Notes under the pieces: generated by a model
Told to the model about the DNA's origin: nothing
The model's database searches: none
The model's input: only the letters and a program-made list of their open reading frames with translations
Translations under genes and position numbers: made by a program
Shown here: piece after piece, positions 1 to 64,000 of the stretch
Layout: each line of letters starts with the position of its first letter
How positions within the stretch are numbered: position 1 is the first letter of the stretch
Assembly: GCA_035602395.1 (NCBI GenBank)
Contig: DATNMH010000068.1
Coordinates: 920-64,919, forward strand
DNA from: Candidatus Acidiferrum sp.
GTDB taxonomy: Bacteria; Chloroflexota; Dormibacteria; CF-121
Direction: 5' to 3'
Length of the DNA stretch: 64,000 nt

Positions 1-51
1 GGCGCTTGAGCCACGGAGCGCAATAGTAAGGTAGACAGCCCCAACGTGTTG

Positions 52-83
52 CCTCCGCCTCTGGGGGAGGGCGCGGTGGGGGC
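52..83 (+). repeat. Copy a (degenerate) of the C-tract/G-tract hairpin repeat element
   Basis: cctccgcctctgggggagggcgcggtgggggc matches the consensus CCCTCCCCCTCTGGGGGAGGGCAGGGTGGGGGC seen six more times in the window. It is intergenic, upstream of the first CDS. Confidence 0.6.
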
Positions 84-130
84 GGCTGGGTGCAAGAGGG
101 GTCGCTTGCACGGAGTTGCTCCTGTGCGGC

Positions 131-1648
131 ATGGCTGACCTGACTTCGCCCGGTGCAACCAAGCACGTGGTGGTCATGGGCGCCGGGCCAGCCGGGCTGT
201 CGGCCGCCTACGAGCTGACGCGCCACGGGACGCCGGTGACGGTGGTCGAGAAGGATCCTCGCCAGGTCGGAGGGATCGCCCGCACGCTCGAGTTCATGGG
301 CTGTCGGTTCGACGTGGGCCCCCATCGGTTTTTCTCCAAGAGTGCCGAGATCGAAGCCCTATGGACCGAGGTGCTGGGCGACGAGATCCGGTCGGTCTCG
401 CGGCTGACGCGGATCATGTACCGGGGGAAGTTCTTCGACTATCCGATCAAGGCCTCGAACGCCTTCCTCAACCTGGGGCCATACGAGACGGCGCGCTGCC
501 TGGTGAGCTATGCGCAGGCGCGCCTGCATCCGGTGGTCGACCCGAAGTCGTTCGAAGACTGGGTGTCGAATCAGTTCGGGCATCGCCTGTTCGAGATTTT
601 TTTCAAGACCTATACCGAAAAGGTGTGGGGAATTCCGACCACCGAGCTTTCAGCCGACTGGGCGGGGCAGCGGATTCGCGGGCTCAACCTGGTGGAAGTG
701 ATCCGGAATGCGCTCCTGCCCGCGGCGTGGCGCGGCGGCGAGGGCGCGATCGTCAAAACCCTGGTCGACGCATTCCGATATCCGAGAACGGGTGCCGGGC
801 AAATGTGGGAGGCGGTGGCGTCGCGGCTGGCAGCGGCAGGCCATCCGGTGCGGTTAGGGGAGGAGGTGGTCGCGGTCCGCCATGCGAATGGCCGCGTCAT
901 CTCCGTGCAGGTGAAGGACCGCAACGGTGCCACGCTGGACGTGTTGGGATCGGAGTTCATCAGCACCATGCCGATCCGCGAGTTGATCGCCAAGCTCCAA
1001 CCGGCCGCGCCCTCGATCGTGCGCGCGGCTGCCGACGCGCTCGGGTATCGCGATTTCATTACGGTCAATGTCGTGGTCGACCGCGCCAACGTCTTCCCGG
1101 ATCAATGGATCTATGTGCACGACCCGGGCGTGAAGGTGGGGCGCATCGGGAACTTCAAGAATTTCAGCCCGGCGATGGTCGACGATAGTGGCTTGACCGG
1201 CCTGGGGATGGAGTACTTCTGCTTCGAGCACGATGGCATGTGGAGCTCGCCGGATGCCGACCTCCTGGATCTGGGGCGGCGTGAGCTGGTGGCGCTGGGG
1301 ATCGTTCGGCCTGAGGAGGTCAAGGCGGGGATGGTCTACCGCCAGCCGAAGGCCTATCCCGTGTACGACGGGGCGTACCTCGGACACCTGGAGGTCGTGC
1401 GCGAATGGTTGCGCCGCGCGCTGCCGAACCTGTGGCTGGTGGGGCGCAATGGGATGCACCACTACAACAACCAGGACCACTCGATGATGACGGGGATCCT
1501 GGTGGCGCGGAATATCGCGCTGGGCGCCAACTACGATCCCTGGCTGGTCAATACCGACGCCGAATATCACGAAGAGGAACGCGCGGGGGAAGCGGCCGGC
1601 GGCGAGGGCGGGGCCGGGCGTCAGGTGCCGCAGCGAATCGCCAGCTGA
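131..1648 (+). CDS. FAD/NAD(P)-binding oxidoreductase (amine-oxidase / UDP-galactopyranose-mutase-like fold)
   Basis: ORF track 116..1648. Dinucleotide-binding motif VVVMGAGPAGLSAAYEL, plus FDVGPHRFF and FFKTYTEKVWG motifs. ATG at 131 is preferred over TTG at 116, but the start is uncertain. Confidence 0.8.
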   Translation: MADLTSPGATKHVVVMGAGPAGLSAAYELTRHGTPVTVVEKDPRQVGGIARTLEFMGCRFDVGPHRFFSKSAEIEALWTEVLGDEIRSVSRLTRIMYRGKFFDYPIKASNAFLNLGPYETARCLVSYAQARLHPVVDPKSFEDWVSNQFGHRLFEIFFKTYTEKVWGIPTTELSADWAGQRIRGLNLVEVIRNALLPAAWRGGEGAIVKTLVDAFRYPRTGAGQMWEAVASRLAAAGHPVRLGEEVVAVRHANGRVISVQVKDRNGATLDVLGSEFISTMPIRELIAKLQPAAPSIVRAAADALGYRDFITVNVVVDRANVFPDQWIYVHDPGVKVGRIGNFKNFSPAMVDDSGLTGLGMEYFCFEHDGMWSSPDADLLDLGRRELVALGIVRPEEVKAGMVYRQPKAYPVYDGAYLGHLEVVREWLRRALPNLWLVGRNGMHHYNNQDHSMMTGILVARNIALGANYDPWLVNTDAEYHEEERAGEAAGGEGGAGRQVPQRIAS

Positions 1649-1686
1649 CCCGGAAGTCGACCGATATACTGGTTCGCGCCTGGCAG

Positions 1687-1761
1687 TCCGGAGTAGCTCA
1701 ACGGTAGAGCAGCACGCTGTTAACGTGACGGTTCCCGGTTCGAATCCGGGCTCCGGAGCCA
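1687..1761 (+). tRNA. tRNA-Asn (anticodon GTT)
   Basis: Hand-folded cloverleaf. Acceptor tccggag/ctccgga, D arm gctc-aacggta-gagc, anticodon loop ct-GTT-aa, T arm cccgg-ttcgaat-ccggg, discriminator g and encoded CCA. One G.A mismatch at the top of the anticodon stem. Confidence 0.9.
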
Positions 1762-1768
1762 ACCCTCT

Positions 1769-3610
1769 CTAGCTCGGGCCCAGCCTCCAGAGATACACCC
1801 CGCCATCCTGCGTCGGGGGCGTCCCGATGATGGCCGTCAGAAACGCCAGCACTCGATCCTCGCCCGCCATCGGGCCGAGCACCACGGTCTGCACCTGCCA
1901 GCGTCGTAACATCGCCATCGCCGACGTGCGGTACGCCGCCGTCACTTCCGGCGCCGGCGCGCCCTGCTGCATCGCCATCAGGTCGGAGCCCAGCATCGTC
2001 GGCGCTGGATCCAGCGCCGGGCCGGGTCGATTAGCGTAGCCCTCCGGCATCTTGAAGCGCAAGTCCGCGCTGAGCTGCCACAGCATCGCGCGCGACTCGA
2101 ATTGGTGCGCATAGGGGACGACCAGCGCGATGCTTCCGGACGGCAGCGTCGAGACCGAGCCGCTGGAGAAGAAGGTGGGCACGTTGGCCGCCGAGGTGGC
2201 AAAGGGAATCCGCGGCACCAGGGTCATCAGCGCCAGGGCCGCGATCGCACCCGCCGCCATCGTCCGCCGTGGCGATGCGAAGTCCCAGCGATCGACCAGC
2301 ACCGACAGCAGCAGGCCGGCAAAGAGGAAGACATAGAGCATCAGGCGGCTGGGCACGACGTTGTGCAGGAGCGGCACCGTCGCCAGTCCCGCCCAGATCA
2401 ATCCGAAGAGCACCGGCGTCAATCGACCAACCCGGGTGCGGACCACCGCGAGAAACGCCACGGCGAGCAGCCCGGCCGGTAGGCCGGTCGTCACGCCGCC
2501 GAGGTGGAACGTGATCCCTAGCGAAAGGGCGGCGGCGAGCAGCGCTAGCATCGACGCCACCTGAACCACCGGAGCCCGCCACCAGCGCACCACCGCGAGG
2601 ACCAGCAGGACCAGCATTGGCAATCCCAGGAATGCCCCGGCCTCATACTGGCTGCCGCTGAATCGGTCCGTGACCGCGGTGAGTGCGGCTGGTGCGATGG
2701 CCTGCAGCGAGGTCGGCAGCACCAGGCCGGCCACGTCCGTGACAAAAACATTCGACGCCGCGAGCGTGCCGTGGACCGCCTGCGGGCCGAAGAACTGCAT
2801 CCACAGCGGCCCGACGGCGACCAGTGTGAGCATGCCGGTGGCAACCCCGAGGACCTTGAGGACGTAGGTCGCCCGCACCCGGACCTGGTCGGGACGCAAG
2901 CCAGCCAGAATTGCGAGCGCCATGCACGCCAGCAGGACTTGTGTCAGCAGCAACTCCTCGGAGATCAGGAGTTGGGCCGCGGCCATCGCGCCGATGATGG
3001 CTCCCAGGCGCCAGGGCGATCGCTGCTGCCGCAGGACGGCTTCTTCGAAGGCGATCAGCATCAGCGGGCAGATGAACACGACCCCAACGTGCGGATGCCC
3101 GAGCGATTGGGCCAGCATGTAGGGCGAGAACCCAAAGAGCAGCCCGCCAAGGGCGGCTGCCCAGGGACGCTCCACATGACGGCGGAACGCGAGGAAGGCG
3201 CACCACGCGGCAAGCGCCATCGAGGCCGTCATCAGCAGGTTGTAGGCGAAGATCGGCCCCAGCGTCAGCGTAATGGGGGCCAATAGCAGGCCGAGCAATG
3301 GCACCGACGTCTGCCACATCAGGTTGACCCCGCTGGGAAAATCGAGATAGTTGGTGAACAGGGGGTTGAGGCCGTGGCTGAGTGCAAAGGGCACCCAGCG
3401 CAGGTACCAGATGAATACCGGCGGGTCGGGTCCGTCGCCGATGACCTGCGAGAAGGGATGCGCCCAGGTGGCGGCAAACAATCCGAGCGCGAGCAGCCCA
3501 TAGGTCGCAAGCCATCCGGCAGGCGTGCTGAGAAGGCTCAACCAGGCATCCGAGTGCGCCGGTTCGGACGCGCGCGGGTCGGGGCGAAGACGGGGCGCTG
3601 GAAGGCTCAT
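1769..3610 (-). CDS. Polytopic integral membrane protein, GT-C-fold glycosyltransferase-like (function uncertain)
   Basis: 613-aa ORF with more than 10 hydrophobic segments followed by a soluble C-terminal domain. The architecture resembles ArnT/PMT/YfhO-type lipid-linked sugar transferases. No catalytic motif was verified. Confidence 0.7.
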   Translation of the reverse strand: MSLPAPRLRPDPRASEPAHSDAWLSLLSTPAGWLATYGLLALGLFAATWAHPFSQVIGDGPDPPVFIWYLRWVPFALSHGLNPLFTNYLDFPSGVNLMWQTSVPLLGLLLAPITLTLGPIFAYNLLMTASMALAAWCAFLAFRRHVERPWAAALGGLLFGFSPYMLAQSLGHPHVGVVFICPLMLIAFEEAVLRQQRSPWRLGAIIGAMAAAQLLISEELLLTQVLLACMALAILAGLRPDQVRVRATYVLKVLGVATGMLTLVAVGPLWMQFFGPQAVHGTLAASNVFVTDVAGLVLPTSLQAIAPAALTAVTDRFSGSQYEAGAFLGLPMLVLLVLAVVRWWRAPVVQVASMLALLAAALSLGITFHLGGVTTGLPAGLLAVAFLAVVRTRVGRLTPVLFGLIWAGLATVPLLHNVVPSRLMLYVFLFAGLLLSVLVDRWDFASPRRTMAAGAIAALALMTLVPRIPFATSAANVPTFFSSGSVSTLPSGSIALVVPYAHQFESRAMLWQLSADLRFKMPEGYANRPGPALDPAPTMLGSDLMAMQQGAPAPEVTAAYRTSAMAMLRRWQVQTVVLGPMAGEDRVLAFLTAIIGTPPTQDGGVYLWRLGPS

Positions 3611-3715
3611 AGTTTGCCGGTTTAGGCGTTGGGGAAGGACTTGATTAGGTCGGACGTTTTTCTGCTATAACGCGGGAGTCCGGCCGAACCGCCGGATCCA
3701 ATATTGGAGGTTTAG

Positions 3716-4819
3716 ATGGGAATCTTCGGCCAGGAAGTCCGGCGCGAGTTTATCGCCCGTCCGGATACCGCCAAGGGCCAAATTCTGTTCAAGTGGCCCG
3801 ACACCAACATCCGTAAACTGACCCAGCTCACGGTCGAGCAGGACGAGCTGGCCGTCTTCTTCCGCGACGGCCGCGTTCAGGGTACGATCCAGCCCGGCCG
3901 GGTAACGCTCGACTCATCCGAGATCCCATTCCTCGGCATCCTGGTCGACGCGGCCAGCGGCGGCAACCTGTTCCGGACCGAACTCTATTTCATCTCGACT
4001 CGCGAGTTCCCAAATCTGCCCTTCGGCGGTGCGGTCGACAACGTCATGGATCCGCAGACGAACCTCGGCGTCGGGCTGCGGGTCTTTGGCGAGTACTCGC
4101 TGAAGGTCGTCGAGCCGCAGTCGTTGATCGTCAACCTGGTCGGCACGCAGAATCTATCGACCAATGACGAGATCACCGACTGGATGCGGGAGCAGCTGCT
4201 CAAGACCCTGCGGACCGACGTTGTGTCGCACGTCGTGAGCAACGGCTGGCCGCTGCTTGGCATCGCGGCCCATACCGACGAGATCGAGTCGGAGACGATC
4301 GCCCAGGTGCAGCGCAACATCAGCAGCTACGGCCTGCAGATCGTTCGACTCGGAAATTTCACGATCACGCTGAAGCCCGAGGACGAGGACAAGCTCAAGA
4401 ACTTCCTCCACGACGTTCAGTACTCGAAGCTGGCGGGCGGCTTCCAGCAATACGCGGCTGGCCAGGCGATGATCGGCGCCGGGCAAGGGCTCGCCCAGGG
4501 GCCCGGCCAGGGCGGCGGAGTCAACCCGGCGTTCCTCGGGGTCGGCCTCGGCGTGGGCGGGCTGGTGGCCGGCCAGATGGGTCAGACGCTGGCCGCCGGC
4601 GGCCAGATCCAGGTTCGCTGTCCCAACTGCCACGCGCTGAACGCGGAGAACGCTAAGTTCTGCAACAGCTGCGGCCAGGCGCTCTCGCCGGCCCCGGCGC
4701 CGGCCGGCGCCACGGTTGCCTGCCCGAAGTGCGGCACCCAGAATTCGGCGACTGCGAAGTTCTGCACCAACTGCGGCCAAACACTCACCGGCGGAGGCAC
4801 ACCGGCACCGACCCAGTGA
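3716..4819 (+). CDS. SPFH/Band-7 domain protein with two C-terminal zinc ribbons (YdjI/COG4260-like)
   Basis: N-terminal region typical of COG4260 SPFH proteins. C-terminus has CPNCHALNAENAKFCNSCG and CPKCGTQNSATAKFCTNCG. SD ggagg lies upstream of ATG 3716. Confidence 0.85.
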   Translation: MGIFGQEVRREFIARPDTAKGQILFKWPDTNIRKLTQLTVEQDELAVFFRDGRVQGTIQPGRVTLDSSEIPFLGILVDAASGGNLFRTELYFISTREFPNLPFGGAVDNVMDPQTNLGVGLRVFGEYSLKVVEPQSLIVNLVGTQNLSTNDEITDWMREQLLKTLRTDVVSHVVSNGWPLLGIAAHTDEIESETIAQVQRNISSYGLQIVRLGNFTITLKPEDEDKLKNFLHDVQYSKLAGGFQQYAAGQAMIGAGQGLAQGPGQGGGVNPAFLGVGLGVGGLVAGQMGQTLAAGGQIQVRCPNCHALNAENAKFCNSCGQALSPAPAPAGATVACPKCGTQNSATAKFCTNCGQTLTGGGTPAPTQ

Positions 4820-5736
4820 GCCTCAGGCGGCGTCTTGGCCTGGCGGCCGGGCTGGCGCTCTCGGTCATCCTGACCAGCCCGCTGTTGGCGTTTGCACGGG
4901 CGGGCGGCGGTCAGAGCTTCGGCGGCGGTGGCGGCGGATTTGGCGGTGGCGGCGGCTCCTTCGGTGGGGGAGGCGGCTTCGGCGGCGGCGGCCTACTCCT
5001 GCCCTTTCTCTTCTTTGGCGGCGGTGGGGGCGGGTTCTTCTTCTTTCTCTTCATCCTCTTCGCCCTCTGGCAGGTCTACCGTCGGATGAGCATCCGCAAT
5101 CCGATGCAGGCGTCGAACTGGGGCCCGGCCTATGCCCCGATGGCGCAGATGCGCTCGACCCTGACCGAAGACCTGGCGGCTCTTCAGGCCAAAGATCCGA
5201 ACTTCAACCAGCAGATGTTCCTCGACCGGGCGCAGGCGGCCTTCTTCGCCCTGCAGAAAGCCTGGATGGATCGCAACCTCGAACCGGCCCGCGTCTACAT
5301 GTCGGACGGCATCTACCACCGGTGGAAGACACAGATCGATGCCATGATCGCCGCCCACAAAAAGAACATGCTCGACAACCTGGTCATCGGCGGCGTCCAG
5401 ATCGTCAAGGTGCAGACCGATCCCAACTTCGATACCATCACGGTCCGGATCGACGCCAGCGCCGCTGACTACGAAGTGGACGACACCACGGCCAACAAGG
5501 TCATCTACGGCTCGCGCCAGAACCAGAACTTCACCGAGTACTGGACCTTCATTCGAAGCGGATCGGCCCGGACCAAGGCGGGCGAAGGGGCAGAGGTCAC
5601 GCAGTGTCCCAACTGCGGCGCTCCGTTGTCGATCAACGAGTCCGGCGTTTGCAGCTACTGCAAGGCGACCGTCACCAGTGGACAGTTCGGCTGGGTCCTC
5701 GACAACATCACACAAGCATCGGAGTGGCAAGGATGA
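4816..5736 (+). CDS. Membrane-anchored Tim44-like domain protein with Gly/Phe-rich region and C-terminal zinc ribbon
   Basis: GTG 4816 overlaps the upstream TGA (GTGA). Signal/TM segment LGLAAGLALSVILTSPLLAFA, long GGGGF repeats and a second TM. Tim44-like core (FLDRAQAAFFALQKAW...). CPNCGAPLSINESGVCSYC. Confidence 0.8.
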   Translation: MSLRRRLGLAAGLALSVILTSPLLAFARAGGGQSFGGGGGGFGGGGGSFGGGGGFGGGGLLLPFLFFGGGGGGFFFFLFILFALWQVYRRMSIRNPMQASNWGPAYAPMAQMRSTLTEDLAALQAKDPNFNQQMFLDRAQAAFFALQKAWMDRNLEPARVYMSDGIYHRWKTQIDAMIAAHKKNMLDNLVIGGVQIVKVQTDPNFDTITVRIDASAADYEVDDTTANKVIYGSRQNQNFTEYWTFIRSGSARTKAGEGAEVTQCPNCGAPLSINESGVCSYCKATVTSGQFGWVLDNITQASEWQG

Positions 5737-6059
5737 GCGAGCAGAACGATCCGATCACTGACGGACGCGCGCCCGATCCGGCGTCGAGTGGGGGAGACGG
5801 CACCGGCTGGTCGCAGCCGCCGGCACCGCAATCCCCGGGTCCGCCCGGCGCCTTCGTCGACCGTCCCGCTGCGCCACCAGGAGCTCCGCTGCCACCGGGT
5901 GCCGGCTCGCCACTGCAACCGGGACCGCCGATGTCGGTGAACGCACCGATCACCGACTCGATCATCAACCGCTACGCCCTGGTGGTGGGCGTGGTCGTTG
6001 TCGTTCTGGTCCTGATCGTGGTCCTGGTGATCCTGGCCGCGGTCTTCGGCAAACGATGA
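5733..6059 (+). CDS. Proline-rich protein with C-terminal transmembrane anchor
   Basis: ATG 5733 overlaps the upstream stop (ATGA). Pro-rich N-terminal half, then YALVVGVVVVVLVLIVVLVILAAVFG. Confidence 0.6.
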   Translation: MSEQNDPITDGRAPDPASSGGDGTGWSQPPAPQSPGPPGAFVDRPAAPPGAPLPPGAGSPLQPGPPMSVNAPITDSIINRYALVVGVVVVVLVLIVVLVILAAVFGKR

Positions 6060-6067
6060 GATAAGCG

Positions 6068-6096
6068 TCTGCATATACACAGATATGTAGTATAAT
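6068..6096 (+). promoter_or_regulatory. Candidate promoter for radC; perfect -10 TATAAT 6 nt before the GTG start (leaderless geometry)
   Basis: TATAAT at 6091-6096 in an AT-rich patch. Weak -35 TCTGCA at 6068-6073 with a 17-nt spacer. No SD before GTG 6103. Confidence 0.35.
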
Positions 6097-6102
6097 CAGC
6101 CC

Positions 6103-6699
6103 GTGGCTGCGCCGGACGAGCCAGGTCTGCTGGCGGCGCTGCTCGGGCAGCGCGCCGACCTCTCGGGGGTGAAGGCCTTATTGGCCGAGGGCGGCATCGT
6201 GGAGCGTCAGCCGGGTGATCTGCGGGAAGCGGCGCGCCGGCATGGTTTTCGGCCGGCACAGGTCCGCCGGCTTCTCACGGTCCGAGAGCTGGCCAGACGC
6301 TGGCACATTCCGGCTGACAGCGCCGCTCCCGCGATCACGTCGCCGAGGGAGGCGCTGCTCCAGTTCCAGGACCTTCGGAGCAGCCCGAAGGAGTGTTTTT
6401 CGGTGCTCTACCTGAATACGCGCAACCAGCCGGTGGGGTGCGAGAAGGTGGCGGTCGGCGGGCTCAACGTCGCGGCCCTCCAGCCGCGTGAGGTCTTCGG
6501 CCCGGCGCTGACCATGGGCGCCGCCGCGGTCATCCTGGCCCACAACCACCCCTCCGGGGACCCCACGCCCAGTCCCGAGGACCTGGCCGTCACGCGCCAC
6601 CTCCTCGAGGCCGGTCGGTTACTCGGTGTGGAAGTCCTGGATCACCTGGTGGTGTCCGCGGAGCGCTTCCGGAGCCTGCGCGAGGCAGGAGCTCTATAG
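6103..6699 (+). CDS. radC: RadC-family JAB/MPN domain protein
   Basis: JAMM motif AHNHPSGDPTPSPEDLAVTRHL and an HhH-like N-terminal part. Confidence 0.9.
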   Translation: MAAPDEPGLLAALLGQRADLSGVKALLAEGGIVERQPGDLREAARRHGFRPAQVRRLLTVRELARRWHIPADSAAPAITSPREALLQFQDLRSSPKECFSVLYLNTRNQPVGCEKVAVGGLNVAALQPREVFGPALTMGAAAVILAHNHPSGDPTPSPEDLAVTRHLLEAGRLLGVEVLDHLVVSAERFRSLREAGAL

Positions 6700-6856
6700 A
6701 TCCTGAGTTTTGGTAGTTGCAATAGGTTATATTGCCGATGCCAAATACGGCACCGTAGCCACGTTCACCTTCACAATTCACCCGTCACAAAGCCCTCGGC
6801 GGGTGAGAGAATAGACCCGCTCGCCTGCCGGCGGGCACGGCCCACAGCGGGGCAGG

Positions 6857-6893
6857 AAAACCGACCACTGAGCGATGGTCGGTTTTCTGTTTT
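6857..6893. terminator. Bidirectional intrinsic terminator-like hairpin
   Basis: aaaaccgacca-ctgagcga-tggtcggtttt followed by ctgtttt. The 11-bp stem is flanked by an A-tract and a T-tract, so it reads as stem plus U-run on both strands. It lies between convergent radC (+) and the Tim44-like gene (-). Confidence 0.6.
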
Positions 6894-6915
6894 CAAGCCC
6901 GAAAAGGGCTTGAAA

Positions 6916-7021
6916 CCGAGCTCCCACAGTAGTTCACTTCCCCCATCGGTGTACGCGCGCTGCTTTCGCACGTTCCTGACGAGCGTAGGGCCGCGCGTTC
7001 GTCGGACCGGTGGGAGCTCGG
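6916..7021. repeat. 12-bp perfect long-range inverted repeat enclosing an 82-nt GC-rich segment
   Basis: ccgagctcccac (6916-6927) pairs with gtgggagctcgg (7010-7021). There is nested complementarity inside, for example acgcgc/gcgcgt. Confidence 0.6.
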
Positions 7022-7131
7022 CCTTCGAATTTCGAAGCCCGCGACAAGGGCTTCGAAATTCTCGAAGCAAGGGCTTCGAAATTCTCGAAGCAAGGGCTTC
7101 GAAATTCTCGAAGCAAGAGCTTCGAAATTCT
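7020..7131. repeat. Tandem direct repeat, 23-bp unit gggcttcgaaattctcgaagcaa, 3 full copies plus 1 partial and 1 diverged leading copy
   Basis: Full units at 7048-7070, 7071-7093 and 7094-7116. Partial unit at 7117-7131. Diverged unit gccttcgaatttcgaagcccgcgacaa at 7021-7047. Each unit carries the near-palindrome gcttcgaAATTCtcgaagc. GC is about 48%, well below the window background. Confidence 0.9.
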
Positions 7132-7135
7132 TTAC

Positions 7136-7876
7136 CTAAACCCTATCGATCCGCGTGAGCAACCATCCGAACTTGCCGCTGATCACGGCCGCATCGCAGA
7201 AGGGGCAGATGCTCGTGATGTCGACGTTGACCGACGCGCCACAGTTCGGACAGCTCTCCGAGGTGATCGTCCCCGGCTGACCGGTTGTTATCGTCGACGG
7301 ACGCTGGAAGATCCAATCTTCCGTCCAATCCCAGCGATTGGTGTCGCCGCGAATGACCCGTGAGCCTGCATCGAGGTCATAGTCGGCCGAGTTGGCGTTG
7401 AGGCGAACGGTTACCGTGTCGAAACCGCTGTTCGACAGCGCACCCGCCACCACGGCGCTGGTGAAGCTCAGCCCGTCGAGCATGTTCCGCCAGCCCTTGT
7501 CGCGATAGGCACCGATCTGCGCCTTCTGTTGTTCCCAGATGACGGAGGCCATCACGCCCTGGCTCAGCGCCGGCTTAAGCGCGGTCCAGGCCTCGAGCAC
7601 CGCAAAGAACAGCCGCTGCACCTGGGCCAGGAAGACGTTTTCGTCGAACGCGGGGTCATGCTGATGGATGGCGGCGATGCCGGCGAGCTTGCCGTCGACC
7701 CCATCGGAATCGATGTTCGGCGCCCAGGATCCGGGCAATACCTGGCCATACCATTCGCGGCTGGGACGGTGCGACGGGCCGCCCTCCGACGTGAGGTAAC
7801 CCTCGCCGGCACTCGCTTCGCCCTGGGCCAGCCAGTCCGTCATGTCTCTCAGGCGATCAACCAGGCCGATACCCAA
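7136..7876 (-). CDS. Cytosolic Tim44-like domain protein with C-terminal zinc ribbon (paralog of 4816..5736)
   Basis: FLAQVQRLFFAVLEAW... core and CPNCGASVNVDITSICPFC, with the same C-terminal GKFGW(L/V)L motif as 4816..5736. Confidence 0.8.
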   Translation of the reverse strand: MGIGLVDRLRDMTDWLAQGEASAGEGYLTSEGGPSHRPSREWYGQVLPGSWAPNIDSDGVDGKLAGIAAIHQHDPAFDENVFLAQVQRLFFAVLEAWTALKPALSQGVMASVIWEQQKAQIGAYRDKGWRNMLDGLSFTSAVVAGALSNSGFDTVTVRLNANSADYDLDAGSRVIRGDTNRWDWTEDWIFQRPSTITTGQPGTITSESCPNCGASVNVDITSICPFCDAAVISGKFGWLLTRIDRV

Positions 7877-7889
7877 TGCGACGCTATTT

Positions 7890-7925
7890 CCCTCCCCCGC
7901 TTGCGGGGGAGGGCAGGGTGGGGGC
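7890..7925 (+). repeat. Copy b of the hairpin/G-tract repeat element
   Basis: ccctcccccgcttgcgggggagggcagggtgggggc, between two minus-strand genes. Confidence 0.8.
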
Positions 7926-7927
7926 CG

Positions 7928-9067
7928 TCAGCTCGTCCGGAAGATCTCAGTGATCTGCCCGGTGCCGTAGTCCCCGACCAGCAGGCCGCCGTCGGGCGCG
8001 ACGGTGATCGCCAGTGGATGTGAGAACCCGGTGGCGAAGTCGCTGACCTGGCCGTGCTCGCTCGCTCCCGAACCTGAGAGCACGACGCGCAACACGCGGC
8101 GCCCGATCGGACCGCCGGCGTTCGCGCCCCACTCGGTGACGAACGCGTTGTCGGCGTAGTCGCCGCCAAACTCGCCGCCACCGTAGATGACGATGCCGTC
8201 CGCCGAGCTGTGAGGTGTGAACACCGCCACCGGCGCGGCGACGCCGCCGCAGTTGCCGTGCAGGCTGCCATCCGGATAGGCCGGCCAGCAACGCGGCCAA
8301 CCGGCGTCTTCACCGTCGACCACCCGCAACATGTGATCGGCAGGCTGCGTCCCGAGGTTGTCCTGGCCGTTGATCATGACGTAGGCATCGCCAGTGCTCG
8401 CCCGTAGCGCGAGTCCGAATGGATTTCGGGCTCCGCGCACCGCAATTCCGGCAAAGGTCCAGTCGGAGTGAAAGCGCAGGACCGTGGCGCTGCGCGAGTC
8501 GGCCTCGGTGCAGACGTCGCAGGTCGAGCCCACACCCAGCAGGATGTCGCCGTTCGGCATGGGGAGGACGGCGTCATTCTGATGACGGCCAGTCGGGAGA
8601 CCGGCGACCACGACGTGGGCGCCGCTGAGGCCGCCGTTGCTGAGCTGGTAAGTGCGAACGCTGCCCTGGACCGAAACAATCAGCTCATTGCCGCGCCAGG
8701 CGAGCCCCAGCGCGATCGGCAGGCCCGAAACCAGGGTCTGCGGCGCTGAGCCCGGCGACGCCACCACCTCGATCGCGCCGCCCTGGGTCGCCACGTACAG
8801 CCGGCCGTCCGGTCCAAATGCCATCGCGCTGGTGGTGCCCGCTCCTCGCGCATAGGTGTATGCGGAAAAGCCTGCCGCGACGCTGATGCCGCCGGCGGCG
8901 GGGAGGTTGGGCGGTGGCGGGAGGGGCGTAGGTGTCGGCGGCGGGGTTGGGGTGGGCGTCGCGGTCGGCGTGTGGCGCGGGGATGCCGTCACCCCCGTTT
9001 GGGACGTTGGCTGGCCGCACGCAACCAGCGTCAGCGCCATCAAGGTGGTCAGCGCTCGCCGTCTCAC
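7928..9067 (-). CDS. Lipoprotein, PQQ-dependent sugar (glucose/sorbosone) dehydrogenase-like beta-propeller
   Basis: Lipobox LTLVAC and a Pro/Thr linker. Motifs GPDGRLYVA, GARNPFGL and VAPDGGLLVGDYGTGQI are typical of the GSDH family. Confidence 0.7.
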   Translation of the reverse strand: MRRRALTTLMALTLVACGQPTSQTGVTASPRHTPTATPTPTPPPTPTPLPPPPNLPAAGGISVAAGFSAYTYARGAGTTSAMAFGPDGRLYVATQGGAIEVVASPGSAPQTLVSGLPIALGLAWRGNELIVSVQGSVRTYQLSNGGLSGAHVVVAGLPTGRHQNDAVLPMPNGDILLGVGSTCDVCTEADSRSATVLRFHSDWTFAGIAVRGARNPFGLALRASTGDAYVMINGQDNLGTQPADHMLRVVDGEDAGWPRCWPAYPDGSLHGNCGGVAAPVAVFTPHSSADGIVIYGGGEFGGDYADNAFVTEWGANAGGPIGRRVLRVVLSGSGASEHGQVSDFATGFSHPLAITVAPDGGLLVGDYGTGQITEIFRTS

Positions 9068-10101
9068 GATAGCGCCGGAATGCTGAGCACGATCTTGCCG
9101 AACTGGCGCTGCTCCTCCATCAGCGTCTGCGCCTGGGCCGCCTGCTCGAGCGGGAAAATCCGGTCGACAATCGGTCGGAGGGTTTTCGCCGCCAGCAATT
9201 GGTTGAGCTGCTCCCAGTCGTGACGCGTCCCCATCGTCGATCCGTAGATGGTCACCTGCTTGACGAACAGCCGGCGAAGGTCCTCATCCGGCTTCGGTCC
9301 GCTGGTTGCCCCGCAGGTGACCAACCGCCCGCCTTTGGCGAGCGCCCGGATGCTACGGTCCCAGGTCGCCGCCCCGACGTTATCGACGATGACATCGATC
9401 CCACGTTTCTCGGTGATCCTCCAAACCTCCCTCGAGAAATCCGTCTCCTGGTGATTGATGAGCACGTCGGCGCCGAGCGCGAGCGCACGCTCGAGTTTCT
9501 CCGCGCTACTCGAGGTGACGAAGACCCGGGCGCCCACATGCTTGGCAATCTGCAAGGCGGCGAGCGCGACACCGCCGCCGATGCCCAGGATGAGCACGCT
9601 CTCGCCTGGCAGCACCCGTGCCTTGGTCATGAGCATCCGCCAGGCGGTCAAAAACACCAGCGGAAAGGCGGCGGCCTCCTCGAAGCTGAGGTCACCGGGG
9701 ATCGGTCGGAGGTTGACCTCGGGCATGACGACCGCCTGGGCAAAGGTGCCGTCCCGATGTTCGCCCAGGATCTCCCACCGATCGCAGAGGCTGTGCTCGC
9801 CCCGGACGCAGTAGTCGCAGATCCCGTCGCTGAGGCCGGGGTCGAAGAACACCCGGGCCCCGACGGGGTGGCGGGCCGCGCCCGGGCCGTTGGCCAGCAC
9901 CACCCCGGCCCCGTCAGCGCCCCCGATGTGGGGGAGAGCCACCCCGGGGGTTTGCCCGTTGCGGACGAACAGGTCGAGGTGGTTGAGCGCCGCGGCCCGC
10001 AGCCCGATCAGGACTTCCCCAGGCCCCGGCGCTGGCGTCGGCACCTCTTCATAGTGCAGAACCTCCGGGCCGCCGTGCTGGTGAAATCGAACCGCTTTCA
10101 C
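9064..10101 (-). CDS. Zinc-type medium-chain alcohol dehydrogenase / quinone oxidoreductase family
   Basis: MKAVRFHQHGGPEVL, GICDYCVRGEHSLC, ILGIGGGVALAALQIAK (Rossmann fold). 4-nt overlap with the downstream gene. Confidence 0.85.
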   Translation of the reverse strand: MKAVRFHQHGGPEVLHYEEVPTPAPGPGEVLIGLRAAALNHLDLFVRNGQTPGVALPHIGGADGAGVVLANGPGAARHPVGARVFFDPGLSDGICDYCVRGEHSLCDRWEILGEHRDGTFAQAVVMPEVNLRPIPGDLSFEEAAAFPLVFLTAWRMLMTKARVLPGESVLILGIGGGVALAALQIAKHVGARVFVTSSSAEKLERALALGADVLINHQETDFSREVWRITEKRGIDVIVDNVGAATWDRSIRALAKGGRLVTCGATSGPKPDEDLRRLFVKQVTIYGSTMGTRHDWEQLNQLLAAKTLRPIVDRIFPLEQAAQAQTLMEEQRQFGKIVLSIPALS

Positions 10102-10231
10102 AGCGTCTCAGCTTAGCGGGGCCTCGGTTGCGTCACACAACGTAGCCGGCTCGAAATCACGCGGAAGATGGAGAAAGGAAGTCACGGAGGGTGACGTTGC
10201 AGTATCGAAAGCCCACAACCGCAGTGCTGTT

Positions 10232-11884
10232 GTGTCAAAAATCATGACTTATAATGTGGCGCACGTGACAGCCGACCCCGAGATTCAATTGCTGAACCGG
10301 CTCGGGGGTCTCTTCACCGGTTCCCTGTCGCTTAACGACAACATCGACGCGATGTTGCGGGCGACCTCCCAGATGGTGCAGTTCGACGCGGCCACCGTCT
10401 TCCTGCTCAACGAGGGCAGCCGCGAGCTCACCGCTACCGCCACCTACCCCCACCGCGACATGGTGCCGCACATTGCGCGCTTCGTCCTCGGCGAGGGCAT
10501 CCTCGGCTACGCGGTCGAGCAGCTCGAGACACTCAACATCGCCGACGCCACCTTGGACCCTCGCTTCAAGATGCTCGACCAGAGCCGGTCGCCGCGCGCG
10601 TTGATGGTTCAGCCGCTGGCGACGACCCAGCGGGTGGTGGGTGCCATGACGATCTCGCGCCAGCGGGTCGATCCCTTCACCGAACTGGACGTCGCCATCC
10701 TCAAGGTCATCACCAACCAGGCCGCCATCGCGATCGAGAACGGCCGCCTGTACGAGCAGCTCCAGGGCCACCTCGATGAGCTGGAGACGGCCAATGCCCA
10801 GATCGCCGAGGTGAGCCGGCTGAAGTCCGAATTCCTGGCCAACATGTCGCACGAGTTGCGCACGCCGCTCAACGCCATCCTTGGGTTCTCGGAACTGCTT
10901 CGAGACGATCTGGCCGGCAAGATCACCGAGAAGCAGCGCCGCGACTGCCTGGACAACATCTATAACAGCGGCCGCCACTTGCTCTCGCTGATCAACGACG
11001 TTCTCGACCTGACCAAGGTCGAGGCCGGCCGGATGGACCTGGTCTACGAGGAGTTCGGGATCGACTCCGCCGTCCGCGAGGTGCTCAATGTCGTGCGCTC
11101 GCTGGCGATGAAGAAAGACATCGAGATCGCCTCCAGCGTCGAGCCGGTGGATGCGCTACTGATCGCCGACAAGAACAAGTTCAAGCAGATCCTCTACAAC
11201 CTCCTCTCCAACGCCATCAAGTTCACCCCGCCGTCGGGGAAGGTCGGCCTCCAGGCCGTGGTCCGGGAGCAAGCGCTGCGGATGACGGTCCAGGACAGCG
11301 GCATCGGCATCCCCAGGGAGCTCCAGCACAAGATCTTTGGCGCCTTCTACCAGGTCCAGAGCGCCAACAACCGGGAATATCCCGGCACCGGGCTGGGGCT
11401 GGCTCTGACCAAGAAGCTGGTCGAGCTGCACGGCGGCTCGATCGAATTCGATAGCGCCCCCGAGAAGGGAACCGCCTTTACCGTCGAGCTGCCCCTGCGG
11501 CCCGGTCCGAGCAAGCGGAACCGCATCCTGGTGGTCGAGGACAACCCCTCCAACCTGGACCTCGCCCGGATGGTGCTGGAGGGAAACGGCTTCGCCGTGG
11601 ATACCGCCACGAACGGCCAGGAGGGCCTGGAGAAGGCTCGCCACCTCCGGCCCGACCTAATACTGATGGATATGCAGCTTCCCGGCGTTGATGGATTAGC
11701 GGTCACACGCCAGCTCAAAGCTGACCCGGCCACCGCGGGCATCAAGGTGGTCGCCCTGACAGCCAACGCGCTGAAGGGGAGCGAGGAGCAGGCGCTGGCC
11801 GCTGGGTGCTCCGGCTACATTGCGAAACCGATCGAACTCAAGAAATTCATGCTGCAAGTGACGAACTTTCTGGAGAAGGAGTAG
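10232..11884 (+). CDS. Hybrid sensor histidine kinase (GAF-HisKA-HATPase-REC)
   Basis: H-box SHELRTPLNAILGF, G-boxes DSGIGIP and GTGLGL, C-terminal receiver ILVVEDNP...LILMDMQLPGVDG. Start is ambiguous (GTG 10232, ATG 10244 or GTG 10265). TATAAT at 10250-10255. Confidence 0.9.
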   Translation: MSKIMTYNVAHVTADPEIQLLNRLGGLFTGSLSLNDNIDAMLRATSQMVQFDAATVFLLNEGSRELTATATYPHRDMVPHIARFVLGEGILGYAVEQLETLNIADATLDPRFKMLDQSRSPRALMVQPLATTQRVVGAMTISRQRVDPFTELDVAILKVITNQAAIAIENGRLYEQLQGHLDELETANAQIAEVSRLKSEFLANMSHELRTPLNAILGFSELLRDDLAGKITEKQRRDCLDNIYNSGRHLLSLINDVLDLTKVEAGRMDLVYEEFGIDSAVREVLNVVRSLAMKKDIEIASSVEPVDALLIADKNKFKQILYNLLSNAIKFTPPSGKVGLQAVVREQALRMTVQDSGIGIPRELQHKIFGAFYQVQSANNREYPGTGLGLALTKKLVELHGGSIEFDSAPEKGTAFTVELPLRPGPSKRNRILVVEDNPSNLDLARMVLEGNGFAVDTATNGQEGLEKARHLRPDLILMDMQLPGVDGLAVTRQLKADPATAGIKVVALTANALKGSEEQALAAGCSGYIAKPIELKKFMLQVTNFLEKE

Positions 11885-11895
11885 GACCCGACCAA

Positions 11896-12597
11896 ATGCC
11901 GTTCCCGAAGACAATCCTGATGATCGAGGACGACGCGCCGACCCGAGAGGTCGTCCGAATGGCATTTATGGGTCAAAACCTCACGCTCCTCGAGGCGGAT
12001 ACCGGCGAGAAGGGCATGGAGATCATCGAGAAGTCCGAGCCCGACCTCGTGATCCTCGATCTGAACCTGCCGGGTGTGTCCGGCATGGATGTCTGCCGGC
12101 AGCTGCGCGCCGATGGCACCCAGGTGCCGGTCATCATGCTGACCGCCAAGAACGACACGATCGACGTCGTCGTTGGGCTCGAGGTGGGGGCCGACGACTA
12201 TCTCACTAAGCCGTTTGAGGTACGGGAACTCTTGGCCCGGGTTGGTGCGCACCTGCGCCGAAGCGAGCAGGCGGTCGCGCAGGCATTGCCCAAGACGCGC
12301 TTCGAGTTCCCAGGCCTCATCATCGACATGAACAGCCGCCAGGTCTGGCGCGAGGGCAAAGAAGTCGCGTTGACCCTGACCGAGTTCAACCTCCTATCGC
12401 TGCTAGCCTCGCAGGCCGGCCAGGTGGTGAGCCGTGGCGAGCTGCTGCGCAAAGTCTGGGGCTACGAGGTCGAGATCGAGACCCGCACGGTCGATGCTCA
12501 CGTTTACCGGTTGCGCAAGAAGATCGAGCGCGACTCCGAGAAGCCGCACTACATTCATTCGGTCCCGGGCATCGGTTATCGCTTCGTAGCGGAGTAG
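11896..12597 (+). CDS. OmpR/PhoB-family response regulator
   Basis: ILMIEDDAPTREV...LVILDLNLPGVSG...LTAK receiver, plus a winged-helix domain (VDAHVYRLRKKIE...IHSVPGIGYRF). Confidence 0.9.
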   Translation: MPFPKTILMIEDDAPTREVVRMAFMGQNLTLLEADTGEKGMEIIEKSEPDLVILDLNLPGVSGMDVCRQLRADGTQVPVIMLTAKNDTIDVVVGLEVGADDYLTKPFEVRELLARVGAHLRRSEQAVAQALPKTRFEFPGLIIDMNSRQVWREGKEVALTLTEFNLLSLLASQAGQVVSRGELLRKVWGYEVEIETRTVDAHVYRLRKKIERDSEKPHYIHSVPGIGYRFVAE

Positions 12598-12708
12598 TCG
12601 CACCGACCGCGCGAGCACAAGTGTTTCTCGGCAATCCCGCCGATAGCGCCAACTCGGTGCATGGGGTATGGTGCGAGGCAAGGAACGGGGGCGGTACCTG
12701 GGGGAGCG

Positions 12709-13086
12709 ATGGCGAAACTCATTGCGCACGTCGATCCGACACTCGAGGATTACATCGAGGCGGCGGCTCTGGCGGAGCGCGTTCCGATCGATGAGTATGC
12801 GGGAGCACTCCTCCAGGTAGGTTGGGACGCGGTCTTCGGTTTCCGCCGGTCCGATCGGTTCCCGCGAGCGGCCTCGGCCTCGCGGCAGGCCGAATTGCGG
12901 GCTCGCTTCGTTGAGCTGCGGGCCAGCCTGCCACATGGGGCCGGCAGAGACGGCCACCGACCCGGGCGCTCACAGATGACGGACGATGACGATCGGGATC
13001 AGCCGCTACTCGAAAGCGACGACCTGACCGTCCCGGGTCACGACGAGTCGGATCTGGACCTCTCGCGAACCCGCGCCGCCGGGTAG
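12709..13086 (+). CDS. Hypothetical small protein (weak call)
   Basis: G/C-rich third codon positions. The antisense ORF 12403..12957 is Arg-rich junk. The 3' end overlaps the convergent gene by 81 nt, so the extent is doubtful. Confidence 0.3.
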   Translation: MAKLIAHVDPTLEDYIEAAALAERVPIDEYAGALLQVGWDAVFGFRRSDRFPRAASASRQAELRARFVELRASLPHGAGRDGHRPGRSQMTDDDDRDQPLLESDDLTVPGHDESDLDLSRTRAAG

Positions 13087-13971
13087 CGGCGAGACGCGTC
13101 CGCGGACCGTGAGGCGCATGGTGCCGTTCGCATCGATTTCTTCGGTGCAGCTTTCGCTCACGGCCACGAAGTCCCGATCGGGGTCCGAGGGCGTACAGCT
13201 GGTGAGATCAGGGAGCGTCGGCATCGAATAAGGGGTTAGCAGCTGGTCAGCCGGTACCGGTGCGGGCATCAGGTTGATCGGCGTGTGAAGGCTCGGGTCG
13301 CCGAAAGCCCATGCATTCCGGCCGTCCCAGCACACTTCAACCTTGAGGCGCGTCGCACCGGCGAACCCGCCCGCGACGCTCTTCTCGGCAGCGTAGTGAT
13401 CGCAGGTCGCTCCGAAGGCCTGGAATGACCCGTTCATCCCATGGCCAGTGTAGGTTTGCGCCGGCAGGACCTGCCCCGCCACGAACCATAGGCCGGCGAG
13501 CAGAGGCACCGTGAGGAGGGACCACCATCCCCGGGGCCGGGCCAGCGCGCTGGTGATCTCGTCGTCGCGTTGGAGCCAGGCGATGATCGCGGTAGGCCCG
13601 ACGATCAAGAGCTCGAGAAAAGCCGCGAGATGCCGGGGAGTGATGGCATCGGGCACGGCATTGATGCTTTGCATGTTCGATGTCGCCAGCGCGGCGCCAA
13701 AGATCGCGAACGGGACCATCAGCAGGACGCCCGCAGCCAGCAGCCGGAACCCGAGCCGGTAGGCACGGTTACGGAGCGCCGCCTGTCGCTCGTCGAGTCT
13801 CGAGGTCGGCAGGAATGCGAGCCAATCGGTCATCACACCCAGCACCAGGTCGAGCGCGATCACCGCGAGCAGCAGCACGATCCCGGCGCCATGAAGTGAG
13901 GTTGGAATCGAGGACGCGAGCAGCAGCCAGCATGCGACAAGCAGGAGCAGAACAAATCTCGAGTTGGTCAC
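13006..13971 (-). CDS. Membrane protein, DUF2178-like N-terminal TM region plus 4-Cys extracytoplasmic C-terminal domain (paralog A)
   Basis: GTG 13971 overlaps the stop of the upstream paralog (GTGA). Shares LDERQxxLRNRAxR, the CW(D/N)G motif and the C-terminal ...T(R/K)DG(Q/K)VV.F with 13968..15068. Confidence 0.75.
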   Translation of the reverse strand: MTNSRFVLLLLVACWLLLASSIPTSLHGAGIVLLLAVIALDLVLGVMTDWLAFLPTSRLDERQAALRNRAYRLGFRLLAAGVLLMVPFAIFGAALATSNMQSINAVPDAITPRHLAAFLELLIVGPTAIIAWLQRDDEITSALARPRGWWSLLTVPLLAGLWFVAGQVLPAQTYTGHGMNGSFQAFGATCDHYAAEKSVAGGFAGATRLKVEVCWDGRNAWAFGDPSLHTPINLMPAPVPADQLLTPYSMPTLPDLTSCTPSDPDRDFVAVSESCTEEIDANGTMRLTVRGRVSPLPGGAGSREVQIRLVVTRDGQVVAFE

Positions 13972-15068
13972 GGGAACTGCACCACCTTTCCGTCCTTGGT
14001 CAGCGAGAGCGTCACCACGACGTCGCGGGAGATAAAGGGGAGGATCGCGGGCCTGAGCGTGGTCCGATATGTGAACGTCAGCGTTCCGTCGGGCGCGGTT
14101 CGCTGTTGGCACGCGACCGTCGAATCAACCAGCCCCTCGCTCATCTGTGGATGGCAGTCGCTACCGTACACGCCCCACAGCGGATATGCTCGGGTCCCGT
14201 TCCAACAGGCGACGGCGCTGATCGGAATGGACGCCTCGAATCCCCAACCGACCTGCTTACGCGCTTCGAAGTACCGCCCGTGATCGTTGCCGCAGGCGGC
14301 GCTAGCCCCCGCGAATTCGACCGGATTGGCCACGGTGAAGGCGCTGGTGCGCACCGGCGCGATCAGTAGCGCGAACGAGAGCACGACCGGGACGACGATG
14401 CAGAGCGCCACCATGCCGTAGGCCAGCCGCGCCCGCATGCTGCGGCGAAGACGCGGCGCATCCTCGTCAGAAATTCGGTCCGGTTCGATCCAGGCGATCA
14501 CCATGGCTGGGAGGAAGAGGAGGAGCTGAAGAAAGCTGATCGCCGCACCGCCATGAATGGCGTCGGCGAGCCAGCCATGACTCTCCGGCGTCGCCAGGTC
14601 GGCGCCGACGAGCACGAGCGCGACGGACACCGCAAGGATGCCGTAGGCGATCCGGTGGGCACGGTTGCGCAGCGATTCTTGTCGTTCGTCAAGGTCCCGA
14701 GCTTCGGCGCTGGCGATGCGTCGAGTAGCGCGGCCCAGTGCGAAGTCCGCCAGGGCTAGCGCAAATAGCAGCGGGAACTCGGTTGCCTGGTAGGAGGATC
14801 CGCTGGTTAGAAAGTCGACGGTAATCAGGCTGATCAGCAGGACGAGTGCGCGTCGAACGACACGGAGTCCAAGCCAGGCGCCCGGCTCGACCGGCACACT
14901 GCGCACGACTGCGATCGTTGCGAGCAACAAGACGAGGTAAGCCAAGGACGTCGCGCCCGGTGGCAGGAAGCCGACGAGGAACAAGCCCAAGAGCGCGGGG
15001 ACAAGGAGGGCGATCATCCGCGCGATGGAGATGCGCGGCGAAGACGGGCGCGAAACCTGCGTGACCAT
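13968..15068 (-). CDS. Membrane protein, paralog B of 13006..13971
   Basis: Multi-TM N-terminal half, LDERQESLRNRAHR, four Cys in the C-terminal domain. The start abuts the XRE gene stop. Confidence 0.8.
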   Translation of the reverse strand: MVTQVSRPSSPRISIARMIALLVPALLGLFLVGFLPPGATSLAYLVLLLATIAVVRSVPVEPGAWLGLRVVRRALVLLISLITVDFLTSGSSYQATEFPLLFALALADFALGRATRRIASAEARDLDERQESLRNRAHRIAYGILAVSVALVLVGADLATPESHGWLADAIHGGAAISFLQLLLFLPAMVIAWIEPDRISDEDAPRLRRSMRARLAYGMVALCIVVPVVLSFALLIAPVRTSAFTVANPVEFAGASAACGNDHGRYFEARKQVGWGFEASIPISAVACWNGTRAYPLWGVYGSDCHPQMSEGLVDSTVACQQRTAPDGTLTFTYRTTLRPAILPFISRDVVVTLSLTKDGKVVQFP

Positions 15069-15371
15069 TCAGACGCCCTCCCGCGGCTCACGTCGATAGA
15101 GTTCCTCGCTGAGGGGCCGCAGCGGCTCACGCGAAAAGATCGCCTCGATCGGGAGCCTGAAGACCTCTGCAAACCGGAACGCCAGCTCCAGGCTGGGGTT
15201 GTATTCGCCGCGCTCGATGTATCCGATGGTTTGGTAATTCACTCCAACCGCCTCTGCCAGTTGCTGGCGAGAAAGTTGTCGCTCGGCGCGCAGGACGGCA
15301 ATCCGGTTGAACAGCGGCCGCTGTCCATCTCCCGTCGAACTCTTTTGATCATCCTTCCCGCGCACAGACAT
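15069..15371 (-). CDS. XRE-family helix-turn-helix transcriptional regulator (YozG-like)
   Basis: LSRQQLAEAVGVNYQTIGYIERGEYNPSLELAFRFAEVF is a classic Cro/C1 HTH. Confidence 0.9.
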   Translation of the reverse strand: MSVRGKDDQKSSTGDGQRPLFNRIAVLRAERQLSRQQLAEAVGVNYQTIGYIERGEYNPSLELAFRFAEVFRLPIEAIFSREPLRPLSEELYRREPREGV

Positions 15372-15400
15372 AATCTTGCATAACTACAACATCATGTCAA
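15372..15400 (-). promoter_or_regulatory. Candidate sigma-70-type promoter of the XRE operon (TTGACA-17-AAGATT), leaderless geometry
   Basis: On the minus strand, TTGACA (15400-15395), 17-nt spacer, AAGATT (15377-15372), directly abutting ATG 15371. GTG at 15365 lies 6 nt after the -10, the same spacing as at radC. Confidence 0.4.
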
Positions 15401-15437
15401 TGGGCTTAACGGACTTGTGTCAGAGACAGAGGCCCGG

Positions 15438-16817
15438 TCAGCTACTGGGTATTCGGCTGATCTCAGTCCAGAGCTGCGCGGCGGCTTTTTGGCCGAGGTA
15501 AAAGCTCTCGAGATCGAGGCGCTCATTGGGCGCGTGCGCGAAGCAGTCTGGTAGGACGAAACCGACCAGCAAGGTGGGAGCGCCGAGCAGACGGCCCATG
15601 ATCTCGACGGCTCCGATCGATCCGCCCGATCGGATCAGGGCGGGGTCTTTCCCATAAACGCGCCCGAGCGCCCGGCGACCGGCCTGGATCAGCGGATGGT
15701 CGACCGGCGTGATCCACGGCACGCTGTGGCTCTCCAGCTCGGTGAGTTTGATTCGAACGGTCTTTGGCCGGATCTCGTCGATGTAATCGCGGAGTGCCGC
15801 GGCGACCGTCTTCGGATCCTGGTCCGGAACCAGCCGGCAACTGATCTTGGCCGCGGCCCAGGCCGGGATAATCGTCTTCGCCCCCGGCCCCTGATAGCCG
15901 CCCCAGATGCCGTTCACGTCGAGCGTCGGACGGGCCCAGTTGCGCTCGGTCGGCGTAAAGCCGGCCTCGCCGTCAAGGGCCTCGAGCCCGTAGGTTTGTT
16001 TCAGCGCGGTCTCGTCGAAGGGGACCCGGGCGAACTGCCGGTGCTCCTCTTCGCTCAGTGGTCGGACCCCGTCGTAGAACCCGGGCACCAGGATGTGCCC
16101 GGCTGAATCCTTGAGGCGGGTCAGAATCTCGGAGAGCGCCTGCGCCGGGTTGGGCGCCATCCCGCCCATCAGTCCCGAGTGCATGTCGACGGTGGAGGCC
16201 TCGACCCGAAGCTCGAAGTAGATCAGGCCGCGCAGCGCGTAGGTAATGGCGGGAAAGCCCCTCGCCACCATGGTCGTGTCGCTGACCACGCAGTAATCGG
16301 TCTTGAGCCGGTCGCGGTTCGCCCGGACAAACTCCTCGAAATGAAGGCTGGAGATCTCCTCCTCGCCCTCGGCGATCACCTTGATGTTCAGCGGCAGCTC
16401 GCCGATGGTATCGAGCCACGCGTGGATCGCCTGCCAGTGCAAGGCGATCTGGCCCTTGTCGTCGGACGACCCACGGCCGAGCAACTGTCCATCCTGGCGG
16501 ATGGGCTCAAAGGGCGGTGATGTCCAGAGGTCAAGCGGGTCGACCGGTTGGACGTCATAGTGCCCGTAGAGCAGCACCGTCGGCTTGCCGGGCGCCTTCA
16601 GCCAATCGGCATAGACCACCGGGTGTCCGGCCGTGTTGATGACCTCGACGTTTTGGAGACCGATTCGCTCGTATTGCTCGGCAAGGTGTCCGGCGGCGCG
16701 GCGCACGTCATCCGCGTGTTCCGGCTGGCTCGAGATGCTCGGGATCCGGAGAAACTCTTCGAGCTCGCGGAGGCCTTGCTCACGCGTCTCGTCGAGGAAT
16801 TCCTCGGGGCTCGGCAT
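15438..16817 (-). CDS. M20-family dipeptidase / metallopeptidase
   Basis: LYGHYDVQPVDP, GRGSSDDKGQ, EGEEEISS metal-binding motifs. Confidence 0.85.
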   Translation of the reverse strand: MPSPEEFLDETREQGLRELEEFLRIPSISSQPEHADDVRRAAGHLAEQYERIGLQNVEVINTAGHPVVYADWLKAPGKPTVLLYGHYDVQPVDPLDLWTSPPFEPIRQDGQLLGRGSSDDKGQIALHWQAIHAWLDTIGELPLNIKVIAEGEEEISSLHFEEFVRANRDRLKTDYCVVSDTTMVARGFPAITYALRGLIYFELRVEASTVDMHSGLMGGMAPNPAQALSEILTRLKDSAGHILVPGFYDGVRPLSEEEHRQFARVPFDETALKQTYGLEALDGEAGFTPTERNWARPTLDVNGIWGGYQGPGAKTIIPAWAAAKISCRLVPDQDPKTVAAALRDYIDEIRPKTVRIKLTELESHSVPWITPVDHPLIQAGRRALGRVYGKDPALIRSGGSIGAVEIMGRLLGAPTLLVGFVLPDCFAHAPNERLDLESFYLGQKAAAQLWTEISRIPSS

Positions 16818-16889
16818 CGCCGACTATCTTAGAGCCGGCGCATCACCGAGCCCCCGGTCTGGAAAGGCGAGCGTGTCCGGTCGGAGTTC

Positions 16890-17924
16890 TTAGTAGATGA
16901 AGCCCAGGAGATCCAGGCCGGCTGTCGACTTGATCGTGCGGTAGTCCACGCGGCCCCAGCCGCCGTAGTTCATCTCCGACACCGTGAACGAACCGTCGGC
17001 GTTTACCGACTCGACGTAGGCGACGTGCCCGACGGGCGAGGTCCAGCTGATGCCCTGGACCATGATCGCTCCGGCCATCGGTACCTGGCCCTCGGCAAAG
17101 CCAAAGGCCCGCGCGTTCGACCACCATTCATAGGCATTGCCATTCCATGGGACATTGCGCCGGTGCGCGACCCACCAGGTGCAATAGCCGTAGGGGAACT
17201 TCCCGCCGGACCCCGCGACCGGGGTGTTGCTGTAGGTGATGGTGTAGTTCGTCACCTGCCGGCCGAGGCGGTTCCACGTCACCGAGCGGACGGTCTTCTT
17301 CCCGATGCCGGTATCGAGGGCTGGCCCAACGCCGTCCGGGAGCATCAGCATCGAGCCCGCCTTGAGGTGAGCCGGGTCTCGGAGCAGGTTGAAATCGACG
17401 ATGTCCTGGACATTCACGTGGTACTGGATGGCGAGCGCGTGAAGCTGGGTGTCCGACTGGACTTTTACAAGGATCCCGTTGACCGGTGGAACGACCAGCC
17501 GCTCCCCGGCGATGACGCTCGTGATATCGGAAATGTTGTTCGCCCAGCGGAGGGTATCAACGGTCAGGCCAAAGCGGCCGGCCACATCCTGGACCGTATC
17601 GCCCGCCTTGATCGTGTAGTAGCTGACATCCTTCCGGACCGTGGCGTCCACACTCGACGTGCTCATCTTCATGATGAACCCACCCTGGCTGAGCACCACG
17701 TCGTCGACGTGCGTGGTCCGCAGTGCGACCGAAGGGGTGGGATTTGCGCCGTAAGCGGTGTCGGTGTGGAGTCGGTCGAAGGCCGTCAGTACCGGGATCA
17801 CGGCTGCCGCTAACAAAACAAGCGTGTGCGTTAAAAACCGGCTCTGTGCCAGATCACTTCCCCCGTGATAGCTCAGTTGGTTTTTTTGGATGGTAGCACA
17901 GCTTAGGTCCGCGCAAGTGCCCAA
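16890..17924 (-). CDS. Peptidoglycan hydrolase: TM anchor, two LysM domains and a C-terminal CHAP (NlpC/P60-like) domain
   Basis: YTIKAGDTVQDVAGRFGLTVDTLRWANN (LysM). CTWWVAHRR...VGHVAYVESV (CHAP Cys/His). TTG 17924 start is uncertain. Confidence 0.8.
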   Translation of the reverse strand: MGTCADLSCATIQKNQLSYHGGSDLAQSRFLTHTLVLLAAAVIPVLTAFDRLHTDTAYGANPTPSVALRTTHVDDVVLSQGGFIMKMSTSSVDATVRKDVSYYTIKAGDTVQDVAGRFGLTVDTLRWANNISDITSVIAGERLVVPPVNGILVKVQSDTQLHALAIQYHVNVQDIVDFNLLRDPAHLKAGSMLMLPDGVGPALDTGIGKKTVRSVTWNRLGRQVTNYTITYSNTPVAGSGGKFPYGYCTWWVAHRRNVPWNGNAYEWWSNARAFGFAEGQVPMAGAIMVQGISWTSPVGHVAYVESVNADGSFTVSEMNYGGWGRVDYRTIKSTAGLDLLGFIY

Positions 17925-18150
17925 ACGCGCTTCCCCAAAAGGTGGAAGTGGCCAAGACGTGACAAAAATGTGAAAATGCGAGACAGTTGGGGCCGCTGCT
18001 TAGCGGAGCGGGCTGAGCGGTTGCTGAATACGAATTTCGCAGGAAGGGCTCACGGAGGCAGGCGATTTGGGGTCGGACGGGGCAGGCAACACCAGCCTGG
18101 GCCTTAACAGTTGTAAAGAATTTCATAGGGCAGTAAACTCCCCACCCTCT

Positions 18151-19560
18151 GTGGCGGTACGGCTTCGGACGCGCCGCAGGGTGACGATCGCGGTTCTGGG
18201 CCTCGCCGGAGGGCTCAGCCTGCTGCTGGCGCCGGCCCCCGCGCTGGCCGACACCGCCGCGTCGCCGTCACCCTCGCCATCGGCTAGTTCGAGCCCGGCT
18301 GCAAATCCAGCCAGCCCCTCCCCGACGTCCTCGGCGACGCCGACCGGCTCGCCCAGCGCCAGCCCGAGCAGTCCAGGCCTCCAGAACCGCCAGGCCCAGG
18401 GCCAGCTGATCGGTGACCTGACCGCCGCCGAAGCGCACGCCCTGATGCTGGAGAAGTCACTCAGTCAGTCCCAGCTCGGCCTGGTTGCGCTCGGCCAGCA
18501 GATCCTCGACGCGGAACGACAGATCTCCCAGCTCGACGCCAGGATCGCGGCCGTCACGGCCCAGCACGCGGAGGTCAGCGCGCGGCTGGCGTCAGATCGC
18601 AACCAGCTCGCCACCACCGTTCGGCGGCTTTACAAGCACCAGGACAACTTCTTCGCCAGCCTGATTCGTTCCGGCGGGTTTGGCGGCCTGCTGGAGACGA
18701 TCGGGTACAGCGACGTCGTCGTCGACCGGGAGCGGGACATGGTTCGAACGGTGCAGGCCGATGAGGTCGCGTTGGCCCACGCGCAGGCGAACCTGGCGCG
18801 CAGCCGCGCGACAAAGAAGGATGTCCTCACCGGGCTGGTCCGGTCGCGCACGACGCTGGCCCAGGCGATCGCCAACGAGCAGTCGCTCCAGACCCAGCTA
18901 CAGGCGGCGATCGACGAGGCCCTGGCCGCGCTCGACGCCATGCAAAGCGATTCGCCCGAGGTGGCGGCCCGTCGCGCGGCGCTCCAGCGGATCAAGACCG
19001 ACAGCATCCTGAGCCAGATCGAGCAGGCAGTATTCGCCCAGCAGAATATTGAGCTGACCGCGAACCTGGTCGCATCGGATCCGGTGTTGACCGCGACCGG
19101 GAAGCTGCTCTGGCCGATCCCGCATGCGACCGTCTCCCAGGGTTTTGGCCCGACCGCCTATGTCTTCGAAGCCGCCTACGCGGGGTTCGCGCATTTCCAT
19201 ACCGGGATCGATCTTGCGGTGCCACTCGGGACGCCGGTCTTCGCGGCGGCCGACGGCGTGGTCGTGCTCGCCCGACCGATGACCGACGCCGCCGGGACGC
19301 TGGTCGGCTACGGGAACTACGTCATCATCCAGCACGACGCCGGGCTCAAGACCCTCTACGGGCACCTCCTGGCGATCGGTGTCAAGGAAGGCGATCAGGT
19401 CAAGCGGGGCCAGCTGATCGGTTTGGTCGGCTCGACCGGCAACTCCACCGGACCGCACACCCACTTCGAGGTGCGGATCGAGAACAGCCCGGTCGACCCG
19501 CTGCAGATGCTGCCCGACCCGCCGTCCCAAACGGCGGCGCCGGTCACGACCGCGAACTGA
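18151..19560 (+). CDS. Secreted coiled-coil M23 (LytM-type) peptidoglycan metalloendopeptidase
   Basis: Signal peptide RRRVTIAVLGLAGGLSLLLAPAPALA, Ser/Pro linker and long coiled coil. HTGIDLAVPLGTPV ... GPHTHFEV show an intact catalytic set. The ORF track starts at TTG 18067; GTG 18151 is preferred. Confidence 0.85.
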   Translation: MAVRLRTRRRVTIAVLGLAGGLSLLLAPAPALADTAASPSPSPSASSSPAANPASPSPTSSATPTGSPSASPSSPGLQNRQAQGQLIGDLTAAEAHALMLEKSLSQSQLGLVALGQQILDAERQISQLDARIAAVTAQHAEVSARLASDRNQLATTVRRLYKHQDNFFASLIRSGGFGGLLETIGYSDVVVDRERDMVRTVQADEVALAHAQANLARSRATKKDVLTGLVRSRTTLAQAIANEQSLQTQLQAAIDEALAALDAMQSDSPEVAARRAALQRIKTDSILSQIEQAVFAQQNIELTANLVASDPVLTATGKLLWPIPHATVSQGFGPTAYVFEAAYAGFAHFHTGIDLAVPLGTPVFAAADGVVVLARPMTDAAGTLVGYGNYVIIQHDAGLKTLYGHLLAIGVKEGDQVKRGQLIGLVGSTGNSTGPHTHFEVRIENSPVDPLQMLPDPPSQTAAPVTTAN

Positions 19561-19570
19561 CGAAAAGAGC

Positions 19571-20086
19571 TCAGTACACCGGCGTGTAGCCGGGGTTGGC
19601 GCTGGCACTCGCCGCCGCGGCCGCCGCCAGGTCGGGCGTCGCCACGAACCACTTGCCGCCGATGCCCTGGCCATTGGCGTCGCCTGAGGCGCTGTCCTTG
19701 CTGTAGTGGTACAGGGGGTGGCCGTTATAAAGGATCTGATTGCCGTTCCCGCCGTTCAGCACGCTGAGGTGCCCGGGCAACGCCGGGTCGCTGGTCGGAG
19801 TCCCCGAATCCGACACGAGCGGCGGCCAGGTGGTGGCGCAGCCGCCGGTGCACGCGACCTTGGTTGCGGTATCGGCGGTGAAGTAGTAGAGCGTCAGCCC
19901 TTGAGCGTTCTTCAGCACCGTTTGGGTCGTGCTGCCCACCGTTATCGAGGCGGTGTGGATCAGCGCGTTGCTTGTCGCAGCCGGGCTGCTGCCCGTGCCC
20001 GAACCGGTCGTGCCGCCGCACGCGGCCAGGAGCAGGGCGGCCAGCGCGCCGACGGTGAGCCCTATCGAAAGCCGAATCGACCTCAT
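19571..20086 (-). CDS. Lipoprotein with duplicated Yx(F/Y)xxD motif (COG4315 family)
   Basis: SD gaggagg before ATG 20086, lipobox LLLAAC, LYYFTAD and LYHYSKD motifs. Confidence 0.8.
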   Translation of the reverse strand: MRSIRLSIGLTVGALAALLLAACGGTTGSGTGSSPAATSNALIHTASITVGSTTQTVLKNAQGLTLYYFTADTATKVACTGGCATTWPPLVSDSGTPTSDPALPGHLSVLNGGNGNQILYNGHPLYHYSKDSASGDANGQGIGGKWFVATPDLAAAAAASASANPGYTPVY

Positions 20087-20346
20087 GAGTGCCTCCTCAG
20101 GGAACGATCCCAAAACTGAATACGACCGCTGGTTACGTTCGGCCCTTGCCAAACCAGCCTGCCCGTTGTACGATGCCGGGCACATGACGGGGCGGGTTCG
20201 CTTCGCGGGCTTTTACTTTTACGCCTACCTCGGGCCGGCACGGGACCGGCTCGGGATGGGTTAGCGCCGCCCCTCCCGCCGCCACCCGTACACCGGCCTC
20301 CTCCCAAACATACGACTAAATTGGCGCGCCCAGGAGGCAAACAAGG

Positions 20347-20715
20347 ATGGCGGTTCGAGGCATTCGCGGCGCGACGACCACAGACGAAGATAGCGAAGCG
20401 GCCATCGTCGACGCCACGACCGAGTTGCTGGCGCAGATCGCTCGCGAGAACGCGCTGCAGCCCGGCGATATCGCGGCAGCGTGGTTCACGACCACCCCTG
20501 ATCTAACCGCCGAGTTCCCGGCGGCGGCGGCCAGGCGGTTTGGCTGGGGCGATGTGCCGCTGATGTGCGCCCACGAGATGGCCGTGCCCGCCTCGAACCC
20601 GCGCAGCCTTCCCCGTTGCATCCGGGTGCTGCTGCTGGTCAACACCGAGCAGCCGTCGTCGGCGATGCATTTTGTTTACTTGCGCGGCGCGCAGGCGCTG
20701 AGGGTGACCGCATGA
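20347..20715 (+). CDS. aroH: Chorismate mutase, AroH class
   Basis: MAVRGIRGATT..., TTTPDLTAEFPA, IRVLLLVN are typical of monofunctional AroH. Confidence 0.9.
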   Translation: MAVRGIRGATTTDEDSEAAIVDATTELLAQIARENALQPGDIAAAWFTTTPDLTAEFPAAAARRFGWGDVPLMCAHEMAVPASNPRSLPRCIRVLLLVNTEQPSSAMHFVYLRGAQALRVTA

Positions 20716-21734
20716 TCATCGTGATGCGGCATGACGCGACCAAGGAACAGGTGGCGGCGGTGGTCTCGCAGGTCGAGGCACACGGTTGCCGCACCCACCT
20801 GAGTGACGGCGACGAGCGAACGGTAATCGGCGTTATCGGGACGAATCCATTCGCCTTGCGGGATCTCTTCATCGAGGCCCCTGGCGTAGCCGAGGTGGTA
20901 CCAATCACGAAGCCATTCAAACTGTCGAACCGCGAATTCCGATCGCGCGATACTCGCATCACGGTCGGTGTCCATGAGGTCGGTGGAGGCCGTCCCTGGA
21001 TCGTGGCCGGGCCGTGCTCGGTGGACGGCGAGGAGCTATACCTCGAGACCTGCCGGAGGGTCCGGGCGGCGGGAGCCCACGCGCTTCGCGGCGGTGTCTT
21101 CAAGCCGCGCACCTCCCCCTACAGCTTCCAGGGACTGCGCGGCGATGGAATCAGCATCCTGCGCGAGGCGAAACGCGAGACCGGCCTTCCGCTGGTGTGC
21201 GAGGTGCTGGAGCCGGCGGACATCGGGACACTCGCCGACATCGTCGACGTGTTGCAAATCGGTGCCCGCAACATGCAGAACTTTCCCCTCCTTTCGGAAG
21301 TCGGTCGCCTGCGGAAGCCCGTTCTGCTGAAGCGAGGAATGTCGGCCACCATCGAGGAATGGCTCCTCTCGGCCGAGTACATCCTCAGTCAGGGCAACTA
21401 CGAGGTCATCCTTTGCGAGCGTGGCATTCGCACCTTCGAGACCTACACCCGGAACACGCTCGATCTCAACGCCGTGCCCCTGATCAAGGAGTTGAGTCAC
21501 CTGCCGGTGATCGTCGATCCGAGCCACGGCACCGGCCGGCGCTCCCTGGTCACCCCGATGGCATTGGCCGGGATTGCCGCGGGCGCGGATGGACTGATCG
21601 TCGAGGTGCACGCGCAGCCGGAGGTCGCGCTCTCTGACGGTGCCCAATCGCTGACCCCGCAGGCGTTCGCCCACCTGGTCGAGCAGGTCGATGCCGTCGC
21701 TGCCGCGCTGAGCCGGACGGTCGGAGTGGCCTGA
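20712..21734 (+). CDS. aroF: 3-deoxy-7-phosphoheptulonate (DAHP) synthase, class I-beta with N-terminal ferredoxin-like regulatory domain
   Basis: ATGA overlap with aro[28 protein letters not shown]. Confidence 0.9.
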
Positions 21735-22546
21735 TGCGGGTCGGGATCGTCGGCCTCGGCTTGATCGGCGGCTCGCTTGGCCTGGCCTTACGCCGGCTGG
21801 GCGGGTCGGTCGAAGTGCGCGGCGTCGCGCACCGCGCCGATGGTGTCGCGGTGGCCCAGCAGCGCGGCGCGGTCGACTACGCGTCGACGGATCTCCGCGA
21901 CCTCGCGGATTGCAACATCGTCGTGGTCGCCACCCCGATCAACCAGATCCGCTCGGTGCTCGAGCAACTCGTCGCCGACATCCCGCCACAGGCGATCGTC
22001 ACCGACGTCGCGAGTGTGAAGCGCCCCGTTCTCGAGTGGGCCCGCTGCCTGCCCGATCCCTCCCGATTCCTCGGCGGTCACCCGGTGGCCGGCAAGGAGC
22101 GCAGCGGGCTGAGCGAGAGCGATGCCACGCTGTTTCGGGGGGAGACCTGGGTCTTCACCCCGGATGACGGACAGGAGCTCACGCCGTTCGATGAATGGTT
22201 CCGCCTCGTGCGCGCGATTGGCGCGCGGCCGCAGATCCTGTCCGCGGAGGCGCACGACCGGCAGATGGCGTTTCTCAGCCACCTGGCCTTCACCCTCAGC
22301 ATCGCGTACGCGCAGACCGTGCGGCCCTTTGCTGACCCACGGCTCGGCGGCCCTGGGTATCGGGGCATGGTGCGGCTGGCCGAGGGTGACCCCACCATGT
22401 ACGAGGACATCACGTCGACCAATCGCGGGCCACTGGTCGAGGCGATCGATCGGTTCGCGGAGGTCTTGCACGATTACCGCGAGCGCATCGACCGCGGCGA
22501 CCGCGTGCGTGAACTCTTTGAGCAGGGCGCGCGTGCCGCCCACTGA
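21734..22546 (+). CDS. tyrA: Prephenate dehydrogenase
   Basis: [34 protein letters not shown] junction with aroF. Confidence 0.9.
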
Positions 22547-22547
22547 C

Positions 22548-23831
22548 GTGGAGTCGGCGCAAATCGTTGAGCCAGCAACCAGGATTGCCGGTGAGGTGCG
22601 CGTTCCCGGCGACAAGTCGATCGCGCACCGCGCTCTCATGCTGGCGGCCCTGGCGCAAGGGGATAGCCGGATCGAGGGGCTTCCCGATGGCGAGGATGTG
22701 GCGGCGACCGTCGCCTGCCTACGCAGTCTCGGCGTGCGCATCGATCGCACCGGCGGCCCGGCCCGTGTCCATGGCGGAGGCTGGCGGTCGTTCAGCCCTT
22801 CACACGGACCGCTCGATTGCGCGAACTCCGGAACCACGATGCGCCTGATGTTGGGCATCCTTTCGGGAAGCTGGGTATCAGCCACGCTCGACGGTGACGC
22901 CTCGCTTCGCCGCCGGCCGATGGCGCGGGTGGTCGAACCACTCCGCATCATGGGGGCCAGGATCCAATCGCAGGATGGCCGTGCCCCGCTGACGGTGACC
23001 GGAGCGCGGTTGCAGGGGCGCCGCCATGTGCTCGCGGTGCCGAGTGCCCAGGTGAAGAGCGCGCTTCTCCTGGCGGGGCTTACCGCCAGCGGCCCGACGA
23101 CGGTCGTCGAACCTGTGGCGACCCGCGATCACACAGAACGGCTGCTCCGTGCGATGGGGACGGATGTCCAGGCGACCGCGGATGGCGTAGTGATCCGGCC
23201 CTCGCAGCAACCGTTGCGCCCGATTGATCTCTCGGTACCCGGCGACTTTTCGTCGGCCGCCTTTTGGATGGCGGCGGCGGCGCTCCGGCCAGGTTGGTCG
23301 GTCACCATTCGCCAGGTCGGACTGAACCCCAGCCGCACAGCGTTCCTGCGCCTGCTGGAGTCGATGGGGGCCGAGATTCACGTCGATACGGATGTCGCGG
23401 GCGTCGAGCCACTCGGTTCCTTGACCGTCACGGGCCGTCGGTTGCACGCGGTGACGATGGGCGCCGCCGATGTGGCCGCAGCCATCGACGAAATTCCCGC
23501 GCTGCTCAGTGTGGCGACCCAGGCTGAGGGCACGACCGTCATCGAGGGCGCCGCCGAGCTTCGCGTCAAGGAAAGTGATCGCTTGGCGACCATGTCGGAG
23601 GGCCTTCGCCGGATGGGCGCGGTCGTCGACGAGCGTGCGGACGGCGTGAGCATCCATGGCCAGGCGGCACTGCACGGTGCGACGGTCCAATCGCGCGGCG
23701 ACCATCGCATCGCCATGGCACTCGCCGTCGCCGGACTAGCCGCATCCGGCCCGACTACGATCGAAGGCGCTGAGTCGGTCGCGGTCTCATATCCGAACTT
23801 CTTTGAGCAGCTGCAGGAGCTAGCCCAATGA
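22548..23831 (+). CDS. aroA: 3-phosphoshikimate 1-carboxyvinyltransferase (EPSP synthase)
   Basis: PGDKSIAHRALMLAALA, NSGTTMRL, LRVKESDRL. GTG 22548 (or 22533) chosen within ORF 22122..23831. Confidence 0.9.
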   Translation: MESAQIVEPATRIAGEVRVPGDKSIAHRALMLAALAQGDSRIEGLPDGEDVAATVACLRSLGVRIDRTGGPARVHGGGWRSFSPSHGPLDCANSGTTMRLMLGILSGSWVSATLDGDASLRRRPMARVVEPLRIMGARIQSQDGRAPLTVTGARLQGRRHVLAVPSAQVKSALLLAGLTASGPTTVVEPVATRDHTERLLRAMGTDVQATADGVVIRPSQQPLRPIDLSVPGDFSSAAFWMAAAALRPGWSVTIRQVGLNPSRTAFLRLLESMGAEIHVDTDVAGVEPLGSLTVTGRRLHAVTMGAADVAAAIDEIPALLSVATQAEGTTVIEGAAELRVKESDRLATMSEGLRRMGAVVDERADGVSIHGQAALHGATVQSRGDHRIAMALAVAGLAASGPTTIEGAESVAVSYPNFFEQLQELAQ

Positions 23832-24589
23832 CTTCCACCATCCTTCTGCTAGGTGACTCTGTTTCCCAGAGTCTGTCGCCAGGATTTCAGCATGCCGCCT
23901 TCATGGCCTTAGGGATCGACTGCCGATACGTGGCGCGCGAGGTACCGCCGGCACAACTCGCCGCTATGATCGACGAAATCCGCGCCGACATGCGGATCCT
24001 CGGAGCAAACGTCACCATCCCGCATAAGGAAACGGTCATTCCGTTGCTCGACGAACTCGATCCACTGGCCCGCAAGGTCGGCGCGGTCAATACGATCAGC
24101 CGGGATAGTCTGCGGCTGAAGGGCTGGAACACCGACGTCGTGGGATTCCAGCGCGCACTCGCAGAAAAATCGATATCACCCCGTCGCGTCGCGATTATCG
24201 GAGCGGGCGGAGCCGCGCGCGCGGTCGCCGCCGCCCTCCAACCCACGGCCGATCAGGTCTGGGTCGTCGCGCGGAACCTTGATCGGGCGCGACGGCTTTG
24301 CCGAGATCTCGATATCGTGCGCGGCGGCGCTGTCGACGTAAACCAAATGCAGGATACCGTCGCAGCCGCAGACCTTGTCGTAAATGCCACGCCGTCCGAC
24401 CTTCCGCCCGCGGGTTGGCTGCGACCCGACCAACAACTCTTCGACTTGCGCAGTCGGCCGTCGGTTGATGGTCGGGCCATGCTCCTCTACCAGGGCGCGG
24501 CATCTTTCGAGATATGGACAGGCCGGCCGGCGCCGCTTGTCGTGATGCGCCACACGCTCGAGCGCTCCGCAGCGTCGGTGTCGGCATGA
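23828..24589 (+). CDS. aroE: Shikimate dehydrogenase
   Basis: GANVTIPHKE, NTDVVGF, IIGAGGAARAVAAAL. ATGA overlap. Confidence 0.9.
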   Translation: MTSTILLLGDSVSQSLSPGFQHAAFMALGIDCRYVAREVPPAQLAAMIDEIRADMRILGANVTIPHKETVIPLLDELDPLARKVGAVNTISRDSLRLKGWNTDVVGFQRALAEKSISPRRVAIIGAGGAARAVAAALQPTADQVWVVARNLDRARRLCRDLDIVRGGAVDVNQMQDTVAAADLVVNATPSDLPPAGWLRPDQQLFDLRSRPSVDGRAMLLYQGAASFEIWTGRPAPLVVMRHTLERSAASVSA

Positions 24590-25731
24590 CCCTCCGGTTA
24601 CTTACGGCGGGCGAATCCCACGGCGAGCGGCTCACCGTGATCCTCGACGGTGTTCCCGCCGGGTTGACGGTGCGCGAGGAAGACCTCGCCCGCGACCTGA
24701 CCCGGCGGCAGGGTGGGCACGGCCGAGGCGGACGAATGGCCATCGAGCACGATGCCGCCCACATCGTGGCCGGCGTGCGCGGCGGCTTGACGCTGGGCTC
24801 GCCGATCACGCTCGAGATCGCCAACCGCGACTGGGAGAACTGGCGGCAGGTCATGGCGGTCGACGCCGCGGAGGTCAAGCGCAAACCGATCACGCGGGTG
24901 CGCCCGGGGCACGCGGATCTGGCCGGCATGCTCAAGTACGGCGCCGACGATGCCCGCGACGTGCTCGAGCGCGCCAGCGCCCGGGAGACCGCGGCGCGCG
25001 TGGCGGCGGGCGGGGTGGCGAAGCTGCTGCTCCGCGAGTTCGGCATGCAGGTCCGCAGCTATACGCGCTCCGTCGGGGCCATCGAGGCCACCGTACCCTC
25101 GACGATTTCATGGGACGCGGTTGAGGCATCGCCCGTCCGTTCTCCCCATGATGCGGCGGGGGAGGCCATGGTTGCGGCCATCGACGCCGCGCGCGAACGC
25201 GGCGACACCCTTGGTGGCGTCTTCACCGTGATCGCCGACGGTGTGCCGCCTGGCCTCGGCAGCTACCGCCAGTGGGACACCCGCCTCGACGGGTTGCTCG
25301 CCCAGGCGATCGTGAGCATTCCGGCCTGCAAGGCGGTTGCGATCGGCGATGGCGTGGAGGGCGCGGGCCTAGCTGGCTCGCAGGTCCATGACGTTCCCGT
25401 CTACGACAACCGCCGGCTCAGGCACGAAACCAATCGCGCTGGCGGACTGACCGGCGGCGTCAGCAACGGCGAGCCGCTGGTCGTGCACGGCTACATGAAG
25501 CCGATCTCGACGTTGCTCAAGCCCCTCGCCACCGTCGACCTCAAGACCAAGGAACCGGCCCGCGCCCATTACGAGCGCAGCGACATCTGTGTCGTGCCTG
25601 CGGCTGGCGTGGTCGGCGAGGCCATGGTGGCGCTCGTCCTCGCCGGAGTCGTGCTCGAAAAGTTCGGCGGCGACTCGATGGGGGAGCTTCATCGCAACGT
25701 CGAGAGCTACCTGCAGGAGATCCGCCGTTGA
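24586..25731 (+). CDS. aroC: Chorismate synthase
   Basis: LLTAGESHGE, RPGHADL, GGLTGGVSNGEP. ATGA overlap with aroE. Confidence 0.9.
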   Translation: MTLRLLTAGESHGERLTVILDGVPAGLTVREEDLARDLTRRQGGHGRGGRMAIEHDAAHIVAGVRGGLTLGSPITLEIANRDWENWRQVMAVDAAEVKRKPITRVRPGHADLAGMLKYGADDARDVLERASARETAARVAAGGVAKLLLREFGMQVRSYTRSVGAIEATVPSTISWDAVEASPVRSPHDAAGEAMVAAIDAARERGDTLGGVFTVIADGVPPGLGSYRQWDTRLDGLLAQAIVSIPACKAVAIGDGVEGAGLAGSQVHDVPVYDNRRLRHETNRAGGLTGGVSNGEPLVVHGYMKPISTLLKPLATVDLKTKEPARAHYERSDICVVPAAGVVGEAMVALVLAGVVLEKFGGDSMGELHRNVESYLQEIRR

Positions 25732-27350
25732 ACACCGTAGTCCTGGTCGGCTTCATGGGGAGCGGGAAGTCGACCGTCGGTCCGCGCCTCGCGCAGCGGA
25801 TGGACCGGCCCTTCGTCGACCTCGACGATGTGATCGAGGCCGAGGCCGGGCGATCGGTCGCCGAGATCTTTTCGAGCGAAGGCGAGGCCGGCTTCCGCGA
25901 GCGCGAAGCGCGCTGCCTCGAGCGCGCACTCCAACGCGGCGGCTCGGTTGTTGCCGTCGGGGGCGGCGCGCCGATGCGCGACGAGAACTGGGTGCGCATC
26001 CGGGATGGGAACTGTGTCGTGGCGCTGATCGCCGAGCCCCATGAGCTCGCCCGCCGGCTGAATGGATCAACCGACCGCCCACTGCTGCAGCCGGGCGCGC
26101 CGTCCGTGATCGCTGAGCTGCTGCCGCGCCGCTTGCCCCGCTACCTCGAGGCGGATGTGGTGATCAAGACCGATGGGTTCGATCCGGCCGAGGTCGCGCA
26201 GCAAATCCACGATCGGCTTGCGGGCAGTGGCCTGCACCGGATTCCGATCGACGTCCCCGGCGCCCCACACGACGTCACCGTGGGTGCGCATCTGACCGGC
26301 GTGGTCGCCGCGACGCTGCGGCGGCATTTTCCCTCCCCCTCTGGGGGAGAGCAGGGTGGGGGCTCTCCCACCATCGTCGTCGTGACCGATGACGTGATCG
26401 CCGAACGACACGGCCGACCTCTGCTCCACGAACTGGCATCGGCTGGCATCGATGCACAGATGCACCTGCTGCCGTCAGGGGAGCCTGCTAAGGAGCTAGC
26501 CGTGCTCGCGGGCATCTACGACGCGCTTGCTGCCGCCGGCGTCGATCGGCGCGGCGCGCTGATTGCGTTGGGCGGGGGCAGCGTGGGCGATGTCGCCGGC
26601 TTCGCCGCCGCGACCTGGATGCGGGGCATCAGGTATTTCCAGATGCCGACGACGCTGCTGGCCATGGTCGACAGCAGCATCGGCGGAAAGACGGCGATCA
26701 ACCTGCCCGCCGGCAAGAACCTGGCGGGCGCGGTTCATCAGCCCTCGGCGATCTTCTGCGATCTCGATTACCTGGCAACCCTGCCGGACGAGGAGTTTCG
26801 CGTCGCGTTGGCCGAGGTGATCAAGGCCGCCCTCATTGCCGAGCGCTCTTTTGCCGAGTGGCTCTCCGCCAATATGCCAATGGTGCTGAGCCGCGACGCG
26901 TCCTCGGTCCGCGAGGCGGTGACGCGCGCCATCGCCATCAAGGCGGCTGTTGTGGCGAGCGATCCGAACGAGACGGGTGTGCGGGCCATTCTCAATTACG
27001 GGCACACCGTAGGCCATGCATTGGAACGCGTCGTCGGGTTCGGCGGGATACGACACGGCCAGGCGGTGGCGTGGGGCATGGAGGTGGCGGCACGGATCAG
27101 CCTCCTTGTCGGTGCCTGTACGGCGGAAAGCATTGAGACACAACACGCCCTGCTTCAGGATGCCGGCCTGCTCGGCGATCGCCCCGTCGTTCCTCATGCG
27201 ATGCTGATCGATGCGATGCGGCATGACAAGAAATCCCAATCGGGCGACGCGCGCTGGGTGCTCCTCCGCGAGATCGGCCGGGCGGACTACGGCCAGCGGG
27301 TCGATCCGTCGATCGTTCGCGCCGCGCTCGCCGAGGTCCTTCCCGAATGA
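25728..27350 (+). CDS. aroKB: Fused shikimate kinase / 3-dehydroquinate synthase
   Basis: N-terminal P-loop GFMGSGKSTVG (AroK). C-terminal GGGSVGDVAGFAAATWMRGIRYFQMPTTLLAMVDSSIGGKTAIN and NYGHTVGHALE (AroB). TTGA overlap with aroC. Confidence 0.9.
   Translation: MNTVVLVGFMGSGKSTVGPRLAQRMDRPFVDLDDVIEAEAGRSVAEIFSSEGEAGFREREARCLERALQRGGSVVAVGGGAPMRDENWVRIRDGNCVVALIAEPHELARRLNGSTDRPLLQPGAPSVIAELLPRRLPRYLEADVVIKTDGFDPAEVAQQIHDRLAGSGLHRIPIDVPGAPHDVTVGAHLTGVVAATLRRHFPSPSGGEQGGGSPTIVVVTDDVIAERHGRPLLHELASAGIDAQMHLLPSGEPAKELAVLAGIYDALAAAGVDRRGALIALGGGSVGDVAGFAAATWMRGIRYFQMPTTLLAMVDSSIGGKTAINLPAGKNLAGAVHQPSAIFCDLDYLATLPDEEFRVALAEVIKAALIAERSFAEWLSANMPMVLSRDASSVREAVTRAIAIKAAVVASDPNETGVRAILNYGHTVGHALERVVGFGGIRHGQAVAWGMEVAARISLLVGACTAESIETQHALLQDAGLLGDRPVVPHAMLIDAMRHDKKSQSGDARWVLLREIGRADYGQRVDPSIVRAALAEVLPE
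26331..26363 (+). repeat. Copy c of the hairpin/G-tract element, in-frame inside aroK::aroB
   Basis: ccctccccctctgggggagagcagggtgggggc, translated as PSPSGGEQGGG within ...RRHFPSPSGGEQGGGSPTIVVV... Confidence 0.8.
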
Positions 27351-27805
27351 AGATCCTGGTGCTCAACGGCCCCAACCTCGGCACGCTTGGTCGCCGGGAG
27401 CCCGAGGTGTACGGGACGAAAACGCTCGCCGATCTCGAGATCGTGCTCACCACCCGCGCCAAAGAGCTCGGCGTGGAGCTTCGCTTCCTGCAGTCGAATC
27501 ACGAGGGTCAGCTGATCGACTGGATCGAAACCGAGCCAGGCGACGCCATCATCATCAATCCCGGCGCACTCTCGCACTACAGTCTGGCCCTTGCCGATGC
27601 CATGCGCGGCTCCGGCAAGCCGGTCGTCGAAGTCCACATCTCCAATGTCTTTAGCCGCGAGCCGGAGCGGCACCGGATGGTCACCGCCGCGGCGGCGAAA
27701 GGCGTCATCTCCGGCCTCGGCTTCGAGGGATACCTCGCAGCTCTCGATTACCTGCGATCGCTCCCTCCCCCGCGGGCGGGGGAGGGTCGGGGTGGGGGCG
27801 GCTGA
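27347..27805 (+). CDS. aroQ: Type II 3-dehydroquinate dehydratase
   Basis: ILVLNGPNLGTLGRREPEVYG, QSNHEGQLIDWI, IINPGALSHYS, VEVHISN. The last ~14 codons and the stop come from repeat copy d. Confidence 0.9.
   Translation: MKILVLNGPNLGTLGRREPEVYGTKTLADLEIVLTTRAKELGVELRFLQSNHEGQLIDWIETEPGDAIIINPGALSHYSLALADAMRGSGKPVVEVHISNVFSREPERHRMVTAAAAKGVISGLGFEGYLAALDYLRSLPPPRAGEGRGGGG
27763..27799 (+). repeat. Copy d of the hairpin/G-tract element, forming the 3' end of aroQ
   Basis: ccctcccccgcgggcgggggagggtcggggtgggggc, translated LPPPRAGEGRGGGG then TGA. Confidence 0.8.
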
Positions 27806-27936
27806 GCGTCCAACTCGAGGCGCTGGCTGACGAGGTCTTCGGCGCGGCGGCAGCCCAGGGTCGAACCGGGGGAGAGAGTGTTCGCCGGCCTTTCGGCGAA
27901 ATCGTCAGGAATACGACGTATCCGGACCTCTTCTTT

Positions 27937-28602
27937 TTGACCGGCATCGAGGACCTGGTAGCGCCGACGTGGCAGGCGGCCGATTTGCAGCGGGTGGTGC
28001 AGGAGGCGATTCCCGGTGCCATCACGTACCGCGCGAGCAGCCGCGACCCCGCCACGATCGCGGTGCTGAATCCGCTCCTGGTCGCCGCGGGGTACTCGAG
28101 CGAGACTCGTGTCGCGATGGTCCAGGTCTCGGTTCCTCCGGCATCCTCCCCCTCTGGGGGAGGGCGGTGTGGGGGATTCACCATCCTTCCTGTTCGAACC
28201 GACGAGGGATGGGCGGCCTTCGAGCAGCTGATCTATGCCGACACGCAGGAACACGGGTGGACCGACGCGATGAGGGCGCAGTTGGTCGCGCTCTATCGCT
28301 GGCGTGCGGCCGACACGCCGCATCATTACTATCTCGCCCATGACGGGACGCAGACGGTCGGGCACGTCGGCCTCTTCCAGCACGGCACGAACGCCTACCT
28401 CCATGGGCTCTACACGCACCCGTCGGCGCGCCGCCGCGGAGCGGGCGCCGCGTTGACTCTCGCCATGAGCGTAGAGGCCCGCGCGCTCGGCTGTCAGCGG
28501 CTGACGCTGCAGTGCACCCGCGACTCGTCGCTGCCGGCCTATTACGAGCGCCTGGGATTTCGAGCCGTCGGTGAGAAACAAATTTGGACAAGGCCCGCGT
28601 AA
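27937..28602 (+). CDS. GNAT-family N-acetyltransferase
   Basis: HVGLFQHG...LHGLYTHPSARRRGAGAALTLAM...YYERLGF (acetyl-CoA binding R-x-x-G-x-G/A). TTG start. Contains repeat copy e. Confidence 0.8.
   Translation: MTGIEDLVAPTWQAADLQRVVQEAIPGAITYRASSRDPATIAVLNPLLVAAGYSSETRVAMVQVSVPPASSPSGGGRCGGFTILPVRTDEGWAAFEQLIYADTQEHGWTDAMRAQLVALYRWRAADTPHHYYLAHDGTQTVGHVGLFQHGTNAYLHGLYTHPSARRRGAGAALTLAMSVEARALGCQRLTLQCTRDSSLPAYYERLGFRAVGEKQIWTRPA
28145..28175 (+). repeat. Copy e of the hairpin/G-tract element, in-frame inside the GNAT gene
   Basis: cctccccctctgggggagggcggtgtggggg, translated SSPSGGGRCGG. Confidence 0.75.
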
Positions 28603-28604
28603 TT

Positions 28605-28637
28605 CCCTCCCCCTCTGGGGGAGGGCAGGGTGGGGGC
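28605..28637 (+). repeat. Copy f of the hairpin/G-tract element at the GNAT stop / glycosylase start junction
   Basis: ccctccccctctgggggagggcagggtgggggc, a perfect consensus copy. Confidence 0.85.
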
Positions 28638-29591
28638 GTGACCGCGGGGTGGCGGGCCGAGTTTCCGCTGGTCGGCCCGGAGGGCGAGGTCGTCGACCTG
28701 CGCCGCGTTTTCCTCTCGCACGGGATCGCGGAGCTGCCGCCGATGCGACTCGACCAGAAAGCCTGGACCTTTGAAATCACCGTTCCGCTGACCGGATTCA
28801 GCCCGCGGACGGTCGTGATTTCCCAGGCGCTTCCTGGCCACGGAGTGATCGAGATCATGGGTCGGCCGCCAACGCCGAAACTCGGCGTCGCCGTCATGGC
28901 GCAGGTTCGTCATGTCCTGAGCCTTGACCTTGACCTCATGCCCTTCTATGCCGTGGCGGCCGAGGATCCGGATCTGGCCTGGGTCCTCAGCGGAGCGGGG
29001 CGGATGGTGCGCAGCCCCACGGTCTTCGAGGACGTCGTCAAGACCATCTGCACGACGAACACCTCATGGGGCGGAACCACACGGATGGTCAACGCCCTGG
29101 TCGAACACCTGGGCGAGAAGGCGCCCGGAGCGCCGCCGACCGGACCGTATGGGCGTGCCTTTCCCACCCCGCAAGCGATGGCGGCGGCGCCGGAGCGCTT
29201 CTATAAGAAGGTTGCGAGCGCCGGCTACCGGGGCCCTTACCTCAAGTCGCTGGCCAACGACGTCGCGTCCGGACGCGTCGAGCTCGAGAGCCTCGCCCAA
29301 CGCTCGCGAGAGGTGTTGCCCGACGATGAGGTGGCAGCACAGCTGCAGGCGCTGCCCGGCGTCGGCCCCTACGCGGCGGCGCACATCATGTTGATGCTGG
29401 GCCGATACGACCGTCTCATTCTCGATTCCTGGACCAGGCCGACCTACGCTCGCCTCCTCGGGAAGAAGCGGCCTGTCAGCGATCGCACCATCGAGCGCCG
29501 CTTCAAGTCTTATGGGCGTTACGCCGGTCTCGCCTTCTGGCTCTTTCTAACTCGAGATTGGCTGACCGACGACGCCCAGCCTATTCTTTGA
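28638..29591 (+). CDS. HhH-GPD superfamily DNA glycosylase (AlkA / 3-methyladenine glycosylase II-like)
   Basis: LQALPGVGPYAAAHIMLMLGRYDRLILDSW (helix-hairpin-helix plus Asp). GTG 28638 is preferred. The ORF track start TTG 28584 would read through repeat copy f. Confidence 0.8.
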   Translation: MTAGWRAEFPLVGPEGEVVDLRRVFLSHGIAELPPMRLDQKAWTFEITVPLTGFSPRTVVISQALPGHGVIEIMGRPPTPKLGVAVMAQVRHVLSLDLDLMPFYAVAAEDPDLAWVLSGAGRMVRSPTVFEDVVKTICTTNTSWGGTTRMVNALVEHLGEKAPGAPPTGPYGRAFPTPQAMAAAPERFYKKVASAGYRGPYLKSLANDVASGRVELESLAQRSREVLPDDEVAAQLQALPGVGPYAAAHIMLMLGRYDRLILDSWTRPTYARLLGKKRPVSDRTIERRFKSYGRYAGLAFWLFLTRDWLTDDAQPIL

Positions 29592-29598
29592 CAAAACC

Positions 29599-30243
29599 AT
29601 GAGCACGCCGGAGTTGCGGGTGCTGATCGTCTCGACCAACCCGCTCGCGCGCGGCGGACTCGCCGCCATGCTCGAGGGGATGCCGCGGGTGAAGGCGATA
29701 GGCTCGGCCGGCACGGCCGAGGCGGCGTCGCTCGCCGGGCAACTGCTGCCGGACGTCGTGCTCCTCGACGTCGGCGACGGCGAGCTCGAAGACCTCGATG
29801 CGATTGCGCGCCTGGCCGCCGCCCAGCCCGGTTTGCCGATCGTGGCGCTCGCCGGCGAGCCGGGCGCACTGACTCAGGCGCTTGCCTTCGGTGCCTCGGC
29901 CTTGTTGCCAGTCGGCGTCGATCCGGACACCCTGGCCGCGGCCCTGTTCGCCTCCGCCCGGGGGCTGGTGTCGATCCCGCGTCAGGAGATTGCCACCCTG
30001 CTGCCCCACGACGAGCGAATCGAAGCGGCTGCGAACGCGCCGACGGAGTTGCTGACTCCACGCGAGCTCGAGGTGCTCCAGTTGATGGCGCGCGGCTTCA
30101 CCAACCGGCAGATCGCCGGGCGTCTCCAGATCAGCGAGCACACGGTGAAATTCCACGCCGGTGCGGTGCTCGGCAAGCTGAACGCGCACTCGCGCGCCGA
30201 GGCTGTCGCCCGGTCGATCGGACTCGGCTGGATCCTCGTCTAG
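29599..30243 (+). CDS. NarL/LuxR-family response regulator with atypical receiver
   Basis: C-terminal LTPRELEVLQLMARGFTNRQIAGRLQISEHTVKFH. The receiver has VLLLDVGDG, but the N-terminal acidic pair is replaced (IVSTNP). Confidence 0.85.
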   Translation: MSTPELRVLIVSTNPLARGGLAAMLEGMPRVKAIGSAGTAEAASLAGQLLPDVVLLDVGDGELEDLDAIARLAAAQPGLPIVALAGEPGALTQALAFGASALLPVGVDPDTLAAALFASARGLVSIPRQEIATLLPHDERIEAAANAPTELLTPRELEVLQLMARGFTNRQIAGRLQISEHTVKFHAGAVLGKLNAHSRAEAVARSIGLGWILV

Positions 30244-30271
30244 CGATGACGCTCTAGACTAGGCAAGCGAT

Positions 30272-30712
30272 ATGGCAGTGGACGCCGAAGGGTATGGCGC
30301 GAAAGAAGAAGGGCTCGACCGCCTGATCGCGGACGCGCGAGTGCTCTCACCGGCCGGAATCGAGCGGGCCGCCTGGGGCTGGGATCGGCATGAAGATCCG
30401 CGGATCATGGAGCGCTTCCACGAGGCCGAACGCGCGGCGCTCCGCGCCCTCGAGAAGAGCGATCGCGGACCGCAGTGGGACGACGCGCGCAAGCGCATCC
30501 TCGACCTCACCGAGCGTCGGACGTCGCTCGAAGACTGGAAAGCCGAGCATGGTGACGTTGGTCACAAAGCTGAGCGCGCCCTGCTCGCGGCGGCGCTCGC
30601 CATCGTCGCGCGAGACAAGATCGATCATCCGCATTACGTCACGCTGGTGCGGCCAATGTCCGAAGCGCTTCCCTGGCTGTTGCCCGAATTGCCGCCCGAA
30701 CCACGCCGATGA
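30272..30712 (+). CDS. Hypothetical protein, translationally coupled to the rhodanese gene
   Basis: 146-aa ORF with coding-like composition. ATGA overlap with 30709. No recognisable motif. Confidence 0.6.
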   Translation: MAVDAEGYGAKEEGLDRLIADARVLSPAGIERAAWGWDRHEDPRIMERFHEAERAALRALEKSDRGPQWDDARKRILDLTERRTSLEDWKAEHGDVGHKAERALLAAALAIVARDKIDHPHYVTLVRPMSEALPWLLPELPPEPRR

Positions 30713-31149
30713 TGATCGCGCCGCGGGTCGATCCGGCCGCCGCGAAGGCCAAGTTCGACGCAGGCGAGGCCATCCCGCTCGATGTGACCAGCTCGCTGGT
30801 GTATCCGGCCGTAAGCCACCGGATCCCAGGCGCAATTCGGATCCCGCCAGAACCGATCACCCGCGGTCTGCAGGGAGCCCGGCCGGCGGCGGAGATCCTG
30901 AGACACTTCGAGAGCCTGCCTGCCGATCGCGAGATCATCGCCTATTGCACCTGACCCGACGAGGGTACCAGCGCCCGTGTGGCGCAATTTCTCCGACAGC
31001 AAGGGCGGCAGGCGTGGGCATTACGCGGCGGTTTGGCAGCCTGGCGCGCGGCCCAATATCCGATGGAGTCGAAGCACGCCGATCATGCGCCGGGCCCGGA
31101 GGAAGAGTGCCCCGACTGTCATGAGGAAGTCGCGGCACACCTCGCCTGA
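30709..31149 (+). CDS. Single-domain rhodanese (sulfurtransferase) with in-frame TGA at the catalytic-Cys position: candidate selenoprotein, otherwise a pseudogene
   Basis: Frame is open 30709-30951 (...HRIPGAIRIP...REIIAYCT), then TGA at 30952-30954. The same frame continues for 64 codons (PDEGTSARVAQFLRQQGRQAWALRGGLAAWRAAQYP...) to TGA 31147-31149. Confidence 0.6.
30971..30985 (+). promoter_or_regulatory. SECIS-like hairpin candidate downstream of the in-frame TGA
   Basis: gcgcc-cgtgt-ggcgc, a 5-bp GC stem with a 5-nt loop and G at loop position 2. The stem starts 16 nt after the UGA. Such a short stem could occur by chance in GC-rich DNA. Confidence 0.25.
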
Positions 31150-31152
31150 GCG

Positions 31153-31926
31153 TTAGTCGTTGAGCTCGTAGACGACCGCCACGTCGACCGTGACGTTCAT
31201 CTGGCCGGCCTGCACGGGCGCCCCGCCGCCCCCGCCGCCGCATTGGCCGCCGGCGCCGCATGGCGAGTAGCCTGAGCTGCCGCCGATGACCTCTGAAACC
31301 GAGAGCACCTTGCCGAGGTGACGCCCGGCGAGGTTCGCCCATTCCTTGGCACGATCCGCCGCCGCATTCATCGCCCCTTGTCGCGCACCCTTCAGCTGGT
31401 TGGTGTTATCGCTCAATTGCAGCGTGATGCCGTTGATCTGGATGTCGTTGCCCACGGCTCCCTGGGCCGCCCCCAGGACGGTGCCAATATTGGCGATGTG
31501 ATGGATCTTGACGTTGACCGTATTTCCCGCCCGATAACCGATCACGTTGTACTGGTTTTCTTGATAGACGTTGATGCCGGTCGTCTGGATGTCGGCGTCC
31601 AGGACTCCTTGGCCCTTGATCGCCTTCAGCAGTGCGGTCATCTCGCTGTTGGCGGCGTTCATCGCATCTGCCGCCGTGCTCTGCCTGGTCAACACGCCCA
31701 TGCTGATCAAGGCGTTGTCCGGCGTCGCATTCTGGGTTCCTTCGCCGACAACGGTGACCGTGTCCCGTGGTCCGGCAACACCGCCGGCTCCGACCGAGGT
31801 CTGCGTCGATCCCGCCGCGCCGGCCCGGACGGCCACCGCCGTTACCGCCGATGCCGCGATCGCGATCAAGGCGCCGATGATGATCAGAATTCCACGCGTG
31901 GCGAGCGTACCCCTCAAGGCTTGCAT
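31153..31926 (-). CDS. SIMPL-domain (DUF541) secreted/periplasmic protein
   Basis: N-terminal TM/signal segment and a SIMPL-like core (GVLTRQSTAADAMNAANSEMTALLKAIK ... NDIQINGITLQL). Confidence 0.75.
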   Translation of the reverse strand: MQALRGTLATRGILIIIGALIAIAASAVTAVAVRAGAAGSTQTSVGAGGVAGPRDTVTVVGEGTQNATPDNALISMGVLTRQSTAADAMNAANSEMTALLKAIKGQGVLDADIQTTGINVYQENQYNVIGYRAGNTVNVKIHHIANIGTVLGAAQGAVGNDIQINGITLQLSDNTNQLKGARQGAMNAAADRAKEWANLAGRHLGKVLSVSEVIGGSSGYSPCGAGGQCGGGGGGAPVQAGQMNVTVDVAVVYELND

Positions 31927-32078
31927 GACGTCGTACTCCTTCAGATGATCTCGGATTGGATGAATCTGAGGTAAGAACGCGGCCTCGCAGCAAACCGTTA
32001 CACCTGCTCTAATGGGCGGCTCGCGTCCCGGACCTCCGGGTGATCGCGCCGATCGATCAGTGCGCTAGCGTGGAGGGC

Positions 32079-32963
32079 ATGGGAACGCTGTCCGACCTTT
32101 CGCGGGATATCGCTGAGCTCGTCGGGCGCCTCGGCCCTAGCGTCGTGCGGGTCGATGCCCGCCACGGACGCCCGGCCACCGGGATTATCTGGGCGGACAA
32201 CCTGGTGGTCACCGCGGAGCACGTGATCGAGGAGGACGGCAACATTCTGGTGACCGGTCCTCCCACCACGGTAAAAGCCACGGTGCTCGGCCGTGATCGT
32301 GCAACCGACATTGCGGTGTTACGAACCGAAGGGCTCCGAGCGGCACCCGCGCCCCGCGGACGCTCGGAGGACGTCCGTACAGGCCATATTGTGCTTGCGC
32401 TCGGCAACGCCAGCGAGCACCAGGTCACGATTGGGATCGTCAGCGGCTTTTCGGGCGAGTTTCGGAGCTGGCGTGGCGGCCAGCGCCTTTTACTGATCCA
32501 GTCGACGGCCCAACTGTTGCCCGGGTTCTCCGGCGGCCCACTCGTGGACACGGAGGGCCGTGTGATCGGGATCAACAGCTGGAACTATGGGCGCGGCGTC
32601 AGCCTCGCGCTACCGGTGGGGATCGCGGAACGGGTGGCTGAGAGCCTGCGCACCCACAGTCGGATCCGTACCGCCTATCTCGGCGTCGGCGTCCAGCCGA
32701 TCCGCCTGACCGACACACTGGGACTTGGACAGGAGAGCGGGCTGCTGGTCGTCACCGTCGAGCCGGATGGGCCAGCCCATAAGGCCGGAATCCTCCAGGG
32801 GGACACCCTCGTCACGGTGAACGGCGATCCGCTCCTTGGACGCTTGGACGCGCTCTTCGCCGTTTTACGTGCGCTCGACGCCGACTCAACCCATACGTTC
32901 GGCGTGGTCAGGGCGGGTGAGGTAAAGGAGGTCCGGGCAACCCTCGGCGAAGTCCCTGGCTGA
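32079..32963 (+). CDS. Trypsin-like serine protease with C-terminal PDZ domain (HtrA/S1C family)
   Basis: Triad context VTAEHV, DIAVL, GFSGGPL. PDZ region GLLVVTVEPDGPAHKAGILQGDTLVTVNG. ATG 32079 is preferred over 32040. Confidence 0.85.
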   Translation: MGTLSDLSRDIAELVGRLGPSVVRVDARHGRPATGIIWADNLVVTAEHVIEEDGNILVTGPPTTVKATVLGRDRATDIAVLRTEGLRAAPAPRGRSEDVRTGHIVLALGNASEHQVTIGIVSGFSGEFRSWRGGQRLLLIQSTAQLLPGFSGGPLVDTEGRVIGINSWNYGRGVSLALPVGIAERVAESLRTHSRIRTAYLGVGVQPIRLTDTLGLGQESGLLVVTVEPDGPAHKAGILQGDTLVTVNGDPLLGRLDALFAVLRALDADSTHTFGVVRAGEVKEVRATLGEVPG

Positions 32964-32987
32964 ATCTCTCCCTTGCATAGCACGTGT

Positions 32988-33021
32988 CCCCTCCCCCTCT
33001 GGGGGAGGGTAGGGTGGGGTC
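32988..33021 (+). repeat. Copy g of the hairpin/G-tract element (intergenic)
   Basis: cccctccccctctgggggagggtagggtggggtc, between the htrA-like stop and the ABC exporter start. Confidence 0.8.
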
Positions 33022-33065
33022 TCGGGGGCCGTTGAAACCAGTCGTGGCTGGGTAGGCTAACCAGC

Positions 33066-34880
33066 ATGTATTGGTGGCATGGCGGCTTTCACGAGCCGGA
33101 ACCCGGGGTCAAGCTCGAGTGGCCGCTGCTCAAGCGCGTCTTCAGCTACTTCATCCCGTACTGGCGGCTGGCGCTGGTCGTCCTCGCCTGCATCGGCGCG
33201 ACGGCAGCCCTGGGGCTGGTCCCCGCGATCGTCACTAAGGACCTGATCAACTACCTGACCGGCTCACATGGCCAGTTCGGGTACGTCGCCACCCTGATCG
33301 GCATCCTGGTCGGCGCGTCGGTGGTCGGCGGGCTGATCGGCGTGCTGCAGTCGTTTTTCAGCAACCGGATCAGCCAGAGCATCATGTTCGACCTGCGCAA
33401 CCAGCTGTTCGACCGGGTGCTCAAGCAGTCGATCGCCTTCTTCACCGCGACCCGGACGGGCGACGTGATGTCCCGGCTGAGCAACGACGTCAATGGGGTC
33501 CAGAGCGTGGTGTCCGACACCATCTTCAGCCTCGTCAACAACGTCGTCATCCTGGCGAGCACCGTCGTCCTGATGTTCGCGCTCGACTGGAAGCTGACGA
33601 TCGCGGCGCTCGTCGTGCTGCCGGCCTTCCTCCTGCCGACCCTCCGCGTCGGCAAGGCGACCTTCCAGGCGCGCAAGGCGACGCAGGGAAAACTTTCGGA
33701 GATAACTGCCTACATGCAGGAGACCCTGGGTATTTCCGGCATGCAGCTGGTCAAGGCGTTCGTGCGGCAATCGGCCGAGACGCTGCGCTTCCGCCGGCTC
33801 AACGACGACCTGCGCCTGCTCAACATCCGGCAGTCGATGATCGGCCGCTGGTTTTTCATGCTGATGGGCGTGCTCGGGACAGCCGGTCCGGCCGTGCTCT
33901 GGCTGTTCGGCGGGTATCTCGTCGTGACCGGCCAGGAATCCCTCGGCACCGTCGTCACATTTGCGACCGTGCTGCTGGGACGCCTTTACGGGCCGGTCGG
34001 CTCGCTAGCCAACATGCAGGTCAATGTGGTCGGCTCACTCGCCCTCTTCCAACGCATCTTCGAGTACATGGATCTGCCGGTCACGATCGGTCAGAAACCA
34101 CAGGCGCTCCATCTCGAGCAGGCGCGTGGGCAGGTTCGGTTCGACCAGGTGACGTTCCGCTACGGAACGAGCGATCGGCCGGCGGTCAAGAATGTGTCCT
34201 TCACCATCGAGCCCGGTCAGCTGGCGGCGCTGGTCGGCCCGACCGGAGCGGGCAAGACCACCATCACCAGCCTGCTGCCTCGCTTCTACGATCCGCAGCT
34301 GGGCGCGATTCGGCTGGACGGGAACGACGTTCGCGATCTCACGCTCGAGTCACTCGGCAGCCAGGTCGGGATGGTCTTCCAGGACACGTTCCTCTTCCAC
34401 ACCTCCATCCGTGACAACCTTCTCTATGCCAGGCCCGATGCGACGGAAGGCGAGATGATCGCGGCCGCGAAGGCGGCCTACATTCACGATTTCATCGCGT
34501 CTCTGCCTGATGGTTATGACACCGTGGTTGGTGAGCGCGGCCATCGGCTGAGCGGCGGTGAGAAGCAGCGGGTCGCGATCGCCCGCGTCATCCTCAAGAA
34601 TCCGCGGGTGCTGATCCTGGACGAGGCGACCTCGAACCTCGACTCGGAGTCCGAGCACCTGATCCAGGTGGCGTTGCGGCCGCTCTTCGAGGGCCGCACG
34701 TCGCTCGTTATCGCGCACCGGCTGTCCACCATCCTCGCGGCCGACATCATCCTGGTGATGGAGCACGGCGCGCTGGTGGAGCAGGGGCGCCACGCCGACC
34801 TGCTCAAGCAGAATGGGTTGTACGCGCGACTGTATCACCGGCAGTTTGAAACCGCCAACCAGCTGGCGACGCCGGCTTAG
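33066..34880 (+). CDS. ABC exporter, fused permease/ATPase (MsbA/type I exporter-like)
   Basis: Six-TM N-terminal half. GPTGAGKTT, LSGGEKQRVAIAR, ILDEATSNLD. Confidence 0.9.
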   Translation: MYWWHGGFHEPEPGVKLEWPLLKRVFSYFIPYWRLALVVLACIGATAALGLVPAIVTKDLINYLTGSHGQFGYVATLIGILVGASVVGGLIGVLQSFFSNRISQSIMFDLRNQLFDRVLKQSIAFFTATRTGDVMSRLSNDVNGVQSVVSDTIFSLVNNVVILASTVVLMFALDWKLTIAALVVLPAFLLPTLRVGKATFQARKATQGKLSEITAYMQETLGISGMQLVKAFVRQSAETLRFRRLNDDLRLLNIRQSMIGRWFFMLMGVLGTAGPAVLWLFGGYLVVTGQESLGTVVTFATVLLGRLYGPVGSLANMQVNVVGSLALFQRIFEYMDLPVTIGQKPQALHLEQARGQVRFDQVTFRYGTSDRPAVKNVSFTIEPGQLAALVGPTGAGKTTITSLLPRFYDPQLGAIRLDGNDVRDLTLESLGSQVGMVFQDTFLFHTSIRDNLLYARPDATEGEMIAAAKAAYIHDFIASLPDGYDTVVGERGHRLSGGEKQRVAIARVILKNPRVLILDEATSNLDSESEHLIQVALRPLFEGRTSLVIAHRLSTILAADIILVMEHGALVEQGRHADLLKQNGLYARLYHRQFETANQLATPA

Positions 34881-34899
34881 CCAAAAAGGAGGAAGGACG

Positions 34900-35172
34900 T
34901 TGGCCACGACACAGGTCTGTACGCATCTGGAGTTGATTGTCAATCCGCGGCCGAAAACCAAGGGCTGCGAGGAATGTCTGAAGATGGGGGACGCCTGGGT
35001 CCACCTCCGCTTGTGCGAGGTCTGCGGTCACGTTGGCTGCTGTGACTCGTCGAAGAACAAGCACGCCACCAAGCACTTCCACGCCACCGGCCATCCGATC
35101 GTCAAGTCGCTCGAGCGCGGCGAGAACTGGATGTACTGTTACCTCGACGACGTGATGTTCGAGGTTGACTAG
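34900..35172 (+). CDS. Stand-alone UBP-type zinc-finger protein
   Basis: SD aaggagg before TTG 34900. CTHL...CEECL...LRLCEVCGHVGCCDSSKNKHATKHFHATGHP matches the zf-UBP Cys/His pattern. Confidence 0.75.
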   Translation: MATTQVCTHLELIVNPRPKTKGCEECLKMGDAWVHLRLCEVCGHVGCCDSSKNKHATKHFHATGHPIVKSLERGENWMYCYLDDVMFEVD

Positions 35173-35780
35173 GCGGCGAGCGTTCCCTCGGACTCGGGTG
35201 TCTTGATCTCGATCACTTCACCAAAGCGATGCACCGTTTCGATGGCGTCGTACAGCGGGACCGCCCGATCCGGCGGGATGAGATCGGTGATTTTCAGGTA
35301 GTAACTCCGGCCTTCGGGCCAGACGAGTGTCGGCACACCGAACACGCCACGCCGTACCGCCTCCGAGTGCTCTTTTGCCAGCGTCGTGAAATCCGCCGCC
35401 TTGACGTCTTCCTCCCAGCGTGCGACCTCGAGTCCGGCCCGCTCGACGATCACCCGATGCGTCGCGTGCTGATCCAGCGGCAGGTGGTCCTCATGGCGGG
35501 CGCGCTGGAGGGCGAGCCGGAAGCGATCCCCGAGCTCGGCGCCCTGGGCGCGGGCGGCGGTCGCCGCCAGGAAAGCGGGTAACCCTTGCGCTTGCGGATC
35601 GCGCTCCCAGACGGGCGGGGTGGGCGAGCCTTCATGGGCCTGGTGGTTCTGGCTCAGCGAAAAGAACGCAAAGCGGGGCCGGATCCGGCCGGCTTTCTCG
35701 ACCTCGGCCAGCCACATCGACCCGCGATATGCCCAGGGACAGAGGAAGTCGATGTAGACGGTCGGCTCGCTGATCGTCAT
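35169..35780 (-). CDS. DsbA-like thioredoxin-fold protein (monothiol CPWA motif)
   Basis: VYIDFLCPWAYRG. 4-nt overlap with the upstream LLM gene. Confidence 0.7.
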   Translation of the reverse strand: MTISEPTVYIDFLCPWAYRGSMWLAEVEKAGRIRPRFAFFSLSQNHQAHEGSPTPPVWERDPQAQGLPAFLAATAARAQGAELGDRFRLALQRARHEDHLPLDQHATHRVIVERAGLEVARWEEDVKAADFTTLAKEHSEAVRRGVFGVPTLVWPEGRSYYLKITDLIPPDRAVPLYDAIETVHRFGEVIEIKTPESEGTLAA

Positions 35781-36760
35781 CCCGTGGTCGAGTGTACCGG
35801 GGTCGCGCCAGCGAGTTGCGGAATGACCTCAGTTTCGAACCGGTGGAGAGGCTCCAGGTCATAGGCGACGCCCGGGATGTAGATGATGAAATAGTCGATG
35901 CCGGCCTCGATCAAGGTCCGCAGGTGCTCCGCCACCCTGTCGGCGTCGGCGATCAGCGTCCCTTCGCGGAAGCCCTCGTAGCCGCGGGCTTTGGCCCTCG
36001 CCCGCTCGGGGTCTTCGGGCCTGCCGATCACGAGCACTTCCGCCTCCGCCGACTTGACGATGTCGTCGTAGTTGCGGCCGACCGTCTCACAGTGCTGGCG
36101 GAGCACGCCGAGCTTGTGGCGGATGGTGTCGGGATCGCCGCCGACGTTGCAGGCGTCCCCATACTGCGCGACCAACTTGAGCGTGACGCGCTCGCCGGAC
36201 CCCCCGATCCACAGCGGTGGATGCGGCTTCTGGACGCCCTTCGGCTCGTTGATCGGCCGGTCGATCGTGTAGTACTTTCCCTTGAACACGGGGGAGTCCT
36301 CGGTCCACATTCGGTGGATGATCTCGCAGGCCTCCTTGAACATTCCCATCCGTTCTTTGAGCTCGGGAAAGCCGTACCCGTAGGCCCGCCATTCGTGCTC
36401 GTACCAGCCGGCGCCGATCCCGGCATTCAGTCGCCCGTGGCTGGCGACGTCCACGGTGGAGGCGATCTTGGCGTAGAGCGCCGGGTTGCGGTAGCCGTTG
36501 CACCCGACCATCTGGCCGACGCGCACGCGCTTTGTGTCTCGCACCAGCGTTGAGGTGATCGTCCAGCATTCGAAGGTCGTCTCCAGTGTCGGTTCCGGCA
36601 CCGTATGGAAGTGGTCGTAGACCCAGACGGCGTCCCACGGACCGCGATCGGCGGCCTGCGCCACCTTCGTCATCGCCTCATACTTTTCAACGGGGTCCTT
36701 GATCTGCGCCAGGTCCATGCGCCAGCCTTGCGGGACGAAGACGCCAAATTTCACTGCCAT
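35777..36760 (-). CDS. Luciferase-like (LLM class) F420-dependent oxidoreductase
   Basis: MAVKFGVFVPQGW..., TIM-barrel LLM motifs, and a C-terminus typical of the TIGR03560-type family. Confidence 0.8.
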   Translation of the reverse strand: MAVKFGVFVPQGWRMDLAQIKDPVEKYEAMTKVAQAADRGPWDAVWVYDHFHTVPEPTLETTFECWTITSTLVRDTKRVRVGQMVGCNGYRNPALYAKIASTVDVASHGRLNAGIGAGWYEHEWRAYGYGFPELKERMGMFKEACEIIHRMWTEDSPVFKGKYYTIDRPINEPKGVQKPHPPLWIGGSGERVTLKLVAQYGDACNVGGDPDTIRHKLGVLRQHCETVGRNYDDIVKSAEAEVLVIGRPEDPERARAKARGYEGFREGTLIADADRVAEHLRTLIEAGIDYFIIYIPGVAYDLEPLHRFETEVIPQLAGATPVHSTTG

Positions 36761-36778
36761 GGGAGGAGTCTAAAGTTC

Positions 36779-37039
36779 ATGCCGGTCGTGGCGCGCTGCG
36801 AGGCCGTAGGGGACGGATATCGGTGCATCGTCCGTGTCTCGGACGCGACCGGGGCGAGCCAGCACCTGGTTCGTGTGTCGCGCAAGGACCTCGACCGCTG
36901 GGGCCGCGGCCGTTTGGCTGAAGATCTCGTGCGGGATAGCTTTGCCTTCCTGCTCGAACGCGAGCCGAAAGCGTCGATCCTCAAAGAGTTCGATCTTTCG
37001 GTGATTCAGCGCTACTTTCCAGACTACGACGGTGGCTAG
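36779..37039 (+). CDS. Hypothetical small protein
   Basis: ATG 36779 within ORF 36605..37039. Its TAG stop overlaps the convergent stop in the palindrome CTAG. Confidence 0.5.
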   Translation: MPVVARCEAVGDGYRCIVRVSDATGASQHLVRVSRKDLDRWGRGRLAEDLVRDSFAFLLEREPKASILKEFDLSVIQRYFPDYDGG

Positions 37040-38676
37040 GGAAAGACGCCCGCCTTGTAATCGCTGAGGATCTCGTTCGCCGCGCGAGCGCCTTCTTCGG
37101 CACCGCCCTCCATGTAACCCTGGAAGTTGATCGAGCAATGCTCACCGGCGAAATGGCACTTGCCGTTCGGGAACGGCTGGCGCGCCTTCTCGTAGCCGCT
37201 GAACTGGGTGTACTGGCCCACTTTCCAGAAGGAATAGGAGCCGAGCAGGTAGGGGTTGCCGAAGGGATAGTCGACGGTTGCCCGGCCGTTCCAGAGCGCC
37301 GTGATGCCCGGGAAGACGGGCTCGAGCTTGCCGAGGAAACGAGTCGCGTAAGCCTGGACCTGGGTTGGATCATTGAACGTCAGGCCGACGCTGCCGCCGG
37401 TGTAGTTGACCAGGATCCCCGGATCGGTCTGCAGGTTGCCCTGCCCGCGCGAAACGTCCCACGAATTCTGGTAGCCGCCGTCGGTGAAGGTATATCCAGT
37501 GCTGATGCCCCATGGTCCGCTGGTATTCCAGAGCCGGCTCTTGAACTGCAAATGGAGTTTGCTGTTCGAGCCATAGCCGAGCTGCGTGATGGCCGTATGC
37601 TTGAGACTGTCGAACCCCGCGTGCACGTAAGCCTGGCTGCTGGTCAGAATCGTCCGCAACACTGAAAACGGAATGGCCATGATCACCCGATCGGCGACCG
37701 TCGTGAAGCCGCCCGATGGTCCCCTGAAACTGAGCTTGTATGTCCCGTTGGCGTTCAGCAGAATCCCCGTGAGGGCCGTGTTCCGCTGAACGCTGCCGGC
37801 CGGCAGGTAGTTCGCGATCGCCCGCGGCACCTGCTCATTGCCGCCCGTTACGTGGTATCGCTCGTCAGAGGCGCCGAAGATCCGGAAGTCCCCGGGCTGC
37901 GGCTGGTAGGCGAGCAGGTAGATCAGGTTGAGCGAGCTCTGCTCTTTACTGTCCCCGCCGTATTCGGTGTTGTAGGCGACGTCAAGCAGGCGGCCCATGG
38001 GTGAGTCGTGGCCTCCCCGGACGTAGGACTGGATGTATTGGTAGAGGCTCATCTGGTCGAGTTCACGCCCGCGGGCCGTCGAGCTGTTGTACAGGGTCGG
38101 GAAGCCGGTCGCGTTGGCGTCCGAGTGCACCTGGTTGTAGACGGGCTTGAAGTCATTGTTCGCCTGGTCATCGGGATAGTACTTGCCGAAGAAGTAGTAA
38201 GTATCGGTCGACATGACCGGCTCCGCAGCCAGGAGGTCGGTTAGCCCAAAGCCGAACCGTTTGGCCAGTCCCTGGATTGTCTTGTGCTTGGTATCGATCA
38301 GCTCACCGCAGTGCTCGCTGACCTGGCCGTTGAGCCAGCTGGTGGTATCAGAGTGCATGCGGCCGCCCACACGGTCAGATGCCTCATAGATGGTCGAGGT
38401 GTAGCCCGCATCGAAGAGCGTCAGCGCCGCGTTCAAGCCAGAGATGCCCCCGCCGATGATGGCGATCCGCGGCGCCTGGCCAGCAAAGGCGGCGATTGGT
38501 CCTGTGAAGGCGGCTGCGCCAACCGTGGCGCCGGTTGCTTTTATGAAGTCCCGCCGCGTCCAGGCTCCTTGCCGCCGCTCCTCCTGGACCTGCTCGACCG
38601 GTTTGCCTGATCGCTCCGCTTCCGCAAAGTCCTGGTAGAGCGCCTGAAGCTTGCGCAGCAGCGGGATACGAGCCAT
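37036..38676 (-). CDS. Tat-exported FAD-dependent amine oxidase
   Basis: Twin-arginine signal TRRDFIKATGATVGAAAF. IAIIGGGISGLNAALTL. FAGEHCS at the C-terminus. Confidence 0.85.
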   Translation of the reverse strand: MARIPLLRKLQALYQDFAEAERSGKPVEQVQEERRQGAWTRRDFIKATGATVGAAAFTGPIAAFAGQAPRIAIIGGGISGLNAALTLFDAGYTSTIYEASDRVGGRMHSDTTSWLNGQVSEHCGELIDTKHKTIQGLAKRFGFGLTDLLAAEPVMSTDTYYFFGKYYPDDQANNDFKPVYNQVHSDANATGFPTLYNSSTARGRELDQMSLYQYIQSYVRGGHDSPMGRLLDVAYNTEYGGDSKEQSSLNLIYLLAYQPQPGDFRIFGASDERYHVTGGNEQVPRAIANYLPAGSVQRNTALTGILLNANGTYKLSFRGPSGGFTTVADRVIMAIPFSVLRTILTSSQAYVHAGFDSLKHTAITQLGYGSNSKLHLQFKSRLWNTSGPWGISTGYTFTDGGYQNSWDVSRGQGNLQTDPGILVNYTGGSVGLTFNDPTQVQAYATRFLGKLEPVFPGITALWNGRATVDYPFGNPYLLGSYSFWKVGQYTQFSGYEKARQPFPNGKCHFAGEHCSINFQGYMEGGAEEGARAANEILSDYKAGVFP

Positions 38677-38763
38677 GTGTTCCTCCCTCTCTCCGCCGCA
38701 AACAGTAAAGACGGCGGACTGTCCCGGTAAACCTACACGACCCCGCCAAATCGCGCAAGCGGA

Positions 38764-38792
38764 TTGACAAAGCGAAGAGGGTCGGTTAGTTT
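38764..38792 (+). promoter_or_regulatory. Candidate promoter TTGACA-17-TAGTTT for the ABC (pot-like) operon
   Basis: TTGACA 38764-38769, 17-nt spacer, TAGTTT 38787-38792, upstream of the purine-rich leader gggggaggaggaggga. Confidence 0.4.
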
Positions 38793-38860
38793 GCTCCCAA
38801 GCCCAGCGCGATCAGCCGATACATGAGTTCAGGGGGAGGAGGAGGGAGCGGTAGCCAGCC

Positions 38861-39988
38861 TTGCTGCAGTCGACGGCTTACCGCCCCATGGATCCACTGA
38901 CGGCCGCTAGCCGGCCTGAGGCTGCCCCTGCTCCCGCTGAGGTCCGGCTCGAAGGGCTGCGCAAGACCTTCGGCGACGTCGTCGCCGTGGCCGGCGTCGA
39001 TCTCGAGGTCCGTGAGGGAGAGTTCTTCTCGCTCCTCGGGCCCTCGGGGTGTGGCAAGACCACCTGCTTGCGCATGATCGCCGGTTTCGAGGAGCCGACG
39101 GCGGGCCGGATCCTGCTCCATGGCCAGGACGTTGCCGGCCTACCGGCATACGAACGCGACGTCAACACCGTGTTTCAGGACTACGCCCTCTTCCCGCATA
39201 TGTCGGTTCATGACAACGTCGAGTACGGGCTCGTCGTCAAAGGCATCGGTCGCGCCGACCGTCGGCGCCGCGTCGGCGAAGCCCTGCGCATGATGCGATT
39301 GGAGCGGCTCGACCGGCGCAAGCCTGGCGAACTCTCGGGTGGCCAGCGGCAGCGCGTCGCGCTTGCCCGCGCCCTGGTGAACCAACCCCGCGTCCTGCTT
39401 CTCGATGAGCCGCTCGGCGCGCTCGATCTCAAGCTTCGTCAGGCGATGCAGATCGAGCTCAAATCGATCCAGGAGCGGCTGTCGATGACATTTATTTACG
39501 TGACGCATGACCAGGAGGAAGCTTTGACGATGAGCGACCGCATGGCGGTGATGAACCAGGGACGGGTGGAGCAGGTCGGCAGCCCGGCCGAGGTATACGA
39601 GAGGCCGGCGACCGGCTTCGTCGCCGGCTTTGTTGGCGCCTCCAACGTCCTCTCCGGAGATGCCGCCCTGGCGATCACCGGCAGCCCGCAGGCGATCACA
39701 GTGCGGCCGGAAAAGATCCGCCTGGGATCTCCAGACGACCGACCCCATCCGGATGAGGTAATGGCGGTCGGCGTCGTTCGCGATGTCGTCTATGTTGGCG
39801 CCTTTACCCGCTATGTCGTCGACCTGGAGGCCGGCGGCGAGCTCGTCGTGCTCCAGCAAAACCTCACAATGTCGTCGATGGACGTGCTCCAGGCGCGCGG
39901 CCGTCGCGTGCGCCTGTTCTGGAACCGGCAGCACAGCCGGGTGATTGCGACGGCCGGCGGCGATCAGAAGAAGGAGGAGATCGGATGA
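38861..39988 (+). CDS. ABC transporter ATPase, PotA-like (polyamine-type importer)
   Basis: LLGPSGCGKTT, LSGGQRQRVALARAL, LLLDEPLGALD, and a C-terminal TOBE-like region. Alternative start ATG 38888. Confidence 0.85.
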   Translation: MLQSTAYRPMDPLTAASRPEAAPAPAEVRLEGLRKTFGDVVAVAGVDLEVREGEFFSLLGPSGCGKTTCLRMIAGFEEPTAGRILLHGQDVAGLPAYERDVNTVFQDYALFPHMSVHDNVEYGLVVKGIGRADRRRRVGEALRMMRLERLDRRKPGELSGGQRQRVALARALVNQPRVLLLDEPLGALDLKLRQAMQIELKSIQERLSMTFIYVTHDQEEALTMSDRMAVMNQGRVEQVGSPAEVYERPATGFVAGFVGASNVLSGDAALAITGSPQAITVRPEKIRLGSPDDRPHPDEVMAVGVVRDVVYVGAFTRYVVDLEAGGELVVLQQNLTMSSMDVLQARGRRVRLFWNRQHSRVIATAGGDQKKEEIG

Positions 39989-41172
39989 AGCGATATCGAG
40001 CGAATCTCGTCACGGCAGTGGGGGCGATGCTCCTGCTGGCGGCGTGTGGAGGAACGTCGACCGCGCAGCCGGGGTCGAACCTGAAACAGACCATCGGAGC
40101 AGGGGAGGGCGCCCTCAACCTGATCGCCTGGACGGGCTACGTCGAGAGTGGCAAGACGGATCCCAAGGTTGACTGGGTGACCCCCTTTCAGACTGCAACG
40201 GGCTGCACGATCAACGTGAAGTTCGCCGACACCTCCGATGAAATGGTGACCCTGATGCGCCAGACCGGTGGCCAGTACGACGGCGTGTCGGCCAGCGGTG
40301 ACGCGACCAACCGCCTGATTGCTCACGGCGATGTCGCCGAGGTCAACGTCAACTTGATTCCGGATTTCAAGGACGTCATCCAGTCGCTGCAATCGCCGCG
40401 ACACAACACCATCAACGGTCATCACTACGGCGTCCCCTACATGTACGGTCCGAACGTGCTCATGTACAACACGACGGTGGTCAAGCCGGCGCCGACTAGC
40501 TGGAAAGACACCTGGGATGCGAACTCGCCCTACAAGGGCAAGGTGGCCGCCTACGACAGTGCGATCTTCATCGCCGATGCCGCCCTCTATCTCAAGGCCC
40601 ACAACACGAGCCTCGGCATCACTGACGTCTATGAGCTCACGACCAAGCAGCTGGATGCCGCGATCGCGCTGCTCAAGCAGCAGGCGCCCTTGATCAAGAA
40701 GTACTGGGCGGCCACCACTGACGAGACCGATCCCTTCAGCAGTGGCGATATGGTCATTGGCACCGCCTGGCCCTACCAGGTCAGCTTCCTCAAGAGCGAG
40801 AACAAGCCGGTCGCCGCGGTCGTGCCCTCCGAAGGCGCAACCGGGTGGGCCGACACCTGGATGATCTCCTCGCACGCGCAGCACCCGAACTGCATGTACC
40901 TCTGGATGAAGTGGACGGAAACGCCGGCCGTCCAGGACCAGGTCGCCGAGTTCTACGGTGCGACGCCGAGCAATGCCAAGGCATGCGATTTGCTTCGCCA
41001 GCACATCGGCGCCACCGCCGATAGTGACTACCACTGCGGCGACAACACCTTCCTCAAGAACATCGCGCTCTGGAAGACGCCGCTGCAGGAATGCGGCGAC
41101 AGTCGCGGCGCGACCTGCACCGACTACACCATCTGGTCGCAGAAGTGGCAGGAGGTCCGCGGAACGAAGTAA
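39985..41172 (+). CDS. ABC substrate-binding lipoprotein, PotD/PotF-like
   Basis: Lipobox LLLAAC and a family-1 extracellular solute-binding fold, in operon context. Confidence 0.8.
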   Translation: MKRYRANLVTAVGAMLLLAACGGTSTAQPGSNLKQTIGAGEGALNLIAWTGYVESGKTDPKVDWVTPFQTATGCTINVKFADTSDEMVTLMRQTGGQYDGVSASGDATNRLIAHGDVAEVNVNLIPDFKDVIQSLQSPRHNTINGHHYGVPYMYGPNVLMYNTTVVKPAPTSWKDTWDANSPYKGKVAAYDSAIFIADAALYLKAHNTSLGITDVYELTTKQLDAAIALLKQQAPLIKKYWAATTDETDPFSSGDMVIGTAWPYQVSFLKSENKPVAAVVPSEGATGWADTWMISSHAQHPNCMYLWMKWTETPAVQDQVAEFYGATPSNAKACDLLRQHIGATADSDYHCGDNTFLKNIALWKTPLQECGDSRGATCTDYTIWSQKWQEVRGTK

Positions 41173-41175
41173 GGG

Positions 41176-42108
41176 ATGGCGGAGACCCTGATTCGAGCGG
41201 GGGAGAGGCTCGCGGCCCCTCCCCCCAGCGCCGTCCGCCGTTTGCGGCACGCGATCGGTGGCTTCTTGTATCGAGTTCCGGCGGCGCGGCTCGGGCTGCT
41301 GCTCGGACCGGTGCTGCTCTGGATGGTCGTCATCTACCTCGGTTCGCTCGGTCTGCTCTTCATCACCTCGTTCTGGCGCCAGGACTCGGTCACCGGCGCC
41401 ATCGTTCAGAGTTGGGGGCTGACGAACTACCAGTTCCTGGTGCAGGAGGACGTCTACCGGACGATCGCCATTCGGACCGTCGGCATCGCGCTGGCCGTCA
41501 CGGTGACCGATATCGTGTTGGCGATCCCGATCGCCTACTACGCGGCACGAATTGCGACACCACGGATCCGCACCCTCCTCTTGCTCTCGATGGTGCTCCC
41601 GTTGTGGTCGAGTTACCTCGTCCGGGTCTACGCCTGGCGCACCATCCTCTCCGGTGACGGCGTGCTCAACTGGTCGCTCCACCAGGTGCACCTGGGTTCG
41701 GTCAACCTCGGCTTCTCCCGCTGGAGCCTGTGGATCGTCTTCTCCTACCTCTGGCTCCCGTACGTGGCGTTGCCGGTCTACGCCGCCCTGGAACGGATTC
41801 CCAACTCGCTGATCGAGGCGTCCACCGACCTGGGAGCGCGCTGGCGCACCACGTTTCGACGGGTGATCCTGCCGATCGCCTTCCCGGGCATTGTGGCCGG
41901 CTCGATCTTTGCCTTCTCCTTGACCCTTGGCGACTACATCGCGCCCGACCTCGTGGGCGATACCGAGTTCATCGGCAACGTCATCTACCAGAGCGTCGGC
42001 ATCGCCAACAACATTCCCTTCGCTGCGGCGTATGCCGTCGTGCCTGCGCTGGTGATGGGCATCTATCTGCTGATCGCCCGGCAGCTGAAGGCGTTCGAGG
42101 CGCTATGA
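41176..42108 (+). CDS. ABC permease (PotB-like)
   Basis: Six TM segments and the EAA-type loop LIEASTDLGARWRTTFRRVILP. Confidence 0.85.
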   Translation: MAETLIRAGERLAAPPPSAVRRLRHAIGGFLYRVPAARLGLLLGPVLLWMVVIYLGSLGLLFITSFWRQDSVTGAIVQSWGLTNYQFLVQEDVYRTIAIRTVGIALAVTVTDIVLAIPIAYYAARIATPRIRTLLLLSMVLPLWSSYLVRVYAWRTILSGDGVLNWSLHQVHLGSVNLGFSRWSLWIVFSYLWLPYVALPVYAALERIPNSLIEASTDLGARWRTTFRRVILPIAFPGIVAGSIFAFSLTLGDYIAPDLVGDTEFIGNVIYQSVGIANNIPFAAAYAVVPALVMGIYLLIARQLKAFEAL

Positions 42109-42986
42109 GCCGCGACCGGCTGATCGAGCCTCGCTCGGTACGGATTGGCATGCGTGTGGTCAGCGGCCTCGTCCTGCTTTTCCTTTATGTGCCGCTGCTG
42201 GTGATCATGCTCTACGCCTTCAACCCCGCCCGGTCACAGGCCTGGCCGCTGCCCGGGCTGTCGACACGGTGGTTCGTAGCGACCTGGAACAACGCGGATG
42301 TCCGAACGGCGCTGGTCACGTCGCTCAAGGCCGGTCTCGGCGCCACGACTATTGCCCTGATCCTGGGCAGCCTGGCCGCCTTCGCCGTGCATCGTTACCG
42401 GTTCTTCGGGCGCGAGACCGTCTCATTTGTGCTGATCCTGCCGCTGGCGCTCCCCGGCATCGTCACCGGGATGGCGCTCAACTCCACCATCAACCTTGGC
42501 GGACAGCTGATCGGGTTGTCGTTCAGCCTCTGGACGATCATCATCGGTCACGCCACGTTCTGCGTAGTGGTCGTCTACAACAACGTCATCGCCCGGCTTC
42601 GCCGCACTTCCACCTCGCTGGTCGAAGCATCCTCCGACCTCGGCGCGGACGGTTTCCAGACCTTTCGCTACGTGATCCTGCCCAACATCGGCACCGCCTT
42701 GATGGCCGGCGGCCTGCTGGCGTTCGCCCTGTCCTTCGACGAGATCATCGTCACCAACTTCACCTCGGGCAGCGAGATCACGCTGCCCAAGTGGATCTTC
42801 AATAATTTGCGGTTGCCCAACCAGCGGCCGGTGGTCAACGTGGTCGCCAGCGTCCTGCTGCTCGCCAGCTTGATCCCGGTCTACATTGCCCAGCGCCTGA
42901 CCCAGGAGAGTGGTGGGCTGGTCTCTGGGCGGGGGGCCGTGGTTCCCGCGATTGAAGATGTAGCAGAGCAGGCGGCGGTGCCGTAG
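42105..42986 (+). CDS. ABC permease (PotC-like)
   Basis: ATGA overlap. LVEASSDLGADGFQTFRYVILP. Confidence 0.85.
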   Translation: MSRDRLIEPRSVRIGMRVVSGLVLLFLYVPLLVIMLYAFNPARSQAWPLPGLSTRWFVATWNNADVRTALVTSLKAGLGATTIALILGSLAAFAVHRYRFFGRETVSFVLILPLALPGIVTGMALNSTINLGGQLIGLSFSLWTIIIGHATFCVVVVYNNVIARLRRTSTSLVEASSDLGADGFQTFRYVILPNIGTALMAGGLLAFALSFDEIIVTNFTSGSEITLPKWIFNNLRLPNQRPVVNVVASVLLLASLIPVYIAQRLTQESGGLVSGRGAVVPAIEDVAEQAAVP

Positions 42987-43001
42987 CCGTATAAAGAGCG
43001 T

Positions 43002-43397
43002 ATGGCAGCTCCGCCGGTGGATGAGAAGGTCCGCGAGGCGCTATCGAGACCGCAATCGGTGATTGACATCACGACCACCGGGCGCAAGAGCGGCGAGCCC
43101 CGCCGCCTCGAGATCGTGCTTCACAACATCGACGGGCGACTCTACATCAGCGGCCAACCATCTCGAACGCGCCGCGGCTGGCTCGCCAACCTGGATTCGA
43201 ATCCGAACCTCACCATCCACCTGAAACGCGGCATCAAGGCGGATCTGCCCGCAACCGCGCGCGAGATTACAGAACCGGTCGAGCGCCGTCGGGTTCTCGA
43301 GGGCGTCGCGCGTAACTGGAACCGCGGCGACGTCGACACGATGATGCAGTACAGCCCGCTGATCGAGGTTACGACCGACGGCCCTCGGCCGTCCTGA
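43002..43397 (+). CDS. Deazaflavin (F420H2)-dependent nitroreductase/quinone reductase family protein (DUF385/DDN-like)
   Basis: ITTTGRKSGEPRRLEIVLHNIDGRLYISG ... NPNLTIHL. Confidence 0.75.
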   Translation: MAAPPVDEKVREALSRPQSVIDITTTGRKSGEPRRLEIVLHNIDGRLYISGQPSRTRRGWLANLDSNPNLTIHLKRGIKADLPATAREITEPVERRRVLEGVARNWNRGDVDTMMQYSPLIEVTTDGPRPS

Positions 43398-43406
43398 CCT
43401 TCAGTT

Positions 43407-44861
43407 TTAGTCGACGGCGGTCATCACGTGCTTGACGTTCGTGTACTCCTCGAGTGAGTACATCGACAGGTCCTTGCCATAGCCGCTCTGCTTGTAACCG
43501 CCGTGCGGCATCTCGCTGACCAGCGGGATATGGGTGTTGATCCAGACGGTGCCGAACTGCAGCCGGCGGGCGGCGTTCATCGCCCGACCGATGTCGCGCG
43601 TCCAGACTGAAGCGGCCAGCCCGTAGGGGACGTCGTTCGCCCAGGCGATCGCCTCGTTGTCATCCTTGAAGCGCTGCACGGTGACGACCGGCCCGAAGAC
43701 TTCCTTCTGCACGATCTCGGAGTCCTGCTTGACGTCCGTGACCAGGCTCGGCTGGTAGAAATAGCCCCGGCCGGGGATCGGCGCCCCGCCAACCAACACC
43801 CTGGCACCGCGCTCGCGGGCGCGGTCGACGAACCCTTCGACGCGCTCCAGCTGCTCCTTGGCGACCATCGGGCCCATGTCGATGCCTTCTTCCAGGGGAT
43901 TGCCGACCTTGACCGACTGCACCGTCTTGGTCAGCGATGACAGCAGGTTGTCGTAAATCTTCGGCCCGGCGATGACCCGCGTGGCCGCGGTGCAGTCCTG
44001 GCCCGAGTTGAAGAAGCCGGCGGCCTTGACCCAGGTGTTGACCGCCTCGAGGTCGGCATCGTCGAAGACAACCACGGGCGCCTTGCCGCCCAGCTCCAGG
44101 TGGACGCGCTTGAGCGTCTGGGATGCGGCCTTCGCCACCTCTTTGCCGGTCGCGACGTCGCCGGTCAGCGACACCATGTCGACCCCGGGGTGCCGGACGA
44201 TGCCGGCCCCAACGGGCTCGCCGTCACCGGTGATGACGTTGAAGACACCAGGGGGGAGGATGTCGGCCGAGAGCTCCGCAAGCCGGAGCGCCGTCAACGG
44301 CGTCCACTCGGAGGGCTTGAGGACGACGCAGTTGCCGGCTGCCAGCGCCGGGCCGATCTTCCAGATCGCCATCATCAGCGGGTAGTTCCAGGGGGCGATC
44401 GATCCGACGACGCCCACCGGCTCGCGCCGGATCATGCTGGTATAGCCGCGCATGTACTCGCCGGCGGCTTTCCCCTCGAGGATGCGGGCAGCCCCTGCAA
44501 AGTAGCGCAGGTTGTCCGCACAGACCCACAGCTCTTCCGAGAGGAACAGCGCTCGAGGCTTGCCGACGTTGGCCGACTCGATGTTCGCCATCTCGTCGGC
44601 ATCGGCAAGGATCGCATCCGCCAGCTTCAGGAGCATCTCGCTGCGCTCGCGTGGGGTGGTCTCGAACCACTCCGTATACGCCTTGCGGGCCGCCTTCACG
44701 GCCCGGTCGACATCGGCCTCGGTGCCTTTGGGCACCTCCGCAATGGTTTCGCCGGTCGCCGGATTGACGATCGGCTGACCCTCGCTGCCCGAGCCCTGTA
44801 CCCACTCGCCGCCGATGAACATCTCCCGCCGCTTCACTGCCGTTGCCATCTTTGTAACCAC
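43407..44861 (-). CDS. NAD(P)-dependent aldehyde dehydrogenase (aminobutyraldehyde dehydrogenase-like)
   Basis: [20 protein letters not shown] (catalytic Cys), PWNYPL. Confidence 0.9.
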
Positions 44862-44877
44862 CCTCCTAGCCGCAGCG

Positions 44878-44905
44878 GGATATCGCTGCGACCCTTAGGA
44901 TATCT
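44878..44905. promoter_or_regulatory. Twin GGATATC motifs, 20 bp apart, in the 47-bp divergent intergenic region (candidate operator)
   Basis: GATATC at 44879-44884 and 44899-44904. The first is flanked by the inverted repeat gcagcg/cgctgc. Confidence 0.25.
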
Positions 44906-44908
44906 CCG

Positions 44909-46225
44909 ATGGGGGAGGGGCCAGGGCCACGGTCCAGGGAACTCCAGGCAGAGCGGGATCGCTACCTGCCGCGCGGCATGTCGTCCGCCATGTCGGTCTT
45001 CGCCGCATCCGGTCACGGTGCGACGCTGACCGACGTCGACGGTCAGACCTACATCGACTTCGCCACCGGCATCAGCGTGATGAATGTCGGGCACGGCCAT
45101 CCCAAAGTGCTCAAGGCCATCAAGGAGCAGGCCGATCGGCTGGTCCACTCGGGCGCCCCAGTGATGATGCCGGAGGCCTACGTGCGCCTGGCCCGACGGC
45201 TTTGCGAGATCGTCCCGGGCGCTTTTCCAAAGAAAGCCTTGCTCCTCAACAGCGGGGCCGAGGCGGTCGAGAATGCCGTCAAGGTGGTGCGCCAGGCAAC
45301 CGGACGGCCGGCGATCATCAGCTTTCACAATTCCTTCCATGGCCGCACCCTGATGTCGATGACGCTGACCGGTAAGGTCGCGCCCTACCGGCAGAACTTC
45401 GGGCCGTACGCGCCCGAGGTCTACCAGGTGCCATACCCGTATGAGTACCGGCGTCCCGCCGGGATGTCGGCCGAGAGTCTGGGCGGCGCCTGCGTCGAGG
45501 CGGTCCGACAGCTCTTCAAGACCACCGTTGGCGCGGATCGGGTGGCCGGCATCCTGGTCGAACCGGTCCAGGGGGAGGGGGGCTTCGTGGTGCCGCCGCC
45601 CGATTTCCTACCGGCGCTGCGTACGCTCTGCACCGATTACCAAATCCCGCTGATCGCCGACGAGGTGCAGACGGGGTTTGGCAGGACCGGAAAAATGTTC
45701 GCGGTCGAGCACTCGGGGGTCGAGCCCGACCTGGTCGTCCTGGCGAAATCGCTCGGCGGCGGGCTGCCGCTGGGCGCGGTGGTCGGTCGGAGCGAGCTGA
45801 TGGACGCGACCAACCCCGGCGGCCTCGGCGGGACGTTCGGCGGCAACCCGGTCGCCTGCGCCGCGGCGCTGGCGGTCATCGACGCGCTGATCGACGAGAA
45901 GCTGCCGCAGCGCGGTAAGGGGCTGGGCGATCGGGCGTTGGCCCGTATGCGCGGCTGGCAGGATCGTCATCCGCAGGTCGGCGACGTTCGCGGTTTGGGC
46001 GCCATGGTCGCGATGGAGCTGGTCACGGATCGTGCAACCCGCGAACCCGCCGGAGCGCTGACCAATGACGTTTTGCGGTACTGCCACGCGCACGGGCTGG
46101 TGCTCCTCAAGGCCGGCCTTTACGACAATGTGATCCGCCTGTTGTTCCCGCTGGTCATCAGCGAGCAAGAACTCGATCGCGGTCTCGACATCCTCGAAGA
46201 GGCGCTGGTTTCAGTCGACGCCTAA
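44909..46225 (+). CDS. gabT: 4-aminobutyrate aminotransferase (class III PLP aminotransferase)
   Basis: DEVQTGFGRTGKMFA, VLAKSLGGGLPLGA (PLP Lys), GTFGGNPVACAAAL. Confidence 0.9.
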   Translation: MGEGPGPRSRELQAERDRYLPRGMSSAMSVFAASGHGATLTDVDGQTYIDFATGISVMNVGHGHPKVLKAIKEQADRLVHSGAPVMMPEAYVRLARRLCEIVPGAFPKKALLLNSGAEAVENAVKVVRQATGRPAIISFHNSFHGRTLMSMTLTGKVAPYRQNFGPYAPEVYQVPYPYEYRRPAGMSAESLGGACVEAVRQLFKTTVGADRVAGILVEPVQGEGGFVVPPPDFLPALRTLCTDYQIPLIADEVQTGFGRTGKMFAVEHSGVEPDLVVLAKSLGGGLPLGAVVGRSELMDATNPGGLGGTFGGNPVACAAALAVIDALIDEKLPQRGKGLGDRALARMRGWQDRHPQVGDVRGLGAMVAMELVTDRATREPAGALTNDVLRYCHAHGLVLLKAGLYDNVIRLLFPLVISEQELDRGLDILEEALVSVDA

Positions 46226-46243
46226 CCCGTTGGTGCCACCCTG

Positions 46244-46615
46244 GTGATGAGCGTTACGGCGGCCGCCAGCAGCACCTATACCGACTCGATCCACGGCACG
46301 GAGCCGCCGAATGCGACGCAAACCGAGGGACAGTTCGTTGGCGAGGCGACCGGTAGTCTCGCCGGCGCCTGGTACATCGACGTCACGCACCAGGTTTTAT
46401 CGAATAACTCGACGCCCGTTGCCATCACCCGCGGCCACTTCCGCCTCAGCACCGTCATCAATTACTCGCCCGAGGAGATCCTTGGTTCATTCACACTGTG
46501 GCATGGGTCCGTCAAGCAACTCGACGGCTTCAGCGGTTGTACCAACCAGCACTACCAGGTGCACGGCGACTTGAGCAACGTCGGCGTCGACTGGGGGACC
46601 GGCTCGGGATTCTAG
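46244..46615 (+). CDS. Hypothetical protein
   Basis: 123-aa ORF with no motif recognised. A 9-bp-stem hairpin follows at 46634-46657. Confidence 0.5.
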   Translation: MMSVTAAASSTYTDSIHGTEPPNATQTEGQFVGEATGSLAGAWYIDVTHQVLSNNSTPVAITRGHFRLSTVINYSPEEILGSFTLWHGSVKQLDGFSGCTNQHYQVHGDLSNVGVDWGTGSGF

Positions 46616-46675
46616 ATCATCCGGCATCATACGGGCGGCGGTTTCGCGACCGCCGCCTGTACACTTCCAAGCCTT

Positions 46676-47650
46676 ATGGCCAGCCCGCGTACGGCCGCGG
46701 TGATTCGGCCGGTTGAGCCGGCGGACCTGGTGTCGTGGCTCAGCCTGGTCAACCAGGTCCGCTACTGGCAGGACGACGTCGAGGCGTTGCGGTTCGACGA
46801 CAGCCTGCGGCCGCCAGACGAGCCGATCCTGCGGCTCGGAGCATGGGCTGCGGATGGGGCGCTGGCCGGAGTGGCCGAGGCGGCACTGAGTGAAGACGGT
46901 TCGCGATATGAGGACCGTGCCGCGGGGCTGGTCGCTGTAGCTCCAGCGCATCGACGCCAGGGTCTTGGCGCTCGACTGGCCGACGAGGTCGAAGGTTTTG
47001 CCGCGTCGAATGGCGTGAGATGGGTGGAAGCCGAGGTCCGAGAGGGCAATCTTCCGGTTGCCCTCCCGTTCGTCGGCGCGCGCGGCTACGTGGAGCTGGA
47101 ACGCTATCGAACCTCCGTCCAAACGCCCTCTACGGTGGACCTGAGTGGACTGACGACATTGCGAAGCCGCCTCGAAGCCGGTGGGATTGAAATCGTGGCC
47201 TTCCCGGCCATCGACTCGCCCGCTGCGCGCGAGGAGCTTTATCGAGCAACCGTGCAAATCTGGCGGGACATGCCCCATGAGCCGCACGTGAACTGGGAGG
47301 ACCCGACACTGGAGACCTTTACGCGCACCATCTTCGAGCGGTCCTCGGTGCTGCTCGACGGATTCTTCGTCGCTCGGGATGGTGACCGGATCGTCGGACT
47401 GTCCTATCTCGCGCGCCGTCCGGACGAGGATGCCGAAGTCGGCGACACCGGCGTCCTGCGCGATTACCGGCGACGCGGGATCGCTCGCGTCCTGAAGATG
47501 ATGGTGACGCGCTACGCCACCGACCACGGGATCAAGCGCGTGCATACCGACAATCGGGCCGACAACGCCGGCATGCTCGCGATCAACCGGGAGCTCGCCT
47601 TCGTCCCCGGTGAGCAGATCGTGATCTTCGAGAAGACCCTGACGCCATGA
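46676..47650 (+). CDS. Tandem-GNAT N-acetyltransferase (MshD-like architecture)
   Basis: Two acetyl-CoA motifs, RRQGLGARLADEV and YRRRGIARVLKMM. Confidence 0.8.
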   Translation: MASPRTAAVIRPVEPADLVSWLSLVNQVRYWQDDVEALRFDDSLRPPDEPILRLGAWAADGALAGVAEAALSEDGSRYEDRAAGLVAVAPAHRRQGLGARLADEVEGFAASNGVRWVEAEVREGNLPVALPFVGARGYVELERYRTSVQTPSTVDLSGLTTLRSRLEAGGIEIVAFPAIDSPAAREELYRATVQIWRDMPHEPHVNWEDPTLETFTRTIFERSSVLLDGFFVARDGDRIVGLSYLARRPDEDAEVGDTGVLRDYRRRGIARVLKMMVTRYATDHGIKRVHTDNRADNAGMLAINRELAFVPGEQIVIFEKTLTP

Positions 47651-48879
47651 CCGAGTTGCTTCGGCTTCCGGCGCGCGGGAGCGCGGCATACCGGAAGCTG
47701 GTGAGCCGCCGGCCCGTGACCGGAGAAATCCAGGATCAGGTCGGTGGCATCCTTGGCGCCGTCCGGGACGGTGGGGACCGCGCGCTCCTCGACTTGACCG
47801 AACGCTACGACGGGGTCCTCCTGACGACCAGCCGGGTTCCCAAGGAGGCCTGGCAGGTGGCGCTCGATCGGCTCGAGCAGAGCGTTCGTGAGGCGCTGAC
47901 CGAAGCCATCCGCCGCATCGAGGCGGTTCACCGGGCTCAGCAGTTTCACGAAGAGACCGTCAGCGTCGCGCCGGGCGTCCAGGTGTGGCGCGAATGGCGT
48001 GCCTTCCGCCGAGTCGGCCTCTACGCGCCCGGTGGCCGCACCGTTTACCCGTCGTCAGTCCCGATGATGGCGGTGCCGGCGCGGATTGCCGGCTGCGCGG
48101 AGATCGTGCTCTGCTCCCCGCCGCAGCGCGACGGGCAGGTCGCGCCCGCCATCCTCGCTGCTGCCGCGCTGTCCGGCGTCACCGAGATCCATGCGATTGG
48201 GGGCGCCCAGGCGATCGCGGCGCTCGCCTACGGGACAGAGAGCATCCGCCGGGTCGACAAGATCGTCGGCCCAGGCAATGCCTATGTCACGGCAGCCAAG
48301 CTACAGGTCGTGGGTGACGTCGCGATCGACATGCCGGCGGGGCCTTCGGAAGTCGTCGTCATCAGTGACGGCTCTGCCAACCCGCAATGGCTGGCCGCCG
48401 ACCTCCGCGCCCAGGCCGAGCATTCGCCCGATGCGATCGCGGTCTTGGTGACAACCGCACCGGCGGACGCCGCGGTGCTCGAGGATATGCCCGGGGGGCA
48501 GGTCAGAGGCTTCCATTGCGAGACCCTCGCCGAGGCGATCGCCTTTGCCAATGACTTCGCCCCTGAGCACCTGACGCTCGCCTGTCGTGAGGCGCGGCGC
48601 TGGCTTGCGCAGGTGATGGCGGCTGGCTCGGTTTTCGTAGGGCCATATGCGCCGCCGGCCGCCGGTGATTACGCGACCGGGGCCAATCATGTGCTCCCCA
48701 CCGGCGGCGCCGCTCGAAGCTTCGGCGCGCTCGGTGTACGCGACTTTGGGCGCGCGATCCAGGTGCAGGCAATCGATCCCCGCGGCATCGAAGCCATCGC
48801 CGCGGTCACCGATGTGCTGGCGCGGCTCGAAGCGCTGCCGTGGCACGCGCGCTCGGTGCGTCTGCGATCTGAGACCTGA
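47647..48879 (+). CDS. hisD: Histidinol dehydrogenase
   Basis: IGGAQAIAALAYGTESI..VDKIVGPGNAYV, QAEHSPDA, GDYATGANHVLPTGG. ATGA overlap with the GNAT gene. Confidence 0.9.
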   Translation: MTELLRLPARGSAAYRKLVSRRPVTGEIQDQVGGILGAVRDGGDRALLDLTERYDGVLLTTSRVPKEAWQVALDRLEQSVREALTEAIRRIEAVHRAQQFHEETVSVAPGVQVWREWRAFRRVGLYAPGGRTVYPSSVPMMAVPARIAGCAEIVLCSPPQRDGQVAPAILAAAALSGVTEIHAIGGAQAIAALAYGTESIRRVDKIVGPGNAYVTAAKLQVVGDVAIDMPAGPSEVVVISDGSANPQWLAADLRAQAEHSPDAIAVLVTTAPADAAVLEDMPGGQVRGFHCETLAEAIAFANDFAPEHLTLACREARRWLAQVMAAGSVFVGPYAPPAAGDYATGANHVLPTGGAARSFGALGVRDFGRAIQVQAIDPRGIEAIAAVTDVLARLEALPWHARSVRLRSET

Positions 48880-48914
48880 GGGCGAACACCAGCAGCGGCG
48901 ATAATGTCTCGGGC

Positions 48915-49721
48915 ATGAGCGTGGGCACGCGAACAGGAGATTCCGGTCTTAGCACCCAGTCACAGGGGTTCGCGATCGTCGTCGACGGATTGCGAAAACG
49001 GTACGGGAGCCTGGTGGCGGTTGACGGCATCTCGTTCAGGGTCAAGGAGCGCGAGATCTTCGGACTGCTCGGCCCCAACGGTGCTGGCAAGACGACCACG
49101 GTCGAGATCCTCGAGGGCCTACGCGGCGCGGACGAAGGCCAGGCGCTGGTCGCCGGGATCGACGTCCGGAAGGATCCGGACAAGGTCAAGAGCCTGATCG
49201 GTGTGCAGCTGCAATCCTCGGCGTTCTTCGATGGCCTGAGCCTGATCGAGCTGCTCGACATGTTCGGGGCGCTCTACCATCGCACGGTCGACGCGATGGC
49301 GATCCTGAAGAAGGTAGACCTCACCGAGAAGGCGCGCTCGACGGTCACCAAGCTGTCGGGCGGCCAGAAGCAGCGCTTCAGCATCGCGACGGCGCTCGTC
49401 AACGAGCCGCAGATCCTCTTCCTCGACGAGCCCACGACCGGCCTCGATCCGCAAGCGCGTCGCAACCTGTGGGAGCTGGCGGAATCGATCCGGTCGGAAG
49501 GACGGACCATTTTCCTGACCACTCATTACATGGATGAGGCCGAAACGCTCTGCGACCGGGTCGCGATTATGGACCACGGCAAGATCCTGGCGATGGAGCC
49601 CCCCGACACCCTGATCCAGCGGCTGCTCGACAAGGGGTTCCACAAGGATCGGGTGGAGCGCTCGGCGAATCTCGAGGATGTCTTCCTCGACATGACCGGG
49701 CACGGGTTGCGCGAAAGCTGA
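48915..49721 (+). CDS. ABC transporter ATPase (ABC-2/DrrA-like)
   Basis: LLGPNGAGKTTT, LSGGQKQRFSIA, FLDEPTTGLD. Confidence 0.9.
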   Translation: MSVGTRTGDSGLSTQSQGFAIVVDGLRKRYGSLVAVDGISFRVKEREIFGLLGPNGAGKTTTVEILEGLRGADEGQALVAGIDVRKDPDKVKSLIGVQLQSSAFFDGLSLIELLDMFGALYHRTVDAMAILKKVDLTEKARSTVTKLSGGQKQRFSIATALVNEPQILFLDEPTTGLDPQARRNLWELAESIRSEGRTIFLTTHYMDEAETLCDRVAIMDHGKILAMEPPDTLIQRLLDKGFHKDRVERSANLEDVFLDMTGHGLRES

Positions 49722-49722
49722 C

Positions 49723-50805
49723 GTGACGCGCAGTCCCTTCGTCATGCTGACCTGGTCGTCGCTGAAGGCGTATTTCCGCAACCGCGGCGCCATCTTCTTC
49801 AGCCTGCTGGTGCCGCTGATGATCATGGGGATCTTCGGCCTGATCAACTTCGGGAGCGGCACCCCCAGCGTCAATATCGGCGTCGTCGACCAGGCGCACA
49901 ACCAGGTCAGCAGTACGATCATCAGCAGCCTCAAAGGCATCAAGGCCGTCAAGCTGCACACCGGCGGCCTCGACAGCGAGAAGCACGAGCTGCAACAGGG
50001 GAGCCGGGATCTAGTCGCCGTGCTGCCGGCATCGATCGGCCAGGGCTCGACCGCGATCACCGCCTATTACAACCAGGGCAATCCGCAGAATTCGCAGGTC
50101 GCGATCGCGATCATGAATCAGTTCGTCGATCGCGCCTCGTTCGCGTTCGCCGGCATCACGCCGGCCCTGACGCTGGATTCCAAGCCGGTGCAGAGTCGCA
50201 ACGTGACCTATGTGGACTTCCTGGTGCCGGGGATGATCGCGCTGTCGATCATGCAAACGGGGCTGTTCGGCGTCGTCTTCACCTTCGTCCAGTGGAAGCA
50301 GCGCGGCATTCTCCGGCGCCTGATGGCCACGCCGATGCGGGTTCGCGATTTCTTTTTCTCGCAGCTGGTCACCCGGATGACGACCGTTGCGCTGCAGATC
50401 GTCGTCTTGCTGGCGGTGGGCTACTTTCTCCTGCATTTTCACTTCGCGGGCAACGTGCTCTACCTGCTGATCGTCGGCATCATCGGCGGCGGCATCTTTC
50501 TGGCGATGGGCCTGGCCATCTCCGGGGCATCCAAGAGTGAGGAGACCGCAGCGCCGATCGCCAACCTCGTGTCCCTGCCCTTGATGTTTCTCTCCGGCAT
50601 TTTCTTCTCGCGCTCCAACATGCCGGACTGGCTGCAGACCGTCACGCAGTATTCGCCGCTGACGTATGTCTCAGATGCGCTGCGCAGCATCAGCGTCGAC
50701 GGTGCCTCCCTGTGGGCGATCCGAGGTGACATGCTCGGCATCTTCGTGTGGCTCGCCATCGCGGTGGTGCTGGCGACTCGGCTATTCAAGTGGGAGGTGG
50801 TCTGA
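49723..50805 (+). CDS. ABC-2 type transporter permease
   Basis: N-terminal TM, large extracytoplasmic loop and five C-terminal TM segments. GTG start 1 nt after the ATPase stop. Confidence 0.85.
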   Translation: MTRSPFVMLTWSSLKAYFRNRGAIFFSLLVPLMIMGIFGLINFGSGTPSVNIGVVDQAHNQVSSTIISSLKGIKAVKLHTGGLDSEKHELQQGSRDLVAVLPASIGQGSTAITAYYNQGNPQNSQVAIAIMNQFVDRASFAFAGITPALTLDSKPVQSRNVTYVDFLVPGMIALSIMQTGLFGVVFTFVQWKQRGILRRLMATPMRVRDFFFSQLVTRMTTVALQIVVLLAVGYFLLHFHFAGNVLYLLIVGIIGGGIFLAMGLAISGASKSEETAAPIANLVSLPLMFLSGIFFSRSNMPDWLQTVTQYSPLTYVSDALRSISVDGASLWAIRGDMLGIFVWLAIAVVLATRLFKWEVV

Positions 50806-51206
50806 TGGCGGTCGAGCTCAGTCCGAAAATGGAGGCTTTCACCCAGGAGGTATTTCCGGTAATCATCGGGACCAATCGCAAGGACGGCAGCGTCGAGATG
50901 GTGCCCGTGTGGTTCGAGCAGAAAGACGGATCGTTCTGGATCAACGGCGGCACGAATCGCGGTTGGTTCAAACACCTCCAGCGCGACCCACGCGTCACGC
51001 TCCTGCTGATCGACCCGAAGGAAATGTTTCGCTGGGCGCAGGTGGAGGGGCGGATGGTCAATTGGGCCGAAGACAAGGGTGGCGACCACATCAACCACCT
51101 ATCCCATCGGTACCTGAAGAAGGATTACCAGGGCCCGCGTACCGGCCGGATCACCATCCAGATCGAGCCGTTGCGCGTCACCGGGGCGATCGATGGCCGG
51201 AGGTAA
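50805..51206 (+). CDS. PPOX-class (pyridoxamine 5'-phosphate oxidase-like) F420/FMN-binding protein, paralog 1
   Basis: ATG 50805 overlaps the permease TGA. VIIGTNRKDGSVEMVPVWFEQKDGSFWING... Confidence 0.75.
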   Translation: MAVELSPKMEAFTQEVFPVIIGTNRKDGSVEMVPVWFEQKDGSFWINGGTNRGWFKHLQRDPRVTLLLIDPKEMFRWAQVEGRMVNWAEDKGGDHINHLSHRYLKKDYQGPRTGRITIQIEPLRVTGAIDGRR

Positions 51207-51606
51207 CATCGCGTCGGCGCTGAGTCCTGCGGTCCAGAAGCTGGCGGCCTTGCCGATCCCGGTCGTCGTTGCGACCAAGCGGGTCGACGGGTCGGTGCAA
51301 TTGAACCCCGTGTGGTTCGAGCTCAAAGACGGCTTCATCTGGCTGAACAGCAACACCAATCGCTCCTGGCCGAAGAATCTCCAACGCGACCCCGAGCTCA
51401 CCATGCTGCTCGTCGATCCGAAGGTGCCCGACCGCTACGCCCAAATCCGCGGCCGCCTGGTCAGCCTGATCCCGGATCCGCAGCACGAGTTCATCGACCA
51501 CCTGTCCGAGCGCTACACGGGCAAGAAATTCCGTGAGCTGGAACCGGACGAGCACCGCGTCACCCTCAAGATCCAGCCGGTCACTGTGACCGGCGCGATG
51601 ATCTAA
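51193..51606 (+). CDS. PPOX-class F420/FMN-binding protein, paralog 2
   Basis: VVVATKRVDGSVQLNPVWFELKDGFIWLNS... is colinear with paralog 1. 14-nt overlap. Confidence 0.75.
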   Translation: MAGGNIASALSPAVQKLAALPIPVVVATKRVDGSVQLNPVWFELKDGFIWLNSNTNRSWPKNLQRDPELTMLLVDPKVPDRYAQIRGRLVSLIPDPQHEFIDHLSERYTGKKFRELEPDEHRVTLKIQPVTVTGAMI

Positions 51607-53876
51607 GAGCGTTCCTTGATCGCGGACCAGATTCGAAAGGGCGAGAGCGGCATCTCGAGCTGATGGATCCCGAGGGGGCGGAGCGCGTCCATCACGGCAT
51701 TCGCGACCGCCGGGGTTGATCCGGTCGTCCCACCTTCCCCAATGCCTTTGACGCCCAGCGGGTTGTTAGGGCTGGGGGTCACGGTTCGCTCGGTTTCGAA
51801 CATCGGCAGGTCGGCCGCGGTGGGGAGGAGGTAGGTGGTCAGGTTGCCGGTCAGGAGTTGCCCTTCCTCGTCGTAGACGACGCCTTCGAAGAGTGCCTGG
51901 GCGAGGCCTTGTGCGATCGCGCCGTGAACCTGCCCGTCAACGATCATCGGGTTGATGACGGGGCCGCAGTCGTCGACCGCGACGTAGCGGAGGACCCTGA
52001 CCGCGCCGGTCTCACGGTCGACCTCGACGTGCGCCAGGTGCGCGCCAAAGGGAAAGACCTCGGCGGGCGCCTCGAACTCCCTGTTGGCCGAGAGCTCCGG
52101 CTGACGCCCGGCTTCGATCGCCCAGGTGGCGAGCTGTTGGAGCGACATCGCGCGCGCCGGCACCCCGCGGACCTGCAACCGGCCGGCCTCGAGGACAACA
52201 TCGGCTGCGGCGGCCTCGAAGGCGGCGGCCGCTAACGCGCGTAGTTGGGTGGTCAGCGCCGCCACCGTTTCGTGAACCGCCGAACCGGACAGCGCCGCGC
52301 TCCGACTTCCGAAGGTGCCGATCGCGTACGCCGGGAGGTCGCTGTCGCCGAAGACGACCTTGATCCGATCGACCGAGACCCCGAACTGGTCGGCCGCGAT
52401 TTGGGCCCAGGTGGTCTGATGCCCCTGGCCGTGGGGGGTGGAGCCGGTGATGACGGTGATCATTCCATCGGACTCGAGGCGCACGGTGGCCTGGTCGGCC
52501 TCGGTCCCGGCCGCAATCTCGACGTAGGTCGCGATGCCGATCCCCTGCAGCTTCCCGTCGTCACGAGCCCGACTTTGGGCCTCGCGCAGCTGCCGGTAAC
52601 CGGCCACCTCCACCAACCGCCGCAAAGTTCCCGCATAGTCCCCACTGTCGTAGGTCAGCTTCCCTGCGTTCGTGTAGGGAAATTCGGACGAGCTGATGAA
52701 ATTCCGCAGGCGCAGCTCGATCGGATCGATGCCCAGTTCTCCGGCGAGCCGGTCCATCATCCGCTCGATCAAGAACGCCGCCTCCGGCCGGCCGGCGCCC
52801 CGATACGGGCCCGTCGGGGCGGTGTTCGTGTAGACACCCATGACGCTGCTCTGCGACGCCGGGATGCGGTAGCACCCCGTCTGCAGGTCCGGGGTGACGA
52901 GGGGAATGAAGGCGCTGTAGACCTCGAGGTGACCACCCATATCGGCGAGGATGCGCGACCGGATGGCGAGGACGGTGCCGTCCCGCTTGGCCGCAAGCTC
53001 GATCTCTTGCAGTTGACCGCGCCCGTGCCAGGTCACGGCGCAGTTCTCCCAGCGTTCCTCGATCCACTTGACGGGTCGGCCGAGGCGCCGAGCGGCCTCC
53101 GCGACGGCAATCTCCTCGCCCATGGATCCGCCTTTACTCCCAAAGCCGCCCCCTACGTCCTCGACGATGACGCGAACCTTGTCCTCCTCGAGTCCGAGGC
53201 ACTCGGCGACGGTGTCGCGGACGCCGTAGGTCGATTGCGATGAAACCTGTACGGTCAGGCGCTCGCGGTCCATCCACGCCAAGGCGCCACGCGGCTCGAG
53301 GGGGGCGGGGATCAAGCGTTGGTTGACGAGGCGCTCCCGGACGACGACCTCAGCCTGGTCGAAGGAGCGTTTGACCGCCCCCCGCTTCAACTCCTTGCGG
53401 AAGGCGACGTTGCTACCAAGCTCCGGGTAAAGGAGAGGCGCGCCCTCCTGGAGCGCGCGCTCCATGTCGGTGACCACCGGCAGCGGCTCGAGGTCCAGCT
53501 CGATCAGTTCGAGGGCGTCGCGCGCCTCGGCCAGCGATTCCGCGACCAGCATCGCGACCGCCTCGCCGGCGTGTCGGACCCGACCGCTCGACAGCACGGG
53601 ACGCTCGGGGAGCGCCATGCCTTCGACCCCCGCTTCGATCCGGAGTGGTTTCAGGTTCTTGAGGTCCGCAGCCGACCAGGCCGCCACGACGCCCTTGGCC
53701 TTTCGCGCCGCGGCGAGGTCGAGGCGGCCGATGCTGGCGTGGGCGAGATGACTTCGTAGAAACACCAGGTGCAGGCAGTTGGCGGGCTGCAGGTCGTCGA
53801 CGTAACGCCCGGCACCGCGAATCAGGTGTGGATCTTCGACGCGGCGGATCGACGAACCAAAAACCGGTGTAGTCAC
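51603..53876 (-). CDS. Molybdopterin-binding large subunit of a xanthine dehydrogenase/CoxL-family hydroxylase
   Basis: RRVEDPHLIRGAGRYVDD N-terminus, PYRGAGRPEA loop, GIGEGGTTG near the C-terminus. Confidence 0.9.
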   Translation of the reverse strand: MTTPVFGSSIRRVEDPHLIRGAGRYVDDLQPANCLHLVFLRSHLAHASIGRLDLAAARKAKGVVAAWSAADLKNLKPLRIEAGVEGMALPERPVLSSGRVRHAGEAVAMLVAESLAEARDALELIELDLEPLPVVTDMERALQEGAPLLYPELGSNVAFRKELKRGAVKRSFDQAEVVVRERLVNQRLIPAPLEPRGALAWMDRERLTVQVSSQSTYGVRDTVAECLGLEEDKVRVIVEDVGGGFGSKGGSMGEEIAVAEAARRLGRPVKWIEERWENCAVTWHGRGQLQEIELAAKRDGTVLAIRSRILADMGGHLEVYSAFIPLVTPDLQTGCYRIPASQSSVMGVYTNTAPTGPYRGAGRPEAAFLIERMMDRLAGELGIDPIELRLRNFISSSEFPYTNAGKLTYDSGDYAGTLRRLVEVAGYRQLREAQSRARDDGKLQGIGIATYVEIAAGTEADQATVRLESDGMITVITGSTPHGQGHQTTWAQIAADQFGVSVDRIKVVFGDSDLPAYAIGTFGSRSAALSGSAVHETVAALTTQLRALAAAAFEAAAADVVLEAGRLQVRGVPARAMSLQQLATWAIEAGRQPELSANREFEAPAEVFPFGAHLAHVEVDRETGAVRVLRYVAVDDCGPVINPMIVDGQVHGAIAQGLAQALFEGVVYDEEGQLLTGNLTTYLLPTAADLPMFETERTVTPSPNNPLGVKGIGEGGTTGSTPAVANAVMDALRPLGIHQLEMPLSPFRIWSAIKERS

Positions 53877-53892
53877 AGCGATGAAGTCTAAG

Positions 53893-55149
53893 TTAGCTTG
53901 CGAGATATCGGGCGGCGGCCGCGGTCACGACGCGCGCGGCCCGGACGATCTCGTCGACCGAGATCCACTCATCGGTTGAGTGCGCCTGCTTGATGTCACC
54001 CGGGCCGTAGAGGATCGCCGGCGTTTCCGCTTCGTGGACCAGGAGCCGCATGTCGGAGCCGTAGGGGGCGCCGTCCGGCTCGGGCTCGACCCCGAACTCT
54101 TCGGCGTGCGCCGCCTTGAGCGCCATGAAGGCCGGGATCTCTGGATCAACCTCGACGGCATCGAACTGCCCGCCGTGCCACTCGAACTGCGGCGGATGCT
54201 CCATCAGCCACGCATCGCGCTGCGCAACGTCGGCAATCGCCGCGGCAAACTGGCGCCGCACCTCGGCGGAGGCCGTCCCAACCGGAACGCCGACCCGTCC
54301 CTCGCACTCCAAATCGTCCGGGACGGTCGACGACCACGACCCCGCCCGCAGCCGACCGATGCTCAACGGATAGGCGATCGGGTAATGCCTGAACAGTGGA
54401 TGCGGCTCTTGGTTGAGCGAGCGCTCCAATTGCCGGAGTCGAGCTTCGACCAGCTCGAACTTCTCGATGGCGCTGATGCCCTGGTAGCGAACGGAGGCGT
54501 GTGCCGACTGGCCGCGGATGCGCAGCCGGAACGATAGTGCGCCGGCCTGCGCCGGGATGATGCGAAGGCGCGTGGGTTCCAGCACGTATGCGGCATCCGC
54601 CCGGTAGCCGCGCTGCGCCATGGCGAACGTGCCGATGCCACCGTCCTCTTCGCCGACGACACTCTGGACGATCAGGCGGCCGCGCAGTGGCATACCGCTC
54701 TTCTTCAACGCCGCCGCCGCCGTGATCGCGACCGCCAGCCCGGCCTTCATGTCGCAGGCTCCTCGGCCGTAGAGGCGGCCAGCCTGGATGTGCGCCGACC
54801 AGGGGGACGCGTGCCACGCCTGCCGGTCGCCGGGGGGAACGACGTCGACGTGACCGTTGAGGATGAGTGAGCGCTCGCCCTTCTGTCCCAGGATGCCCGC
54901 GACCAGCACGGCTTCGGTGCGCTCCACCTCCATGCCCGGAAAACGCGGGTGCGCTTTCAGCCGATCGACATCGGCCTCGAAACGATCGACCGCAAGGCCG
55001 GCCTCCTCGAGCATCAGCGCAACAAGATCCTGCACCGCGCGCTCGTCACCCGTGATGGAGGGGACCCTCACGAGGTCCTGCGCCAGCCCGATGCAGGCAT
55101 CGGTGTCGAGCGACTGCAGGGCCCTTGTCTCTGCCCGCTCCCGGATCAC
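53893..55149 (-). CDS. M20-family peptidase (ArgE/DapE/acylase-like)
   Basis: LILNGHVDVVPPG, GRGACDMKAG, VVGEEDGGIG. Confidence 0.85.
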   Translation of the reverse strand: MIRERAETRALQSLDTDACIGLAQDLVRVPSITGDERAVQDLVALMLEEAGLAVDRFEADVDRLKAHPRFPGMEVERTEAVLVAGILGQKGERSLILNGHVDVVPPGDRQAWHASPWSAHIQAGRLYGRGACDMKAGLAVAITAAAALKKSGMPLRGRLIVQSVVGEEDGGIGTFAMAQRGYRADAAYVLEPTRLRIIPAQAGALSFRLRIRGQSAHASVRYQGISAIEKFELVEARLRQLERSLNQEPHPLFRHYPIAYPLSIGRLRAGSWSSTVPDDLECEGRVGVPVGTASAEVRRQFAAAIADVAQRDAWLMEHPPQFEWHGGQFDAVEVDPEIPAFMALKAAHAEEFGVEPEPDGAPYGSDMRLLVHEAETPAILYGPGDIKQAHSTDEWISVDEIVRAARVVTAAAARYLAS

Positions 55150-55167
55150 GCGCTGAGTGTAGTCGCG

Positions 55168-55911
55168 TCAGGCGGCGAGGTTGAGGGCCCCGTCGCACTC
55201 GGGGTAGCGAACGCAACTCAAGAAGACGCCGTATTTCCCATGCTTCGGCTCGATCGATGCGCGGCACTTCGGGCAGTGCCCAAACATGACCAGAAGCTCC
55301 GCGCCGTCGATCAACTCGAGCTGCGGGATCTTCTCGGCAAACTCGGTGGCCTCCGGCGTAAAGACGCCCGACGTCACGAAGAAGCCTTTCATCAATTTGC
55401 CGGCGGTGATCACTCCCGCGAACTCACGGACCTCGCGTACGTCAACGTATCCGCCGGGAAATCGTCGCTGCTTGCACTGGACGATCGCGCGTTGCTTTCC
55501 CTTCCGCAGCAAGAGATCAGTACCACCGTCAGGGCCACGCTGGCCGACCAGCTCAGCTGACCAACCCGTCGCCGTGAAGCCGGCCGCGACGAGCCGCTCG
55601 AACTCGCGCCAGGGCAACGAGCGGATCGTATCGAGCGATCGGTTTGAATCGAGCAGTCGCCACCAACCCGACCGCTTCATCTGCGCGGACACCGCCACGA
55701 TGGCAACGAAATACCCCGGGATGAAGGCGAAGAGAGGCGCAACGATGGCCGACCATTCCCATCGCACGAATGAGCCGGTGCCGCCCCAAGCCCCGAGGGT
55801 GATTAGCTGGATTGCCAGATCTACGACAAGGAAAACGGTGATGGGCAGAGCCACGGCGACGACCAGCGGTACTCGAGCAACCAGCCGATCCAGCCAGGTG
55901 AAGACGCCCAT
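55168..55911 (-). CDS. Membrane-anchored Mrr-cat restriction-endonuclease-fold protein with C-terminal topoisomerase-type C4 zinc finger
   Basis: Three or four N-terminal TM segments. GPDGGTDLLLRKGKQRAIVQCKQRR (D-(E/Q)xK core). CPKC...FLSCVRYPEC. Confidence 0.8.
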   Translation of the reverse strand: MGVFTWLDRLVARVPLVVAVALPITVFLVVDLAIQLITLGAWGGTGSFVRWEWSAIVAPLFAFIPGYFVAIVAVSAQMKRSGWWRLLDSNRSLDTIRSLPWREFERLVAAGFTATGWSAELVGQRGPDGGTDLLLRKGKQRAIVQCKQRRFPGGYVDVREVREFAGVITAGKLMKGFFVTSGVFTPEATEFAEKIPQLELIDGAELLVMFGHCPKCRASIEPKHGKYGVFLSCVRYPECDGALNLAA

Positions 55912-55953
55912 GACCGCCTTAACGCCGGCAGCGGTGAGAAGTTGCGGCGAAGC

Positions 55954-57240
55954 TCAAGGAAGGAACTGCTGGTGGCCCAGGAAAACCAGGTCCGGTGGGA
56001 TGCTCAGCACGCCCGCCAGTCCGTACACGAAGTTCCAGAACGTGGTGCTCACCGGTCCGCCCTGCCAGAGCAGGAAGAACAGTACGAGGAGTGGCAGCAT
56101 CCCGAGGCGGCTGGCAAGGATTCGTAGATCGATCGAGAGCCACGGCGCGATGATTCCAAACCCGTCGAAGGGTGGAATCGGGATCAGGTTCAAGACCACG
56201 GCGCTGAGCTCCACGAACACGAGGAAGGCAAGCGCGGCCCAGAATTGCTCGTTGCCGAACGACATGGCGCCCTGGAACACGAGGAATGGCCAGCCGACCA
56301 AGAGGGCAAAGAGGAGGTTGGATATAGGGCCCGCTGCCGAGGCGAGGCTTCGCCACCGGTTGTTGCGAATGGCCTGCTCGTTCAGGTAGACCGCACCTCC
56401 GGGGATGCCGATGCCGCCGAGCAGGAGGAAGACGACCGGCAGCCCGATGCTCAGCAATGGATGGATGTACTTCAGCGGGTTCAATGAGAGATACCCGGCG
56501 GAGGCCACCGAGCGGTCGCCACCGAGGTAGGCGATGAACGCGTGGCCGAACTCGTGGATGCAGAGAGAGGTCACCCAGCCGCCAACCACGAACAGGACGG
56601 TAAGCGGCAACGTCAGGCTTGGTGCCGCCCCTGACCACAGGCCCACGCCGCCCAGCAGCATCGCTCCTACCGGAATGCCGAAGACCGGGCTGACGCGCAC
56701 CGCACCGTCGAGCTTTGGGAGCGGTCGTTGCCGCGCATCCTTCGGCGTCGACCCGGGCGTCGTGAGGTACTGCCGGATGGCATAGATGCTCAGGCCCGCC
56801 GCCTCCAGCCGCTGCGCAGTCGTCGTCGAATCCTTGTAGAGGAGTGCCAAGAGCAGGTGCAAGGCGTCCACGCGGTAATGACCGATCTGCTCTGCCTCGC
56901 GATGCGCGTTGATCAGCAGGTAGCGGGCGGCAGGACCGATGGGCGCTGGCGCCGCCGGGCCCGCTGGGTCAAGATCCCGCCATTCCGATGCGCTGCGGAG
57001 GGACTCCAGGTTGACGTTGAGCGCGACCATCGCCTTGTGGGCCGGGTTACGCGGCGACAAGACGATCGCCGCTAGCACGTGAGTTGGCTCGGTGCGGGCG
57101 CTGCCGCTGGCGGTCGCCAATCGCTGTGCCAGCTCGATCACCTCTCGGGCGGACGCCGTCAGCGGGATCTCGTTCGCGATCTGCTTGAGCGTCCAGCCCT
57201 CGGCTGCGCTTCCGCCAAGTGGTTGCGGCGAAGTAGCCAC
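55954..57240 (-). CDS. Clp_N (Clp R) domain fused to an M50 site-2 protease
   Basis: Two Clp_N-like repeats (TEPTHVLAAIV..., VDALHLLLALLY). HEFGHAF zinc motif and NLIPIPPFDG in the TM region. Confidence 0.8.
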   Translation of the reverse strand: MATSPQPLGGSAAEGWTLKQIANEIPLTASAREVIELAQRLATASGSARTEPTHVLAAIVLSPRNPAHKAMVALNVNLESLRSASEWRDLDPAGPAAPAPIGPAARYLLINAHREAEQIGHYRVDALHLLLALLYKDSTTTAQRLEAAGLSIYAIRQYLTTPGSTPKDARQRPLPKLDGAVRVSPVFGIPVGAMLLGGVGLWSGAAPSLTLPLTVLFVVGGWVTSLCIHEFGHAFIAYLGGDRSVASAGYLSLNPLKYIHPLLSIGLPVVFLLLGGIGIPGGAVYLNEQAIRNNRWRSLASAAGPISNLLFALLVGWPFLVFQGAMSFGNEQFWAALAFLVFVELSAVVLNLIPIPPFDGFGIIAPWLSIDLRILASRLGMLPLLVLFFLLWQGGPVSTTFWNFVYGLAGVLSIPPDLVFLGHQQFLP

Positions 57241-57291
57241 GATGCCTAGAACGTCACGGGGCAGCGAATCCGGTTGACCAGAAGCTTGCGC

Positions 57292-57450
57292 TCAGGTCTT
57301 GACGGTGCCAATCCGCATCCGAAGGCGCCCTTCGATCTGACCCAGGAGCCAGGCGGCAAATTGCTCGTGCGTCGGATGCTGCTCTTTGACCACATCGAGA
57401 ACCTCGTCATGAATGCGGGTGAGCAGGTTCAGGAACTCGCTGTCGTCCAT
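57292..57450 (-). CDS. Hypothetical 52-aa protein
   Basis: Strong SD ggaggtgggga directly before ATG 57450. MDDSEFLNLLTRIHDEVLDVVKEQH... is predicted helical and acidic. Confidence 0.5.
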   Translation of the reverse strand: MDDSEFLNLLTRIHDEVLDVVKEQHPTHEQFAAWLLGQIEGRLRMRIGTVKT

Positions 57451-57519
57451 TCCCCACCTCCAGGGCGGCCGGCAATTGTAGGCGGCCGGCTGGGGAAATT
57501 GTAGACGCCCTCGGCCCAT

Positions 57520-57546
57520 AAAAAAAGCAGCCCACCGGCCGCTTTT
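57520..57546 (-). terminator. Intrinsic terminator after the Lmo0937-like gene
   Basis: On the minus strand, aaaa-gcggcc-ggtg-ggctgc-ttttttt. A 6-bp stem with one G.U pair and a 7-U tail. Confidence 0.7.
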
Positions 57547-57565
57547 CGCACCGCGACGCGCCCTT

Positions 57566-57778
57566 TCAGACGTCGGGATGCTCGACTGGTGTGTCCTCGG
57601 TGGTGTGATGGTGAGGGCGGGTGCCACCGTACATTCCGCCCGCGAGCAGGTTGTAGAGAATACCCACGATCGCCAGCAGCAGGAACAGAAAGATCAGGTT
57701 GCCGCCGACATTGGCAATGAGGCCAAGGAGCCAGAGGACGAGGAGAACGGCCACGAGGGCCCAGATCAGACGCGCCAA
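57566..57778 (-). CDS. Lmo0937-family small membrane protein
   Basis: SD ggaggtg 5 nt before TTG 57778. LIWALVAVLLVLWLLGLIANVGGNLIFLFLLLAIVGILYNLL is typical of the family. Confidence 0.75.
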   Translation of the reverse strand: MARLIWALVAVLLVLWLLGLIANVGGNLIFLFLLLAIVGILYNLLAGGMYGGTRPHHHTTEDTPVEHPDV

Positions 57779-57860
57779 GCTTTCACCTCCGCTAAGGGGT
57801 AGCTGATATTGATGCTATCATTTATCGTGGGTCGACGATGGGAAGTAGTCAAACCGTCGA

Positions 57861-58940
57861 ATGGCGCTAGCGCTAGCGGAAACCTGGCAACTGCCCGCCT
57901 CGGTAGATCCGGGCGGGCTGGTCGACCCGGTCGACTCAGCCCGGGCGGCTGGCCTGCGGTATGGATCCGACCAGGGTCCAGGCGTCCGACGGAAACGTGT
58001 CGCGAAGGCGTTCACCTACATCGCGGACGGGGTGACCATCCGCGATGCGGAGACGATCCGGCGGATCAAGAGCCTGGCCATCCCGCCGGCGTGGACGGAC
58101 GTGTGGATCTGCCCCGACCCCCGCGGCCACCTGCAAGCGACTGGGCGGGATGCAGGTGGGCGGAAGCAATATCGCTATCACGCGCGCTGGCGGGAGGTCC
58201 GGGACGCGGTCAAGTACGACCACATGCTGGCCTTCGCTGAAGCGTTACCCCGGATCCGAGAGCGGACCGACCAGCACCTCGAGCGTTCCAGCACGCCTAA
58301 AGAGAAGGTGCTCGCGACCGTGGTCCGCCTGCTCGAAGAAACCCGTATCCGTGTAGGCAACGAGGAGTACCGAAAGGAGAACGGCTCCTATGGATTGACG
58401 ACGCTGCGCAACCGCCACGTCGATGTAATCGGCTCGGAGGTGCGCTTTGCCTTTCGGGGTAAGAGCGGAAAGCACCATCGAGTGAGCCTTCACGATCGGC
58501 GGCTGGCACGGACCATCAAGCGCTTTCTCGAGATCCCCGGCCAGGAGCTGTTCCAGTACATCGATGAAGACGGGGAGCCGAAGGCGATCGAGTCGACCGA
58601 TGTCAACGACTACCTGAGGGAGATCACTGGCGAGGACTTCACCGCCAAGGACTTCCGCACCTGGGCCGGCACTATCCTCGCGGCCCGATTCCTCCGCGAA
58701 ACCTTAAGAGAACCGGAGACGCAGGGGGCGAAGCAGGAGCTGGTGCGGGCAATCGCCCGGGTTGCGGACGAGCTCGGCAACACCCCCGCGGTCTGCAAGA
58801 AGGGCTACATCCATCCGGCGGTGATCGCCGCGTACCTTGCAGGCCGCCTGAAGCCGATCAAGGAAAGAGACGACGAGGATCCCTACAAGCTCTCCGCCGA
58901 GGAACGGGGCCTGCTCGCCCTGCTGACGAAGGCGGCCTGA
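57861..58940 (+). CDS. Bacterial type IB DNA topoisomerase (poxvirus-like)
   Basis: IPPAWTDVWICPDPRGHLQATGRDAGGRKQYRYH, FRGKSGKHH, KDFRTWAGT, CKKGYIHP (catalytic Tyr context). Confidence 0.85.
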   Translation: MALALAETWQLPASVDPGGLVDPVDSARAAGLRYGSDQGPGVRRKRVAKAFTYIADGVTIRDAETIRRIKSLAIPPAWTDVWICPDPRGHLQATGRDAGGRKQYRYHARWREVRDAVKYDHMLAFAEALPRIRERTDQHLERSSTPKEKVLATVVRLLEETRIRVGNEEYRKENGSYGLTTLRNRHVDVIGSEVRFAFRGKSGKHHRVSLHDRRLARTIKRFLEIPGQELFQYIDEDGEPKAIESTDVNDYLREITGEDFTAKDFRTWAGTILAARFLRETLREPETQGAKQELVRAIARVADELGNTPAVCKKGYIHPAVIAAYLAGRLKPIKERDDEDPYKLSAEERGLLALLTKAA

Positions 58941-58941
58941 G

Positions 58942-59055
58942 AGTTAGCTCGCGCTCAGGATGAGGTAGCCGGAGATCGACAGCAGCACGAAAACGGTGAT
59001 GATGACCACCGCCGCGAAGGCGGGAAGGGTGGTTCGCCAGGCGTCGCGCGCGTCC
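58942..59055 (-). CDS. Possible 37-aa single-TM peptide (below the ORF-track size cutoff)
   Basis: MDARDAWRTTLPAFAAVVIITVFVLLSISGYLILSAS, with AGGA 9 nt upstream of the ATG. Hand-translated. Confidence 0.3.
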
Positions 59056-59122
59056 ATGACACTCAATCCTGCGGGCTGAAGTTGAAGCCCTCATGAGCGG
59101 GCCATATGAGTTCAATAAGACG

Positions 59123-59866
59123 TCAGTACCAGTAGTTGGAGCCTTCGGCTGAGCTCGAGCCGGTTGGCGCTGGCTCATCACGGATGAGACCTTTGGGCCC
59201 GGCGAGCGTCCGGACCGCTTGCTCGACCCGGGCGATGAAGGTGTCGTAATCCTCGCCGGTTTGCGGGTAAAGCGGATCGCCAAACGTAATAGTCGCCGCG
59301 TGCCGGCGTGGGATCCGACGAAAGCGTGGAAAGACCTCGTAGAGGCCGTCGATGTAGGCGGGGACGATCGGCACTCCGGCGTCGATGGCAAGGATCGCGG
59401 CGCCCTTCTTGAAGGTCCCGATGTTGCCCGTCCGCGAGAGCGTGCCCTCCGGAAAGATCACAACCGACCAGCGACGGGCCAGATGTTGCTTCAAGCGGTC
59501 GAGGGCTGGTCGAGCGCCGCCCGCGCGCGGAATCGGAAAGGTGTTGATCAAGAGCTGCGTCAGGATCGCTTCCCATTTGCGCTTGAAGATGGAGTCGGCG
59601 GCGGCGACCACGAAGGCGCGGAATCGGAAACGGGTGGGGAGCGCCTGCAGCATCACCACCGCATCTAGGGCGCTGCTGTGGTTGGAGACGAAGACCGCGC
59701 CGCCCTTGATGGACTTGACCCGGTAGCGGTCGATGACGGTGAGCGGCGAGAAGGCGCCCATCAGCGGAAAGATCAGAAAGGTCTGCATCACGGCTCGGAT
59801 GCCACGAATCGATCCCCATTGGGTCCACGAGGGAACCGTGGCCGGCGGCGGGCTCGTCGTTTCCAA
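59123..59866 (-). CDS. 1-acyl-sn-glycerol-3-phosphate acyltransferase (LPLAT/PlsC family)
   Basis: NHSSALD (HX4D) and FPEGT motifs. TTG 59866 is preceded by ggaggggaggg. Alternative starts are ATG 60001 and ATG 59788. Confidence 0.8.
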   Translation of the reverse strand: METTSPPPATVPSWTQWGSIRGIRAVMQTFLIFPLMGAFSPLTVIDRYRVKSIKGGAVFVSNHSSALDAVVMLQALPTRFRFRAFVVAAADSIFKRKWEAILTQLLINTFPIPRAGGARPALDRLKQHLARRWSVVIFPEGTLSRTGNIGTFKKGAAILAIDAGVPIVPAYIDGLYEVFPRFRRIPRRHAATITFGDPLYPQTGEDYDTFIARVEQAVRTLAGPKGLIRDEPAPTGSSSAEGSNYWY

Positions 59867-59988
59867 TTCCCTCCCCTCCGGCGGTCGCCCAGCTAAAGTA
59901 GCGGCGGGGGTGCCATGCCGGAACACCGCAAGCGTAGCAACCGAAGCTCCGTGCCGAAAGGTCCATTGAGACCGTTCCGGGCGCTCTG

Positions 59989-61014
59989 ATGGCTCGGCCA
60001 CTTCGCGCCGCCGAGGGTGTATCGGCCGAGATCAGCCGCAACCTGGCTCTCGAGCTGGTTCGCGTCACCGAGGCGGGAGCGCTGGCGAGCGCTCGCTGGA
60101 TGGGTCGGGGTGATAAGAACACGGCCGACGGCGCGGCGGTTGATGCCATGCGGCGCGCGCTCGGCATGATCCCGATGGATGGCGTGGTCGTCATTGGCGA
60201 AGGCGAGAAGGATGAGGCGCCGATGCTCTACATCGGGGAGAAGATCGGTACCGGCGAACCGCCGCAGGTCGACGTCGCCGTCGACCCGATCGACGGCACC
60301 ACCTTGCTCTCGAAGGGATTGCCGAATGCGATCTCGGTGGTGGCGATGGCGGCCGGGCGCGGCTCGCTCTACGACGCCAAGCACGTCCATTACATGCACA
60401 AGATCGCGACCGGGGCCGATGCCGCCGGCTCGCTGAACATCAATGATCCGGTCGCAGTGAACCTACAGCGAGTCGCGAGAGCGAAGCGCATGCGCGTCAG
60501 CAACCTGACCGTTATCATCCTCGACCGCCCGCGCCACGAGGGGTTGATCAAAGAAGTTCGCGACACGGGGGCCCGCATCAAGCTGATCAGCGACGGCGAC
60601 GTGGCGGGTGCCGTGATGACGGCGATCGATGGCAGCGGGCTTGACCTCCTGATGGGGATCGGCGGATCACCCGAGGCGGTGCTCGCCGCCGCCGCGCTGA
60701 AATGCCTCGGGGGCGAGATCCAGTGCAAGCTCTACGCCCGCAGCCCTGAAGAAAGGGAGAAGGCAGAAGCCGCTGGCGCAAAGTTCGATCGCGTGCTTGG
60801 CATCGACGACCTCGTCCGCAGCGACGACGTCTTCTTCGCCGCCACAGGCGTCACCGACGGCGAGGTGCTGCAAGGCGTCAAGTACCACATGAACTGGGCC
60901 GAGACCGAATCCCTGGTGACGCGCAGCCGATCCGGCACCCTCCGCAGGATCTACGCTCGGCATCACTGGGGCTACAAGCAGCGGGAGTGGTTGGGCCAGC
61001 CCGAAGAAGGCTAA
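59989..61014 (+). CDS. glpX: Class II fructose-1,6-bisphosphatase
   Basis: MGRGDKNTADGAAVDAMR, DPIDGTT, GIGGSPEAVLAAAALKCLGG. Confidence 0.9.
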   Translation: MARPLRAAEGVSAEISRNLALELVRVTEAGALASARWMGRGDKNTADGAAVDAMRRALGMIPMDGVVVIGEGEKDEAPMLYIGEKIGTGEPPQVDVAVDPIDGTTLLSKGLPNAISVVAMAAGRGSLYDAKHVHYMHKIATGADAAGSLNINDPVAVNLQRVARAKRMRVSNLTVIILDRPRHEGLIKEVRDTGARIKLISDGDVAGAVMTAIDGSGLDLLMGIGGSPEAVLAAAALKCLGGEIQCKLYARSPEEREKAEAAGAKFDRVLGIDDLVRSDDVFFAATGVTDGEVLQGVKYHMNWAETESLVTRSRSGTLRRIYARHHWGYKQREWLGQPEEG

Positions 61015-61589
61015 GGCGTCGCGGGCACCGCAGTACCCCAGCGATACATAAGGTAGGGGCCTAGGCTCAGGAAGCCGCAGGTGATCGCCGCGTGGACCAG
61101 CACCGGCGCGAGTAGCGACGGGGGCGACGGCTGCAACAGATAAATCAGGCCAAGGGTAAGACCTGCCGCCGTGGCACCGGCCACGGGACGCCAGCCCCAG
61201 CGATCGAGAAAGTGGTAACCACCGAAGACTACGGTGACGACGAGCAGGGCGAGCACCGGCGCGTTCCACCATCGAGCCAGGCTTCCCTGGAGAAATCCGC
61301 GAAAGAACAATTCCTCGATCGGGGCATTGAGGAGCAGGTAGTAGGCGCTTTGTACCAGCAGGTCTGGCTTGGTGGGAACGAACTGGCGTCCGCTGCGCCG
61401 GGAAAGGTAGGCGGCAAAAGCCGCGGCGACCACAAACGTGGCGAGGCTGAGGGGGATCGCCACCAGGAGATCGCGCAGTGGATGGGTGATCACCAAGCCG
61501 AAGTTGCGCAGCGGCATTCCCGTCAGCCAGCTGAACAGAAGGGGGATCAGTGTGAGCGGGACCAATCGCAGGAGAAGGTCGAGGCGCAT
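61011..61589 (-). CDS. CPBP-family intramembrane glutamic endopeptidase (CAAX protease-like)
   Basis: EELFFRGFL and FGGYH motifs. ATG 61589 chosen because the longer ORF would run into the Dabb gene. Confidence 0.8.
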   Translation of the reverse strand: MRLDLLLRLVPLTLIPLLFSWLTGMPLRNFGLVITHPLRDLLVAIPLSLATFVVAAAFAAYLSRRSGRQFVPTKPDLLVQSAYYLLLNAPIEELFFRGFLQGSLARWWNAPVLALLVVTVVFGGYHFLDRWGWRPVAGATAAGLTLGLIYLLQPSPPSLLAPVLVHAAITCGFLSLGPYLMYRWGTAVPATP

Positions 61590-61648
61590 CCACGACCAGC
61601 TGTTCGCAACGGTCGTCCGAACGACGGCCCGTGTCAGGGTGGGGGCTT

Positions 61649-61954
61649 TCAATCGGAATGGTCGATGACGTACTGGATCGCTTCGCGCTCCGCCATGATC
61701 GGCCGGATCAGATTCTGCAGAACGGCCAGATGATCGGGGTGGTTGGCGTAGGTGGCGAGCCCCTCTTGGTCCGTAAAGTCCGCCACCAGCGCAAAGTCGG
61801 CGTTGCCATCCTGGACGCCAACGTCGCGACCGAAACGGTAGGCGAGGATGCACGGGATCTTGCTGGGGAGTTGGTGCAAAGCGGCCTCGACTTTGGACAC
61901 ATCCGCGGCCGTCGTTTCAGGCTTCCAACGGAAGAGAGCGACGTGACGCAGCAC
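61649..61954 (-). CDS. Dabb-family stress-responsive alpha/beta-barrel protein
   Basis: MLRHVALFRWKPETT...DFALVADFTDQEGLATYANHPDHLAV. Confidence 0.85.
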   Translation of the reverse strand: MLRHVALFRWKPETTAADVSKVEAALHQLPSKIPCILAYRFGRDVGVQDGNADFALVADFTDQEGLATYANHPDHLAVLQNLIRPIMAEREAIQYVIDHSD

Positions 61955-61956
61955 GG

Positions 61957-62184
61957 CTAGGAGCGGATGGAGATCCCGGGCAGGACGGTTCGATCCAGCT
62001 CGATGAACTCCGATTCATAAGCGTCCGCGACCTCCTGGGCGCGCTCGAAGTCCTTCGGGGTGAGGTGTCCCTCGCGTCGGCGCCGGCCGAGGATCTGCTC
62101 CGACATCCGGGCCATGAGTGCGATCAGGATTGCGCTGATCGCGCCGAAAAGCAGAAAACGCAAAACGGTCCGGCCGAGTCTCAT
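61957..62184 (-). CDS. Small membrane-anchored hypothetical protein
   Basis: N-terminal TM segment LRFLLFGAISAILIALMA. TAATG junction with marR. Confidence 0.55.
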   Translation of the reverse strand: MRLGRTVLRFLLFGAISAILIALMARMSEQILGRRRREGHLTPKDFERAQEVADAYESEFIELDRTVLPGISIRS

Positions 62185-62648
62185 TAATTCGAGCTTACGC
62201 CAGGCGGCATGTCGCGCCCAAGTGGCTCGAGGGCATCGGCGACGGCCGCGAGTTGGGCCGCCGACAGGCGCTTGGAGAAGTGCTCGCGAATCCCCCGGAG
62301 GTGGACCGGCGAGGCGTGTCGCAGACGGGCTTTGCCGGTCGGCGTCAAGATCGCGAAACTTCCCCTTCGGTCGGAGGCGCAGCGGCCTCGTTTGACGAGC
62401 CCACCGCGGACCAGGCGGTCGACCAGCCGCGTCAGACCGCTGGGGCTGAGGCGGACGCGATCCGACAGCTCGGTCATCCGCAGGCGGCCGTCGGCAGCAA
62501 AGCTAAGCTGGACCAGGACATCGTATTCGGCAAGCGTGATGTCCTCTTCCTGGACCAGGTCGGCCCCCAGTCGCCGCAGTAACGAGGCCTGCGCGTCGAG
62601 GAAGGCGCGCCAGGCCCGCATTTCGACCGGTTTGAGCTTCGGAGCCAT
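62184..62648 (-). CDS. MarR-family transcriptional regulator
   Basis: Winged HTH LRMTELSDRVRLSPSGLTRLVDRLVRGGLVKRGRCASDRR. Confidence 0.9.
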   Translation of the reverse strand: MAPKLKPVEMRAWRAFLDAQASLLRRLGADLVQEEDITLAEYDVLVQLSFAADGRLRMTELSDRVRLSPSGLTRLVDRLVRGGLVKRGRCASDRRGSFAILTPTGKARLRHASPVHLRGIREHFSKRLSAAQLAAVADALEPLGRDMPPGVSSN

Positions 62649-62688
62649 GTGGAATAGATTCTCGCATCCAACTGTTGGCTAAGAGGTA

Positions 62689-62702
62689 GTTGCATCTGCA
62701 AC
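62689..62702. promoter_or_regulatory. Perfect 6-2-6 palindrome gttgca-tc-tgcaac in the marR/yceI divergent region (candidate MarR operator)
   Basis: Seen directly. A second palindrome, ccaac-t-gttgg, lies at 62668-62678. Confidence 0.35.
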
Positions 62703-62734
62703 GAATTTGAAAAGACCGGAGGAAATACAGAAGA

Positions 62735-63313
62735 ATGAAGTGGGCATTTGACGTCTACCACAGTAGCGTCACGTTTACGATCCGTCACATGATGTCGAAG
62801 GTGCGCGGCCAGATGAAGATCAAAGAGGGCTGGCTCGAGGTCGACAACAATGTCCTCAGCACGGCCAAGGTCGACGTCGTTCTAGACGCCGCCAGTATCG
62901 ATACCGGGGTGGAGATGCGCGACAACCACCTGCGCAGCGCCGACGGACATTTTGACGTCGCGAATTATCCAACCATCACGTTCAAGAGCAAGCGAATTGA
63001 GGGCACGGACCCCGCGAGCTTCAAGGTGATCGGTGACCTGAACATCCACGGCATCACCAAGGAAGTGGCGCTGACCGCCAGCTTCAACGGCGAGGGCAAG
63101 GACCCGTGGGGCAATCGCCGTGTGAGCTTCGACGCGGAGACCAAGCTGAACCGCAAGGACTACAACCTGACCTGGAACCAGGGGCTGGAAGCCGGCGGCT
63201 TCATCCTCGGTGACGAGGTCAAGTTGGAGATCGGCGTTGAGGCCGTCCCGGCGCCGACGCCGGCCGAGGCGCAGAAGGAAATCGACGCCGAAGTGGCCCT
63301 CGAGTCTCGCTAA
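62735..63313 (+). CDS. YceI-family polyisoprenoid-binding protein
   Basis: HSSVTFTIRHMMSKVRGQ..., ITFKSKRIEG, GDLNIHGITKEV. Confidence 0.9.
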   Translation: MKWAFDVYHSSVTFTIRHMMSKVRGQMKIKEGWLEVDNNVLSTAKVDVVLDAASIDTGVEMRDNHLRSADGHFDVANYPTITFKSKRIEGTDPASFKVIGDLNIHGITKEVALTASFNGEGKDPWGNRRVSFDAETKLNRKDYNLTWNQGLEAGGFILGDEVKLEIGVEAVPAPTPAEAQKEIDAEVALESR

Positions 63314-63330
63314 CCCGAACCCCCTTCATT

Positions 63331-63370
63331 AACAGCCCGCCAGGACTTCTGGCGGGCTGTTAGCTTTTTT
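63331..63370 (+). terminator. Rho-independent terminator after yceI
   Basis: aacagcccgccag-gactt-ctggcgggctgtt. A 13-bp perfect stem followed by agcTTTTTT. Confidence 0.9.
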
Positions 63371-63402
63371 CAAGCCATTGCCCCGGGTGACGGGATTCCG
63401 GG

Positions 63403-64000
63403 ATGGTCGCGTTGCTTCAGCGGGGGTCAGTCTTGAGCCGCGCTGTCTGCCGCACCTGCTGGACGTGGTACGCGAACGGCGAGTCCGTATGCCCAAAGTG
63501 CCACACTCGTCTCGTGGGGGCGGATAACAGGGCCTCGGCCAACGCAGCCGATGATGGTCCGCGCGCCCTTTCCACACCGGGGCCGCGCGATAGCGGCCTT
63601 TCCACAGCGGGGCCGCGCGTGGACGCGCCGTTTCCGGCGCCCGCCCAGTCGCGCTCGTCCGGGATCAGCTGGCCGGTGTGGCTCCTCATCGGCGCCGGCG
63701 CGCTTGCTGTGATCGCCGTGGTCGGCCTTATGGTCCTCGGCCTGAAGGTCACCGGGGCACTCGGCCCGGTAACGTCATCCGATGGTGTCTTTTCGGTCAA
63801 GGTTCCGAAGGGCTGGGCAGAGGGCAGCGCGGTGACGACAACGATGGCGACGCCGGTGCTGGCGCTCGCCGGCCTCAACAGCACCAACGGGGTGAAGCCG
63901 GAGTTCGTCGTTGCCGACGTAGGCCAGTCGATACCCCTCTCGACCATCGAGGCGGGCTGGGATCCAGTCCTGCGGAGCGGCCGGGTCAACGTGCCCGGCA
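63403..64000 (+). CDS. Zinc-ribbon / single-TM membrane protein, 3'-truncated by the window edge
   Basis: Hand translation: MVALLQRGSVLSRAVCRTCWTWYANGESVCPKCHTRL..., then the TM segment ISWPVWLLIGAGALAVIAVVGLMVLGL and an extracytoplasmic domain. Absent from the ORF track because there is no stop in the window. Alternative start TTG 63433. Confidence 0.6.
   Translation, partial: MVALLQRGSVLSRAVCRTCWTWYANGESVCPKCHTRLVGADNRASANAADDGPRALSTPGPRDSGLSTAGPRVDAPFPAPAQSRSSGISWPVWLLIGAGALAVIAVVGLMVLGLKVTGALGPVTSSDGVFSVKVPKGWAEGSAVTTTMATPVLALAGLNSTNGVKPEFVVADVGQSIPLSTIEAGWDPVLRSGRVNVPG

Follow-up and report, generated by a model that had tools for sequence, protein, structure and literature searches.

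A short GC-rich repeat found seven times in the 64,000-nt stretch of DNA analysed here (the window) is, by its sequence architecture, a class II purine-motif intrastrand triplex motif, with its tail as the putative third strand. We assign the triplex-motif explanation as a whole a probability of about 0.7. A preliminary description of this DNA had recognised no named family for the repeat; that proved wrong, the architecture having been published under the names BoxC, PIT elements and triplex motifs (PMC4666352). The repeat in the window is a different sequence variant within that described class.

Seven copies of a three-block element

The element comprises a pyrimidine arm (CCCTCCCCC), a loop of 3–6 nt, a purine arm (GGGGGAGGG), a spacer of 2–3 nt and a tail (GGGTGGGGG). 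All seven copies claimed for the window were recovered at their positions:

Copy 1, 52–83, plus strand: degenerate, CCTCCGCC-TCT-GGGGGAGGG-CGC-GGTGGGGG; the ATG (131) of an amine-oxidase-like gene follows 48 nt downstream
Copy 2, 7890–7925, plus strand: CCCTCCCCC-GCTTGC-GGGGGAGGG-CA-GGGTGGGGG-C; between two minus-strand genes, 2 nt past the stop (7928–7930) of ORF 7928–9067
Copy 3, 26331–26363, plus strand: purine arm GGGGGAGAG with one G>A change; in frame in the AroB N-terminal loop of an AroK-AroB fusion ORF (25728–27350), encoding HFPSPSGGEQGGGSP, residues 200–214
Copy 4, 27763–27799, plus strand: CCCTCCCCC-GCGGGC-GGGGGAGGG-TCG-GGGTGGGGG-C; its translation LPPPRAGEGRGGGG makes up AroQ's C-terminal tail (ORF 27347–27805)
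Copy 5, 28145–28175, plus strand: CCTCCCCC-TCT-GGGGGAGGG-CG-GTGTGGGGG; in-frame linker (residues 115–125 of the ORF at about 27802–28602) joining an N-terminal region without a Pfam match to a C-terminal GNAT domain
Copy 6, 28605–28637, plus strand: canonical, with pyrimidine arm 28605–28613, loop 28614–28616, purine arm 28617–28625, spacer 28626–28627 and putative reverse-Hoogsteen arm 28628–28636; flanked by the TAA stop of the GNAT gene (28600–28602) and the GTG start (28638) of an HhH-GPD-like gene
Copy 7, 32988–33021, plus strand: CCCCTCCCCC-TCT-GGGGGAGGG-TA-GGGTGGGG-TC; intergenic, 24 nt past the stop of a trypsin/PDZ protease gene (32040–32963), with an ABC transporter gene (33066) beginning 44 nt further on

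Copies 3 and 4 sit in frame in shikimate-pathway (aro) genes of this soil bacterium. Copy 3 is not intergenic but lies within the AroB part of a native fusion ORF. Four copies cluster within 2.3 kb (26331–28637), as initially noted.

Stems of 8–11 bp with loops of 3–6 nt are present in all seven copies. The variable loop length of the original account stands; its 'tctg' loop does not, the commonest loop being TCT between 9-bp arms. The loops GCTTGC and GCGGGC add closing G-C pairs and yield a 10-bp stem with a 4-nt loop; for copy 2, the DNA hairpin came to -13.5 kcal/mol. The usual unit of 33 nt equals 11 codons, and all six reading frames of the element are free of stop codons.

Within the window, six matches to the tail pattern (up to three mismatches) compare with 0.02 expected, and six sites matching the hairpin pattern with 0.01 expected. 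A profile built from the seven copies revealed no eighth copy on either strand of the window, and a rule-based triplex-motif finder returned the same seven and no others. Orientation can be assigned because the G-rich tail is asymmetric, and the reported uniformity was borne out in the window, with 7/7 copies on the plus strand. The 10-kb flanks, read from contigs 99.9% identical to the window, hold one further plus copy and one minus copy—eight against one over 84 kb—so the uniform orientation is strong, not absolute. About 10 of 11 distinct sites in the lineage are co-oriented with local transcription, copy 2 being the sole copy in the window that runs against it. A neutral repeat alone would show no such bias, implying that a strand-specific process or function may exist.

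Mirrored tail and class assignment

Instead of complementing the purine arm, the tail mirrors it. Where copies in other genomes vary, an A in the purine arm and a T or A in the tail shift in concert, matching the rule for antiparallel purine-motif triple helices (G*G:C, T*A:T, A*A:T). We examined this mirror rule in at least 120 loci of other genomes, across independent stem variants, and found G4AG4 paired with G4TG4, G3AG5 with G5TG3 or G5AG3, GGGGAGAGGG with GGGTGAGGGG, G5AAG3 with G3TTG5, and GGGGAGAGA with AGAGTGGGGG or AGAGAGGGG. Among 33 hairpins with asymmetric arms, 20 carried a tail mirrored at 9/9 positions, as against three when a direct repeat was required (Wilcoxon p = 4.7e-4). 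Scored against the cognate arm, tails averaged 8.30, compared to 7.26 +/- 0.08 when arms were permuted (n = 2000; maximum 7.57). ViennaRNA predicted the hairpin alone for the copies, leaving the tail free. That the tail tracks the purine arm across stem variants argues that triplex potential, not the sequence or the potential to form a G-quadruplex, would be under selection.

The triplex-motif class is described by Holder et al. 2015 (PMC4666352), and related archaeal repeats in PMC8044849. The ITxF criteria (PMC4666352) specify a pyrimidine block followed by a complementary purine block, with stems of 6–15 nt and a first loop of 1–6 nt; a third block then follows on the 3′ side of the purine block and runs antiparallel to it, with G*G:C, A*A:T or T*A:T triplets and a second loop of 1–6 nt. 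All window copies form such hairpins, those of copies 1 and 3 with one mismatch, which ITxF allows, and in 7/7 copies the third block has at most one mismatch. The copies are interspersed and in excess, seven being observed in the window against about 0.02 expected.

TM-ECO, the BoxC or PIT element of E. coli and other Proteobacteria (Hoyne et al. 2000; Hoyne & Maher 2002; both as represented in PMC4666352), has the consensus 5′-CCCTCNCCC N3-6 GGGNGAGGG N3 GGGNGAGGG. This pattern gave 0 matches in the window, which places the repeat outside BoxC proper; the search itself works, as the pattern was found in 11 other fetched loci. Both variants share the class II block order (pyrimidine arm, purine arm, 3′ reverse-Hoogsteen arm), G/C-rich 9-nt stems, a first loop of 3–6 nt and numerous interspersed copies that vary between close relatives; no associated transposase, promoter or terminator was found for either, the transposase search here covering the window plus 10 kb on each side, and for both the G-quadruplex is a competing fold. 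They differ in their stems (C3TC5/G5AG3/G3TG5 here, CCCTCNCCC/GGGNGAGGG/GGGNGAGGG in TM-ECO), in the second loop (2–3 nt here, fixed at 3 in TM-ECO) and in the host, which here belongs to a soil metagenome lineage, probably outside the Proteobacteria. For TM-ECO, copies were reported as always intergenic and free of strand bias, whereas the present repeat has in-frame genic copies and a near-uniform orientation. The G-rich repeats of Methanomicrobiaceae (PMC8044849) are likewise interspersed and may take the form of a GC hairpin, of a triplex with a G-rich, antiparallel third strand or of a G-quadruplex, a hairpin/triplex/G4 equilibrium having been described for them; they differ in carrying the C-track 3′ of the G-runs (class I order) and were reported as intergenic only.

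According to the proposed mechanism, whenever the strand became transiently single-stranded—during replication, in a transcription bubble or in repair—the CCCTCCCCC and GGGGGAGGG arms would pair into a 9–11-bp Watson-Crick hairpin. The tail GGGTGGGGG would then turn back over 2–3 nt and run antiparallel to the purine arm in the major groove; the resulting fold would contain eight G*G:C triplets plus a single reverse-Hoogsteen triplet, T*A:T. That this variant forms a triplex is suggested by analogy with CD and NMR data on the E. coli motif, whose single strand showed 18 imino-proton signals by NMR and melted at 70–82 C (Tm; PMC4666352). In-vivo DMS footprinting in E. coli did not detect the triplex (PMC4666352). 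The element probably acts at the DNA level; earlier work, as cited in PMC4666352, holds that purine-motif triplexes are unable to form in RNA.

Spread and site turnover

Confinement to the window, which would have spoken against a dispersed repeat, does not apply: the family lies far above chance and extends well outside it. Thirty-two related loci yielded 33 motifs, and contigs from one genome per species yielded at least 120 DNA stretches with the core. The matches listed place the core in genome records whose titles name more than a dozen phylum-level groups; viral contigs contributed 48 stretches. In this lineage the copies stand singly and almost all point the same way, whereas loci from other phyla (mostly Alphaproteobacteria) hold inverted pairs, 0–150 bp apart. 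In those phyla, copies are mostly inverted pairs or two-sided, with 95 opposite-orientation against 36 same-orientation pairs.

The empty sites that the preliminary description had proposed looking for exist: among relatives, sites are filled or empty, often by exactly 33 nt. At the copy 1 site, two contigs of 99.7–99.95% identity to the window (L208, L209) have 'TT' where the window has the 33 nt ACGTGTT...GCGG. Copy 3 is present in seven related loci (L122, L124, L130, L132, L135, L142, L153) and absent from eleven (L126, L127, L129, L133, L134, L136, L141, L143, L146, L149, L150). At the copy 4 site, L127, L129 and L143 are exactly 33 nt (11 codons) shorter, with the TGA and downstream DNA unchanged; in other relatives, aroQ has a copy 2–19 nt past its stop or no copy at all. 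Across 11 relatives, the copy 5 site varies in length by +21, +3, -3, -9 and -21, all multiples of 3, and in L127, L130 and L153 nothing remains except the purine arm and tail. At the copy 6 site, L122, L124–L128, L130 and L153 are empty (gap 0, exactly 33 nt shorter), whereas L123 and L129 are filled; in L129, the ORF continues across the element as far as the former GTGA overlap of stop and start. At copy 7, L127 is filled, while L125, L126 and L128 have a different site lacking the element. Sites turn over in clean 33-nt steps between close relatives, and apparently also between strains.

Rickettsia palindromic elements (RPEs), a suggested parallel, are palindromic and about 100–150 bp long, and can insert in frame into coding genes and be translated as a surface loop. 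The likeness holds for behaviour—tolerance in frame within ORFs—and for nothing else; to our knowledge, RPEs are limited to Rickettsia and have neither purine/pyrimidine arm asymmetry nor a mirrored tail.

In its behaviour the element is a dispersed, indel-prone repeat that close relatives have gained, lost, truncated or duplicated, with copies persisting where they are harmless: just past stops, at stop/start overlaps, and in in-frame protein loops, linkers and termini. No terminator, promoter, Rfam or transposase signal was found at the element, and it probably lacks a host function. Most likely it is a selfish or neutral structural repeat that would destabilise its surroundings locally, and not a regulatory signal; local sequence variability has been reported around E. 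coli-type motifs (PMC4666352). A bolder and rather unlikely extension is that the element is active, structure-defined mobile DNA across many bacterial phyla, its folded single strand being recognised by some machinery, copied as a 33-nt unit, inserted with strand polarity at stop/start junctions and in frame in essential genes (aroB, aroE, aroQ), and carried between lineages by phages. The core's presence in many phylum-level groups and in the viral-contig stretches speaks for this, as do filled and empty alleles between 99.9% identical strains; neither a copying mechanism nor a target-site signature was found.

Alternative explanations and meaning

The intragenic copies could in principle be native low-complexity Pro/Ser/Gly-rich coding sequence, their likeness to the intergenic copies a compositional coincidence, as the ORFs extend across copies 3, 4 and 5 and their GC3 is coding-like. 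We consider this scarcely credible: orthologues of AroB, AroQ and the GNAT-domain gene (76–91% identity) do not have the in-frame segment at the corresponding position, the shortfall often being exactly 33 nt; one nucleotide element is read in different frames at different sites (PSPSGGGQGGG, LPPPRAGEGRGG, SPSPLMEESRG); and the chance expectation is about 0.02. The original view of a dispersed miniature repeat with inserted intragenic copies is upheld by these missing segments and by the family's excess over chance. That the repeat belongs to the short GC-rich extragenic palindromes of the REP/BIME and REPIN-RAYT type, mobilised by a RAYT (IS200/IS605-like HUH) transposase, is very doubtful. 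It shares with them a short, GC-rich, interspersed palindrome placed mostly at gene ends, the strand bias in this lineage, and, in other phyla, inverted pairs of the core resembling REP doublets (REPINs). The resemblance proposed at the outset nevertheless breaks down over the defining GTAG head, which is absent (5′ flanks read aTTT, ACGTGT or GATCGCT), and the recommended transposase search found no RAYT/IS200-like or Y1/HUH gene in the window plus 10 kb on each side. REP families are, moreover, species-specific, unlike a core spread over so many phylum-level groups, and a REP model leaves unexplained a tail that is of Hoogsteen type, not Watson-Crick complementary. It is highly improbable that the repeat is a KOPS-like (GGGNAGGG) architectural sequence whose strand polarity would orient FtsK or mark the direction of replication. 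GGGGAGGG and GGGCAGGG do occur within the purine arm plus spacer, and the eight-to-one orientation over 84 kb would fit, but every hairpin also contains the inverse octamer, the copies of other phyla are mostly paired in inversion or two-sided, and third-codon-position GC skew in the window follows the coding strand without a replication component (-0.080, +0.089).

Two further alternatives concern the folded form. The active structure may be a G-quadruplex, in DNA or mRNA, that competes with the C-arm hairpin and switches transcription, translation coupling or replication. G5-A-G3-CA-G3-T-G5 has the four tracts of a canonical G4 motif, the G4 rule (four runs of at least 3 G, 1–7 nt apart) is satisfied by the window consensus and by 195/224 motifs (87%), archaeal relatives become G4 after annealing in K+ (PMC8044849), and the coding strand carries most copies in this lineage. 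Yet a G4 requires neither the C-rich arm nor the mirrored A/T positions, both of which are conserved and covary, and 29 of the 224 distinct motifs (13%) obey the triplex rule without having four G-tracts for a three-tetrad G4, implying that G4 potential is common and is not the conserved property. In the E. coli motif with its C arm, the number of imino-proton signals indicated triplex, not G4 (PMC4666352); we regard the G-quadruplex as improbable. An RNA-level role, with a stable GC hairpin past stops protecting mRNA 3′ ends or marking processing sites as REP hairpins do, seems more doubtful still. The position of five copies 2–24 nt beyond a stop codon, the aroQ copies of relatives and the prevailing co-orientation with transcription would suit it, but copy 2 lies antisense to the genes at its site, a hairpin by itself would be the same on both strands and would not need the mirrored tail, and the hairpin is not followed by a T-run. 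No intrinsic (Rho-independent) terminator was called at any of the copies in 25500–33500, and the tails are G-rich; PMC4666352 also cites an earlier PIT study in which neither promoter nor terminator activity was seen in E. coli. At the gathering score, Rfam identified one tRNA in the window and nothing else, the best sub-threshold match being Whalefall-1 (16.5 bits against a cut-off of 37).

The triplex-motif explanation places a previously unnamed repeat in a described class, that of intrastrand triplex motifs, and adds comparative evidence that we did not find in such form in the literature on these motifs. It indicates that triplex motifs are not limited to intergenic DNA, as essential enzymes carry them in frame in loops, linkers and termini. 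With its site turnover and its single, co-oriented copies—as opposed to inverted pairs elsewhere—this lineage offers a natural system for studying how such motifs are copied and whether they fold in vivo.

A C-tract/G-tract hairpin with a mirror tail

Direct reading of the sequence placed the element at all seven intervals named in the preliminary description, and the repetition is far above chance in this window of 64-68 % G+C. The tail pattern GGGGGAGGGCAGGGTGGGGGC (≤3 mismatches) matched six sites, all on the plus strand, as compared to 0.02 expected from shuffles, and the hairpin pattern CCTCCCCC-N2-8-GGGGGAG matched six as compared to 0.01. A profile HMM trained on the seven copies (E < 1e-4) returned those seven alone within the window, as did a rule-based triplex-motif finder.

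Copies of the element in the window, and anatomy of the canonical copy 6
52-83, + strand: copy 1
7890-7925, + strand: copy 2
26331-26363, + strand: copy 3
27763-27799, + strand: copy 4
28145-28175, + strand: copy 5
28605-28637, + strand: copy 6 (canonical)
32988-33021, + strand: copy 7
28605-28613, + strand: copy 6 pyrimidine arm, CCCTCCCCC
between the arms, + strand: copy 6 loop, TCT
28617-28625, + strand: copy 6 purine arm, GGGGGAGGG
between purine arm and tail, + strand: copy 6 spacer, CA
28628-28636, + strand: copy 6 tail, GGGTGGGGG

As single-stranded DNA, the arms of copies 1, 2 and 4-7 are predicted to form hairpins of -9 to -13.6 kcal/mol, with the tail virtually free of pairing in the minimum-energy or centroid structure; copy 3 has a purine-arm mismatch and a less clear predicted fold. 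The tail finds no complement anywhere within the element, being instead the reversed purine arm with T replacing A. By direct reading, all six frames of the element are free of stop codons.

Hairpins with other stems were also present in the fetched loci, and there, too, the 3' tail obeys the mirror rule of its purine arm.

Purine arms and their tails
G4AG4: tail G4TG4
G3AG5: tail G5TG3 or G5AG3
GGGGAGAGGG: tail GGGTGAGGGG
G5AAG3: tail G3TTG5
GGGGAGAGA: tail AGAGTGGGGG or AGAGAGGGG

With G opposite G and A opposite T or A, these pairs are the exact triplets of an antiparallel purine-motif triple helix. A 9/9 mirror tail followed 20 of 33 asymmetric-arm hairpins versus 3 by a direct-repeat rule (Wilcoxon p = 4.7e-4), and cognate arms scored a mean of 8.30 versus 7.26 ± 0.08 for arm permutations (n = 2000; maximum 7.57), the stem of the database-scan query being left out of these statistics except for 5 shifted-register rows that are not independent. 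Among 224 distinct motifs, 29 fit the mirror rule without the four G-runs required for a G-quadruplex.

Holder et al. (2015) defined four classes of intrastrand triplex motifs, with class II consisting of a pyrimidine block, a purine block and then a 3' reverse-Hoogsteen block (PMC4666352). The E. coli motif TM-ECO (CCCTCNCCC N3-6 GGGNGAGGG N3 GGGNGAGGG), whose older names are summarized there as BoxC and the PIT elements of Hoyne, Maher and colleagues, is found in 3610 copies across 262 proteobacterial genomes; CD and NMR show a highly stable triplex for its single strand (Tm 70-82 C), which went undetected by DMS footprinting in vivo (PMC4666352). The TM-ECO pattern was present in 11 fetched loci and had no match in the window, so the window element is another sequence member of the triplex-motif class rather than TM-ECO. 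Repeats reported from Methanomicrobiaceae in 2021, in a hairpin/triplex/G4 equilibrium, are similar but have their C-track on the opposite side (PMC8044849). The window element is a class II G/C-rich intrastrand triplex motif, of a known kind, with a new sequence variant and host lineage. Of the interpretation first offered, the miniature dispersed repeat stands in spirit, while the family assignment gives way to the class II triplex motif. Judging from the strong covariation and the published biophysics of its relatives, the element would act as a single-stranded DNA hairpin with a reverse-Hoogsteen third strand.

Filled and empty sites among close relatives

The window stems from a soil metagenome, and contigs of ERR1700693 and related assemblies are 99.7-100 % identical to it. 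Fetching relatives via AroQ yielded 80 metagenome loci (those cited here lie in the range L122-L153), about 30 of them 76-94 % identical at the protein level. All 33 motifs in the AroQ-fetched loci lay on the aro-operon strand; loci at ≤60 % identity contained none.

In the window and nine relatives, AroQ measures 152-153 aa and ends in ...SLPPPRAGEGRGGGG at copy 4, the DNA motif having decayed in several of the nine. Copy 4 is absent from L127 and L129, where AroQ has 141 aa, the TGA and downstream DNA are unchanged and exactly 33 nt are missing; the site is likewise empty in L143. In more distant relatives, a motif follows the aroQ stop at 2-19 nt or is lacking. Inspecting the stop itself, we noted that the downstream ORF of L127, L129 and L143 starts with a GTG overlapping the aroQ TGA (GTGA). 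CTGA replaces GTGA in nearly all copy-4 alleles, including the window (27800-27805), and L140 retains GTGA; with CTGA, the downstream GNAT-domain ORF loses its canonical start codon.

Copy 6 is present in the window, L123 and L129, and eight relatives lack it, being exactly 33 nt shorter. At the empty site, the TGA of the GNAT gene overlaps the GTG of the next gene (GTGA), or an ATG in L122 and L124 (ATGA); in L129, the ORF continues through copy 6 as far as the old stop. Copy 5 occupies the linker of a two-part ORF (~27802-28602) with coding-like GC3 upstream of the copy. In this region all length differences across 11 relatives are multiples of three, and three relatives are left with purine arm and tail alone. 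Copy 3 sits within AroB of a native AroK-AroB fusion, in a variable loop preceding the conserved ...VVVTD strand; seven relatives share it and eleven lack it. In place of copy 1, two independent assemblies otherwise 99.7-99.95 % identical to the window read 'TT'. The 0.8-kb GNAT segment, flanked in the window by copies 4 and 6, is missing from relatives in which an HhH-GPD-like gene directly follows aroQ, their junction containing 0 or 1 motif.

In relatives, the shikimate dehydrogenase gene aroE contains in-frame motifs within the part encoding the interdomain linker, including one tandem duplication. At this position we observed a full in-frame motif in L126, L129, L134, L136 and L141, a tandem pair in L135 and L132, and 'FPSP' alone, the translated 5' flank plus pyrimidine arm, in L124 and L127. 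Residues 114-118 of the window AroE (KSISP; 24167-24181) are possibly a motif scar. L132 further harbors a direct tandem of two identical motifs separated by 9 nt (1408-1486), placed at the boundary that precedes aroE, and its AroB loop contains two motif-derived peptides in series.

The preliminary description had regarded the intragenic copies as dispersed-repeat insertions. Orthologues without them, together with the filled and empty sites, bear this out, and the same sites rule out native coding sequence as their origin. No target-site duplication was evident at copies 1, 4 and 6, where the 5' leaders are variable and the 3' boundary is sharp. The filled/empty patterns match the published link of TM-ECO to raised local sequence variability (PMC4666352).

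Distribution in other genomes and viruses

Scanning one genome per species with CCTCCCCC-N3-6-GGGGGAGGG-NN-GGGTGGGG recovered the element core in at least 120 DNA stretches. Judged by record title, hosts among the matches listed include Alpha-, Beta- and Gammaproteobacteria, 'delta' groups, Chloroflexota, Dormibacterota, Nitrospirota, Planctomycetota, Bacteroidota, Spirochaetes, Elusimicrobia, Verrucomicrobia, Myxococcota, Thermodesulfobacteriota, Zixibacteria and Eisenbacteria. Most core-bearing records are MAGs, of which single taxon labels may be wrong; since cultured isolates are among the hosts listed (e.g., Sphingomonas, Bradyrhizobium, Variovorax, Brevundimonas, Luteimonas), the broad host range is real. 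Subfamilies distinguished by loop and spacer sequence were lineage-specific among the matches listed, and that of the window (T-rich 5' flank, TCY loop, CA spacer) recurred in five Chloroflexota- or Dormibacterota-labelled MAGs (L013, L083, L103, L115, L121). This recurrence is the sole hint as to where the window lineage belongs; exact-protein look-ups gave soil metagenome contigs alone, and tblastx against the 120 matches listed revealed no close homologue. In another scan locus, L118 (~280-360), a GGGGAGAGGG-type motif has a GGGGGAGGG-type motif separating its pyrimidine arm from its loop, an apparent nesting, as if one variant had inserted in another.

In IMG/VR, 48 stretches with the core fell in viral or proviral contigs (L210-L257); for TM-ECO, Holder et al. 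reported no phage or plasmid association (PMC4666352). Most of these copies are of the GCTTGC/GCAAGC-loop, AA-spacer type, as in Xanthobacteraceae genomes. One such contig, L229, bears three core copies in one shared orientation.

Orientation and alternative functions

Extending the window by 10 kb on each side with near-identical contigs added one plus-strand and one minus-strand copy. About 10 of 11 distinct sites in the lineage are co-oriented with local transcription, copy 2 being the exception, a bias that may follow transcription or replication. Window genes are split near-evenly between the strands, and the whole-window GC skew is +0.011. Third-codon-position skew follows the coding strand and cancels, giving no net replication signal in the window. 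Nor was masked GC skew related to motif orientation in the other genomes (120 matches listed; mean -0.004, p = 0.29).

While the window lineage has single copies, loci from other phyla, mostly Alphaproteobacteria, usually carried the core, among the matches listed, either in inverted pairs spaced by 0-150 bp or in two-sided palindromes, neighbor pairs being in opposite orientation 95 times versus 36 in the same. Polarity is thus not general to the element family. Typically, a motif is followed by a 30-120 bp spacer and an inverted motif (e.g., scan loci L026, 2498-2647, L011, L024 and L035); pairing of one motif's G-tail with its partner's C-tail is possible and yields a MITE-like composite of ~110-190 bp. 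TM-ECO in E. coli K-12 is always intergenic, without strand bias and at times in inverted pairs (PMC4666352). A KOPS/FtsK polarity sequence was rejected, given that the octamer occurs in both orientations in each hairpin and that other phyla have inverted pairs.

With respect to a structured RNA, Rfam at gathering threshold returned the tRNA at 1687-1758 alone in the window, and a permissive scan gave sub-threshold hairpin look-alikes alone; according to earlier work cited in PMC4666352, purine-motif triplexes cannot form in RNA. The copy 6 region (28603-28637) scored 16.5 bits against RF01762 (Whalefall-1), below the cut-off of 37. The Whalefall-1 consensus, UCUCUCC-loop-GGAGAGA ... AGGGUGAGG, resembles pyrimidine arm, purine arm and G-rich tail, and this metagenomic 'RNA motif' may belong, with the window element, to one class of DNA triplex repeats. 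A terminator or promoter was rejected as well, no such signal being found at the copies; the earlier PIT study, as cited in PMC4666352, found neither activity. The REP/BIME-type assignment proposed at the outset did not hold, as the copies lack a GTAG head and no RAYT lies in the window or its 10-kb flanks. Pfam scans of ~50 ORFs plus precomputed Pfam annotation of these flanks revealed no transposase, RAYT or integrase in ~84 kb. As literature search strings, the arm sequences returned unrelated eukaryotic papers alone.

Two further window features were noted. Downstream of a minus-strand Tim44-like gene, the 23-nt unit caagggcttcgaaattctcgaag is repeated in tandem about four times (7047-7130), each copy with a short inverted repeat; contig L207, 99.9 % identical, is interrupted by an N-gap at precisely this place, and the array may vary in copy number or be a point where assemblers break. 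The interval 57861-58940 encodes a eukaryotic-type topoisomerase IB (Pfam Topoisom_I / Top1B_N_bact, annotated on the identical contig L204).

What the class II motif of this lineage adds to existing knowledge is modest: in-frame copies in essential aro genes, clean 33-nt turnover and strong co-orientation.

Follow-up and report, generated by a model that had tools for sequence, protein, structure and literature searches.

The segment from 30709 to 31149 of the window (by which we mean the whole 64-kb stretch of DNA analyzed) very probably forms a single gene for a 146-residue cytoplasmic rhodanese-domain selenoprotein, whose internal UGA is decoded via a hairpin in the mRNA (Table 1). The public annotation, which gives an 81-residue product, is almost certainly wrong; the actual product would be the 146-residue selenoprotein. 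A preliminary description of this DNA had proposed selenocysteine (Sec) at this codon, and that proposal is now supported by a conserved TGA that is Cys in sister genomes, selection downstream of it, a hairpin that fits a selenocysteine insertion sequence (SECIS) and is frozen only in UGA forms, and a SelW-like gene.

Table 1. Features of the rhodanese locus (positions in the window)
Feature	Position	Strand	Remarks
LuxR/GerE-type response regulator gene	29599..30243	+	28 nt upstream of the orphan ORF; Pfam GerE and Response_reg
Orphan ORF	30272..30712	+	146 aa, all-helical, Cys-free; stop overlaps rhodanese start (ATGA)
Rhodanese-domain selenoprotein CDS (very probable), full length	30709..31149	+	146 residues, Sec at 82; ends with TGA 31147-31149
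Cys80 codon (TGC)	30946..30948	+	First position of C-x-U motif
In-frame UGA, probably read as selenocysteine 82	30952..30954	+	Second position of C-T-U motif
Putative SECIS element, 20-nt block	30967..30986	+	Invariant in 24/24 UGA-form sequences; fits bSECIS model
Core hairpin GCGCC-CGUGU-GGCGC	30971..30985	+	16 nt after UGA; apical loop starts 21 nt after UGA
C134-P-D-C137...H144 tail motif, C-terminal	31108..31140	+	Predicted flexible tail

Gene layout and predicted fold

The rhodanese ORF begins at ATG 30709 and reads ...LPADREIIAYCT (last residues REIIAYCT) up to the TGA at 30952 to 30954; past it, the frame stays open for 64 further codons (PDEGTSARVAQFLRQQGRQAWALRGGLAAWRAAQYPMESKHADHAPGPEEECPDCHEEVAAHLA), from PDEGTSARVAQFLRQQGRQAWALRGGLAAWRAA to ECPDCHEEVAAHLA, and closes at TGA 31147 to 31149. 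The TGA at 30952 to 30954 is the sole interruption of the gene. This layout agrees in every coordinate with the preliminary description, which had also noted the four-base overlap (ATGA) between this start and the end of the upstream ORF (30272 to 30712) and the hairpin GCGCC-CGUGU-GGCGC at 30971 to 30985, 16 nt from the UGA; overlap and hairpin are both present. It had further taken the post-TGA stretch for the C-terminal half of a rhodanese, and the Pfam match bears this out: with Cys put at the TGA, Rhodanese (PF00581) matches residues 9 to 114 (46.1 bits versus a cut-off of 22.2; E = 7e-12), so that the domain spans the TGA. Since the window, which derives from a Dormibacterota genome, is 65% G+C, an open frame is by itself weak evidence; conservation of the frame beyond the TGA is far above chance, as detailed below.

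An AlphaFold2 (AF2) model of a Cys homologue (P0001, 71% identical to the window protein) has a rhodanese fold (pLDDT 76.7), and its best Foldseek matches in the PDB are single-domain rhodaneses (E about 1e-6). Disorder is predicted for the last 20 residues, the tail of the same model having a pLDDT of <50. Even so, the tail columns C134, P135, C137, and H144 are invariant across Sec and Cys forms of the Dormibacterota clade. This CPDC...H tail is missing from a set of secreted relatives, described below, whose proteins end before it.

Conservation of the TGA among relatives

In four independent soil assemblies, three from ENA (ERZ27256109, ERZ28654883, and ERZ923189) and one from Logan, the 441-nt gene matches the window at every base, including those of the TGA; the four represent at least three separate soil samples. 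In our collection, where each species is represented by a single genome, 28 Dormibacterota genomes have an orthologue. The preliminary description had proposed a comparison of orthologues at this codon, and both types occur: codon 82 is TGA in 23 of the 28, with the frame open to the same C terminus, and TGC or TGT in the other 5 (sister genomes L023 to L026 and L028).

Of the 337 relatives from a protein search, the best 120 comprise 13 full-length proteins (145 to 148 aa, 58 to 71% identity) and 107 short ones (80 to 93 aa, 55% query coverage, 78 to 98% identity). The full-length proteins read YCT-C-P[DNG]EETS, with Cys invariant at the TGA column in all 13. More than 100 distinct metagenomic clusters of 80 to 93 aa are listed, and each of the seven that we fetched stops at ...AYCT. 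Column 80, unlike the invariant column 82, changes to Ser in one cluster of Cys forms (P0007). In a neighbor-joining tree, the Cys form P0001 is nested within the Sec clade and a 65%-identical Sec form (L027) lies at the base of that clade, which suggests that Sec and Cys were probably exchanged more than once. Judged by its recurrence in these assemblies and genomes, the TGA is not a sequencing or assembly error.

Translation beyond the TGA

We compared synonymous (pS) and nonsynonymous (pN) change along 22 UGA-form genes, numbering codons from the TGA. Codons −70 to −1 have a pS of 0.56, a pN of 0.136, and a dN/dS of 0.147; codons +1 to +4 have values of 0.40, 0.09, and 0.166, and codons +12 to +38 have values of 0.59, 0.064, and 0.058, respectively. 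By this measure the post-TGA half is under strong purifying selection, i.e., it is translated. Likewise, the C-terminal half is the better conserved one in every TGA-form genome (81 to 98% identity to the window, versus 62 to 93% for the N-terminal half). Codons +1 to +4 precede any internal restart codon, and their conservation as protein, together with synonymous change, speaks against a split gene.

Of 43 long ORFs in the window, 25 end in TGA, which makes it the commonest ordinary stop codon there; the rhodanese gene itself also ends in TGA. We therefore rejected a global reassignment of UGA, and reading through this one codon requires a local recoding signal.

A hairpin frozen only in UGA forms

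Such a signal may be provided by the sequence just downstream. Offsets +15 to +34 past the TGA (30967 to 30986, ACCAGCGCCCGTGTGGCGCA) do not vary in any of the 24 UGA-form sequences. Third-codon positions are unvarying at 6 of 7 sites within this block, versus 4 of 97 in the remainder of the gene (Fisher p = 9e-7), and pS over the block codons is 0.016 in UGA forms versus 0.49 in Cys forms; the latter encode nearly identical amino acids over the block, using other codons. The hairpin is lost in Cys forms P0001, L024 to L026, L028, L035, and L036. This substitution pattern shows the hairpin to be under selection at the RNA level only when the codon is UGA.

The published bacterial SECIS (bSECIS) model (PMC13188914) calls for a loop of 3 to 9 nt on a stem of 4 to 16 bp with a minimum free energy (MFE) of ≤−7.5 kcal/mol and for a UGA-to-loop distance of 16 to 37 nt; a G should stand within the first two positions of the loop, in most cases with G or U next to it on the 3′ side. 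The rhodanese hairpin agrees with the model on all four criteria: its stem has 5 bp, its 5-nt loop (C-G-U-G-U) carries G at the second position and then U, the UGA and the loop are 21 nt apart, and the MFE is −7.6 to −10.5 kcal/mol. Compensatory base-pair changes are absent because the five core pairs never vary; shuffle and slide controls were uninformative, and the single-sequence fold was not significant (z = −0.85; 37 of 200 shuffles folded equally well). Rfam searches of the window (gathering threshold) and of 30900 to 31100 (E-value threshold) returned tRNA-Asn only, with no SECIS or tRNA-Sec model. The frozen 20-nt block offers a clean natural, if predicted, SECIS for the Dormibacterota lineage.

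A second selenoprotein gene and the decoding machinery

About 3 kb past the window on the same contig, within a 10-kb rightward extension, lies a second candidate selenoprotein gene, which is SelW-like with a CxxU motif; it lies in locus L074, on contig ERZ923189 k127_692675, which holds the rhodanese gene as well. It is called as a 53-aa Rdx-family fragment; its actual sequence reads MLDPKHRVTIEYCVP-TGA-NYLEQ...IAWR. With Cys at the TGA, the protein scores 60.9 bits against TIGR02174 (cut-off 34.2) and matches Pfam Rdx over residues 7 to 77; it belongs to the SelT/SelW/SelH family, and the TGA falls where the CxxU motif that defines the family has its U. This TGA is kept in 80 of 80 related loci from metagenomes. 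The SelW-like hairpin (GGCCGUC-GGUCU-GGCGGCU) has a 5-nt loop that starts with GG, 21 nt after the UGA, which equals the rhodanese hairpin in both spacing and loop size. Two unrelated selenoprotein families sharing one UGA-to-loop geometry in one genome would be hard to explain without working Sec machinery.

Of the genes for that machinery, selA, selB, and selD were absent from the 64-kb window and from 1.47 Mb of related loci. The E. coli proteins SelA, SelB, and SelD gave no tblastn match in the window and 153 loci, and ARAGORN detected no tRNA-Sec in the window or any fetched locus. A rough search of the window for further coding frames interrupted by TGA returned only adjacent same-frame genes or noncoding frames.

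The active-site loop and its possible chemistry

The preliminary description placed the TGA on the column of the catalytic Cys65 of E. coli GlpE; this assignment holds under some methods but not others. In its favor are a gapless alignment and an HMMER profile alignment to both active domains of 6mxv, which put U82 on the catalytic Cys; the invariance of column 82 points the same way. Cys80 is favored instead by hhalign against GlpE (probability 37%), which pairs window DREIIAYC with GlpE DTPVMVMC, so that Cys80 falls on Cys65 and U82-P83 becomes an insertion of two residues in the loop; phmmer against domain 2 of RhdA (1e0c) likewise pairs Cys80 with the catalytic Cys. The AF2 secondary structure of P0001 (strand 75 to 80, loop 81 to 85, helix from 86) has Cys80 at the end of the central strand; were Cys80 the catalytic residue, this Cys and the five loop residues after it would form the canonical arrangement. 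Alignments and model thus place Sec82 in the active-site loop beside Cys80 and split on which of the two occupies the canonical column; Cys80 probably pairs with Sec82 and may itself be the canonical rhodanese Cys. An Anaerolineae locus (L038) has TGA at both columns (Y-U-T-U-P), which suggests that both positions are redox-active. With its acidic P-D-E-G-T sequence, the loop exceeds the canonical C-x-x-G-x-R loop by two residues.

We propose that the UGA at 30952 to 30954 is very probably decoded by the standard bacterial route, in which the mRNA hairpin just downstream (30971 to 30985) would recruit SelB with Sec-tRNA(Sec). Sec82 would be the reactive nucleophile of the loop C80-T-U82 and could close a selenenylsulfide with Cys80 (i and i+2), to be resolved by the flexible CPDC...H tail or by an external thiol; the protein would then be a thiol/selenol redox protein or a sulfane-sulfur carrier, not a classical thiosulfate sulfurtransferase. 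We infer the selenenylsulfide and tail-relay steps from motif conservation and a low-confidence model of the tail. The most economical reading of the tail, and a doubtful one, is that its mobile CxxC motif reduces the active site or takes sulfur from it, or forms a joint metal site with it.

Gene neighborhood

The order response regulator, orphan ORF, rhodanese is kept in 26 of the 28 Dormibacterota genomes, i.e., in all whose locus reaches that far, and the response regulator gene may be cotranscribed with the other two. The orphan ORF is present in 27 of the 28 genomes, always directly upstream of the rhodanese gene. It has 1,256 homologues, all annotated as hypothetical and without a Pfam family, and is well conserved (82% mean column identity); searches of Pfam and NCBIfam gave no match, and its AF2 model found no fold match in the PDB with Foldseek (best E = 0.96). 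On the other side, the rhodanese gene is usually followed, on the opposite strand, by a gene for a SIMPL/DUF541 protein; farther along the locus are an HtrA-like protease, an ABC exporter, a DsbA/Rv2466c-like protein, and a luciferase-like monooxygenase. A promoter and terminator scan of 29400 to 31400 returned nothing.

Alternative explanations

It is very unlikely that translation ends at the UGA, to give an 81-residue product, or that the C-terminal half is reinitiated separately at GTG 30979, with the conserved hairpin serving restart or mRNA stability. Gene callers and the public annotation do give an 81-aa protein, and an in-frame, GTG-started ORF (30979 to 31149) does exist; however, the codons between UGA and GTG (P-D/E-E-G-T-S-A-R) are conserved as protein in the face of synonymous variation (pS 0.40; dN/dS 0.17), truncation at 81 residues would leave the rhodanese fold without its active-site loop and the helix that follows, and Cys forms encode the same protein as a single uninterrupted chain. 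The preliminary description had kept a nonsense mutation or a sequencing error as its alternative, and TGA is indeed only one base away from TGC and TGT. A pseudogene or a sequencing or assembly error of this kind is nevertheless so improbable that we discount it: the gene is identical in four independent assemblies, TGA recurs in 23 other species genomes, >100 metagenomic clusters have the truncated length, and the downstream half is under purifying selection and, in the orthologues as in the window, free of the further disabling mutations that the preliminary description had considered telling.

A subtler possibility is that UGA 82 is recoded with the help of the hairpin to Cys or another residue and not to Sec. 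In a few bacteria, a tRNA-Sec-like tRNA is charged with Cys and delivered by a SelB paralogue, and this route could operate here: residue 82 is assigned here from DNA sequence, sister lineages function with Cys at this column, and neither selA nor selD is present in the window or related loci. Against this, the lineage pattern of UGA and Cys together with a SECIS-like hairpin is that of an ordinary selenoprotein, the SelW-like CxxU gene, of a classical selenoprotein family, uses UGA in the same lineage, and a plain Cys codon would suffice for a Cys product, as it does in the sister clade. We regard such recoding as highly improbable, and decoding of the UGA as Sec as the preferred reading.

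Significance of the mis-annotated clade

The 81-residue annotation, "rhodanese-like domain-containing protein," affects dozens of Dormibacterota genomes and >100 metagenomic clusters. Rhodanese selenoproteins as a kind are known; what is new is a cytoplasmic, tail-bearing, orphan-coupled clade that is systematically mis-annotated. The curated CxU model, NF041203, misses this clade as well as a secreted YCT-U-P clade that spans several phyla. The rhodanese gene implies use of Sec by Dormibacterota and, with the SelW-like gene, indicates selenium dependence of a globally abundant, uncultured soil phylum; literature searches combining Dormibacterota with selenocysteine or selenoproteins returned no relevant paper.

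We tentatively suggest, at somewhat less than even confidence, that the Dormibacterota clade forms a distinct cytoplasmic selenoprotein system that combines a C-x-U site, a CPDC...H tail as partner, a dedicated orphan, and possibly LuxR-type control. The tail would act as a mobile intramolecular redox or metal-binding partner, and the helical orphan protein would be translated by ATGA coupling. If true, this would be the first documentation of Sec use by Dormibacterota, a major uncultured soil phylum.

Comparison with known rhodaneses and SECIS elements

Knowledge of rhodanese selenoproteins dates back to the Sargasso Sea survey, and such proteins were found computationally in genomes and metagenomes. 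The catalogue of PMC13188914 separates those with Sec in place of the canonical Cys (UxxS, UxxG) from "form 3," which is CxU; by its motif, the window gene is of the CxU type, as in form 3. Its best NCBIfam match is NF041203 (rhodanese_LYCAU, "rhodanese-related (seleno)protein"), at 64.5 bits versus a cut-off of 115 (E = 7e-18), so that the gene, although form-3-like, is not a member of this equivalog model. Shared with NF041203 and form 3 are a single rhodanese domain, a Cys kept with Sec two residues on (Y-C-x-U), and the existence of both Sec and Cys versions (A-Y-C-T-U and Y-C-T-C in the window clade). Unlike NF041203, the Dormibacterota clade has the motif A-Y-C-T-U-P rather than L-Y-C-A-U, lacks a signal peptide, carries the CPDC...H tail, and is coupled to the orphan ORF. 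Forms 1, 2, and 4 (UxxS, UxxG) of the Sargasso Sea and bSECISearch sets likewise have a rhodanese domain with a UGA-encoded Sec in the active-site loop; there, however, Sec replaces the canonical Cys of the C-x-x-G-x-R loop, whereas the window protein keeps a Cys at −2 in an acidic loop that is longer by two residues.

Our genome scan also revealed relatives of 36 to 44% identity that carry either a signal peptide or a membrane anchor and lack the C-terminal tail. UGA forms of these secreted relatives occur in Anaerolineae, Chloroflexia, Binataceae, and Thermoanaerobaculia, with the motif [YFI]-C-T-TGA-P/A/S/L/T...SARAA and a hairpin (AGCGCC-CG[UG]G[UC]-GGCGC, sometimes of 6 to 7 bp) at the same distance from the UGA; Thermomicrobiales relatives are Cys forms (YCTCPED) and lack the hairpin. 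The secreted YCT-U-P proteins score 66 to 88 bits against NF041203, also under the cut-off of 115.

With E. coli GlpE and PspE, the window protein shares its fold, size, and the GG..AW motif, and its post-loop helix SARVAQFLRQQG aligns with that of GlpE; the NCBIfam models for GlpE and PspE gave no match to it at E ≤ 0.01. Its loop, C-T-U-P-D-E-G-T in place of C-Y-H-G-N-S, has no basic residue and departs from the six-residue, anion-binding loop of the GlpE/PspE type, and its substrate is therefore probably different from that of the GlpE/PspE thiosulfate sulfurtransferases. As for the candidate SECIS, it resembles the E. coli fdhF-type and consensus bSECIS in being a stem-loop within the coding sequence, directly 3′ of the UGA, with a small apical loop that has G then U and a spacing within 16 to 37 nt. 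It has no sequence similarity to the E. coli elements, and differs from the fdhF type in its short G+C stem of 5 bp, below which any lower stem is weak at best.

Genes around the rhodanese

The ORF immediately upstream of the rhodanese gene encodes an all-helical, Cys-free protein. All 1256 of its homologues are labelled "hypothetical"; it matched no Pfam or NCBIfam family, and a fold search of the PDB gave no match. It always lies directly 5' of the rhodanese gene; in the window and in several of the genomes, the 3' end of this ORF overlaps or adjoins the start codon of the rhodanese. In most of the 28 species-level Dormibacterota genomes that have a rhodanese orthologue, no more than ~5 kb separates it from genes encoding a DsbA/Rv2466c-like protein and a luciferase-like protein; the surroundings of the rhodanese may be a redox-related neighborhood.

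A second candidate selenoprotein gene, SelW-like, lies ~3 kb to the right of the window. At the U position of the CxxU motif it has TGA (EYCVP-TGA-NY), which is retained in 80 of 80 related metagenome loci; gene callers kept only a 53-aa fragment. Its hairpin is GGCCGUC-GGUCU-GGCGGCU, with 21 nt from the UGA to the loop.

Elsewhere in the window, shikimate kinase and 3-dehydroquinate synthase are fused in a single ORF, followed with a 4-nt overlap by a type II dehydroquinase. The window also encodes a bacterial type IB topoisomerase, an enzyme uncommon among bacteria; its domain calls (Pfam Top1B_N_bact and Topoisom_I) come from the gene table of L074, a locus on a metagenomic contig that also carries the rhodanese gene.

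Features in and near the window and in a related locus
Feature	Position	Strand	Remarks
Shikimate kinase/3-dehydroquinate synthase	window 25728-27350	+	540 aa
Type II dehydroquinase	window 27347-27805	+	
Orphan ORF	window 30272-30712	+	146 aa
DsbA/Rv2466c-like thiol oxidoreductase	window 35169-35780	-	
Luciferase-like monooxygenase	window 35777-36760	-	
Type IB topoisomerase	window 57861-58940	+	
SelW-like (Rdx/TIGR02174)	L074 14199-14468; window equivalent ~66933-67202	+	CxxU motif with TGA
Double-TGA site	L038 4186-4194		secreted rhodanese relative, Anaerolineae MAG AnMBR.bin251

Relatives and active-site variation

Two contigs deposited as "Candidatus Binatus sp." (L007) and "uncultured Actinomycetes bacterium" (L018) show Dormibacterota synteny and carry rhodanese genes that are 79 to 87% identical; they were probably mis-binned or mislabelled.

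In P0007, a metagenomic cluster of Cys-form homologues (nine member sequences), the first Cys is replaced by Ser (AYSTCPNEETS) and Cys is still present at the Sec column. This natural variant points to column 82 as the indispensable position. In the L038 relative, both Cys columns are TGA (FY-TGA-T-TGA-PAE), a possible double-Sec U-x-U active site, and the same hairpin as in the window rhodanese follows.

A YCT-U-P clade of secreted or membrane-anchored rhodaneses (L029-L034, L037, and L042) spans Anaerolineae, Chloroflexia, Binataceae, and Thermoanaerobaculia and shares the SECIS core of the window rhodanese. Every member scores below the 115-bit cutoff of NF041203, the NCBIfam rhodanese (seleno)protein model (66 to 88 bits); therefore, current NCBI models would miss them as selenoproteins.
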